DNA of 44,991 nucleotides from the sequence record SRR2962707_1486. One strand, given 5' to 3'. A program made the translations under genes and the position numbers. Positions 1 to 44,991 of this stretch are shown here, in pieces. Within the stretch, counting starts at the first letter, position 1. Each line of letters opens with the position of its first letter. Under the pieces are notes generated by a model, which had not been told where the DNA came from, searched no databases, and worked only from the letters and a program-made list of their open reading frames with translations.

Positions 1-58
1 GTAGAGCACATCATTCGTAATGATGGGGTCGCAGGTTCGAGTCCTGCAAGCGGCACCA
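1..58 (+). tRNA. tRNA-Thr(CGT), 5'-truncated by window edge
   Basis: D-loop remnant GTAGAGCA; anticodon stem CATCA/TGATG with loop TTCGTAA (anticodon CGT); T-arm GCAGG-TTCGAGT-CCTGC; encoded ACCA 3' end at 55-58. Confidence 0.95.
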
Positions 59-62
59 CTTC
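43..62 (+). repeat. Left att direct repeat (tRNA 3' end) CCTGCAAGCGGCACCACTTC
   Basis: Matches 36222-36241 at 18/20; the last 12 bp (CGGCACCACTTC) are identical. Confidence 0.75.
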
Positions 63-245
63 CCTTTTTCCTCTCGTCCCCAGCTTGCCCGAGATGTCCA
101 TGTCGTCCTCCTCCTCAATCAAACACCGCACAATATCAGCGGTCCGGGTCGAGGGGCAGTTCATCCCATTAGGTCCCTTCCATGGGCCAGTGAATCATAA
201 ATCAGCGACGTTGAGAATCCTGAACCAGGAAAGTCGAAACCCGCT

Positions 246-1967
246 TTAGAACAGCCGTGCGACGTGTTCCAGAACGAATTCCGGTTCGTGATAGTAGAGC
301 AACTGTCCGATATGGGGGTGCTCGTATAGCGTGGTCCGGTCGCCGTGCCGGCTGGCGAAGTCGCGCACCGATCCGATTTTGACGACCGGATCCTGACATC
401 CATGGAAGATATGAACGGGGTGGGGAGACCGATCGACCAGATGCGACCAGTCGCGTATGACATGATAGGAATCGATTTCAAAGGCGCGGTGGCCTTGCGC
501 CACAGCAAAGCGATAGCCTTCGCTTACCACTTCGAAAATCTCCGCATCATCGCAAGCCGCTCTGTCGGCACTGCCAGCGGGATAGAGCGCCTGCATGAAT
601 TGGCGCGCACCGCCGGCGTCGATCTGGCGGATTCCTGCGCGTAAAATAAAGGGAAGGGCGCTTGGCGCGTAACGCGCCGTATAGGCGATCATGCGCTGGC
701 GCGGCGACATCGCCTTGATCTGCTGTGAAGACACGATCGGCACTCCGGCGGCAACTGCGACGATGGCACGCGCCCTGTCGCCAACAAGTGGTGAAATCGC
801 GAAAGCTGACATTGAGCCAGCCATGTGGGCCAGCAGGATGAAGTCTTTCAAGTCGAGATGCTCGACCAGAGCCGCCGCATCATTGGCGAAAGCCTCTAGG
901 GCACCTGCGACCGGAACGGTGGAGCCTTCAGCCGAACCGTAAAATGGCCGTTCCGGCCCGATGATCCGCAGGTTGAGGCGGTGCAGAATGGCATCGATCC
1001 GGGAGGTGATTTGCACCCCGTCGAGCATGCCATGCAGGAACAGAATCGGCCGGCCTTCGCTGGGCCCGAATACCCGGTAGGGCATAGTCCGTCCCGACGG
1101 GAGTTCAAAAAAGCGTATATCGGAATGATCGCGCCGATTTTGCAGCTTGGCGGCTGGAAAATGTGCTGCCATGATCATGCAAAGCCGCACCAGTTCGTTC
1201 TGTGAATGGGTCTGGGTCTTGCGCAGGACCGCTTTCACCTGTGTCCGGACTGTCGCCAGCGTGCTGCCGCGAAGCTCGGCAATTTCCTTCATGTCAGTGC
1301 CCCGCATCAGCATTCCAGTAATGCCGGTTTCCGACTTGGTGAGCCCGAAAGCTCTTTGAAGCATGGTTTCGATGGAATCGTGCCAGGGCGCCTCAAGTTC
1401 TTCAAGGATCAGGTGCCGTTCGCCTTCCGGTGACGTCAATGTTGTCGCGGCCATGTGAACCGCCCGGCCACGCGCCTTGCTCTCGATGGCGATGACGAAC
1501 GGTTTTGGCATTTCAGCCGCTTCGGCAATCTGGGCTATTGCCTGAGACGCAAGCACCAGAGCGGAGTCGCCAAGCTTCAGGTCGCCGATTGTCATGTTTT
1601 TGGTCAGCATGAATTCCCGTACGGCGATGCCGTTGAACCAGACGATCAGGCCCTTCGCGTCGACCATGAATTTGGGCTTGCCATTGCCGGTTTTCACCGG
1701 TTTGTCAGTTCCTGCGTCCTCGCGACCGAGGGCCTCGAGTATCCGGAATGATGTTTTCAGATGGGGGATCGTCTGTGACAGCTCAATCAGATCGTGATTC
1801 TCGGCGACAAATCGGCGTCGATCGCCCAACGCATCCACCGCGTTTTCCAGCAGTTCCTGCCAGCGCAACATCAGATGATCGTAACTCTCCGGCGTGACTG
1901 TCGCGTTGTATATCGCTTCGAGCAATTGCGGGTCGGGTGTAATTTTGGCCGATTTAGCCTCAGTCAT
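246..1967 (-). CDS. LuxR-type HTH regulator fused to a C-terminal alpha/beta-hydrolase-fold domain (probably non-catalytic), with a PAS-like segment
   Basis: LuxR HTH FGLTKSE...MKEIAELRGSTLATVRTQVKAVLRKT..SQNELVR; hydrolase fold FGPSEGRPILFLHG, IIGPERPFYG, FHGCQDPVV; nucleophile elbow reads AHMAG. Confidence 0.88.
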   Translation of the reverse strand: MTEAKSAKITPDPQLLEAIYNATVTPESYDHLMLRWQELLENAVDALGDRRRFVAENHDLIELSQTIPHLKTSFRILEALGREDAGTDKPVKTGNGKPKFMVDAKGLIVWFNGIAVREFMLTKNMTIGDLKLGDSALVLASQAIAQIAEAAEMPKPFVIAIESKARGRAVHMAATTLTSPEGERHLILEELEAPWHDSIETMLQRAFGLTKSETGITGMLMRGTDMKEIAELRGSTLATVRTQVKAVLRKTQTHSQNELVRLCMIMAAHFPAAKLQNRRDHSDIRFFELPSGRTMPYRVFGPSEGRPILFLHGMLDGVQITSRIDAILHRLNLRIIGPERPFYGSAEGSTVPVAGALEAFANDAAALVEHLDLKDFILLAHMAGSMSAFAISPLVGDRARAIVAVAAGVPIVSSQQIKAMSPRQRMIAYTARYAPSALPFILRAGIRQIDAGGARQFMQALYPAGSADRAACDDAEIFEVVSEGYRFAVAQGHRAFEIDSYHVIRDWSHLVDRSPHPVHIFHGCQDPVVKIGSVRDFASRHGDRTTLYEHPHIGQLLYYHEPEFVLEHVARLF

Positions 1968-2222
1968 TCACGCTATCCCGTCTTTTGGTCCTGCGAATAG
2001 CGCATGCTCCGGCGCGTCAGCACGGTGTCATCATCCTGTCCGACGGAAAAAGAATAACCAAAAAAGCTTGCCCCCCGACGTTACCTAGTTCAGCATTTGT
2101 TATCCATTTACGCAAGCAATGGTCAAACAACTCAAAACGTTAACGGATTGATTCGCTCCATGCCCCGACAGCATCCTGACAAATTGACCGACAGTATATT
2201 GGAAACAGGTGAAATTCGGCGC

Positions 2223-3917
2223 GTGGTGCATTTGCTGATCGCACGGGTTTCGGCCTTGCTCGTTATTCTGGCCTTGTGTGGCACGACAGTTTCCCATGCT
2301 CAGCCGATCAAACTTGATCTGGACCTGGCCGATGAAACGAGTGTCGACCCACAAAACGACACCCAGGAAGTTCCTGCCGAGGAACTCCAGGAACTTGTCG
2401 ATGAGCTGCCGGCCAACAAGCCGGTTCCAACAGCCGGCAAAGATGCGCCGCGCGGGAAGCGGGTCGTTGTGGCGCGCAAGAAGGCGCCGCCACCGGTTCT
2501 CCATGTTCGCCGCGTCGTTACGTCACCGTCCTCCTATCTGACGGATGAGGACATTCAAGGGGCCAGGGCGACGCTTATGGGGCGTCGATTGGCGCCGGGT
2601 GAATTTGGCGAAATCGTCAACGCCTTCAACGCGCTTTATTCCAGGGAAAATATAGCGCTCGCACAGGCCGTGATCGAGGCTGTTGATTACCGTACCGGCA
2701 CTGTGGTGATCGACCTGATTGAGGCGCGGATCGACGAAGTGCTGCCCCAGGGCAAAATCGCTACCAACGACTATTACCGCTGGCGTATCGGTGTCCGCAG
2801 TGGCGATCTGGCAGATAACCGCATCATCGAGCGGAGAATCCGTCGGATCTCGGTGACTGACGGGGTTGCTGCCGACGCAAGCTTCGAGCCAGGCACGGCA
2901 CCTGGCACCACGAACCTCCTCGTCAACGTCATCGAGCCGGCGAAGTACAGCTTCGTCGGCACCGCTGACAGCTATGGCACCAAGGCCACTGGCGAAGCCC
3001 GCTTTTCAGCGTTCGCTCGCGATGCATCATTAACCGGCGTTCATGATCCCCTGGTCATTTCTGGCGTCTTTTCAGAAGGTTCGGCATCCGGGTCCATCAG
3101 CTATGCGCGAACGATAACGCCGGCCGGAACCCGTCTTTCCGGCAGCGCAACGGTCGAATATACCAGCACGATCAACGGCACCAATGTCATCAGCAACGCG
3201 CAGACTTATGAGTTCGGCGCCTCGCACGCATTTGTCGTCGAGCGCAATTTCCGGGTGCTCGGCCGAGTTTCCGGTTCCCGTTTTCACAAGGACAGTGACG
3301 TTGTAGGTGTGACGACGCAGGACCAGACGGGCTACTCATTCCTGGGAGGCCTGACCTTCGTTTACGAGCAGCCGGGTTTCGTGCTTTCCTATGACCAGAG
3401 CCTGCGTCACGCCATATGGGACGATGATATTCTGATCCGATCAGGCCTTGAGACGACATATCTGGCTGGTACACTGTCCTTGGCCAAACAGTTGCTTCCG
3501 CAGGTTACCGGCACAGTACGTGGCGGCTGGCAGGCCGCCTTTGGCGATGAGGCGCCCTCGCCATTTGCAACCACCATCGCATCTCCCGAGGTTGTGCGAG
3601 GCTATCCGACTGGGCTTTCCGGAGGCGACAGCTTTTACTGGGTGCGCTCACAGATCGAGTTCTCCCACGGCTTTGAAGGCTCGGTGCCGGTCGTTCTCTC
3701 GCCATATGCATTTTTCGATATTGGCCAGGCTTTTGATCTCGCCGGCGGTACGACCACCGCTCAGGATTTGCTGAGTTCTGCCGGCGCCGGCATTCGCCTT
3801 GGTCTGGGCTCCTGGGGCGAGGGTGAAATCTTCATTTCAAAGCCGCTTCTCGATGCCAATGGTTACTTGGCCGCAGACAATTTTCGGGTAGACGGGCGCT
3901 TTGCAATCCGCTTTTGA
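2223..3917 (+). CDS. ShlB/FhaC/HecB family TpsB outer-membrane transporter (POTRA domains + beta-barrel)
   Basis: Signal peptide (VHLLIARVSALLVILALCGTTVSHA|Q), POTRA-like segments, DSYG..TGE motif, loop-6 VRGY, FFDIG motif, C-terminal Phe. ORF is open from 2097; GTG at 2223/2226 behind AGGTGA is the likelier start. Confidence 0.92.
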   Translation: MVHLLIARVSALLVILALCGTTVSHAQPIKLDLDLADETSVDPQNDTQEVPAEELQELVDELPANKPVPTAGKDAPRGKRVVVARKKAPPPVLHVRRVVTSPSSYLTDEDIQGARATLMGRRLAPGEFGEIVNAFNALYSRENIALAQAVIEAVDYRTGTVVIDLIEARIDEVLPQGKIATNDYYRWRIGVRSGDLADNRIIERRIRRISVTDGVAADASFEPGTAPGTTNLLVNVIEPAKYSFVGTADSYGTKATGEARFSAFARDASLTGVHDPLVISGVFSEGSASGSISYARTITPAGTRLSGSATVEYTSTINGTNVISNAQTYEFGASHAFVVERNFRVLGRVSGSRFHKDSDVVGVTTQDQTGYSFLGGLTFVYEQPGFVLSYDQSLRHAIWDDDILIRSGLETTYLAGTLSLAKQLLPQVTGTVRGGWQAAFGDEAPSPFATTIASPEVVRGYPTGLSGGDSFYWVRSQIEFSHGFEGSVPVVLSPYAFFDIGQAFDLAGGTTTAQDLLSSAGAGIRLGLGSWGEGEIFISKPLLDANGYLAADNFRVDGRFAIRF

Positions 3918-3954
3918 TTGTACCCAGACCAAAAACACGAGGGGTAACAAGCAT

Positions 3955-4542
3955 ATGAAACATATTTCGATTTTCGCCGCCGCTGCTTTGGCGCTGACTT
4001 CTATCGCAGGCGTCGCCGTTGCGCAGGATCAGGAGGCGACAAACCAGCGTGTGGTCAATGGCGCGCGCTTCGGTTCCTGGACCGTTAATTGCGAAGCATT
4101 GGCGGTCAACGAGACAGTCTGCGTCCTCAATCAACGTCTGGTACGCACGTCTGATCGCGTCTTCCTGGCCGAACTGCTGGCCTTCAACAACAGTCGCGAA
4201 CCGGGCGCATATCTGGCCGCCCGCGTGCCGATTGGTGCCCATTTCCCATCTGGTTTCTCAATACGGCCCGGCGAAGGCGAAGAAGTCCTTGAACTGACAT
4301 GGCAGTCCTGTTCCGCCGAACTGTGTGAGGCATTGATCAGTCTGGACGAGGCAAGAATTGAAACTCTGACCGCCGCTGGCCAATCGGTAGCCGGATACAG
4401 GCCACGTTTTGGCGCCGACGCACTGGTTTTCCGCATTGATGTGACCGGGCTGAAAGACGGCCTTGCAGCGTTGTCGGCGTCTATGGACGGAACCTCGCGG
4501 GACGTGGACGCCGAGGACGCAACCACGTCCACGGACCAATAA
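3955..4542 (+). CDS. Invasion-associated locus B (IalB) family secreted protein, copy 1
   Basis: RBS GAGGGG then ATG at 3955; Sec signal MKHISIFAAAALALTSIAGVAVA|Q; motifs FGSWTVNC..VCVLNQ, VPIGAHFPSG, WQSCSAELC, IDVTGLKDGLAAL. Confidence 0.85.
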   Translation: MKHISIFAAAALALTSIAGVAVAQDQEATNQRVVNGARFGSWTVNCEALAVNETVCVLNQRLVRTSDRVFLAELLAFNNSREPGAYLAARVPIGAHFPSGFSIRPGEGEEVLELTWQSCSAELCEALISLDEARIETLTAAGQSVAGYRPRFGADALVFRIDVTGLKDGLAALSASMDGTSRDVDAEDATTSTDQ

Positions 4543-4653
4543 CCGCATACCTCATATGGTGTAGAAAGCGAATTTGGACGTTTTTTTCGGTCCAAAGAGA
4601 TGAAATGGCCACAACTTCCGCGGCCGGTGACTATGGCATCGGCGCGGCCCCGG

Positions 4654-4668
4654 TTAAACCTTTGTTAA
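4654..4668. promoter_or_regulatory. Full CtrA-type binding box TTAA-N7-TTAA upstream of tpsA
   Basis: TTAA ACCTTTG TTAA; the minus strand reads TTAA-N7-TTAAC, the complete CtrA consensus, in the ialB1-tpsA gap. Confidence 0.65.
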
Positions 4669-4671
4669 GTA

Positions 4672-7600
4672 TTGGTTTTGGGGAGTGGTTATCGCTTGCG
4701 ACAGGTTGGCTGGAAACTATACAGCCGGAAACTGAAATTCCGGACAAAACAGGCGCTTTGCAGCGTCTGTTGTTTGGCGATAATCCACCTTCCTGTCGCA
4801 GGCCACGCTCAGGTCGTCCCGGATGGTCGCACATCGACCAATGTCCTGACATCGGGCGGCGTCACGGATGTCCGCACTTCCACCGTGACCAGTGGTCACG
4901 GTGTCAACTCGTTCTCCAGTTTCAACACCTCCTCCGGCTCCACCACCAATCTCCATATACCCGGTGGCGCACAAGGCACCGTCAACATCATCAATGGCGG
5001 ACGCAGCCAGATCAATGGTGCGGTGCGCTCGGTGAAGTCCGGCGGGGCAGTTGGCGGCAATCTCTATTTTGCCAATCCGAAGGGCTTTGTCGTCGGCCCG
5101 AACGGATCGGTGCAGGCCGGTTCGGTCAGCATGACAACGCCGTCGCAACAATTTGTCGATGAGTTCGTCGGTGCGGGCGGCGCGGTCAACAGGTCCAGCG
5201 TCAACAAGCTTCTTCAGGGCACCGAGCCGCTGTCCGACGGCAACATTGAAATCAATGGTGCGGTCCGCGGCAACGACTCGGTTCGCCTGCGCGCCGGCGG
5301 CAATGTCATCGTCAATGGCGCAATCAGCGCTGGCGACCGCGCCGCCATCATGAACCAGGCGGTCAGCGGCAGCAGAGGCCGCGTTTCAATCGAAGCCGGC
5401 AAGTCTCTTCAGGTTGGTCGCGGAGCCCGAATTACGGCGACCAACGGCAGTTCGGGCGGAACCGTGAGGCTACGCGGCAACCAGATCCGGGTGCAGGCCG
5501 AGGCCATGGTGCTGGCTGAAGGCGAGGGTGCGGGCCACGGCGGTACCGTTGACGTCTTCGCCGCAGCGGCGGCCGTGCTCGACCGCAGCGCCACGGTTTC
5601 TGCAGCGGCACGCGGCACGGGTGACGGCGGCTTTGTCGAATTTTCTGCGGCAGACATTGTTCAGATCGACGGTGAACTGGCAGCCTGGTCGTCAGCCGGC
5701 AAGGCCGGAACGATTTTCATCGACCCGGCTGAATTGGTTTTCAATGGCACAGTTACCAATGGCGCCAATTTTACCGCCGAAGCGAGCGAACGCATTATTA
5801 TCGCATCAGACGCGATCATTTCGACGCGTATCGCCGATGATCCGGAAGACCTTGCTTCGCTGTCGCAGGGGGATTCCGGGGACATCCTGCTGACTGCGCC
5901 GAACATCATGATCGAGAAGAACGCCCAGCTTCTGGCGTTCGCGTCCGATCCTGACGATAAATTCGTTGGTGGTGACATTGTTCTGACGGCAAGCCGCATC
6001 GATAGCGAAGTTCATACGACTGAGGCACTGCCGGTCAGCCGCAGCGGGATCACCATCAGCGGCGCCTATCTGAAAGCCGCCAATATCCGTATGATTGCCG
6101 AGGTCGAAAAAGACAATCTCGTTGATACCGAGGGAACCGTCGACGCCTATATCGCTGGTCTCGGACTTGAAGATGCTGATTCCGAGATTGCCGATCTGCT
6201 GGTCAGTATGGCTCAGTCAGCCGCATCCAAGACCCAACAGTTCCTCGATTCCGTCAATTACGAAAACCTGCCGTCCTATCTCGACGCCGGATCCCGTATC
6301 GATGTGTCCGGCTCGACACTGGTTGCATCAGGCGACATCGACATTCAATCCATCGGCCGCACGGTGACCAATATCGGTCCCGATACCGGCGGCATGGCGG
6401 TTGTTATCGCGGTGAGCCGGATCAAGGCTGAAACCATCATTGACGACTCCCGGCTCTATGCGGGCGGCGACGTTTTGGTCGGATCGAAAACCGAAGTTGT
6501 CCAAACGCTGAAGGCCGAGGGTGCCCGTGGTGAAGATGCCGATGGCGCTGGCCTCAATATCGGCGTCGTGGCGTCGGTGCGGATGGCGCAGGCAACCACT
6601 GTCATCAACGGATCCGGCTATCAGGCTTTCCGCCCGCCAAACATGGCTGCTGCCGAACTGGGGGCTGAAGCAGTTTCTGCTGGCGGTGCCATCACCATCA
6701 AGTCGGAAAATGTCACGACGGTTGATGCGGGCGCCGAGGCTTTGCTTGCTGACACGGCGCGTGGCGGTGCGATTGCGATCTCCATCGACGATGTGGTGGC
6801 GACGACGGCAATCGGTGGCGAGCTTCTGAACACGACCGGCGATATCCTTGTTTCAGCGCTGAACAGCTACGAAACCATGCGTCTGGCTGCCCGGGTCACC
6901 GGCGGCACGCTGACAGACGCCGAAACACCGGCCGATGAAGCGGGTGAAGATCCACCCGGGACCACCGACAAGCTGGCCTCAGTCCTTAGTGTTGCTGCAT
7001 CGGAAGCCAAGGACGGCTCGGCACTTGCTGAAGGAAGTGGTGTGCCGCAGCCCGACGCAGGTGGAAACGCGCCAGCAGGTGGTAACGCCTATGCGCTGAC
7101 CTTCGCGCTTTCCAATCACAATGCGGAAGCAACGACCCTGGTCGGTGACCCGAATTACACCTTCAAGGCCATCCACGGCGGTCAGAGCAGTCTTGATGCG
7201 GCGGCTCTCACTGTCCGGCCAATCCAACCCGGCGGTTTTGGCACAGAACCGGATCCGGAGATTTCGGCGCTCGGCATTCGCATCGAGGCGGGCAATGCTC
7301 TCGGTGATGTCACACAAACCGCGATCACCGCTGCAGGGTCAGTGCCTGATGCCGCTGAAACGCCTGGCAACCTGACTGGCAAGACGGCAGCCGAATTGGA
7401 AGCCGACGGCGGCAAGGTCGCGCTTGTTTCAGTCAGCTTCGCTGACTGGGACCTGGAAGCAACAGCACGAACGGGCTCGCCTTCTGGAATTTATGCCGAA
7501 AGCATTATCAGCACACCGGGGCCGTTTTCGCTGAAAGCAGAAAACAGCTACCGCGATATTGAAGACAGAGACGAACTCGACACGCTTCAGGCTGAACGGA

Positions 7601-10600
7601 CTGCTGAGATCCTCGGTGAAGCCGAAGCTGATGCGGAGCCGACATCACTGGCCGCCTGGTCAGATGGCACGGGGCCTTTGTTCACAGATGCCGATGATGC
7701 GCCAATCGCGCTTTCTATTGCCCAGACTTATGGCACGGGCACTGAACTTGGCATCGGAATTTCGATTGCCCGGTTGACTGGCGATCACGAAGTCAATGCT
7801 GTCCTTGGTTCCGGCACGCTGCTCTATGATACTCGCAGTGAATTCGGTTTGGAAGAATCCGATCTTCAAACCGGCATCTTCGCTGTCGACGCCAATCTGG
7901 TGAGCGCTTGGGGCGCGTCAGCCGGTCAACCGGGTGAAGCGCCGGGTGCAACAACCGGCAACGCATTTGGGGCTTCGGTCTCGCTGGTCGATCTCAATGG
8001 CAACGCAACCGCCGCCGTGGAAGACGGCGTCATAATTGCCTCCCTTGATAAAGTCGGCGGCCTGAGAGTTCGCGCCAAGGATGATCGCCTCGTCTTTTCC
8101 GATGCACGCTCGCATGGTTCCGCAGAAAAAACTGCGTTCAATGGCGCGCTGTCAGTCATGCAGCGCGAAGACGTGGTTCGGGCACTCCTCAGTCATCGCA
8201 CCGACATCGTGCTTGAAGGCAATCTTGAACTTGCTGCAACAAATAGCGGCGACACGATTACCGTGGTTTCCGGCGGAGCTGATGGTGACAAATCTGTCGG
8301 CATCGGCGTGGCGCTGACATTTGCTGATCGACAAACAGAGGCGAGTATTCTCGGCAAGGACGACGCCATCGGAGAAGACACCTATGTCGAGGGACAGGCT
8401 GTGCTCGGCGGTATTCAGGTCGCGGCGGTTTCGGTTGGTAACGTCATTACTGGCGGCAAAGTATCAGCGGGTGGCGAAGAGACTGAAGCAGAACCCGACC
8501 CTGCTGCCGACCCGGCTGCGGGCGGTGACGAAGAAAAGGACAGCGAACAGGCCGATATCGATCCCGAAGCCCTTGGCGAAGACGCTGACAAGATCAAGGC
8601 CGCCATCGGCGGCGGCGAGCCCGACAAGGATGAAGCGGGCGGATTTACATTTGCCGGTGATTTCGCAGCAATATTCGGTGATGTCGAAACCAGCGCGACT
8701 GTTTCGGACCGGAGAAGTACCAGCTCACTCGACGCCGATGAAATTTATGTCGATGTCGAGGGTGGCTTGGATATCGTCTCTTTGACCAATATTGCCTACG
8801 GTCAATCAAGCGCCGTCACGGCCGCTGCAACCGGTGGCATTGGCATATCAGGCAGTTTCGGTCTGACCGGCATCGACCATCGGACCCAGACCGTGCTTGA
8901 CGACGCACGTTTCGAATATGGTGCGAATTTTGCCGAAGACGATATCGAAGCCCAGGATGCGACAATTGATGCGACGGATTCCAGCACCTTTGATCTGCTG
9001 GTCGATGGCCGCACCGGCCGTTCGGATGCCGGTTGGGCCTTTTCAATCGCGGCCTCGTTCACCCGTTTCAATTCCATCGCCCACACTGAATTGACCGAAA
9101 GCGGCATCCGCTTCGGTGACGGCTTCGGACCGCATGACGAGACGGGTGGTGACGAAGAGGGCGAAGGCGAAGGCGACGAAGAATACATAGATGACGGTTG
9201 CGGAGGTTGCGAGGGCGGCAGCTCATCCGGCACAATTTCGGACGATGGCCGCAAGATCAGCATCACGGCCAATGCGGTCCCAAGCATCAGGATCAGAGCT
9301 TCATCGGCGCGGACGCTTGAGGAAGATGATGCGCCCGATCCAGCTGCGCCACCGGCTGAGACCGGCAGCGAAGAGCCAACTGAAGCGGACACGGCTGATA
9401 CGCAGCAAATGGATGCTGTGGGCGACCTGGTGCGCGATTCTGCCGATCAGGCAAAAGAGGGCGCCAAGGACGACGAATCCTCAGATGACAAAGGCGGTGA
9501 TGACAAGCCGGGCCTGAAGGGACTGTCGATTACCATTGCTCCCTTGAAGCTGACGGCAGATTCGACGGTTTTGTTTGATAACAGCCATGTCGAGGTCGAT
9601 ACGGATCGCCAGGAAGATACGGCAGGTGAAGGCGGACATCTCAGGGTCGTGTCCACAGGTCGAACCAATGTCGATATTGACGCGACGTCTGATACGGTCG
9701 CCGCTGCAATTGCGATCACCGAGACCAACAGCAAGGTTGTCATTCGCTCGACAGATTTTGATGCCCATGAAAACGGCACGGTGATCATCAATTCGATCGC
9801 CGAAGAAAACCAGAAATTGCGCGCCACTGCTGGTGCGGAACGCGCCATCAAGGCGGCTGGTGTGCTGTCGCTGCGTACGATCGATAACCGGGTGCTGATC
9901 GATGCCGATTGGGAATCGGTTCCATCCTGGCTGAATGGTCAAACGCTTGCGACCAGCCGTTTCATCACCGGTGACAAGCTGGAGATAGTGGCAAAAACCG
10001 ACCATGATATTGATATCGAGGTGATCGCAGCTGACGGTACGCCGTCGGCGTTGGCGATTGCCGGTATTGTTTCGCTGTCTGACACCGTGACAGAAATTTC
10101 CGGCGGCCCGACGATCTTCCACGATGGCGACAGCCCGATCATCTTCAAGGCGGAGAATATCTACTCCAACTACAATGCGCGGGCGATCGCGTCGGCGGGC
10201 AGTTTTGTGCCTGGCGCTGATACCGCTCCGGTGGATGCGCCGGTAGAGACAGAAGACGAACGCCCCGGCGGCGACAATCCGAAAAAGACCGGCAAGGTCG
10301 CGACAGCACTGATGGACGTCTCCGATGATGTTGAAGGCGACGTTGCCGACGAAGCACCTGAAGTCCCTGAGACACCGGAAGAACCCGCAGGCGGTGATGC
10401 GCAAGCAACGGCAGGTAGCCGCGCCACGCGCAAGAATGCCTTTGCCATAGCCATCAATCTGGAGCGCCACGACGAGACGACTGTCGCGCGCTACAGCGGT
10501 CAGCGCTATCTGCCTGACGATCCAAAACAGCTCTCTGTCGGCGCCGGGGTAATCGGCGGCTGGGAAGCCGGCGCTCCCGACGTACAAATCAGCGCATTGA

Positions 10601-13600
10601 CAAAAATCACCGCGCTCAACAAGGAAACCCGGGCCGCAATCGGTCTTGGCGAGGACCAGCCGGACCGCGGCGCAGTGCTTGCCATTGGTCTTGGCGACTG
10701 GCGGCTGACGACTGACGCCGCACTCGGTCGCAATGCGATTGTCGATGGAGATGCCGTCAGCGTGACGGCAACAACGGCCTTGCCGGCGATCCAGCTGGCG
10801 AAAGCTCCGGACGACAGCTTCGGCGCGTACGACACGCTTTTTGAGCGCGGCGGCAGCGGATACGCCGAGCAGACCGAGCGTCCGTTCTCCGCCGACCAGC
10901 TCGCAGGCGATGATATCTGGAATATCCAGACGTCGAGCCAGACCGATGCGGCCAAGCTCGCCTTTGCAATTGATGCCTCCATCACCCGGGCTCAGACCAC
11001 CACGACTGCGCGTTTGGAAACGCCGGATGACGGCGCCATGGTCGCCAACAGCCTGGCGTTGGTTGCGCGGACGTCGGGTGGATTTGCGTCACGGCGCGAT
11101 GGCGAAGGTCAGGCCAATAGTTCGGGTGGGTTCGGCGCAGGCGGCAGCGGCCATGTGCTGATCTACCGTCCGACAACAGTTGCCTCTACGGGTTCAATGC
11201 CGACCGGCTACGGCGGCAGGGTCGACCAAATTGGTTCGCTGGTGATGAGTGCGACGAATGATCTGACAGGTGTGACGGCTGCAAGTTCCTTCGGCAATGC
11301 CGAGAGTTTCGGTCTCAATCTTGCTTTTTCGATGATCGACTACAAGGGAGCGGCCCGCACTTCCCTGGTCAACCCGTCGCGCTATAAGTTCGGCAGCGTA
11401 GCGCTGCTGGCAACCGACAGCAGCACGCTGCTGGCTGATGCAGGCAGCTCGGCCACCGGCCAGACCAGCTTTGGCATCTCGTCGGCAATCATCTTCGCCG
11501 ACCGCGCTGCGGTTGCTGAAATCGTCGCAGAAGGGCCCGGTAACGAAGGCTGGAACCTTGGTGCGACAAGCGTGCTTGCCAAGGTCAGCGGCACCAGCAT
11601 TGCCACTTCTGTTGCGGGCGCTGGGTTGGCAGAAGAAGAAAGCGCCGATCCCGCACCCGATCCTGCCGATCCCGAGGCGGTCGAGGACGATGGAAAGATT
11701 GAGGAGCGCGAGGAAACCGAGTTGCCGGTCAAGCTGCTCGGAAACCGCGCCGACAGCAATGCCGAGGACCTCGAAAACAAGGAAGCCGATACCAAGGGCG
11801 AGGAAAGCCCGGCTGACGGCAAGGAATTCGGCTTCGCGCTTGCCGGCGATTTTTCGGGTATTTTCGGCGACAGTCTCTCCACAGCCAGGGTGGTTCACAC
11901 AAGCACGGTTTCAGCCGATCAGATCAGTATCGGCGCAGCCAGCAGCGGAAAAGCCTATGCGGCGTCCGGATCCGCCGTCGGCGGCGCCGGTAATCTCGGT
12001 ATCGCCGGTTCGCTGGCTCTGGCGCGCATCGACCGCACCACCGCTGCCAGCCTCGATGCGCCGACGGTAACGCTCGGTTCCGGCCAGAGTTCGATCGATG
12101 CCAGCGATAAAACGCTGATCCAGTTGTTCTCCGGCGGGCGCGGCGGCGCAGCGGTCAAGAACAGCGTATTGGGCAGCGCCGCGATCGACATCAGCACCAT
12201 ATCGACGACTGCCGACATTATCGACGGCACCATCACCAAGACCAGCGGCGGCATTCTGGTCAGCGCCTCCAGCAGCGGCCGCACAGTTGCGCTTGCCGGC
12301 ACGATCAAGGCCACCGATGAAGATGATGACGCCGGTGAAGACGAGGAAGAGACCGATCCCCCGGCAGCCCCTCCGGCTGATCCTGCAGATGAAGCTGGTA
12401 AGGGCGACGAAGAAAACAATGCCGGTGGCGACGGCTCGGGTGGCATTGCCGTCGGCATCGCGTTCGCGGGGAATTTCCAGCGCGAAACGCTGCGCGCCTC
12501 GGTCACCAATTCCAGTATCGATGCCAACACCCTGACCGTCGAGGCCAAGCGCACCGGCGGCATTGATGGCGCGGCGTCTTCCAGCGGCACGGCCGGCTCC
12601 TTGTCCATTGCCGCCGCCGCCGCTGTGACCGTCGTCAACCGTGATATCGAAGCAGCGGTCAGCAATAACAGTGCGCTCAATCTCACCACGTTGACGATAG
12701 CGGCCCGTGACTCGGCGGAAACCCGCGCTCGCGTCGGTGCAGACTCCGAAGACGGACAGGTCAGTATCGGCGCGGCCGGCGGCATTGTCGTCGAAAACCG
12801 CGACCTTCTCGCCCGGTTCGACAATTCAAGCCTTGCTCCTTTCAAAGACAACTCCGGCGCGGTCAACATCATCGCTAGCCAGACTGGCGGGATCGACATC
12901 GTCCAGACAGGCGGCGGCGGAAGCGAAGAAGGTTTTGGCGGAACGCTCGGCGTCGGGGTGCTGAAGACAAACCGGACGACAACCGCGCGCGTGCTCGGCT
13001 CGACATTGAATGCCGGCTCGCTATCGGTCTCGTCAGCAAATGGCGGCAGCCTGCTGAACCGGCAGGGTATTTCCGCCATTGCCGAAACAGCGGGCGCCAT
13101 CGGCGTCATCGTCAGTCACCTCAACGCTGATACGTCTGCCCTCATCCAAGGCAGTGCCGTCGCTACTCCGGACGGATCAATCGGCGTTACGGCGACAGAA
13201 AACTCGCGTCTGCTGGCACGCAGCGGAAAATCCGGCTCCGGCGAAAATTCGGTCGATGTCATGCTGGCGACTGCTTTGCTGCGCGGCGATGTCATGGCCG
13301 AGGTCGTCGACAGCGAGCTTTCCGGCCAGTCGGCGACGATCAACGCCAAGGATGCATCTATACTGCAGTCGGCGGCGATCGCACGGGCGTCAACCGGTGG
13401 CGTCGGCATCGTCGGTGGCGTGGCCTATGCAAGCAACAAGCTTGGCGTCCTGGCGCGGCTCGCCGACACCTCGTCCAGCATGACCTCGCGAACCAGGGTT
13501 CGCGCCGAGACCGACGCGGGGCTTACCGGAACAGTCGTCGGCATGAATTTCGGTGGTGGAAGTTTCTCTGGTGCAATTCAAGCCGGCTGGCTGACCGCCA

Positions 13601-16600
13601 ATCGCGATGTCGTGGCCCGTGCTGAAGGTGACCTCGGAGTGATCGAGGGTGGGCTCGACATCGAGGCGGATCGCACCGACAAATTGATCGGTGTTGCCGT
13701 CACCGCCTCAGAGGCCAGTGCTTCGGTCGGCATTGCCGGCAACATTCTCCAGACGGGCGGGCGCACCCTTGCCGAATTGCTGGTTGCCGAGGAACTCAGC
13801 ATATCCGGCGACCTCAATGTCACCGCGACTGACTCAAGTCAGGCGGCGAACATCGCAATCGGCGCCGCCGCGGGCAACGGTTTCAGTGCCGTCGGATCAA
13901 TTGCCTACACCCAGATGGGCCGCCGTCCGGCTGATGCAACCCTTGTCGAGGCCAATGAGCGCAGCGCGCAGCATGAAGGCGTCAATGAAGCCGTAAAGGG
14001 TGAACTCGCAGGCGAGATCAGCGTACTGCCCGGCTTCGACGCAGCAGAACGCACCGAACTGGCCCGGCGGATGGATCTTGCCATCGAGGCACGGGTGGAT
14101 CTCGCCGACGCAGCCGAACTGATTGTCGAAGGCACCACCGTTATCTCGGCTAACGACCATCGCAAGGTCAGCTCCATTGCGGGACAGCTTTCGATCAAGT
14201 TCTCGTCCGGCGGATTCGCAGAGAAGGCCACGGATGTCGCGACGATCGACGAGAACGGCATTCGTATCACTGCCAAGGACATAGTCAGCACGGCGGTAAG
14301 CGAGCTGATCAGTATCTATCTCTTCGGCCTCCCTGAAGGCGACGATGACGGCGGGCTCGGCGAATCGGGAGACGAGGCCGGTGGTGGCAGCGAAAACGGT
14401 GGGGGCGACGGCGGTTCGGTCGGTATCGGCATATCGATGGGCTGGGCGCGCCTCGGCGGTCTGGTCTCGGCAGAATTGCTGCTTGGCGAAGGTGCGACGG
14501 CGAAGCTTACCGAAACGGAAGTCTCGGCACTTTCGGACGCACGGGCGGCGGGCGTTTCAGCCGGGGCACAGGCAGGCGGCAACATCTCCATTGGTGCGGG
14601 TGCTGGCATCAGCCGTCACGATCAGCTGGTTCGCGCCCGCATTGTTGGCGATGGCCGATCTGTTGATGCGCTGAGCACCGGCGAACTCACGCTTACCTCC
14701 CACTTTGCTGGTCGCTCATGGGGCGTGGCCGGCCTTCTGATCGGCACCGACGGTTCGGTGGCCGGCGGCGCAACGCTTGCGGTTTCCGATCTGGATGCCC
14801 AAACCGAGGCGAGCCTGCGCAATATCGACATGGCTTCCAGCGCGTCGACGCGGGTCACAAGCAATGACACCGGCAAATCACTGGCGATTGCGATTACCGG
14901 TGGTGCTTCCACGGGTGCGACGGTCAGCCTCTCGGTCGGCGTCAATACGGCCAAAAGCACCACGCGTTCGATCATCGAGAACGCAACGATTGATTCCGCA
15001 CGATCCATTGCCGTTGAAACCAACCGCGCCCAGACCATGAATTCCCTGGTTCTCCAGGTCGCCATCGGCTCCAGCGCCGGCATTGGTGCGGCTCTGGCGA
15101 TCTCCGAGCAGAAGGGCAACAGCGAGGCGATCGTCAACAATTCAACCCTGCTTGCCGAAACAGATGTGGTCGTCGACACGCTCGGTGACTCAGACCTGTC
15201 CTCTGCGGCAGTCGGCGTGGCTAGCGGCGGTTCGGTCGGCATTTCCGGTTCGGTCTCGATCGTGCTGAAGAGTGACGTCGCCAAGTCACGCATACTCAAC
15301 AGCACTGTGCGGGCGGGTGACAGCGTGTTGGTGCGGGCGGTCAATGGCGGGTCGATGGGCGGCGTTGGCGGTGGCGACAACAGTGTGCTTGGCGATCTCG
15401 GTTCCGCGACGGGTTCTGTCGCCATTGGTGGCTCGATCGGCATTGGCGTTTCCGTCGCCATCATGAGCACGCGCTCGCAAGTCATAGCCGAGATCGTCAA
15501 CTCCGGTGTGACGGCCTTCCTGACACCCGGCGCGGCCAATGGCATCGATTCGACGACCCGCACCTCCACCGATGATTATGACGAACGCCAGACCATCAAC
15601 CGTCGCGGTGTCAGCGTCGTTGCCGACAACCAGACTGCGGTGCGTGCCATGGCCGTGACCGTCGCCGCTTCCGGTTCTGCCGCCATTTCGCTTCAGGTGC
15701 CGGTGCTGCTGCTGCGCGATGATGTGCAGGCCCGCATTCAGGACAGCTCCATCGATTCCGGTCGCGACACATTCGTCGAAGCCTACAACAAGAGCAATAT
15801 CAAGACCTTCTCGCTGGCGGCAGGCATCGGCATCGGCGGCGTCGGTGTAGGGGCACTCGTCGAGGTCGGCTCGCTGAAAAAGCAGACCACCGCGGAAATC
15901 GTTGACAGCGAGATCGATACGGCCCGTGATCTGAAGGTGCTGGCCGCATCGCCTGAAAAGCTCGGGAAAATCTCTTTTGCCGCAGGCGGTGGGCTTTATG
16001 TCGGCCTTGCCGGCGTGGTGGAATCGCTCGTCACGCAGAACGTTACCTATGCCGGCATCCGTCGCTCGACACTTGATGTCGGTCAGAACCTGGCAGTCGT
16101 CACCGCCGCGCCGCGGTACATCAACAACAATGCAGGAACACTTGCCGCCGGTATCGCTGGCATCGGCGGCGCGGTCCTCGTCATCAATGCGCGTGATGAA
16201 TCCATTGCTGAACTAGGCTCAGGTGGGTCATCCGCAAACGCCAATACCGTGCGCGTAGGCCGGGACATCAATGTGATCGCCAGTTCGGATCTTGTTGCCG
16301 AAACAAATGTCGTGGGCGTGTCGGCCGGCTTCTTCGCGCTCTCCGGATCGGTTGTCGTCACTTCCTTTGAACAAAAGGTCATCGCCCGCATCGGGGATAA
16401 TACCAATTTCGATATTGGCAGCGGTCCAACACCGCGCAACGTTAAGGTCGCCGCCAACCAGGGCTTCAATCAGCAGCTTATCCTCGGCAATGCGTCCGGC
16501 GGCTTTATCGGCCTGGGTGGTTCCGTGGGCGTCACCAATGTCCGGAATACAGTTCTGGCGACTATCGGCAGCGACGTCGAGTTGACAGCCAGCGGCACAG

Positions 16601-19600
16601 TCGATGTTGCGGCCAACGGGATCCGTGATCTCAACGCCACTGCGATTACCGCCGGCGGCGGCGTTGGTGCATTCCAGGGTGCAGCCCTTGTTGCGACATT
16701 TGCGCAATCCTCCGATGACGAGGAAAGCCGCGAAAACGTCGACGAGATCAACGACGACATGGGCGGTGATCCCTTCAGAACGGATTCCGATGAGGTTGAC
16801 GGCAACAAGACGGCCGATGCCGGCGACAGCCAGGTCGGCGGACTGCTGGCCGAGGCGCTTGGCGACCGTCAGAGCATCGATCTCGACCAGCTCTATTCCG
16901 ACACCCAGACCGATGCGATCCGTGCGACAATCGGCGCGCGCTCCGTAATCCGTGGTCTGACGGCGCTTTCAGTGACGGCCAACGAAGAAGGCTCAGTTAC
17001 GATGACAGCGGGTGCTGCGTCGGTTGGGATAGCCGTTGGTGTTGCGGGCGGCGTTGTATCACTCAAGCGTGGTTCGACCATCGCCACAGAGATCGGCGAC
17101 GACGTTTTTCTTGGCGGCGGCAACATCACGATTGGCGCAACGGCCGATGTCAGCGACGGCAACCAGACCGCAGTGGCAGGCAGCACCGGGCTCATCTCGC
17201 AAAACGCGGCGATTGCCAACACGACGATCTCGCGTGACATCTCGCTGGTCATGGGCCAGGGCAGCCGCATCAGCGCCGGCAACAGCGTTGTCATCGAAGC
17301 GGTCGAAATCGGTGAAGCCCGCGCCCAGACCGTTTCGGCTGCGGCAGGCGCGATCGGTATCGGCGGATCGGTGGTTCGTACGATCCGCGAAACCGATATA
17401 GCGATCGCGCTGAACAATACGAGAATTACCGGCGCCGGGCTCGATATCCGTGCCGAACGCCAGGGCTCCGTGCGCAGCACCGGCATTGCGGCGGCGGGCG
17501 GCATCATTTCTGGCGTCGGTGTCCTTGCTGTAGCGGAAGACACCGCGACCGTCGCCGTCAATCTTGGGACGGCACAGCTGACCAGCCATGACGAGCTCAG
17601 CATCTCGGCGATCAATGCCGCCGATGTTCGTGCGGTGGCGACAGGGGTTGCCATTTCTGTCGGCGGCGCTGTCGGGCTGTCGAGCGCCAGAGCCACCCGC
17701 ACAGCTTCAGCCGAAATTACGGGTTCATTCGTGCGTCTGAGCGGCGACCTGGTGTCTATCGTGACCAACGACGCCACGTCGATGTCGGACAACGGCCAGA
17801 GCATGGTCGAGGCAAAGGCGATTTCCGCCGCCGGCGGTGCGCTGCTTGGCGCGTCCGGTGCCCGGGCACAAGGCCGCAACGAAAGCCTCTCAAGTATTGA
17901 TGTAACCTTCGCGGCCTTCGGCGCAGACAGCGGCGGCCTGATTGAGGCCAGAACCAATGGCGGGCTTGATGCGCGGACCAACGGTTTCTCGCTGGGTCTG
18001 GCGGCAGCCGGCGCCAACCTGACCGAAGCGACCATGGCCAGTACCGCTTCGACTGATGTTACTTTCCTGGGTGGCGCTTCGAGCTTCTCCGATATCGCGA
18101 TCCGGGCGACCGGCAAGGATTCGACCTTCGGCAAATCTGTCTCGGGGCAGGGCGGCGCGGGCGCACTGCAGGCGTCGTTGGTCTTGCTCGACATGGCGCC
18201 CGTTACCCGGGTTAACATAAGTGGCACCCATATCGAGGCTCTCGGCTCCATTGATATCCTCGCCAAGCGTGACAGCATTTTCGAAGTGGAAAGCGACAGC
18301 CTGCAGGCGTCTCTTGCAGGTTTTAGCGGCACCGCGCTGGACAGCAGCGTCGACGCTGTCATCAGCGTTGATATTTCTGCAGACCTTACCGCGCCGACAA
18401 TCGACATCGGATCGCAGCTAACAATCACCAAGATCGCCGATGGATTTAACGCTCGCACAACCACAGGTGCCGTCTTTAGCGGCAGCGCGATCTGGAGCCA
18501 CACCGACATCGACGTCGACAGCGCGATCGAGTTTGCCGATGGTGTCGAGATCAGCCAGGCCAACATGCGCTACGCGACAACCGAAGGCCATGTCGATATT
18601 GCGCTGGTCAACACTTTCGATCTGCTCGACAGGATCGAAATGGATACGGGCGGCGCGGTCGCCATCCCTAATGCCGACGGCATTATGGATATCGACGTCA
18701 ACCGCTCGAGCATCGTGCTCGATGGTGTAACAATCGACGCCGTCAACAACATCAACATTTCCAACACAAATGACGTCACCGCCTCGATGGAAGCCAATGT
18801 CGCAGCCTACGGTCTGGCAGGATCCCCATCAGGTCAGACTGAGATCACCTTCGACGCCGATCAGACGCTCGACCTGATCAACGGATCGGAGCTGACTTCA
18901 ACGCGCGGTACAATTCGGCTGATGAATGGGCGGACCATCGAGCGCCAGCAGGAAATCGTGCTGAACGCCGAAACCCGCGTTTGGAATGCCACGGCAATTC
19001 CAGTCGCCCGTAATGTTGACGCGGTGGCGACAGCACGCATCGAGGCAAATCTGGGTATCGACGCCAGCAGTTCAGTCACCGCCGCACTCGATGTGCAATT
19101 TGTCGCGGACGAAGGCTTTGTTGATGGCTATGGCTATCACAGCACCGCCGACCTCTACAGCGAGGGCGCGGAAGCCGTCGCCAATTTCTTCGGCGGCATT
19201 GTCGGCGCCGAGGAAGTCTCGCTTGATCGTGTTGGTGGTACGTCGCAGAATTTCAGCGAGTCCGCGCTGATCATCAACGGAACGGTTTCAGCCGGCGCCT
19301 TCAACTCTATTGATATTACTGTCGCAGAAAATGGCGACGTCACGATCCTCGGCAATGACGAGAATGTGCGTGTCGTTTTCGAGGACGACCAACTCGTCAA
19401 TTCTGCGCTGGTCGAATTCATCGCCACACGCCAATCCGAGTTGGCCGAACTCAACACCAACTATGCAGCCAATGCCGATCTGCGCGCACGGCTGCAGGCC
19501 GAAATTGACAGTCTGCAGGCGCGTCTGCAATTGCTCGGTGGAGCCAATGCGCGTGGCGACACAGTTCTCGTGTCGCCGCTTCTGGCGTCCGGGGGCAATG

Positions 19601-22600
19601 TCGAGATATTCACTGATTCCATTGGCGGAACCGGCACCATCACGGCGCGCGGCGATGCGCAAATCTTTGTTGAAAACAACTCATCCGCATCAATGGAAAT
19701 TCAGGGTGCGCGGGTGCCGTTCCGATCCGGTGGCGAAGTTCGGGTCAACACGGTTGCTGTCAACAACTCGTTCGAGGCAGGCGTAGAAGCAACGCCGATG
19801 TCAGGACTGAACCTCGATATTGCTGCCGTGTCCTCGCAGGTGTCCGCACCGGTGATTGCAATTACAGGCACCCATGTTGCGCAAACCGGTCTGCCGTCCG
19901 ACATCTTCATCACCGGCGATCTGGAAAATCTCAACGGCGAGATTTCCGTGTCGACGCTTGACGGCAATATACTGGTCCTCGACTCCAACATTTCCGGACG
20001 GACCGTTTCGATCAGTTCCGGCGGCGACTTCTTCCTGTCGGCAGGCGAGGGAGTTGCCAGCCCAATCCGTGATCCTGCCGGCCTCTATCGGGATTTCTTC
20101 GACGAATATGAAAACATGTCGCTGGAGGCCTATTTCGGCTATCTGGCAGACGTAAATGGTACCAGCACGATTCAGCAATTTCAGCGTGCCTATCTATTGG
20201 CCAATCTGCCAGACTTCGAGCGCAAGAGCTCACCACAGGGTGTGATCCGTGCGCTTGGCGGTGTCTATATCTATGCCGACACGCTCAATATCGACGGTAC
20301 CATCCAGTCCGGCGAGACAGATTGGAGCTTGACCGTTAACCCCCTTCTGTCCAACCGCTTGGCTGGCCTTACCCTTTCCGAGATTGCCGGGCGCGACCGT
20401 ATTTTGATTTATGATCGCTACCGCGCCGGTACTGATCCATTGATCGGCAATGAATACGTGCCTTACACAAACACGCAGCTCGTCAGCGGCAACGCTTCGG
20501 TCTGGTACAACACCAATACCGGTGAAATCGAAGTCGACCCGATGATTTCCAAGGGCGGCTATATCGAACTGGTCGGTCGGATCATCTCGACCGGTGGCAG
20601 CTATGACGGATCGATCAACAACCAGGCCCGTCTCGAAGTCGCCAATGGTTACGGTCGCGTCGATGTCGACAATTACTCGGATCTGCCGATTGTCTTCAGT
20701 GGCATTAATACCGCGCAGACACCGATCGAGGGTGTGATCAAGATCACCGATCTCGGCAACGAGGTAATTCCGGGCACGTTCCAGACAACGACCTACCGCA
20801 TGAACGGGACGCAAGTCGCGCGATCTTCGCTGCTGTCGGGGGCATTCATGGGGCAGCCTACCGTTTTTCCGATCACAACGATGCTCAGCGCAACAAATCT
20901 GAACCACCAGATCGCCGGCAACTACGCGCTCGAATACGCCCGCTCACGCCAGATCGAAGAGACGACCGTCGAGCAGAAAACCGTCTATGAGCGCTTCCTG
21001 GCCAGCACTATCGACGAAATTGAAGTCATCGACTCGAGTTCCTTCACCACCTTTGACGACGAGGAGCGCAAGTCCTTCGGAACACTTGTTTTGACGACGG
21101 CAAACGACCTCGCCACACCCTACGATTACAGCCGGACACTCACACAGCTCAACGACACCACCTCCGGCTGGCAGCAGGTTGGTGAACGGGTAGAAGATGG
21201 CAGTGTCTTTGGACTGGGGGGCATCCTGACAACCCGCTGGCGCACGACCTATGAGCGCGAGACCAGCGAGACCTATCTCCAGCTCGACCGCAACGAGATT
21301 GCAGCCAATGTGCCGATTTCCATTGGCTTCAAAGGATACTCCACATCGTCCATCGACATCAGTTCTCTCGGCGATATTCGCTTCGCCGACGATATCTACA
21401 ACACGGCTGGCCTGACCAACCTTGTCTCAACCGGCGGCAGCGTTTCGACCATTGCCGGCGATGCGGTTCTGTTCCTTGCCGACGCTCACATTGAAGCTGC
21501 CGGCGATGTGTCCGGCGCGTCATTTGCAGCGTCGCGACGGATGATTGACGGACGTTTCAATGATTCCGGCCCGCTGTTTGCGCCCGATACCGTTCGGACA
21601 GGCACGTCGGTTGCGTTGATCGACCAGGTCGATGGCGCTGGTCTCTACATCCAGGCCGGCGGTGACGTCAGTATCCGCGAATTGAGCGGCGACATGCTGG
21701 TGCATCAGATCTCCGGTAATGATGTGTTTGTAGAGAGCCCTGGTTCAATCCTGGTCGATCCGGACGAGCAGGAAATAATCCGCTTTGGCGCAGCAAACCT
21801 TGATCTGCAAGCAGGCGGCGGTACCCTTGGCTCTCTGACCGCGCCACTGACCATGATTGTTAGGGATCGCCTCGACGCCCAGGTGGACGGCGACATCTAT
21901 CTGAGCTCGCCGGCCCTGGATCTTCCGGTCGGCAGCCTGACCTCAAAATCCGGTGACATTTACATTCAAACGCCCAGATCGATCGTCGACGCCAACGATG
22001 CAGCGATCATTGATCGGCGTGCCGTCGCCGATCTGCTTGATGACCTCTGGGATGAGATCGGCCTGCGCGACCTTGGCGGTACGGCGACACAGGATCGTAT
22101 CGACGAGGTGGTTCGCAGCTATGAGGCCCGCGAAATTGCCGATTACGAGTTCTACTGGAGCGTCCGGCGCGCCTTCAAGGGCGATGTGGTGAACAACGAG
22201 AACATCTATGCCATCAATGACTATGACCCCGGATATGTGTTCAAGTTCAATGGCGAGACTGCAGCCGATCTGCAGGGCCAGGGCTATTCCGGTGCCGAGG
22301 TCAGTGCGATGCAGGATGAGCGCACCGAGATCTACCACAGGATGCACGACAAGTACGGTGCCGAGGGGTATGAGGAGGCCTTCATTCCGAAGATCGACAC
22401 CGATCTGATCGCTGATACGACGCGAGCAATGTTCTTTACCGACAAGCAGCTCGAGCCAGGTTTGCGGGCCGACCTGTTGCTTGATGTGACCGACACGCAG
22501 CTGACCATTGAAGAAGCCAATCTGACGGGCGGCTTTGCCAGCCTAAACGCTGGCGTGTCTATTGGATCGCGTATTGCACCCATTGTCATCAATCCCGGCG

Positions 22601-24828
22601 ACGAACTGACCGAGGACATCCTGCTAGCGCTTTGGGCTGCTGAACGCAGCGACATTGTCCACAATGGCAACCAGACGATCATCAACGGCTACGACGACAT
22701 CGACGTCGACCTGAGCGAAAGCCTTACCGCCGTGGCAGGCCAGAACATCCTGATCGGCAGCGAAGGTGATCTGGTCGTTTCGCGTGCAACAGGTCAAAAT
22801 CTCGTCCGGTTGAAGGCCGCCGGTTCGATCTTGCGCCTTGATGGGCAATCACAGTCACCGATATCGGGCAACGAAATTGTGCTCGAGGCTGCCAACGGGT
22901 CAATCGGCGTTGATGGCCGGGGCCTGCAGGTCATCGCATCCGGGCAAGGTGCCACCGTCACTGGCCGCGCAAGCGGTGGAATTTACCTCGAAAGCCAGAA
23001 TGCCAATCTACCGCTTGGTGAGCTCTATACACCTGGGGAAGTCGGTATCACCGTTGAAGGCGGCGCGCTGTCAGGAGCAACCGGAACGACTGCACCCCAT
23101 ATCCGCGCATCTTCGATCGATATCGCAGTTCGCGGGACGTTTGGGCAGTTGGGTGTGGTGCCGATTTTCGCTTCCGCAATTGGTGGGCCGTTAGCCGTCT
23201 CACTCAATGTCACGGGTGATATGGCCTTCAATGTTGCTCAGGGGACTGATCTTCGATTGCAGTCATTGGGAGCCTTGCGCGACCAGTCGCTTGAAATCGG
23301 TGGCGCGGGCTCCATGACGCTTGTCAGCGATCTGGCAGTGCGCGGAGACCTGACAATTGCCACTTCCACGATCAATCTTGGTGATTGGGCGCTGCGGTCA
23401 CATGGTGGCAATCTGGCGCTTGATCTGGCTGGCGTGCTCAATCTGGGGCAGAACCACGAACTGGATGCCGGCATTGGCGCATTGGCTCTCAATGCACAGT
23501 CCATCGCGGGCAAGGATGGCTTTGGACTGTATGTGACCGCGGGTTCGCTCACGGGCGCTATCGAGGAGGGCGACGTGGCGATCGATGTGGCCGGTGATGT
23601 CGAGCTCCGCGATTTTTCGGTCAGGAAAAACAATAGTCTGCAGATTGTCTCCAGCGGCAAAACCACACTCGCGGGTACGCTTGGCGATGGCGGTGAAGGA
23701 CAAGGTTCTGTTGTGCTGCTGACATCGAAGACCGGGTTTCAAGGCCATGGCACTCTGAGCGCGAACCGGATATTCCTGACATCTCTCAACTCGGGCATTG
23801 GTTCAAAGGTCGACCGGCTGACACTCGACCTGTCTGCAGCCAGTCAGCTCAACGCTGCAGCGATGACGGACAATATCTACATTCATGTGAGTGATGGAGA
23901 TCTCAATGGTGGCTTCATCACTGCCCATGAAGGCAGTGTCGATATCTCTGCTGAGAATGGAATATTTGTCGATCTGGTGGGGAGCGAAAGCGAACCGGTA
24001 CTGAATTCGACGACAGGCACGGCGGGTTACCAAGAATGGGGCAGCGCACCGATCACCACCGCCGCCCAGTCCGGCCTGACCTTGATCCGTCCCGAACTTT
24101 ACCAACTCGCCAATGTTCCCGGACCGGGCGCCAACGGTGGCGGCACTGGCGGGTCGGGTGATGGCGGTACCGGTGGTACTGGCACGGGGGGCACCGGTGG
24201 GACCGGCGGAAATACCGGCAATAACGGCGGAACCGGTGACACGGGCGGCACAGGAGGCACCGGCGGTAACAATGGCGGTACCGGTGGTACGGGCACAGGG
24301 GGCACCGGTAGTACAGGCGGTAACAACGGCGGTACAGGTGGCACCGGCGGAAATGATGGTGGCACCGGTGGCGACACTGGCGGCGACAATGGTGGTACCG
24401 GCGGCACGGGCACAGGGGACACCGGCAATACCGGCGGAAATACCGGTAGCAACGCAGGAACCGGTGGCACCGGAAGCGGTTCCGGCAACAGCGGCAATGG
24501 TTCGAACGATAACGGTTCCGGCACCGGAAACAGCGGCGCGGGCAGTGGCAGCTCAGGCGGTGAGGGATCGGGCCGTGGCGGGTTTGCAGGAGGCTCTCCG
24601 ACCAACCCATTCGCCGATCCTCTCGGGACAGGAAACAATATTGGTACCAGTTTCAAAGGTAACAGTGGCCCGGCCTGGAACGGTATTGCCAATAACAGTA
24701 GGGTCGGTCAGCAGACAGGCGCTAACGACAATACCGAAAAGAAGGATGAGGAAGAGGAAGAAGAGGACGAAAACGGCGGCAAGAAAAAGGACGACGGCGA
24801 GGAAACCGGCAATGAGAGCCGTGGCTGA
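4672..24828 (+). CDS. Giant (~6,700 aa) TpsA filamentous haemagglutinin-like exoprotein (LktA-family-like filamentous adhesin)
   Basis: Signal peptide ending AGHA|Q; TPS secretion domain (NSFSSFN...GNLYFANPKGFVVG); GDGGFVEFSA and GKAGTIFIDP FHA motifs; long G/A/S-rich beta-helical repeats; adjacent tpsB. Start is uncertain: TTG 4672, or more likely TTG 4696 after GGGGAG. Confidence 0.92.
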   Translation: MVLGSGYRLRQVGWKLYSRKLKFRTKQALCSVCCLAIIHLPVAGHAQVVPDGRTSTNVLTSGGVTDVRTSTVTSGHGVNSFSSFNTSSGSTTNLHIPGGAQGTVNIINGGRSQINGAVRSVKSGGAVGGNLYFANPKGFVVGPNGSVQAGSVSMTTPSQQFVDEFVGAGGAVNRSSVNKLLQGTEPLSDGNIEINGAVRGNDSVRLRAGGNVIVNGAISAGDRAAIMNQAVSGSRGRVSIEAGKSLQVGRGARITATNGSSGGTVRLRGNQIRVQAEAMVLAEGEGAGHGGTVDVFAAAAAVLDRSATVSAAARGTGDGGFVEFSAADIVQIDGELAAWSSAGKAGTIFIDPAELVFNGTVTNGANFTAEASERIIIASDAIISTRIADDPEDLASLSQGDSGDILLTAPNIMIEKNAQLLAFASDPDDKFVGGDIVLTASRIDSEVHTTEALPVSRSGITISGAYLKAANIRMIAEVEKDNLVDTEGTVDAYIAGLGLEDADSEIADLLVSMAQSAASKTQQFLDSVNYENLPSYLDAGSRIDVSGSTLVASGDIDIQSIGRTVTNIGPDTGGMAVVIAVSRIKAETIIDDSRLYAGGDVLVGSKTEVVQTLKAEGARGEDADGAGLNIGVVASVRMAQATTVINGSGYQAFRPPNMAAAELGAEAVSAGGAITIKSENVTTVDAGAEALLADTARGGAIAISIDDVVATTAIGGELLNTTGDILVSALNSYETMRLAARVTGGTLTDAETPADEAGEDPPGTTDKLASVLSVAASEAKDGSALAEGSGVPQPDAGGNAPAGGNAYALTFALSNHNAEATTLVGDPNYTFKAIHGGQSSLDAAALTVRPIQPGGFGTEPDPEISALGIRIEAGNALGDVTQTAITAAGSVPDAAETPGNLTGKTAAELEADGGKVALVSVSFADWDLEATARTGSPSGIYAESIISTPGPFSLKAENSYRDIEDRDELDTLQAERTAEILGEAEADAEPTSLAAWSDGTGPLFTDADDAPIALSIAQTYGTGTELGIGISIARLTGDHEVNAVLGSGTLLYDTRSEFGLEESDLQTGIFAVDANLVSAWGASAGQPGEAPGATTGNAFGASVSLVDLNGNATAAVEDGVIIASLDKVGGLRVRAKDDRLVFSDARSHGSAEKTAFNGALSVMQREDVVRALLSHRTDIVLEGNLELAATNSGDTITVVSGGADGDKSVGIGVALTFADRQTEASILGKDDAIGEDTYVEGQAVLGGIQVAAVSVGNVITGGKVSAGGEETEAEPDPAADPAAGGDEEKDSEQADIDPEALGEDADKIKAAIGGGEPDKDEAGGFTFAGDFAAIFGDVETSATVSDRRSTSSLDADEIYVDVEGGLDIVSLTNIAYGQSSAVTAAATGGIGISGSFGLTGIDHRTQTVLDDARFEYGANFAEDDIEAQDATIDATDSSTFDLLVDGRTGRSDAGWAFSIAASFTRFNSIAHTELTESGIRFGDGFGPHDETGGDEEGEGEGDEEYIDDGCGGCEGGSSSGTISDDGRKISITANAVPSIRIRASSARTLEEDDAPDPAAPPAETGSEEPTEADTADTQQMDAVGDLVRDSADQAKEGAKDDESSDDKGGDDKPGLKGLSITIAPLKLTADSTVLFDNSHVEVDTDRQEDTAGEGGHLRVVSTGRTNVDIDATSDTVAAAIAITETNSKVVIRSTDFDAHENGTVIINSIAEENQKLRATAGAERAIKAAGVLSLRTIDNRVLIDADWESVPSWLNGQTLATSRFITGDKLEIVAKTDHDIDIEVIAADGTPSALAIAGIVSLSDTVTEISGGPTIFHDGDSPIIFKAENIYSNYNARAIASAGSFVPGADTAPVDAPVETEDERPGGDNPKKTGKVATALMDVSDDVEGDVADEAPEVPETPEEPAGGDAQATAGSRATRKNAFAIAINLERHDETTVARYSGQRYLPDDPKQLSVGAGVIGGWEAGAPDVQISALTKITALNKETRAAIGLGEDQPDRGAVLAIGLGDWRLTTDAALGRNAIVDGDAVSVTATTALPAIQLAKAPDDSFGAYDTLFERGGSGYAEQTERPFSADQLAGDDIWNIQTSSQTDAAKLAFAIDASITRAQTTTTARLETPDDGAMVANSLALVARTSGGFASRRDGEGQANSSGGFGAGGSGHVLIYRPTTVASTGSMPTGYGGRVDQIGSLVMSATNDLTGVTAASSFGNAESFGLNLAFSMIDYKGAARTSLVNPSRYKFGSVALLATDSSTLLADAGSSATGQTSFGISSAIIFADRAAVAEIVAEGPGNEGWNLGATSVLAKVSGTSIATSVAGAGLAEEESADPAPDPADPEAVEDDGKIEEREETELPVKLLGNRADSNAEDLENKEADTKGEESPADGKEFGFALAGDFSGIFGDSLSTARVVHTSTVSADQISIGAASSGKAYAASGSAVGGAGNLGIAGSLALARIDRTTAASLDAPTVTLGSGQSSIDASDKTLIQLFSGGRGGAAVKNSVLGSAAIDISTISTTADIIDGTITKTSGGILVSASSSGRTVALAGTIKATDEDDDAGEDEEETDPPAAPPADPADEAGKGDEENNAGGDGSGGIAVGIAFAGNFQRETLRASVTNSSIDANTLTVEAKRTGGIDGAASSSGTAGSLSIAAAAAVTVVNRDIEAAVSNNSALNLTTLTIAARDSAETRARVGADSEDGQVSIGAAGGIVVENRDLLARFDNSSLAPFKDNSGAVNIIASQTGGIDIVQTGGGGSEEGFGGTLGVGVLKTNRTTTARVLGSTLNAGSLSVSSANGGSLLNRQGISAIAETAGAIGVIVSHLNADTSALIQGSAVATPDGSIGVTATENSRLLARSGKSGSGENSVDVMLATALLRGDVMAEVVDSELSGQSATINAKDASILQSAAIARASTGGVGIVGGVAYASNKLGVLARLADTSSSMTSRTRVRAETDAGLTGTVVGMNFGGGSFSGAIQAGWLTANRDVVARAEGDLGVIEGGLDIEADRTDKLIGVAVTASEASASVGIAGNILQTGGRTLAELLVAEELSISGDLNVTATDSSQAANIAIGAAAGNGFSAVGSIAYTQMGRRPADATLVEANERSAQHEGVNEAVKGELAGEISVLPGFDAAERTELARRMDLAIEARVDLADAAELIVEGTTVISANDHRKVSSIAGQLSIKFSSGGFAEKATDVATIDENGIRITAKDIVSTAVSELISIYLFGLPEGDDDGGLGESGDEAGGGSENGGGDGGSVGIGISMGWARLGGLVSAELLLGEGATAKLTETEVSALSDARAAGVSAGAQAGGNISIGAGAGISRHDQLVRARIVGDGRSVDALSTGELTLTSHFAGRSWGVAGLLIGTDGSVAGGATLAVSDLDAQTEASLRNIDMASSASTRVTSNDTGKSLAIAITGGASTGATVSLSVGVNTAKSTTRSIIENATIDSARSIAVETNRAQTMNSLVLQVAIGSSAGIGAALAISEQKGNSEAIVNNSTLLAETDVVVDTLGDSDLSSAAVGVASGGSVGISGSVSIVLKSDVAKSRILNSTVRAGDSVLVRAVNGGSMGGVGGGDNSVLGDLGSATGSVAIGGSIGIGVSVAIMSTRSQVIAEIVNSGVTAFLTPGAANGIDSTTRTSTDDYDERQTINRRGVSVVADNQTAVRAMAVTVAASGSAAISLQVPVLLLRDDVQARIQDSSIDSGRDTFVEAYNKSNIKTFSLAAGIGIGGVGVGALVEVGSLKKQTTAEIVDSEIDTARDLKVLAASPEKLGKISFAAGGGLYVGLAGVVESLVTQNVTYAGIRRSTLDVGQNLAVVTAAPRYINNNAGTLAAGIAGIGGAVLVINARDESIAELGSGGSSANANTVRVGRDINVIASSDLVAETNVVGVSAGFFALSGSVVVTSFEQKVIARIGDNTNFDIGSGPTPRNVKVAANQGFNQQLILGNASGGFIGLGGSVGVTNVRNTVLATIGSDVELTASGTVDVAANGIRDLNATAITAGGGVGAFQGAALVATFAQSSDDEESRENVDEINDDMGGDPFRTDSDEVDGNKTADAGDSQVGGLLAEALGDRQSIDLDQLYSDTQTDAIRATIGARSVIRGLTALSVTANEEGSVTMTAGAASVGIAVGVAGGVVSLKRGSTIATEIGDDVFLGGGNITIGATADVSDGNQTAVAGSTGLISQNAAIANTTISRDISLVMGQGSRISAGNSVVIEAVEIGEARAQTVSAAAGAIGIGGSVVRTIRETDIAIALNNTRITGAGLDIRAERQGSVRSTGIAAAGGIISGVGVLAVAEDTATVAVNLGTAQLTSHDELSISAINAADVRAVATGVAISVGGAVGLSSARATRTASAEITGSFVRLSGDLVSIVTNDATSMSDNGQSMVEAKAISAAGGALLGASGARAQGRNESLSSIDVTFAAFGADSGGLIEARTNGGLDARTNGFSLGLAAAGANLTEATMASTASTDVTFLGGASSFSDIAIRATGKDSTFGKSVSGQGGAGALQASLVLLDMAPVTRVNISGTHIEALGSIDILAKRDSIFEVESDSLQASLAGFSGTALDSSVDAVISVDISADLTAPTIDIGSQLTITKIADGFNARTTTGAVFSGSAIWSHTDIDVDSAIEFADGVEISQANMRYATTEGHVDIALVNTFDLLDRIEMDTGGAVAIPNADGIMDIDVNRSSIVLDGVTIDAVNNINISNTNDVTASMEANVAAYGLAGSPSGQTEITFDADQTLDLINGSELTSTRGTIRLMNGRTIERQQEIVLNAETRVWNATAIPVARNVDAVATARIEANLGIDASSSVTAALDVQFVADEGFVDGYGYHSTADLYSEGAEAVANFFGGIVGAEEVSLDRVGGTSQNFSESALIINGTVSAGAFNSIDITVAENGDVTILGNDENVRVVFEDDQLVNSALVEFIATRQSELAELNTNYAANADLRARLQAEIDSLQARLQLLGGANARGDTVLVSPLLASGGNVEIFTDSIGGTGTITARGDAQIFVENNSSASMEIQGARVPFRSGGEVRVNTVAVNNSFEAGVEATPMSGLNLDIAAVSSQVSAPVIAITGTHVAQTGLPSDIFITGDLENLNGEISVSTLDGNILVLDSNISGRTVSISSGGDFFLSAGEGVASPIRDPAGLYRDFFDEYENMSLEAYFGYLADVNGTSTIQQFQRAYLLANLPDFERKSSPQGVIRALGGVYIYADTLNIDGTIQSGETDWSLTVNPLLSNRLAGLTLSEIAGRDRILIYDRYRAGTDPLIGNEYVPYTNTQLVSGNASVWYNTNTGEIEVDPMISKGGYIELVGRIISTGGSYDGSINNQARLEVANGYGRVDVDNYSDLPIVFSGINTAQTPIEGVIKITDLGNEVIPGTFQTTTYRMNGTQVARSSLLSGAFMGQPTVFPITTMLSATNLNHQIAGNYALEYARSRQIEETTVEQKTVYERFLASTIDEIEVIDSSSFTTFDDEERKSFGTLVLTTANDLATPYDYSRTLTQLNDTTSGWQQVGERVEDGSVFGLGGILTTRWRTTYERETSETYLQLDRNEIAANVPISIGFKGYSTSSIDISSLGDIRFADDIYNTAGLTNLVSTGGSVSTIAGDAVLFLADAHIEAAGDVSGASFAASRRMIDGRFNDSGPLFAPDTVRTGTSVALIDQVDGAGLYIQAGGDVSIRELSGDMLVHQISGNDVFVESPGSILVDPDEQEIIRFGAANLDLQAGGGTLGSLTAPLTMIVRDRLDAQVDGDIYLSSPALDLPVGSLTSKSGDIYIQTPRSIVDANDAAIIDRRAVADLLDDLWDEIGLRDLGGTATQDRIDEVVRSYEAREIADYEFYWSVRRAFKGDVVNNENIYAINDYDPGYVFKFNGETAADLQGQGYSGAEVSAMQDERTEIYHRMHDKYGAEGYEEAFIPKIDTDLIADTTRAMFFTDKQLEPGLRADLLLDVTDTQLTIEEANLTGGFASLNAGVSIGSRIAPIVINPGDELTEDILLALWAAERSDIVHNGNQTIINGYDDIDVDLSESLTAVAGQNILIGSEGDLVVSRATGQNLVRLKAAGSILRLDGQSQSPISGNEIVLEAANGSIGVDGRGLQVIASGQGATVTGRASGGIYLESQNANLPLGELYTPGEVGITVEGGALSGATGTTAPHIRASSIDIAVRGTFGQLGVVPIFASAIGGPLAVSLNVTGDMAFNVAQGTDLRLQSLGALRDQSLEIGGAGSMTLVSDLAVRGDLTIATSTINLGDWALRSHGGNLALDLAGVLNLGQNHELDAGIGALALNAQSIAGKDGFGLYVTAGSLTGAIEEGDVAIDVAGDVELRDFSVRKNNSLQIVSSGKTTLAGTLGDGGEGQGSVVLLTSKTGFQGHGTLSANRIFLTSLNSGIGSKVDRLTLDLSAASQLNAAAMTDNIYIHVSDGDLNGGFITAHEGSVDISAENGIFVDLVGSESEPVLNSTTGTAGYQEWGSAPITTAAQSGLTLIRPELYQLANVPGPGANGGGTGGSGDGGTGGTGTGGTGGTGGNTGNNGGTGDTGGTGGTGGNNGGTGGTGTGGTGSTGGNNGGTGGTGGNDGGTGGDTGGDNGGTGGTGTGDTGNTGGNTGSNAGTGGTGSGSGNSGNGSNDNGSGTGNSGAGSGSSGGEGSGRGGFAGGSPTNPFADPLGTGNNIGTSFKGNSGPAWNGIANNSRVGQQTGANDNTEKKDEEEEEEDENGGKKKDDGEETGNESRG
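6280..12480 (+). repeat. Ancient tandem duplication of a ~1,000-1,100-aa module inside TpsA (unit 1 ~6280-9540, unit 2 ~9541-12480)
   Basis: Collinear motif pairs: QSIGRT/VSTGRT, ALNSY/AENIY, NAYALTFAL/NAFAIAINL, FADWDL/LGDWRL, LTFADR/IIFADR, GFTFAGDFAAIFGD/GFALAGDFSGIFGD, GISGSFGLTGID/GIAGSLALARID. Confidence 0.75.
24130..24590 (+). repeat. Low-complexity Gly/Thr/Asn repeat (GGTGG, GTGG, NNGG) near the TpsA C-terminus
   Basis: Many imperfect GGCACCGGTGG/GGTACCGGCGG units encoding a Gly-rich linker. Confidence 0.9.
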
Positions 24829-24855
24829 TGCAAAGCCGTCGGTAGGCGGTTGATC

Positions 24856-25353
24856 ATGCTGCTACGCAATCCTAAGATCCTGTTTTTAGCAATTTTATTC
24901 TGCCTTTCGACACATGCCGAAGCGGCGAAATCGAGCCGGTTTGGCGATTGGCAACTTGTCTCCTCGCAAGAGAATTCCTGCTTGTTGCTCAATCGCATCG
25001 TCAGCCGCAAAAGCGGTATTACCGTCATGGAAGCGATCCTCCGGCAACGCTCCGACGGCAGTCCGGGCGCAACCATCGGCGTGCGCGTGCCGAACGGTGC
25101 CAGCCTCAAAGATCCGATCGCCTATGCTCATCCCAAAGGTCCGCCGCGCGCAATCGGGCTGGAATGGCAGAGCTGCTCGCCCGAAATGTGCCTTGCAGCC
25201 GGCGATATAAGCGGGGATGCATTGAGTAGGCTTAAGCGCGGCAGCATGATTGTTGTCGGCTTTTCTCCTTTGACTGGTTCGCGCAAACTCAATGTCGTTG
25301 TTTCATTGGCTGGTTTGACGCGGGGTTGGCAAGCGCTTCAGTCTTGCCAATGA
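24856..25353 (+). CDS. IalB family secreted protein, copy 2
   Basis: Signal peptide ending THA|EA or AEA|A; FGDWQLV..SCLL, VRVPNGASL, LEWQSCSPEMC, VSLAGLTRGWQAL; clear paralogue of 3955-4542. Start is ATG 24856 or TTG 24850. Confidence 0.82.
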   Translation: MLLRNPKILFLAILFCLSTHAEAAKSSRFGDWQLVSSQENSCLLLNRIVSRKSGITVMEAILRQRSDGSPGATIGVRVPNGASLKDPIAYAHPKGPPRAIGLEWQSCSPEMCLAAGDISGDALSRLKRGSMIVVGFSPLTGSRKLNVVVSLAGLTRGWQALQSCQ

Positions 25354-25609
25354 GATTACGATCGCAGCGGCTACGATAGTTCTGTGATTGCTTATAAAAT
25401 CAATGCGGCAGAATGCGTCTAGTTAATCGAACGACGCTCTAATGTGGGCGCACATGGCGTATTTCACGGTCGGGAGGGAGCTGATGTCAAACCTTCCGCA
25501 CCTTCGCGCCAGACCAGCTGCGCTTAAAAATAGCGTTGAAGTTGAGTAACCCGGACGGACGATTTCAGCATGATGCACGCGCAAACAATCCGTCCACGTC
25601 TGTCACCAG

Positions 25610-26773
25610 CTATTCTGCCAGTTCTCTCATAACCTTGATCAGGTCAGATTTGCCTTCGAAACCTATGCCGGGCAGCTCCGGCATGACAATATGGCCGTCT
25701 TCGACTTTCACCCCGTCAGGGAAGCCGCCATATGGCTGGAACAGATCTGGATAGCTTTCGTTGCCGCCCAGACCCAGGCCAGCGGCGATGTTCAGCGACA
25801 TCTGGTGGCCCCCGTGCGGGATGCAGCGCGCCGGAGACCATCCCAGTTGATCAAGAACATCGAGGGTGCGCAGGTATTCCACGAGACCATAGGAAAGGGC
25901 GCAGTCGAATTGCAGCCAGTCGCGATCGGGGCGCATGCCGCCGTAGCGGATCAAGTTGCGCGCGTCCTGGTGCGAGAAAAGGTTCTCGCCAGTCGCCATC
26001 GGCCCCGGATAGAACTCCGCCATAGCCGCTTGAAGTTGGTAATCCAGCGGATCGCCGATCTCTTCGTACCAGAACAGCGGATAGTTGCGCAGCATCTTGG
26101 CATAGGCAATTGCAGTTTCCAGATCGAACCGACCATTGGCATCGACGGCAAGCTCCGCCTCGTCACCTATCTCGGCAAGAACTGCCTCGATCCTCCTTTG
26201 ATCCTCGCCGATGGAAGCCCCGCCGATTTTCATCTTCACCACGTTGTAGCCACGGTCGAGATAGCCACGCATTTCCTTCCGCAATGCGGTGTCGTCCTTG
26301 CCCGGATAATAATAGCCGCCTGCGGCGTAGACGAATACTCGCGGCTGCGCCTCGACGCCTTTGCGTTCGGCAAGCAGCCTGAACAGCGGCTTCTCTTCGA
26401 TTTTAGCAATGGCGTCCCAGACGGCCATGTCGATTGTACCAACTGCAACCGAACGCTCACCATGCCCGCCGGGCTTTTCGTTCTGCATCATGGCGGCCCA
26501 GATCTTGTGGCCATCCAGATTGGTGCCATCATCGTTCATGAGCGATGCGGGATCGGCCTGCAGGAGGCGATCGCGAAAGCGTTCCCTGATGAGACCGCCT
26601 TGGCCGTAGCGGCCATTCGAGTTGAAGCCGTAGCCGACAACCCGGCGACCGTCTTTGATCACGTCGGTCACGACGGCCACCAGGCTCGCGGTCATTTTGC
26701 TGAAGTCGATGTAGGCGTTCCTGATCGGCGACGAGATCGGCTTTGTGACTTCGCAGATATCAACAATTTGCAT
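25610..26773 (-). CDS. tarD: D-(-)-tartrate dehydratase (mandelate racemase subgroup, enolase superfamily)
   Basis: Closely follows Bradyrhizobium TarD as recalled: ISSPIRNAYIDF, GYGFNSNGRYGQGG, NEKPGGHGERSVAVG, KMKIGG, VDANG, EEIGDP, ATGENL, IPHGGHQ. Confidence 0.93.
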   Translation of the reverse strand: MQIVDICEVTKPISSPIRNAYIDFSKMTASLVAVVTDVIKDGRRVVGYGFNSNGRYGQGGLIRERFRDRLLQADPASLMNDDGTNLDGHKIWAAMMQNEKPGGHGERSVAVGTIDMAVWDAIAKIEEKPLFRLLAERKGVEAQPRVFVYAAGGYYYPGKDDTALRKEMRGYLDRGYNVVKMKIGGASIGEDQRRIEAVLAEIGDEAELAVDANGRFDLETAIAYAKMLRNYPLFWYEEIGDPLDYQLQAAMAEFYPGPMATGENLFSHQDARNLIRYGGMRPDRDWLQFDCALSYGLVEYLRTLDVLDQLGWSPARCIPHGGHQMSLNIAAGLGLGGNESYPDLFQPYGGFPDGVKVEDGHIVMPELPGIGFEGKSDLIKVMRELAE

Positions 26774-26872
26774 TTGGGGCTCTTTCCTCTGATACAGCTC
26801 ACTCGTTGGCGATCACCGACTTCGGTAGCGCAACAGTTGGGACGGACTCCAATGCTGTTTGAATCTATACTT

Positions 26873-26887
26873 ATGTCAAATGAGCAT
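26873..26887. promoter_or_regulatory. LysR-type box ATGT-N7-GCAT upstream of tarD
   Basis: T-N11-A dyad; a related box ATGC-N7-GTAT lies at 27817-27831 upstream of the neighbouring lysR. Confidence 0.5.
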
Positions 26888-26890
26888 TAA

Positions 26891-27793
26891 TCATTCAGCG
26901 ACCTCGCCCGACACCTTCAGCCAGAAGGCCTCGCAATGCGGTGACATGCGCGACCGTGGGCGATAGATGACGAGCTGCACGGGAACGTCCATTGCCTCGC
27001 CACCGGCACGGACGAGTGTGCCACGCTCGATCTCGCCTTCGGCAAGTGACTGGGGAAGAAAGGCAACGCCCTGACCCTCTTTCGCCATTTCCAGGTTGGT
27101 CGCTGCCAGAACCGAATTCATCGTCGGCGCGAGGCTGGGACGTCCGTGGCTTGCCCAATGCGCCTCGAGTATGGCGTAGAGACCCGAGGCCGCCGCATAG
27201 GCGATGAACGGAACCTCTGACGATCCGGCCCCGAGCGTCCACCGCGGTTGGCCGGTTGCGTCGGGGGCACACAGAGGCACCAGACGATCGCTGCCGATTT
27301 GTTGAAACCTGAATTGCTTTTGCGGCAGATCGTCGTCACTGGCAGTGCTCTTGTGGCTCACGAAGAAGCTGGCATCGCCGCTCTTGAAGAGCCGCACGCA
27401 TTGTCGATGCGTGTCCGAGACCATGTTGAGCGCGCCGATTTCCGCAGGGCCGCCGATCTGCATCAACCACTTCGGAACAAACGTGTAGGAAAGCGCATGG
27501 GTAGCCGCGAGGTTTAGACTTCGTTGCGCCACGCAGGCGGCCTCAAGCGCCTCTGCCTTGGCCTCCGACAGCATCCTGACGATCGCTTCGGCTCTTGGTT
27601 GGAACGCCTTTCCCGCGGGTGTCAGGGCAACTTGACGGGTTGTGCGAAGGATCAGAGGCGTCTGGATCGCCTCTTCGAGGCTCTTGATGCGACGGCTGAA
27701 AGCGGGCTGGGTCATGTTCCGGTTCTCAGCAGCCCGAGAAAAGTTCAGTTCGCATGCAAGTTCAAGAAAGTCATCGAAAAGCGTAGTGTCCAT
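26891..27793 (-). CDS. LysR-family transcriptional regulator (probable tarD regulator)
   Basis: N-terminal HTH LNFSRAAENRNMTQPAFSRRIKSLEE; ATG at 27793 follows RBS GGGAGA (the ORF track starts at TTG 27808). Confidence 0.93.
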   Translation of the reverse strand: MDTTLFDDFLELACELNFSRAAENRNMTQPAFSRRIKSLEEAIQTPLILRTTRQVALTPAGKAFQPRAEAIVRMLSEAKAEALEAACVAQRSLNLAATHALSYTFVPKWLMQIGGPAEIGALNMVSDTHRQCVRLFKSGDASFFVSHKSTASDDDLPQKQFRFQQIGSDRLVPLCAPDATGQPRWTLGAGSSEVPFIAYAAASGLYAILEAHWASHGRPSLAPTMNSVLAATNLEMAKEGQGVAFLPQSLAEGEIERGTLVRAGGEAMDVPVQLVIYRPRSRMSPHCEAFWLKVSGEVAE

Positions 27794-27816
27794 CGGCGTC
27801 TCTCCCAACGAATTCG

Positions 27817-27831
27817 ATGCATAGTTGGTAT
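27817..27831. promoter_or_regulatory. LysR-type box ATGC-N7-GTAT (putative autoregulatory site)
   Basis: T-N11-A dyad about 24 bp upstream of the lysR ATG; resembles 26873-26887. Confidence 0.45.
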
Positions 27832-27852
27832 GAGAGGATCACGCAAATTCAG

Positions 27853-28785
27853 TCAATTTCCAAGGTCCGATTCTCTGAGCTGGAAAGGCGCCTTCGCATT
27901 GGCATGGCGAATCCGTTCAGCCAGGAGATCGACAAAGACGCGCACTTTCGCAGTCAGATGGTGGCGTTCGGGATAGATGGCGGAGATGTTGGCAGTCTGG
28001 AAGAACTCTGGCAGGACGACACGGAGTCGGCCATCGCGCACATGATGGGCAATGTCCCACTCGGAGCGCAACATGATCCCGTGTCCGTTCAGCATCCATT
28101 CGCGCGCCATTTCGCCGTCATTTGTACTGAGCCCGCCGTTTACACGCGCGGAGGGGCTCACGTCACCCCGCTCGTCGAAGCGCCAGATGTCATAAATGTC
28201 GTGTTCCTGCCGCAGCACGATGCAATTGTGGTGCCGCAGATCCTCCAGGCTTGCTGGCGTTCCGTGCTTTTCCAGATATGCAGGCGAGGCGCACATGAAT
28301 CGGCGGTTTCTATGCAGCATACGCTGGATCAGATTGCTTGTCGGCGGGTTGCCGAAGCGAATGTTCAGATCGAAACCCTGTTCGATGAGATTCATTGGCG
28401 CGTCGGTTACAACCAGCTGCACTTCGACATCCTGATAGGTTTCGCGAAAGACGGCGACGGCCGGGGCAATGCATTCCCGGCTGAAGCCGAAGGTCGCATT
28501 GATCCGCAGCAGGCCGCTCGGCATTTCCTGGCCGGAACGGAGGCTGTTTTCCAGCTCTTCGATCTCTCCCAGAAGACGCACGGCCTTGCTGAAATATGCC
28601 TCGCCCTCGCCGGTCAGACTCACCCGCCGTGTGGTCCTGTTCATCAGCCGAACTCCCAGCCTTTCCTCCAGCCTTGCAAGGCGGCGGCTGACGGCGGAGG
28701 CCGTGATCCCTATGTCGCGCGCGGTTTCGACGAAGCTTCCGCGTCGCGCCAGACGCACGAAAAAACCCAGATCGCCCTCGCTCAT
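27853..28785 (-). CDS. LysR-family regulator, DmlR/TtuA-like (CrgA-type)
   Basis: GSFVETARDIGITASAVSRRLARLEERLGVRLMNRTTR, GLLRINATFGF, STNDGE..GHGIMLRSEWD; ATG 28785 follows GAGGT; divergent from the tct-ttu operon. Confidence 0.92.
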   Translation of the reverse strand: MSEGDLGFFVRLARRGSFVETARDIGITASAVSRRLARLEERLGVRLMNRTTRRVSLTGEGEAYFSKAVRLLGEIEELENSLRSGQEMPSGLLRINATFGFSRECIAPAVAVFRETYQDVEVQLVVTDAPMNLIEQGFDLNIRFGNPPTSNLIQRMLHRNRRFMCASPAYLEKHGTPASLEDLRHHNCIVLRQEHDIYDIWRFDERGDVSPSARVNGGLSTNDGEMAREWMLNGHGIMLRSEWDIAHHVRDGRLRVVLPEFFQTANISAIYPERHHLTAKVRVFVDLLAERIRHANAKAPFQLRESDLGN

Positions 28786-28810
28786 TGATGACCTCAAAGC
28801 ACTAATGATG

Positions 28811-28823
28811 TTCCGATTCGGAA
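28811..28823. promoter_or_regulatory. Perfect palindromic LysR box TTCCGA-T-TCGGAA (T-N11-A)
   Basis: Lies in the divergent gap between the DmlR-like lysR and tctC, overlapping the lysR promoter region as typical recognition sites do. Confidence 0.55.
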
Positions 28824-29009
28824 ATTAAGCATTCTGGTGAATTAGTCTAGGGTCCACTCTGTCTGTCAGTGAGGAGCTGGCGGGCTCTGTCGGTAGCGTG
28901 AGATCGGTTTGACAGGATCGGGGGGGCGCCGAACCAAGGACAATGGTCTTGGAACGGTCCCTTCAGCCATTGGCTGCGGCTCCTACGCAGCACTTATGAG
29001 GAGGATACT

Positions 29010-29963
29010 ATGAAAACGACACTAGCAACCATCTTCGCCGGGCTGCTCGCGGCGACGCCGCTCGCGGCGCAGTCTATTGAAGACTTTCCCACCCAGCCGA
29101 TGACCTACATCATCCCCTTCAACGCCGGCGGTGAATCCGATATTTCGGCCCGGTTCCAGCAGGCCGAATGGGAAGCCGTGACGGGCCACCAAGTGGTGAT
29201 CCAGTATCAGCCGGGTGCGGGTGGGGCTCAGGCTTGGTCACAGCTGAATTCACTGCCCGGCGATGGCTACACCATCATGGGAATCAACCTTCCGCACACG
29301 GCCCTGCAACCGATGGCCGGATCGGTCGGCTACAAGACCGAGGATCTGACGCCGGTCAATTACTTCCATTATACACCCGACGCGATCTTCGTGCGCAAGG
29401 ACAGCGAGTTCACGTCACTGGGTCAGCTGGTTGAATACGCCAAGGCGAACCCGGGCCTTGTCACCTTCGCAGGGTCGGGCTCGAACTCGTCAAACAATCT
29501 GGCCGCCATCCGCTTCAATGAGAAAGCCGACGTGACAACGACCTATGTTCCCTTCTCGGGCACCGGTCCGTCGATCACGGCAGTGCTCGGCGGGTCGACA
29601 ATGGCTGGCTTTAACTACGCAACCTCCGGCGTGAGCCAGGGCGATGCGCTGCGGATGCTCGCTGTGGCTTCCGATGAACGCCTTCCGGCTTTCCCTGACG
29701 TCCCGACCTTCAAAGAACTGGGCTATGACATTGTTGGCGGCGCGTATCGCGGCGTAGCCGTTCCAGCATCGGCTTCTGAAGAACTACGTCAGCGAATTTC
29801 CGACATCGTGTCCGAAGTCAACCATCGTCCCGACTTCGTCAAGAAAATGGAAGACGCCGGTTTCGTGCTGACCGACATCGGCTATGACAAGATGCCCGAT
29901 TTCGTTGCCACCCGCGTTGAAGAGTATACTGCCGGCGCCAAGGCGCTCGGTATTATTCAGTAA
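29010..29963 (+). CDS. tctC: Tripartite tricarboxylate transporter substrate-binding protein (Bug/TctC)
   Basis: Signal peptide; FPTQPMTYIIPFNAGGESD, PGAGG, DGYTI, VPFSGTGP, PDVPTFKELG; RBS GAGGAGG. Confidence 0.93.
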   Translation: MKTTLATIFAGLLAATPLAAQSIEDFPTQPMTYIIPFNAGGESDISARFQQAEWEAVTGHQVVIQYQPGAGGAQAWSQLNSLPGDGYTIMGINLPHTALQPMAGSVGYKTEDLTPVNYFHYTPDAIFVRKDSEFTSLGQLVEYAKANPGLVTFAGSGSNSSNNLAAIRFNEKADVTTTYVPFSGTGPSITAVLGGSTMAGFNYATSGVSQGDALRMLAVASDERLPAFPDVPTFKELGYDIVGGAYRGVAVPASASEELRQRISDIVSEVNHRPDFVKKMEDAGFVLTDIGYDKMPDFVATRVEEYTAGAKALGIIQ

Positions 29964-29974
29964 CGGCGACGAAG

Positions 29975-31981
29975 ATGGACATTATCGGCTACCTTTGGGA
30001 TGCGCTGACACCGTTTAACCTGGTACTTGCCCTTGCTGGCGTTGTTCTGGGGACAGTGATCGGTGCGTTGCCCGGGCTTTCGGCAACGATGGCGGTGGCC
30101 GTGCTTGTCCCCTTCACCTTCACCATGGATCCCGCCGCGGGGCTTATCGCCCTCGGCGCGATCTACACCGGTGCGATTTACGGCGGCGCCTTCGCGGCGA
30201 TCCTCGTCAACACGCCAGGAACACCGTCTTCGATAGCGACCACGTTCGATGGCTTTCCCATGGCCAAGAGAGGCGACGGCGGCTTGGCTTTGTCCGTCGC
30301 CACCATTTCCTCGGTTGCCGGCGGGATCGTCGGGGCGGTTGCCCTGCTACTGCTGGCGCCACCGCTGGCCAAGGTCGCACTGGCTTTCGGCCCGACGGAG
30401 TATTTCTGGCTCGCAATCTTCGGTCTGACGCTGATTGCGGCGTTGTCGGTCGGTAATACGATCAAGGGCCTGATCGGGACCTGCATCGGCCTGTTTCTGT
30501 CGATGGTCGGCGTGGCCGTTGTAGGCGGCGACGTTCGCTACACGCTCGACATGCAGCGGTTTCTTGGTGGGATAGATCTGACGTCGGCCATAATCGGTCT
30601 CTACTGCGTGCCCGTGATACTGGATCTCGTCGCAAACCCGGATCCGCATCTTGAGCCCTCTAACCAGGGCGGGCTCCGGGTCAGGGAAAGCCTCGCTTTG
30701 GCCGCGAAGAGCAAGTTCAATCTCTTGCGCTCCTCCGTCATCGGCACAGTGATCGGTATTCTGCCCGGCGCCGGTGGCTCCATTGCTGGCCTGGTTTCAT
30801 ATTCCGAAGCACGCCGATCCTCGAAAGAGCCCGAGACCTTCGGCAAAGGCAACCCGGACGGCGTCATTGCGACAGAGGCAGCCAACAACGCGACCGTGGG
30901 CGGCGGCTTCATCCCGACGCTGGTTCTGGGCATTCCCGGAACTCCGCCCGATGCAATTATCCTTGGCGCGCTGCTTGTCCAGGGTATCAAGATTGGGCCA
31001 ACGCTGTTCACCACGGATGCGCCCGTTGTCTACACCTTCATCTGGGGGCTGTTGATCGCGACCCTGCTAATGCTGCCGGTTGGCCTGCTGATCGGGCGCT
31101 ACGCCTATGCTTCCATCGTCAAGGTACCCAAGGCGGTGCTTGCGCCGACCGTTGCCCTGCTCACAATCATTGGTTCTTTTGCGATCCACTCCAATGTGGA
31201 AGACGCGCAGCTGATGGTCGGGCTTGGCATCCTCGCATGGATACTGAACCGCTACGGCTTCCAGCCATCCCCGATCGTTCTCGGTCTCGTTCTGGGTTCG
31301 ATTGCGGAGCAAGGATTTGTGCAGACGTGGCTCATCGGCAACGCTTCGGGCCGCCTGCCGGAGATGTTCTTCGGCCGACCGATCAGCATCGGTATCATCT
31401 TCGCCGCGCTCGTAACCCTGGCCTTCCCGATCTGGTCCGATTGGAAGGCCAAACGGCACAAGCAGTTGGAGGCCGTTCCTTTTGCCGAGGACGACGCCGG
31501 TGCGTCGATTGCCCCCGAGGTTAAGACCCGCGATCTTCCCGGTATGACTTTCGCGGCGGCCTTCGCGTTGCTGGGCCTGCTGATTTGGACAGGGGCATCG
31601 GGAATGTCCATGCTCGGTTCGGTATTCCCGCGCACGATTGCGGTGGTGCTTGGACTGTTCTCGGTGGTGCTGATCGTACAGAACATGCGGCGTCCGGCTG
31701 GTCCCGCGGACGGGGCTGTGTTCGCGCTGGAACCGGGTGGCCGTCGCCGCCTCCTGTTGGGAGCGGTCTTGATGGTCTGGGTGTTCCTTTTGCCCGAGAT
31801 CGGCTTCTTGGTTACCAGCTTTGCCGCTTTCGTAATGATCACAGTGATTGCGGACTACGATCGCCCGTCGCTTCGGACCTGGTCCATTTGGTTTGCTGCC
31901 GGAGCAGCCATCTGCACGGGCTTCTGGTGGCTGATGGCGAATGTCCTGCTGCTTCGCATGCCCGCAGGGCTTCTGTTCTGA
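29975..31981 (+). CDS. tctA: Tripartite tricarboxylate transporter permease: TctA fused in frame to a C-terminal TctB domain
   Basis: TctA motifs GALPGL, AILVNTPGTPSS, EAANNA..GGFIPTLVLGIPG; an extra ~150-aa 4-TM C-terminal domain with TctB-like FPR, LPEIGF and LLLRMPAG motifs. Confidence 0.88.
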   Translation: MDIIGYLWDALTPFNLVLALAGVVLGTVIGALPGLSATMAVAVLVPFTFTMDPAAGLIALGAIYTGAIYGGAFAAILVNTPGTPSSIATTFDGFPMAKRGDGGLALSVATISSVAGGIVGAVALLLLAPPLAKVALAFGPTEYFWLAIFGLTLIAALSVGNTIKGLIGTCIGLFLSMVGVAVVGGDVRYTLDMQRFLGGIDLTSAIIGLYCVPVILDLVANPDPHLEPSNQGGLRVRESLALAAKSKFNLLRSSVIGTVIGILPGAGGSIAGLVSYSEARRSSKEPETFGKGNPDGVIATEAANNATVGGGFIPTLVLGIPGTPPDAIILGALLVQGIKIGPTLFTTDAPVVYTFIWGLLIATLLMLPVGLLIGRYAYASIVKVPKAVLAPTVALLTIIGSFAIHSNVEDAQLMVGLGILAWILNRYGFQPSPIVLGLVLGSIAEQGFVQTWLIGNASGRLPEMFFGRPISIGIIFAALVTLAFPIWSDWKAKRHKQLEAVPFAEDDAGASIAPEVKTRDLPGMTFAAAFALLGLLIWTGASGMSMLGSVFPRTIAVVLGLFSVVLIVQNMRRPAGPADGAVFALEPGGRRRLLLGAVLMVWVFLLPEIGFLVTSFAAFVMITVIADYDRPSLRTWSIWFAAGAAICTGFWWLMANVLLLRMPAGLLF

Positions 31982-31994
31982 ATCGGAGAAATCA

Positions 31995-33077
31995 ATGAGC
32001 AAACGTATTCACAAGATTGCCGCCATCGGCGGTGACGGGATCGGCGTGGAAGTCGTCGATGCCTGCCTGGAGGTTCTTGACGCGCTGGCGGAGAAGGATG
32101 GCGGCTTCGGCTTCGATGTCGAGAATTTCGACTGGTCGACCGAACGCTACAAGCGCACCGGTGCTTTCATGCCTGCCGATGGAGCGGATCAACTGCGTGC
32201 CTTCGATGCGATCCTGTTTGGCGCCGTCGGCGCGCCGGACGTGCCGGACCACCTCACGCTGTGGGGACTGCGGCTTGCGATCTGCCAGCCGCTGGACCAG
32301 TACGCCAATGTCCGGCCAACCCGCGTCCTTCCCGGCATTCAGTCTCCCCTGCGCCATGTCAACGACGGCGAACTGGATTGGGTGATCGTGCGGGAGAACT
32401 CCGAAGGTGAATATGCTGGCCAAGGGGGACGCTCGCATCCCGGCCTGCCGCTGGAAGTCGCGACTGACGTGTCGATCTTCACACGAGCCGGGACCGAACG
32501 CATCATGCGCTTTGCATTCCGCCTGGCGCAGTCGAGGCCGCGCAAGCTCTTGACCGTCGTGACCAAGTCGAACGCTCAGCGGCACGGAATGGTGCTTTGG
32601 GACCAGATCGCCGCCGAAGTCGCGGCAGAGTTCCCTGACGTCTCCTGGGACAAGATGCTTGTCGATGCCATGACCGTACGGATGACGATGAACCCGGCCT
32701 CGCTTGACACCATCGTTGGCACTAACCTCCACGCCGACATCCTCTCTGACCTCGCCGCAGCCCTTTCCGGCTCCATCGGCGTCGCTCCCACGGCCAATCT
32801 GAACCCGGAGCGCGAAGCGCCCTCAATGTTCGAGCCGATCCACGGCTCGGCCTTCGATATCACGGGCAAAGGGGTTGCAAACCCCGTCGCGACCTTCTGG
32901 ACCGCCGCGATGATGCTTGAACATCTTGGCGAGAAACCTGCGGCCGACCGGCTGATGCTTGCGGTCGAAGCTGTCACTGCCAATCCAGAACTGCACACGC
33001 CCGACCTGGGTGGCAAGGCGACGACACGTATGGTCACGGATGCCGTAATTGATGCCCTTCGCGGCCGCAACGACTGA
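31995..33077 (+). CDS. ttuC: Tartrate dehydrogenase/decarboxylase, TtuC-type
   Basis: IDH/IPMDH family; PDVPDHLTLWGLRL, TVVTKSNAQRHGMV, NLHADILSDL and FEPIHGSAFDI match Agrobacterium vitis TtuC as recalled; ATG 31995 follows GGAG. Confidence 0.88.
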   Translation: MSKRIHKIAAIGGDGIGVEVVDACLEVLDALAEKDGGFGFDVENFDWSTERYKRTGAFMPADGADQLRAFDAILFGAVGAPDVPDHLTLWGLRLAICQPLDQYANVRPTRVLPGIQSPLRHVNDGELDWVIVRENSEGEYAGQGGRSHPGLPLEVATDVSIFTRAGTERIMRFAFRLAQSRPRKLLTVVTKSNAQRHGMVLWDQIAAEVAAEFPDVSWDKMLVDAMTVRMTMNPASLDTIVGTNLHADILSDLAAALSGSIGVAPTANLNPEREAPSMFEPIHGSAFDITGKGVANPVATFWTAAMMLEHLGEKPAADRLMLAVEAVTANPELHTPDLGGKATTRMVTDAVIDALRGRND

Positions 33078-33088
33078 GAAAGAACAAA

Positions 33089-34162
33089 ATGGCAAGCAAT
33101 CATATGAACATCGCCGTCATTCCGGGGGACGGGATCGGCAAGGAAGTGGTGCCGGAAGGGATCCGTGTGATCGAAGCGGTCGCGAAGCGCCACCAGATCG
33201 ACATGCGGTTCGACGAGTTCGACTTCGCGTCCTGCGATTATTATCAGAAACATGGGCAGATGATGCCGGACGACTGGAAAGACCAGATCGGTGGGCATGA
33301 TGCCCTGTTCTTCGGCGCTGTGGGCTGGCCTGCAACTGTGCCTGATCATGTTTCGCTCTGGGGCTCGCTGATTCAGTTTCGCCGACAATTCGACCAATAT
33401 ATCAGCCTGCGCCCTGCGCGGCTGATGCCGGGTGCGCCCAGCCCGCTTGCTGGGCGCAGTCCGGGCGACATCGATATGTGGATTGTCCGCGAGAACACTG
33501 AAGGCGAGTACTCCTCGGTCGGCGGCAAGATGTTCCCCGACACGCCGCGCGAGATCGTTATGCAAGAAACAGTGATGAGCCGGATCGGCGTCGATCGCGT
33601 TCTGAAATACGCTTTCGAACTGGCGGCGAAACGGCCGCGCGCCAAACTGACGTCGGCGACCAAGTCCAACGGTATCTCTATCACCATGCCCTACTGGGAT
33701 GAACGCGTGGTGGAAATGGCGAAGAACTATCCCAGCGTTAGCGTCGACAAATATCACATCGACATCCTGACGGCGCATTTCGTGCTGAACCCGAACAAGT
33801 TTGACGTGGTCGTGGCGTCGAACCTCTTCGGTGATATCCTGTCCGACCTCGGTCCCGCCTGTACCGGCACGATTGGTATTGCCCCGTCGGCGAACATCAA
33901 CCCGGAACGGGATTTCCCTTCTCTTTTCGAGCCCGTGCATGGCTCGGCCCCCGACATCGCGGGGCAAGGAACAGCCAACCCGATCGGCCAGATCTGGGCT
34001 GGTGCGATGATGCTGGACCATCTTGGTCATGCCAAGGCCGCTGCCAATGTCATGGCAGCGATCGAGCTGGTCCTTGCCGAGCCGTCCCTGCGTACCCGCG
34101 ACCTTGGTGGACCGGCAGATACGGTGACCTGCGGCAAGGCAGTGGCCGATGCGCTCTCGTGA
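33089..34162 (+). CDS. dmlA: Tartrate dehydrogenase / D-malate dehydrogenase (decarboxylating), DmlA(YeaU)-type
   Basis: GWPATVPDHVSLWGSL, TSATKSNGISITMPYWDER, SNLFGDILSDLGPACTGTIG and FEPVHGSAPDI match E. coli DmlA as recalled. Confidence 0.85.
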   Translation: MASNHMNIAVIPGDGIGKEVVPEGIRVIEAVAKRHQIDMRFDEFDFASCDYYQKHGQMMPDDWKDQIGGHDALFFGAVGWPATVPDHVSLWGSLIQFRRQFDQYISLRPARLMPGAPSPLAGRSPGDIDMWIVRENTEGEYSSVGGKMFPDTPREIVMQETVMSRIGVDRVLKYAFELAAKRPRAKLTSATKSNGISITMPYWDERVVEMAKNYPSVSVDKYHIDILTAHFVLNPNKFDVVVASNLFGDILSDLGPACTGTIGIAPSANINPERDFPSLFEPVHGSAPDIAGQGTANPIGQIWAGAMMLDHLGHAKAAANVMAAIELVLAEPSLRTRDLGGPADTVTCGKAVADALS

Positions 34163-35399
34163 AGACCTTTTGAGGGCAATGTTCGATGCTGCAATCGCTG
34201 CAGCTGACCCCGCAACGGTACTAGCGAGGCACCTCCCCGCCAAGCCAAAGGGGCGCTGCATCGTGGTCGGCGCCGGAAAGTCCTCCGCCTCGATGGCGCG
34301 GGCGGTCGAACTGGCCTGGCCCGATGTCGACCTCTCCGGCGTCGTCGTCACACGCTACGGTCATTCGGTTCCCACCGAGCGCATTGCTGTTCGGGAAGCC
34401 TCGCACCCGGTCCCGGACGCCGCCGGTGAGGCCGCAGCCCGGGAGATCCTGGAACTCGCCCGGTCGGCCAAGCCCGATGACTTGATCCTGGCGCTGATCT
34501 CCGGCGGCGGCTCGGCTCTGATGACCCTGCCGGCGCCTCCCTTGACGTCAGAAGAAAAGGCGGCGGTCAACAAGCTCCTTTTGAAGTCGGGCCTGACGAT
34601 CAAGGACATGAACCGGGTGCGTCGGAGGTTGTCACTGATCAAGGGGGGTGGCCTGGCCCGGGCCGCGGGCACCGCCCGGCTGGTGACACTTGCGATCTCG
34701 GACGTGCCCGGCGACGATCCGGCTGCGATTGCCTCTGGGCCGACGGTTCCGGACCCGAGTGCGAACGAGGATTTGTCGCATCTGGTGGCTCGCCTGGGTC
34801 CGGCATTGCCTGAAGCGGCAAGGGAGCTGTTGCTGGCCCCGGTCGGAGATGCACAAGGTTTCGATGCTGACTACCGGCTTATCGCTGCACCACAGATGTC
34901 GCTTGAAGCCGCCGCTGAAGTGGCGAGGGACGCGGGCGTGACACCAATCCTCCTGGGTGACGCTCTTGAGGGCGAGGCGCGCGAGATGGGGGTCGTAATG
35001 GCAGGTATTGCCCGTGCCGTTGCGAGGCACGGCACTCCGGTCGCGGCCCCCGCCGTCCTGCTCTCGGGCGGTGAGACTACGGTAACGATTGGCGACACCT
35101 CGCCGGGACAGGGAGGTCGGAATACCGAGTTCCTGTTGTCGCTGGCCATTGCCCTCGACAGCCATCCGCATATCTTTGCCCTCGCAGGCGACACGGACGG
35201 GATAGACGGAACGGAAGATGCCGCCGGTGCCGTGATCGGTCCTGACACATTATCCAATGCCCGCGCCGCGGGGTGCGACGCGCGAAGGGCCCTTGCCTTG
35301 CACGACAGCTACACATTCCTCGACCAGATAGGTTGCCTGATCCGCACCGGTCCGACACTGACCAATGTCAACGATTTCCGGGCCGTTCTCATCGGTTGA
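34149..35399 (+). CDS. ttuD: Glycerate 2-kinase (MOFRL/TtuD family)
   Basis: GAGKS, ASHPVPD, ISGGGSAL, ISDVPGDD..IASGPT, SGGETTV, GGRN, DTDGIDG, TGPTLTNVND; overlaps the dmlA stop. Confidence 0.92.
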   Translation: MRSREDLLRAMFDAAIAAADPATVLARHLPAKPKGRCIVVGAGKSSASMARAVELAWPDVDLSGVVVTRYGHSVPTERIAVREASHPVPDAAGEAAAREILELARSAKPDDLILALISGGGSALMTLPAPPLTSEEKAAVNKLLLKSGLTIKDMNRVRRRLSLIKGGGLARAAGTARLVTLAISDVPGDDPAAIASGPTVPDPSANEDLSHLVARLGPALPEAARELLLAPVGDAQGFDADYRLIAAPQMSLEAAAEVARDAGVTPILLGDALEGEAREMGVVMAGIARAVARHGTPVAAPAVLLSGGETTVTIGDTSPGQGGRNTEFLLSLAIALDSHPHIFALAGDTDGIDGTEDAAGAVIGPDTLSNARAAGCDARRALALHDSYTFLDQIGCLIRTGPTLTNVNDFRAVLIG

Positions 35400-35578
35400 C
35401 AGATATACCTTGGAGGACATCCCCGCGATGGCACTTCAAGACGGCGTTGCGTGTCTTTCTACCTCGTCGCTCCTTCTCGAAGAGGAAAAAAGCTCCGTAA
35501 GGTCGAGCGTCTTGCGAGCCGAGCCCGCTCCTTGGACGGTTCGCTCCGTCTTCACATGCAGACAGCGAAGTGCGTCAT

Positions 35579-35668
35579 AATCAACACATCAACCTCGCAC
35601 GGCAGTTCCCGCCCCAACATCACCTTGCCCTTGTCGTCGACGATGCAAAGAGTACAAGATCGCAGCGA
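35579..35668 (-). pseudogene. Short remnant of an IS110-family transposase N-terminus
   Basis: Minus strand translates SLRSCTLCIVDDKGKVMLGRELPCEVDVLI, resembling the (GLDV)SLRSCALCIVD.KG...ERELPCE start of alphaproteobacterial IS110 RuvC-like domains; the GLDV motif and the rest of the gene are missing. Confidence 0.55.
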
Positions 35669-35910
35669 TGCCTGATTTGCGGCGAAGCTCGCGGGCGTTC
35701 ACGGTGTCCTGTTTCATCTTCGATGACATGGGTCGCAATCCGACGCGCAACGCTGGGCTCGGAAGTCTCGGAAGTCTCGGACGCGAAGTCGTGAACCCGC
35801 TTCTGCATCAGACGCACATACTCTTCGCGGAACCAGATCGCGGCCCGCACTGAATCGACTCCGACCTCACTGACGCCGCTGGCGGGTTCATCTTCGATGT
35901 CGACGTGTCC
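35669..35910 (-). pseudogene. Frameshifted remnant resembling the C-terminus of a DUF3987/YfjI-like protein of integrative elements
   Basis: EPASGVSEVGVDSVRAAIWFREEYVRLMQKRVH...ARRIATHVIE, then after a +1 shift MKQDTVNARELRRKSG; includes a 9-bp tandem duplication (CTCGGAAGT x2). Confidence 0.4.
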
Positions 35911-36106
35911 ATATTAGGCAGATCGTCATAGGTCGCGCCCCATTGGCTTTCGTCTGCCGTCTCGATTACGGTGCGGAACGTCGTCGGGCGAGCGCCGCGA
36001 TTCTTGAACGACCGCTACCGCTTACCGTTTTCAAGTCTCTGGTCCAGCCGTTACTGGTTTAGGAAAAGGCTGGTGACGCTTTCTCAGCGACGTTGTAAAA
36101 GCAACG

Positions 36107-36133
36107 TGGGATATCTTGAGACAGTATGGGAGA
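36107..36133 (+). repeat. Three 7-bp direct repeats at 10-bp spacing (TGGGATA, TGAGACA, TGGGAGA): putative integrase arm-type sites
   Basis: Start at 36107, 36117 and 36127, about 90 bp inside the right att and separated from it by an AT-rich tract. Confidence 0.45.
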
Positions 36134-36221
36134 CCCGAGGACGACGAAGGCAAGCCGTCAGACTGCAGTTCTTGTTACAGTATTTTTCGTTAAAACGTAA
36201 CTTTTTCAAACGATTGATGTG

Positions 36222-36241
36222 CCTGCGAACGGCACCACTTC
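36222..36241 (+). repeat. Right att direct repeat (tRNA-Thr 3'-end copy) CCTGCGAACGGCACCACTTC
   Basis: 18/20 identity to 43-62; preceded by an AT-rich tract at 36181-36216. Confidence 0.75.
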
Positions 36242-36263
36242 TCCCATAACACAGCTTTGCCCG

Positions 36264-37151
36264 CTATATCGCGGCAGGCTTGACCGCGGCTTTCTTGCCG
36301 CCGCGCAGATTGATCCAGTTTGCCAGGATGATGATGCCGCCGCCAAGCAGCACCAGGGCGTCGGCTTGCTCGTCAAACAGCACCATGCCGATGACGACGA
36401 CCAGCGGCAGCCGGGCGAAATCGATCGGCATCAGGAAGCTTGCCGGCGCAAGTGACAAGGCCGTGGTCAGGCAATAATGCGCCAGCAGCCCGGCAGCGCC
36501 GATCACCACGAGCCAGGGGACAGTCACCAGCGTGGGCCAGGTTATCGAGTCGTGCGCAACGAGCGCCACAATTCCAAAGCAAAGCTGGAACCCGGTCAGC
36601 CAGAACAGGATCGACACGATGCTTTCATGCCGGGTCAGGGCCTTGGTCATGATGATGGTGGCGGCAAAGAAAATTGCTGACATTGCCGCCGTGATTGTTC
36701 CGGGCTCCAGCGCACTGAAATCCGGCCGTGCGACCACCAGTATGCCGAGGAATCCGAGACCAGCGGCGAGTATTCTGGCGCCGGTCAGCCGTTCACCCAG
36801 AAACAGGAAGCTCAACACGATCACCCAGATCGGCGATGTGAATTCAAGCGCGAACACCTGTGCCAGTGGTATTGACGCGAGAGCAAAGAACCAGAGGTTT
36901 TGTCCGGTGAAGTGGAACAGGTTGCGGAAGAAATGCTGCTTCAGCCTGTTTCTGCGAATCTCCCCCAGCCTGCGGTTGGCAAACGCCAGCGACAGCACGA
37001 TGGCGAGACCGACAAGCGAGCGAAACGTCATGATCTCGAAGGTGTTATGGACTTCTGACACATAGCGGCCCGCCACTGCCATCATCGAAAACGACACAAT
37101 CGAACCACACATCCACAGTGCGGCCTTTGCCGGCCGATAGGTTTCAGGCAT
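36264..37151 (-). CDS. DMT/EamA family transporter
   Basis: About 10 TM helices in two EamA repeats; ALEFTSPIW..LFLGERL, PIDFARLP..LFDE. Confidence 0.92.
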   Translation of the reverse strand: MPETYRPAKAALWMCGSIVSFSMMAVAGRYVSEVHNTFEIMTFRSLVGLAIVLSLAFANRRLGEIRRNRLKQHFFRNLFHFTGQNLWFFALASIPLAQVFALEFTSPIWVIVLSFLFLGERLTGARILAAGLGFLGILVVARPDFSALEPGTITAAMSAIFFAATIIMTKALTRHESIVSILFWLTGFQLCFGIVALVAHDSITWPTLVTVPWLVVIGAAGLLAHYCLTTALSLAPASFLMPIDFARLPLVVVIGMVLFDEQADALVLLGGGIIILANWINLRGGKKAAVKPAAI

Positions 37152-37432
37152 GTGCTGGGATCTCCACGGGTTCCGGCAGGTTCAGCCTGCTCGCAACGCT
37201 GTCTTGGGTCTGTAAGCTGGAATTTACCATCGAGGTGACGACAGATGTTCCGGATCACACTCAAGGGGATTCGCCGCAACAATGCAACTGGTGAGTGAGA
37301 GCGGGCTGTGGTCGGCTTTGTTCCCGGTCGAAAAAAGTGGCCAAGCCCTTGCTCGTTCTTGCCATTGTGTTTGCGCTCGCTGGCGTCAGGTCGTACCGTC
37401 CGGTTTGTGAAATGGGGTAGGGGAGCACTGCA

Positions 37433-38416
37433 ATGCATGTCTTGATCATCGGCGCGGCCGGCATGATTGGCCGTAAGTTTACGGCTGCGATTGCCAGCTC
37501 CGGCAAGCTGGGGACGCGCGCCCTGAGCAAACTGACCCTCGCCGACACGACAGAGCCGGATAGTCCGTCCGGATTTTCAGGCGAGGTCACCAGTCTGGCG
37601 CTTGATATCTCCGATCCGACCAGTGCACCGCAGCTTGTGGCTGGCCGCCCCGATGTGATCGTTCATCTGGCAGCCATTGTTTCGGGCGAAGCGGAACAGG
37701 ATTTCGACAAGGGTTACAGGATCAACCTCGATGGAACCCGCTACCTGTTCGACGCAGTCAGGCACCTTTCCAAAACGAGCGATTATTGTCCGCGTCTGAT
37801 CTTCGCCTCTTCGGTCGCCGTCTTTGGTGCGCCGTTGCCTGACGAGATTGACGATACATTTCTTACAGCGCCGCTGACCAGCTACGGCACGCAAAAGGCC
37901 ATCGGCGAGTTGCTGTTGCAGGACTACACCCGTCGCGGCTTCATCGACGGACTGGCCATCCGCCTGCCGACCATCTGCATCCGGCCCGGCCTGCCCAACG
38001 CCGCGGCGTCGGGTTTTTTCTCATCCATCCTGCGCGAGCCGCTAGCCGGAAAACCGGCGATCCTGCCTGTGCCTGACACGGTCCGTCACTGGCACGCCAG
38101 TCCGCGCGCGGCAGTTGGATTTCTCATCCACGCGGCGACAATGGACACCGGCCCGGTCGGCCATCGGCGGGTGCTCAACATGCCGGGCGTATCGGCCACC
38201 GTGGCCGAACAGATCGAGGCGCTGCGCGCAATCGCCGGAGACAAGGCTGTGGCGCTGATCCGCAGCGAGCCCGCGCCCGAAATCATGCGCATCGTCTCAA
38301 ACTGGCCCCGCGGATTTGCAGCCGATCGGGCAATCGCGTTGGGCTTTCGGGCCGAAAGCTCGTTCGATGAGATTATTCGCATCCACATCGAAGATGAAAT
38401 GGGCGGCCAACTCTGA
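37433..38416 (+). CDS. denD: D-erythronate dehydrogenase-like extended SDR (NAD-dependent epimerase/dehydratase family)
   Basis: GAAGMIG Rossmann motif, HLAAIVSGEAEQDFDKGYRIN, YGTQK, RLPTICIRPG.PNAAASGF. Confidence 0.8.
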   Translation: MHVLIIGAAGMIGRKFTAAIASSGKLGTRALSKLTLADTTEPDSPSGFSGEVTSLALDISDPTSAPQLVAGRPDVIVHLAAIVSGEAEQDFDKGYRINLDGTRYLFDAVRHLSKTSDYCPRLIFASSVAVFGAPLPDEIDDTFLTAPLTSYGTQKAIGELLLQDYTRRGFIDGLAIRLPTICIRPGLPNAAASGFFSSILREPLAGKPAILPVPDTVRHWHASPRAAVGFLIHAATMDTGPVGHRRVLNMPGVSATVAEQIEALRAIAGDKAVALIRSEPAPEIMRIVSNWPRGFAADRAIALGFRAESSFDEIIRIHIEDEMGGQL

Positions 38417-38433
38417 GGCCCCCGAGATAACCC

Positions 38434-38817
38434 TCACGCCACCTGTGCGGTCACCTCGATCTCGATCAGCATTTCCGGTCGGATCAGCTGACAGACGATC
38501 ATTGTCGCTGCCGGGTCGATGCCGCCCAGATGTTCGGCCAGCACCGGCGCCACGGCGTCGAAGTGTTCCGGCTTGGTGACGTAATACCTCACCCGCACCA
38601 CATCACTCAGGCTCGCATCAAGTGCTGCCAGAGACGCGGCGATGGTGGTGAAGCAATTGCGCGCCTGATCTGCCACCGCAGCCGGCATTTCCATGGCGGT
38701 GTAGTCATAGCCTGTGGTGCCCGAGACATGCACGAACGGGCCTTGCCGCACGGCGCGTGAATAGGCCGCTGCCTTTTCGAACGGGGACCCAGTCGAATGC
38801 TTGCGTCTGTCGCTCAT
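38434..38817 (-). CDS. RidA/YjgF family protein
   Basis: YSRAVRQG..HVSGTTG, DVVRVRYY, PAATMI..LI..EMLIEIEVTA. Confidence 0.92.
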   Translation of the reverse strand: MSDRRKHSTGSPFEKAAAYSRAVRQGPFVHVSGTTGYDYTAMEMPAAVADQARNCFTTIAASLAALDASLSDVVRVRYYVTKPEHFDAVAPVLAEHLGGIDPAATMIVCQLIRPEMLIEIEVTAQVA

Positions 38818-38844
38818 CTCGATACCCCCTCTGTCTTGCCGCCC

Positions 38845-39711
38845 TTAGCTGTGCGCCCAGTCCATATAGAGTTCGCGGACCTTGCGACCGGTCGGACCAG
38901 CCTGCAACTCGCGATCCTCGATACGGATCACCGGAACCACCTTGGAATGATTGCCGGTCGAGAAGATTTCGTCGGCATCCATGAAATCGGCAACCGAGAG
39001 CGATTTTTCCACCACCTCGGTCCCGGCTTCGCGCAACAACTTTATCGCGCGCGAGCGGGTGATGCCGGTCAGGAAGGTGCCGTTCGGTGCCGGGGTGAAG
39101 ACCACGCCATCCTTGACCAGAAAGATGTTGGATGTACCTGTCTCTGCGACATTGCCCAGCATGTCGAGCACCAATGCATTGTCGAAGCCGCGGGATTTGG
39201 CTTCCATCACCGCCCGGCCATTGTTGGGATACAGGCAGCCCGCCTTGGCGTTGGTCGGAGCGGTTTCGAGGGTCGGCCGGCGGAAGGGCGAGACGCTGAC
39301 CGAAAACCCCGAGGAGGCAATCATCGGGCTTTCAAACAGGCACAGACAGAAGCGTGTCGAGTCCGGATCGGCCGGCACCGACATGTAGCCACCATGTTCT
39401 GCCCAGTACATCGGCTTGATATAGACCGCGGTCTTGCCATCGAATTTCTTCAAGCCCTCGTAGGCCAGCGCTTCAATCGCGTCGGCTTCCATGGTGGCGC
39501 GCAATCCAAGTGCGGCAGCCGACCGGTTGACCCGCGCGCAGTGCAGATCGAGATCCGGCGCCACTCCATCAAACCAGCGCGCCCCGTCAAACACGGTCGA
39601 GCCAAGCCACATGGCGTGACTGACCGGACCGATCAGTGGCGGATTGCCTTCGAGCCATTCGCCATCAACAAAGGTCCAGGTTTTGGTGCGGGCTTGGGTG
39701 TTGACGGTCAT
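38845..39711 (-). CDS. Branched-chain amino acid aminotransferase-like, PLP fold type IV
   Basis: LGSTVFDGAR, HCARVNRSA, AKAGCLYPN, ETGTSNIF, FLTGITR, ADEIFSTGN. Confidence 0.9.
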   Translation of the reverse strand: MTVNTQARTKTWTFVDGEWLEGNPPLIGPVSHAMWLGSTVFDGARWFDGVAPDLDLHCARVNRSAAALGLRATMEADAIEALAYEGLKKFDGKTAVYIKPMYWAEHGGYMSVPADPDSTRFCLCLFESPMIASSGFSVSVSPFRRPTLETAPTNAKAGCLYPNNGRAVMEAKSRGFDNALVLDMLGNVAETGTSNIFLVKDGVVFTPAPNGTFLTGITRSRAIKLLREAGTEVVEKSLSVADFMDADEIFSTGNHSKVVPVIRIEDRELQAGPTGRKVRELYMDWAHS

Positions 39712-39900
39712 GATCTTCTCCTGCCGATACTGTCTCTATGACGTGACATTCGTCTGCCAAAGCCACTGTCGTCAAGTCATGGCACTGCGACAAAGCGGCA
39801 GCAACGGGGCAATCGCACGATCCTTGCGTCTCGCCGTCAAACCGGGAAACAAATGGATGCGGGCCCTAACCGGTCCGGTGAGCCTTGAGTGGCGCTTGAC

Positions 39901-39915
39901 TGTTGCACTGCAACA
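39901..39915. promoter_or_regulatory. Perfect palindrome TGTTGCA-C-TGCAACA (PhaR/AniA-like TGCRNYGCA core)
   Basis: Lies immediately 3' of a -35-like TTGAC, upstream of the HAD gene. Confidence 0.45.
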
Positions 39916-39952
39916 TGGGCATCGTAGGAGGGTTAGAGGAGGAAATACCGAA

Positions 39953-40606
39953 ATGTCCTATGCCGCTTACGTCTTTGACGCCTATGGAACCCTGTTTGAT
40001 GTCCATTCCGCCGTGCGACGCCATGCGGAAGCGGTTGGGCCCGACGGGCAGCTTTTGTCGGAGATCTGGCGCGCCAAGCAGCTGGAATATTCCTGGACGC
40101 GGGCGCTTATGGGGCAGTGGCGCGATTTCTGGGCGCTGACCGAGGAAGCGCTCGACTATTCCTTCGAACGTATCCCCAGCGCTGACAAGAGCCTCAAGCC
40201 GCAACTGCTCGAGGCCTATTTCAAGCTCGATTGCTATCCGGAAGTCCCCGCCGTGCTGAAGGCATTGAAAGCCACTGGCGCACGGGTGGCAATTCTGTCC
40301 AATGGATCTGTGAAGATGCTGGATTCGGCTGTCAGGAATGCCGCGCTCGACAGTGTTATCGACGATGTGTTCTCGGTCGATGAGCTGCAGACGTTCAAAA
40401 CCGATCCGGCGGTCTATGACATGGTCACCACCTCTTACCGGCTCTATCCCGGTGCAGTGTCGTTCCAGTCATCCAACCGCTGGGATGTCGCCGGCGCCAC
40501 CAAATTTGGCTTTCGCACGGTCTGGATAAACCGGGCCAAAATGCCGGATGAATACCGGGACCTGTCCCCCTCGCTGATCCTGCCTGATCTCAACGGCGTC
40601 GAATAG
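39953..40606 (+). CDS. Haloacid dehalogenase type II (HAD superfamily)
   Basis: VFDAYGTLFDV, WRAKQLEYSW, ILSNGS, FKTDP.VY, SSNRWDVAGA..FGF..VWINR; ATG 39953 follows GAGGAGG. Confidence 0.92.
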   Translation: MSYAAYVFDAYGTLFDVHSAVRRHAEAVGPDGQLLSEIWRAKQLEYSWTRALMGQWRDFWALTEEALDYSFERIPSADKSLKPQLLEAYFKLDCYPEVPAVLKALKATGARVAILSNGSVKMLDSAVRNAALDSVIDDVFSVDELQTFKTDPAVYDMVTTSYRLYPGAVSFQSSNRWDVAGATKFGFRTVWINRAKMPDEYRDLSPSLILPDLNGVE

Positions 40607-40716
40607 GATCAACCTACGGATCTTGCCCGAGGCCGGACTATTCTTGTGAGAGGCAGCTTGCCGGGCGGGCCGTCGCATGCATTTGCAGGCGCCGGTTGAA
40701 AATCTGCAAATGTGAC

Positions 40717-40741
40717 GGAACGAATAGCTCGTTTCTTCGTT
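40717..40741 (+). promoter_or_regulatory. Sigma-EcfG (RpoE2/SigT) general-stress promoter GGAAC-N16-CGTT
   Basis: GGAAC at 40717-40721 and CGTT at 40738-40741, directly upstream of otsB. Confidence 0.75.
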
Positions 40742-40774
40742 GAAAAAGTGCACCCGGAGAGAGCTTTTTCAGCC

Positions 40775-41578
40775 ATGCAGAACCAATGGGATTATTACAG
40801 TATGGTCGGGTTCGCGCCCGAGACCAACCCGCCCGAAGACCTCGAGCTTCTTAACATCAGCACGGATGAAACCGCGCTGTTTCTGGATTTTGATGGAACT
40901 CTGGTCGACATCGCCCCAACCCCTGATGCGATCAGGGTTGGAGAGGCGGTCAGGTCGCTGCTCAAGCAATTGGGCCGGCGCCACAAAGGCGCTGTATCTA
41001 TTGTTTCCGGCCGCAATCTGCAGGAAATCGAACACTATCTCGGCGATTCAGCGGCAACGATATCGGGCGGCCATGGCGCCGAGTTGCGTCACGGAATTAA
41101 GCGCGTTCAAGGTATCACATGCGACTCCGAGCGTCTCGACCACATAAAGAATGCTGTCAAAGAGTTTGCCATCCTCGATCCACGGGTGATCGCCGAAGAC
41201 AAGAGTTTTGGAATTGTGTTGCACTTCCGGCAGCACCCGGAGCTTGAATGCAAGGTCCGTGATTTCCTCACCATTCTGGTTGGCCAGGATGACGATTTCG
41301 AACTTCAGGCAGCGAAGATGGCAGTCGAGATCAAGCCCAAAGGCATCTCCAAGGCCGACGCCATCGGACGGATCATGGCGTTTGAAGAATTCGCCGGACG
41401 CAAAATCTTGTTCGCAGGCGATGACGACACCGATGAAAGTGCCTTCTCCTGGGTCAACCAGCAGGGTGGGATCACCATCAAGATCGGTGATGGACCAACC
41501 TGCGCGCGCTACCGAACGCAGAACCCGTCCACGTTCAAGCGCTGGCTCGGCAAACATGCCGAAGCCGGGAGGGCATGA
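40775..41578 (+). CDS. otsB: Trehalose-6-phosphate phosphatase
   Basis: LFLDFDGTLVDIAPTP, IVSGR, GGHGAE, EIKPKGISK, FAGDDDTDE. Start is ATG 40775 or 40802; the ORF-track start at 40712 lies upstream of the promoter. Confidence 0.92.
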   Translation: MQNQWDYYSMVGFAPETNPPEDLELLNISTDETALFLDFDGTLVDIAPTPDAIRVGEAVRSLLKQLGRRHKGAVSIVSGRNLQEIEHYLGDSAATISGGHGAELRHGIKRVQGITCDSERLDHIKNAVKEFAILDPRVIAEDKSFGIVLHFRQHPELECKVRDFLTILVGQDDDFELQAAKMAVEIKPKGISKADAIGRIMAFEEFAGRKILFAGDDDTDESAFSWVNQQGGITIKIGDGPTCARYRTQNPSTFKRWLGKHAEAGRA

Positions 41579-42990
41579 GGATGGGACGTCTTGTCATCGT
41601 TTCCAACCGGGCGCCGTCGGTCGACGGCACCGGTGACTCCGGCGGTCTTGTCGTGGCGCTCAAGGATGCACTGAGCAAGCAGGGCGGTTTGTGGATCGGC
41701 GGCGCGCCCGAACAGACCGACACGCCCGCTGCATCGCTTGTCTTCCACCAGCGTCCCGATTTTGACATCGCCTTGTTTGAGATGGAGCCCGAGCTCTATC
41801 GCGATTACTATCTCGGATACTCGAATTCGGTGCTCTGGCCAGCCTTGCATGGCCGGGTGGATCTCATCGATGTGCAGCCTCATTATTCCATCGCTTATCG
41901 TGAAGTCGCCCGCAGGCTTGCCCGGCAGATCGCCGACATTGTGACCCATGACGATGTGATCTGGGTGCATGACTACCAGCTGATCCCGCTGGCGCACGAG
42001 CTCAAGGCGCTGGGCGTGACCAGCCGCATCGGCTTTTTCCTGCACATCCCGCTCCCCGATCTGCAAACCTTCAAGGCCATACCGGACTGGCAGGATCTGG
42101 CAGGCTGGCTTGCAGATTATGATCTGCTGGGCCTGCAGACACAGCGTGATCTGGGCCACCTGATCAACATCTTCCGCCACACTCTGCGCGGCGAGCTGCG
42201 CGCCAATGGCAACATGGGCATCAATGGCCGCGAAGTGGTGTTGGGGTGCTTTCCGATCTCCATCGACGTTCAGGGCTTCCGTCGGCTCGCCGTTGAAGGC
42301 GCAGCGCAAACAGCGCCTGCGCCGCTGCCAAGGCTGATTGGCGTGGATCGCCTGGACTATTCAAAAGGCTTGCCCCACCGTCTTCTCGGATATGAGGCAT
42401 TCTTGAGCCAGAATACCAGCTTCTGCAGCAATGTGGGTTTGCTGCAGATCGCTCCCCCGACCCGGGACGATGTCGAGGCATACAAGGCAATACGGTCGGA
42501 ACTGGAACATCTGGCCGGCCGCATCAATGGCAGTTTCGGAACCGTCGACTGGACCCCGGTGCAATATATTCATCGCTCGCTCCCGCGTGATGAACTGGCT
42601 GTGCTGTATCGCTATTCGCGGGTGGGCCTTGTGACGCCGCTGTTTGACGGCATGAACCTGGTCGCGAAAGAGTATGTGGCTGCCCAGGACGAGGCCGATC
42701 CCGGTGTCTTGATCCTTTCCCAATTTGCCGGTGCAGCGGAGGAAATGTCCGATGCATTGATTGTCAATCCGCACAATCCGCAGGATATTGCCGATGCAAT
42801 CAAAACGGCCCTCGAGATGCCGCTGGCCGAGCGCAGGCAGCGGCATGATGCGCTTTATAGTCACCTCGAAAAGCATGATGTCGGGCACTGGAGCGCGGCT
42901 TTCCTCAACCGGCTGCTCGCGGTGGAGCAAGCCGACCCGGAATGGCTTGCACGATTTTCCGGCCTTGAGCCACGGGCGAGGACGGGATGA
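41575..42990 (+). CDS. otsA: Trehalose-6-phosphate synthase
   Basis: VSNR, GGLVVAL, YYLGYSNSVLWP, WVHDYQL, FFLHIP, GVDRLDYSKG, DGMNLVAKEYVA, LSQFAGAA. Confidence 0.96.
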   Translation: MRMGRLVIVSNRAPSVDGTGDSGGLVVALKDALSKQGGLWIGGAPEQTDTPAASLVFHQRPDFDIALFEMEPELYRDYYLGYSNSVLWPALHGRVDLIDVQPHYSIAYREVARRLARQIADIVTHDDVIWVHDYQLIPLAHELKALGVTSRIGFFLHIPLPDLQTFKAIPDWQDLAGWLADYDLLGLQTQRDLGHLINIFRHTLRGELRANGNMGINGREVVLGCFPISIDVQGFRRLAVEGAAQTAPAPLPRLIGVDRLDYSKGLPHRLLGYEAFLSQNTSFCSNVGLLQIAPPTRDDVEAYKAIRSELEHLAGRINGSFGTVDWTPVQYIHRSLPRDELAVLYRYSRVGLVTPLFDGMNLVAKEYVAAQDEADPGVLILSQFAGAAEEMSDALIVNPHNPQDIADAIKTALEMPLAERRQRHDALYSHLEKHDVGHWSAAFLNRLLAVEQADPEWLARFSGLEPRARTG

Positions 42991-43183
42991 ACTGATGATC
43001 GGTGTTGTCGCGCCGGTATCAATCATAGACAACCACTGTGGCAAGTTCGCCACAAGGCAAGCGTGGGAAAGTCACAATCGGAACCCAATTGTGGCCAAGC
43101 GCGTTGAGTCGGGCCGGGGGATCTCCGGATGGACATTGACGACAGTTTCAAGCTTTTGAGCACCTCTGAGGACTTCCCGCGAC

Positions 43184-43945
43184 ATGACCGGACCCAATCG
43201 TAATCATTTGACCGCAACCGTCGCTGCCGGAGGCGAAGCCGCGTCGCTCTCACGGCGCCGCTTTCTGGCGCTTGGCACTGCGGCAACGGCAACTCTTGCC
43301 GGTTGCGCCGGACCGACGACACAGCAATTCGTCAGCCAAACCGCGCCAGTCTATCGCGCATCGGAAAATCGCCAGGCGGGACTCGTCGGGACCTCATCGT
43401 TCTACGACAGCATGTATGGTCCCAAGCTTGATGAGCCATACCCTCTGCCTGCCATTCCGTATCAGGAGATCGATCCGGCCTTTCTGCGGCAGGAAGTGGC
43501 TGATCCGACGGGCGAACGGCCCGGAACGCTCGTCGTCGATACCGGCCAGCGTTTCCTCTATCTGGTCCGTGAAAACGGCCGCGCCATGCGCTACGGCGTC
43601 GGCATCGGCAGAGACGGGTTCTCTTGGTCCGGCCGTGCCATTGTGCAGTGGAAGCAGAAATGGCCGAAATGGACACCTCCAGGCGAGATGATAGCCCGTC
43701 AGCCGGAACTTGAGCCCTACTCGGCTGCAAACGGCGGCATGGCGCCCGGGCTCGACAACCCGCTCGGCGCTCGCGCGCTTTACATTTTCCAAAACGGCGA
43801 GGATACGCTCTACCGTCTGCACGGCAGCCCGGAATACAAATCGATCGGCAAGGCTGTGTCGTCTGGCTGCGTCCGGCTGCTCAACCAGGACATCTGCGAC
43901 TTGTATGACCGCGTACCCACCCGCACACCCATCCTGGTTATCTAG
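43184..43945 (+). CDS. L,D-transpeptidase (YkuD/ErfK family), Tat-exported lipoprotein
   Basis: SRRRFL twin-arginine motif, lipobox LAGC, NPLGARALY, YRLHGS..SIGKAVSSGCVRL. Confidence 0.93.
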   Translation: MTGPNRNHLTATVAAGGEAASLSRRRFLALGTAATATLAGCAGPTTQQFVSQTAPVYRASENRQAGLVGTSSFYDSMYGPKLDEPYPLPAIPYQEIDPAFLRQEVADPTGERPGTLVVDTGQRFLYLVRENGRAMRYGVGIGRDGFSWSGRAIVQWKQKWPKWTPPGEMIARQPELEPYSAANGGMAPGLDNPLGARALYIFQNGEDTLYRLHGSPEYKSIGKAVSSGCVRLLNQDICDLYDRVPTRTPILVI

Positions 43946-44216
43946 GCGGGTCACGCATCAGCGATGGCTCGAGGCATATGGCTATTGCAATACTGCTTTT
44001 ATGGACTTGCCGACCCTGTCGGCCGGATTGTAATCGCAGAAACGCACGCACGTCGAGTTGAGCCTTCCTAAAAGGTCATGCCGTCTGGATGAACGACGGG
44101 AGTGGGCACGCCGCCATTAGCAGCGGCTGCCGGTCAAGCGCGAGCGTGACGGCATCCGCACGGCCTACCCGGTACCTTCATCGAGAAAGGGCAGGACAGA
44201 CGGCCAAGAACGGGGA

Positions 44217-44991
44217 TCAGAAGCCCTTCTTCAATGACCCCAGAATGCCCCGCACCAATGCACGTCCCAGCGACGTTGCCGCAGATCGAGCCACCGACTT
44301 GATGACGGCCTCGGTTACGGTCTGGCGTTGGTAGCCCGGGCGTTTCCGGCTCGAACTCTTGCGCCGCGATGATTTGCTGCGGCCGCGATCATCCTCGTCA
44401 TCATCGTCGCCATAACCGGGCAGGGTCCAGCGGCGGCTTTCGGGCCGTTCCTGTTCCTTCTCCTCCTCGCGGTGACGCTCTTGCTCTTCGGCCTTCGCGG
44501 CCTCCTCTGCGCGGCGAGCCAGCATCTCGAAAGCGCTGTCGCGGTCCAGATCAGTATCGTACAGCCCGGCAACCGGGCTGACCGCCATAACCTTTTGCCG
44601 CTCCGGTTCGGTGATTGGGCCAAGCCGCGATGAGGGCGGACGAACCAGTGTCCGTTCGACCATCGAGGGCACACCCTTCGCGCCCAATGTCGAAACCAGC
44701 GCCTCTCCAACACCCAATTGCGTGATCGCCTCGAAACAATCGAAGGCGGGGTTGGGACGGAATGTCTCCGCCGCCACTTTCACAGCCTTCTGCTCGCGCG
44801 GCGTGTAAGCCCTGAGCGCATGCTGAACACGGTTGCCGAGCTGGGAGAGAACTGTTTCGGGAACATCAAGCGGGTTCTGGGTAACGAAATACACCCCGAC
44901 GCCCTTGGAGCGGATCAGCCGGACCACCTGTTCGACCCGGTCGATGAGGATCTTCGGCGCCTCGTCAAACAGCAGATGCGCCTCGTCGAAA
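44217..44991 (-). CDS. DUF853 / HerA-like (YjgR-type) P-loop ATPase, C-terminal part (runs off the window)
   Basis: FDEAHLLF at the window edge, [40 protein letters not shown]-terminus. Confidence 0.9.

Follow-up and report, generated by a model that had tools for sequence, protein, structure and literature searches.

Organization of the locus

The window, a stretch of 44,991 nucleotides from sequence record SRR2962707_1486, carries a two-partner secretion (TPS) locus with two genes of the IalB family. ORF analysis and profile searches of the window confirmed five open reading frames at the positions given in a preliminary description of this DNA, with the following genes and features:

246..1967, minus strand: divergent regulator gene; N-terminal domain, LuxR-type helix-turn-helix (HTH), C-terminal α/β-hydrolase fold
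2097..3917, plus strand: tpsB, outer-membrane transporter of the ShlB/FhaC family; start codon uncertain, probably 3' of 2097
3955..4542, plus strand: ialB1, ATG start, 195 aa; signal peptide (by eye), four invariant cysteines, IalB fold
4672..24828, plus strand: tpsA, LktA-type filamentous exoprotein of 6,718 aa in one intact open frame
4810..5703, plus strand: TPS secretion domain of TpsA (NF012204 match and predicted structure)
24106..24825, plus strand: TpsA tail, Gly/Thr/Asn-rich low-complexity linker with an acidic end
24850..25353, plus strand: ialB2, 165-167 aa, ATG at 24856; signal peptide (by eye), second IalB subfamily

The intergenic gaps are 37 bp between tpsB and ialB1, 129 bp between ialB1 and tpsA, and 21 bp between tpsA and ialB2. 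Contigs from other public DNA runs span every junction, namely regulator-tpsB (X1, X7), tpsB-ialB1 (X2), ialB1-tpsA (X7), and tpsA-ialB2 (X1, X2, X7), and the intragenic indels listed against these contigs have lengths divisible by three or compensate one another. Thus, the locus is no assembly artefact, and the gene order first described from the letters is real. Promoter and terminator scans gave counts close to those in shuffled sequence.

TpsB and TpsA

The locus is a TPS locus, with a TpsB that has predicted POTRA and Omp85-type barrel regions and a TpsA that has a predicted N-terminal TPS domain. Specifically, TpsB matches PF03865 with 29.6 bits (cut-off 22.7) and, weakly and under the family cut-off, POTRA_2 (E 0.0038). 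The VRGY and F-x-D-x-G motifs, which we take to be TpsB-family motifs, are mostly kept across 24 aligned TpsB sequences. TpsA matches the LktA-type N-domain NF012204 with 116 bits (cut-off 60), and NF012206 repeats run along part of the chain. The structure model, which covers the first 300 residues, has a secretion domain with pLDDT of 93, and its top Foldseek matches are the secretion domains of EtpA, HxuA, HMW1, and FHA (E 2e-7 to 6e-5). The Fusobacterium LktA family resembles TpsA in the type of its N-terminal domain and in its tandem repeats (NF012204, NF012206); these are family-level matches and imply no toxin activity.

The combination of a TpsB-family transporter and a large TPS-domain exoprotein is shared with the type Vb systems FhaB/FhaC, HMW1A/B/C, EtpBAC, and Burkholderia bcpAIOB. 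Whereas the accessories of known TPS operons include glycosyltransferases and BcpO, the accessories here are two IalB-family proteins.

The position of ialB2 directly behind tpsA in the window, at a distance of 21 bp, is what would be expected if IalB2 gave CdiI-like immunity in a contact-dependent toxin system. However, no toxin or pre-toxin family was found when 12 pieces of TpsA were searched at E values up to 0.5, the low-complexity tail is similar in composition throughout the clade, and IalB2 is conserved and mostly lies elsewhere than behind tpsA across loci. We regard this explanation as very improbable. The tail contains no Cys and no toxin domain was found in it; the locus was thus set apart from CDI systems (CdiB/CdiA/CdiI), in which the exoprotein ends in a toxin domain and a cognate immunity gene lies behind it.

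IalB1 and IalB2

IalB1 and IalB2 both match PF06776, with 45.5 bits (E 1e-11) and 41.7 bits (E 1.6e-10), respectively (cut-off 22.1), and share 28% identity. The predicted structure of IalB1 (pLDDT 84) is a small disulfide-bonded β-sandwich that superimposes on Bartonella IalB (3DTD) with Z of 15.9 and rmsd of 2.7 over 140 aligned residues; a fold search with this model returned no clear relative apart from IalB proper. Both proteins are under purifying selection, with dN/dS of 0.16-0.30 in 7/7 pairs. None of the five multi-domain matches examined is an IalB1-IalB2 fusion; each is a tandem IalB protein from another subfamily.

Small disulfide-bonded β-sandwiches of the kind predicted for IalB1 could sit on the cell surface or be co-secreted with the filament, capping or decorating it and adding binding specificity, and Bartonella IalB is linked to cell adhesion and invasion in the literature passages covered. 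On the other hand, profile searches detected neither a TPS domain nor another outer-membrane export signal in IalB1 or IalB2, and passages of the literature place IalB at the inner membrane or in the periplasm. The preliminary description had stressed the bracketing of tpsA by the two genes and had named capping of the filament as one possible role; the same order occurs at just 1/19 resolvable loci in the family sample, and at least eight gene orders exist, so bracketing is not supported as a clue to capping at both filament ends. Capping or decoration is, in our judgement, improbable.

Conservation of the IalB genes at TPS loci

The earlier reading was to fall if the IalB-TPS link were not conserved in other genomes, and the neighbourhood survey found the link conserved. 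Among 400 Rhodobacteraceae genomes (the centre genome left out), an IalB1-subfamily gene is present in 12 of the 17 genomes with this TpsA type and in 15 of the 383 without it. The corresponding table (both, 12; TpsA only, 5; IalB1 only, 15; neither, 368) gives an odds ratio of 59 and p of 3e-12, a statistic that ignores kinship among the genomes. Wherever both genes are present (12/12 genomes), IalB1 adjoins tpsB or tpsA. Anchored on IalB1, tpsB or tpsA lies inside the fetched flank at 29/39 GTDB loci; anchored on TpsA, an IalB is present at 13/19 resolvable loci and both types at 11/19. IalB2 reaches at least 150 bits at 13 places in 12/356 genomes, 12 of these places having been training rows for the search; all 12 genomes carry this TpsA, and the next score is 112. 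In a metagenome scan anchored on TpsA, in which genes behind the 20-kb tpsA were out of sight, an IalB lies upstream at 8/42 loci.

The link is not absolute. Six of the 19 tpsA loci in the family sample have no IalB in view (one of them has no downstream flank), and their TpsAs are of the same type and similarly large; therefore IalB is not universally required. In the class-wide sample, 6/8 matches likewise have no IalB in view. Thus, the obligatory four-component system first envisaged does not stand.

The IalB genes stay with the locus through rearrangement, being retained across at least eight gene orders. In four genomes tpsB is split from tpsA with the matching tpsB present, and IalB2 adjoins tpsB in two of them (L274, L275). 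Tree distances of TpsB correlate with those of IalB1 (rho 0.85, 31 systems) and of IalB2 (rho 0.82, 19 systems; p 0.0005), and in both of the genomes that carry a pair of systems, each IalB1 copy clusters with its own TpsB lineage. In line with the phylogenetic test that had been suggested, both IalBs belong to distinct TPS-associated lineages and differ from the core paralogues. IalB2 did not hold up as a single clade; a careful tree divides it into two groups.

Physically linked genes co-diverge even by mere hitch-hiking.

On the tree, the TpsBs linked to IalB fall into just two clades (two changes), and because of this the locus counts exaggerate the number of independent events. This small number of origins is compatible with an incidental link, in which ialB rides mobile surface-protein islands, shares their regulation, and acts independently of secretion. 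A 2026 preprint takes the same view for trimeric autotransporters, and in 8 of the 27 genomes that carry an IalB1-subfamily gene, no secretion gene lies within ~4.5 kb of it. However, the retention of IalBs across the rearrangements and locus splitting described above argues against this reading, as does the lack of any IalB2 of at least 150 bits in the genomes without this TpsA among the 356 searched. Moreover, separate IalB clades lie beside separate TPS classes: a third, unrelated IalB clade (three sequences, support 100/97) is found next to a different TPS class (L263, L265, L267). We consider an incidental link improbable.

A sister TPS clade has no IalB and carries a different accessory set. 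The ~230-aa accessory of this IalB-free clade gave no IalB match.

IalB genes beside other secretion systems

Specificity of the IalBs for TPS was not supported; relatives of IalB1 also adjoin autotransporters and type VI secretion system (T6SS) genes. PF03797 autotransporters are adjoined by IalBs at L218, L222, and L264, 5 of the 27 genomes with an IalB1-subfamily gene have it at T6SS genes, and on a Sagittula plasmid an IalB comes after vgrG-PAAR in an examined region of 28 kb that contains no type V gene. T6SS parts that assemble in the cytoplasm require no periplasmic holdase.

These T6SS neighbours would be accounted for if IalBs were envelope adaptors, which tie or position TPS, autotransporters, and T6SS at the cell wall or pole or adapt the envelope locally, with no chaperoning of cargo. 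Two weak leads point the same way. The second-best fold match is a flagellar LPHT ring chain, although its Z of 7.8 falls in the range of chance arrangements. The feature similarity is 0.87 to a cluster with 17% members of VasI, VasI/TagO being a T6SS accessory; no VasI match was found in Pfam for any of 34 IalB1 members. RgsG, a periplasmic IalB-domain paralogue of the family, is essential and acts as a factor in polar growth (PMC7327166), a role that points to the envelope and not to cargo. However, no peptidoglycan-binding domain or lipobox was seen in the IalBs. Several T6SS clusters with IalB1 also carry an autotransporter-like gene (L218, L223, L268, L269), so a type V gene may be the IalB partner there as well. 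An adaptor role seems unlikely to us, at roughly one chance in five.

The divergent regulator

The regulator matches GerE weakly and under the cut-off (E 6.4e-4; HTH at residues 209-262) and Abhydrolase_1 with E of 4e-8. Taking the catalytic positions from the α/β-hydrolase motifs as we presume them to be, it has a GHMAG-type elbow and retains the catalytic Asp, while the nucleophile position is Met (M382) and the catalytic His position is Gln (Q555), both invariant in 12/12 aligned orthologues. The replacement of catalytic Ser and His upholds its description as a pseudo-hydrolase. The first description of it as dedicated to the system was not supported: it is present at 3/13 IalB-bearing tpsA loci and adjoins 8/39 IalB1 loci in GTDB, and homologues also occur away from TPS loci. 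The regulator likely binds, but does not cleave, a small ligand, and likely governs the operon in a single sub-lineage.

Proposed role of the IalB proteins

We tentatively propose, at a little below an even chance, that this type Vb locus for a giant LktA-type filament encodes in its two conserved IalBs periplasmic secretion helpers for TpsB-TpsA. Sec would export TpsB, TpsA, IalB1, and IalB2. From their signal peptides assigned by eye and their Cys pairs, IalB1 and IalB2 are probably soluble, disulfide-bonded periplasmic proteins. As has been proposed for VirK, SadB, and TpgA in other classes of type V secretion, they would act on the unfolded chain of 6,700 residues, either holding it or passing it to the POTRA domains of TpsB, and the Gly-rich acidic tail of TpsA would remain in the periplasm as a tether.

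In the literature passages covered, SadB, TpgA, VirK, and OsmY are small exported proteins, some co-transcribed with an adhesin, that aid its display; no dedicated helper of this kind for TPS is described there. The IalBs share with them the trait of a gene kept with the adhesin locus, but the families are unrelated by Pfam. The neighbourhood of IalB and trimeric autotransporters is already published: IalB lies beside them in Hyphomicrobiales, Bartonella (badA), and Brucella (batA), with 188 cases in the 2026 preprint, which regards the link to adhesins as possibly incidental. At badA/batA-type loci, as here, ialB is the immediate neighbour of a gene for a long type V adhesin, and the two may form one operon; those loci are type Vc, whereas the window locus is type Vb. 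The literature searched contained no paper linking IalB to TPS, and we did not find the IalB-TPS link in print.

A broader version of the helper proposal, which we hold as possible but doubtful, is that IalBs are general type V helpers of Alphaproteobacteria, recruited repeatedly to TPS and to classical and trimeric autotransporters. The locus would then be the first TPS known to have periplasmic chaperones of its own, and faulty display of adhesins would account for the invasion phenotype seen in ialB mutants.

Two questions meet at this locus, namely how a long TpsA stays secretion-competent in the periplasm and what IalB does in infection. The chaperone needs of TpsA proteins are called 'mostly unknown' in passages of PMC8151025, and PMC7327166 describes IalB as promoting the infection of erythrocytes 'by an unknown mechanism'. 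Marine bacteria that are cultured and free-living carry conserved IalB pairs at their TPS loci, which makes both questions accessible; cultured free-living carriers include Maritimibacter alkaliphilus HTCC2654, Sinisalibacter lacisalsi, and Pseudooceanicola onchidii. The sister TPS clade with other accessories offers a natural comparison. If the helper reading is true, the IalB family would gain a testable job.

Organization of the locus

The regulator gene is divergent from four co-oriented genes that encode the transporter TpsB, the giant exoprotein TpsA and two IalB-family proteins.

Gene layout (window coordinates; families from Pfam/NCBIfam)
246-1967, minus strand: regulator, divergent from the other four genes
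2097-3917, co-oriented with ialB1, tpsA and ialB2: tpsB, ShlB/FhaC
3955-4542, co-oriented with tpsB, tpsA and ialB2: ialB1, IalB family
4672-24828, co-oriented with tpsB, ialB1 and ialB2: tpsA, 6,718 aa, LktA-type N-domain and repeats
24850-25353, co-oriented with tpsB, ialB1 and tpsA: ialB2, IalB family
25610-44927, ordinary metabolism: enolase-like, two LysR, Tct transporter, two Iso_dh-family enzymes, MOFRL protein, EamA, epimerase, aminotransferase IV, HAD, trehalose synthesis pair, L,D-transpeptidase, HerA-like

All four junctions of the five-gene locus are spanned by contigs from ice and sediment metagenome runs, with identity mostly 95-99%. The nearest named IalB1 relative (73%) comes from Roseitalea, which makes a Rhizobiales alphaproteobacterium the probable host. 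An element of ~48 bp located 3' of ialB2 (25394-25441) matches many unrelated contigs and is likely a small repeat at the right border of the module; a relative's contig departs from the window sequence at 25392.

IalB is linked to two-partner secretion

The linkage between IalB and two-partner secretion (TPS) was analyzed from three anchors. An alignment of 34 IalB1 homologues led to 39 GTDB loci, and tpsB or tpsA lies within the flank at 29 of them; the other 10 include some on short contigs and one weak match. An alignment of the TpsA N-domain, with both flanks fetched as far as the contigs reach, matched 21 places in 18/401 genomes of the Rhodobacteraceae-type family of genome G001, 8/401 genomes of a class-wide sample, and 2/401 genomes of the order of genome G010. 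In the family sample, counted as 19 tpsA loci with two G600 fragments left out, IalB is present at 13 loci and both IalB types at 11, while none is in view at 6. In the class-wide sample, IalB is present at 2/8 tpsA loci. An alignment-based IalB2 search of 356 genomes gave 13 places with at least 150 bits, in 12 genomes that all carry this TpsA type. Because 12 of these places were training rows of the search alignment, the informative part is that no such score occurs among the other 344 genomes. The sole new place (G448:C73) adjoins the regulator and is separate from the tpsA contig.

Among the 400 genomes of this family sample that remain without the centre genome, 12 have TpsA and IalB1, 5 TpsA only, 15 IalB1 only and 368 neither (p 3e-12, uncorrected for kinship). 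The linkage proposed in the preliminary description is thus conserved in other genomes. That it is incidental, as a preprint judged possible for 188 IalB homologues adjoining trimeric autotransporters (bioRxiv 10.64898/2026.01.22.700529), is improbable.

The genes persist in at least the following arrangements, with tpsB-ialB1 the most frequent junction.

Gene orders at IalB-bearing systems
1: tpsB-ialB1-tpsA-ialB2, regulator divergent (window; also G645:C3)
2: tpsA-tpsB-ialB1-ialB2
3: ialB2-tpsB-ialB1-tpsA
4: ialB2, regulator, tpsA-tpsB-ialB1
5: ialB1-ialB2, regulator, tpsA-tpsB
6: regulator, ialB1-tpsA; tpsB and ialB2 together at another place
7: tpsA-tpsB-ialB2; ialB1 at another place
8: divergent tpsB-ialB / ialB1-tpsA

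Since the genes are kept while their order shifts, the bracketing of tpsA by two IalB genes, to which significance had been attached, carries no meaning.

Phylogeny of IalB and TpsB

In the careful IalB tree (115 rows, four long-branch rows excluded), the 63 IalB1 rows form one side of a branch (83/87), and the IalB2 rows split into groups of 17 (100/95) and 8. Core IalB paralogues form two further sets of 9 and 8 rows, and no tpsB or tpsA match lies within 1.5 kb of those rows. Both IalB types stand apart from the core paralogues; IalB2 as a single clade was not upheld. The TpsB tree has two starred clades of TpsBs linked to IalB, one of 25 and one of 9 rows, and a third clade of SapC-type TpsBs without IalB; two changes are enough to account for the IalB linkage. 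Distances on the TpsB tree follow those of IalB1 (rho 0.85, 31 systems) and of IalB2 (rho 0.82, 19 systems), which is evidence of joint inheritance, not of binding. The dN/dS values are 0.16-0.30 for seven IalB pairs and 0.09-0.36 for four TpsB pairs.

The regulator is a pseudo-hydrolase present at a minority of the loci

In all 12 regulator orthologues (32-52% identity to that of the window), the nucleophile elbow carries a Met and the catalytic His is replaced by Gln, confirming the pseudo-hydrolase assignment. The regulator adjoins 8/39 IalB1 loci and 3/13 IalB-bearing tpsA loci, and was not found in genomes G487, G508 and G001, though each has an IalB-bearing system. Weaker homologues occur in one of five genomes without this TpsA type, and in G702 far from the tps locus. 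These counts do not support the supposition that the regulator is dedicated to this locus. We infer that it senses a ligand and controls the operon.

Structure of TpsA and IalB1

The predicted structure of TpsA residues 45-344 (pLDDT 93) resembles the secretion domains of EtpA, HxuA, HMW1 and FHA. That of IalB1 (pLDDT 84) matches Bartonella IalB 3DTD with a Z of 15.9 (runner-up, 7.8). At its C-terminal end, TpsA has a linker rich in Gly, Thr and Asn and an acidic, Cys-free tail; similar ends are found in most relatives of the same TpsB clade, and the Gly linker is absent from TpsAs of the second IalB clade. A Pfam scan of TpsA in 12 pieces, allowing E values as high as 0.5, found no family that reaches its cut-off. 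This blank and the make-up of the tail argue against a CDI toxin and fit an adhesin; adhesion itself we infer. That IalB2 is an immunity protein is extremely improbable, and a surface cap is quite improbable. Several Asp/Glu- and Pro-rich low-complexity inserts break up TpsA (window 8400-16900), one of them with a CGGC pair, the sole Cys of the mature chain. A 12-bp in-frame insertion near 8500 varies among strains.

IalB at other secretion systems

In the 15 IalB1-only genomes, the gene adjoins T6SS or autotransporter genes in 7 and has no secretion gene nearby in 8. Several T6SS clusters bearing IalB1 also contain an autotransporter-like gene. Specifically, in Rhodobacteraceae clusters L218, L223, L268 (with L216) and L219 with L269, a large autotransporter-like gene precedes tssK-like genes and an IalB1 gene is present, the barrel being Pfam-confirmed in L218 only. 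A Sagittula plasmid carries vgrG-DUF4123-HNH-SMI1-PAAR-ialB, with no type V gene within the stretch shown. More distant IalBs adjoin another TPS class or sit between two autotransporters: in L264 (2437-12449) two tandem autotransporter genes flank the IalB gene, and L263, L265 and L267 have a TpsA of ~820 aa, a classical ShlB-type TpsB and a divergently transcribed IalB of its own clade, followed in L263 by a ChaN-family gene. Five proteins (P0163, P0180, P0217, P0236, P0262) consist of two or three tandem IalB domains each. A comparison of IalB with VasI yielded no more than a weak lead to kinship.

That IalBs are envelope or polar adaptors is conceivable and rather unlikely. The reading we favor, with a little under even weight, is that IalB1 and IalB2 are periplasmic secretion helpers. 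They would be small, Cys-paired beta-sandwich proteins, likely Sec-exported, which recur beside long type V passengers and may act there as secretion helpers, with TpsB, TpsA or the cell wall as candidate partner.

A second accessory set and relation to earlier work

An exported protein of ~230 aa, unnamed, is encoded immediately 5' of tpsA in all six LktA-type TPS loci without IalB (46-56% identity; no Pfam family).

IalB-less loci with the ~230-aa protein
L126:7191-8763
L130:1407-2890
L132:1466-2224
L134:7178-8798
L135:7245-8811
L139:1343-2861

A SapC gene lies 5' of it in 4/6 loci, and curlin-repeat genes occur in one genome. Together these constitute a second, apparently undescribed accessory set.

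No paper joining 'IalB' and 'two-partner secretion' was found in the literature searched, with most subscription papers outside it, and further searches found nothing on IalB at TPS loci. In published work, ialB adjoins batA and badA (PMC7688925, PMC8859334), RgsG is described (PMC7327166), BcpO, DegP, VirK, OsmY, SadB and TpgA are treated (PMC5422565, PMC8151025), and TagO/VasI is given as of unknown function with no mention of IalB (PMC13584744). The pairing of IalB proteins with TPS is apparently undescribed; it is a real and conserved accessory pairing at a known secretion system.
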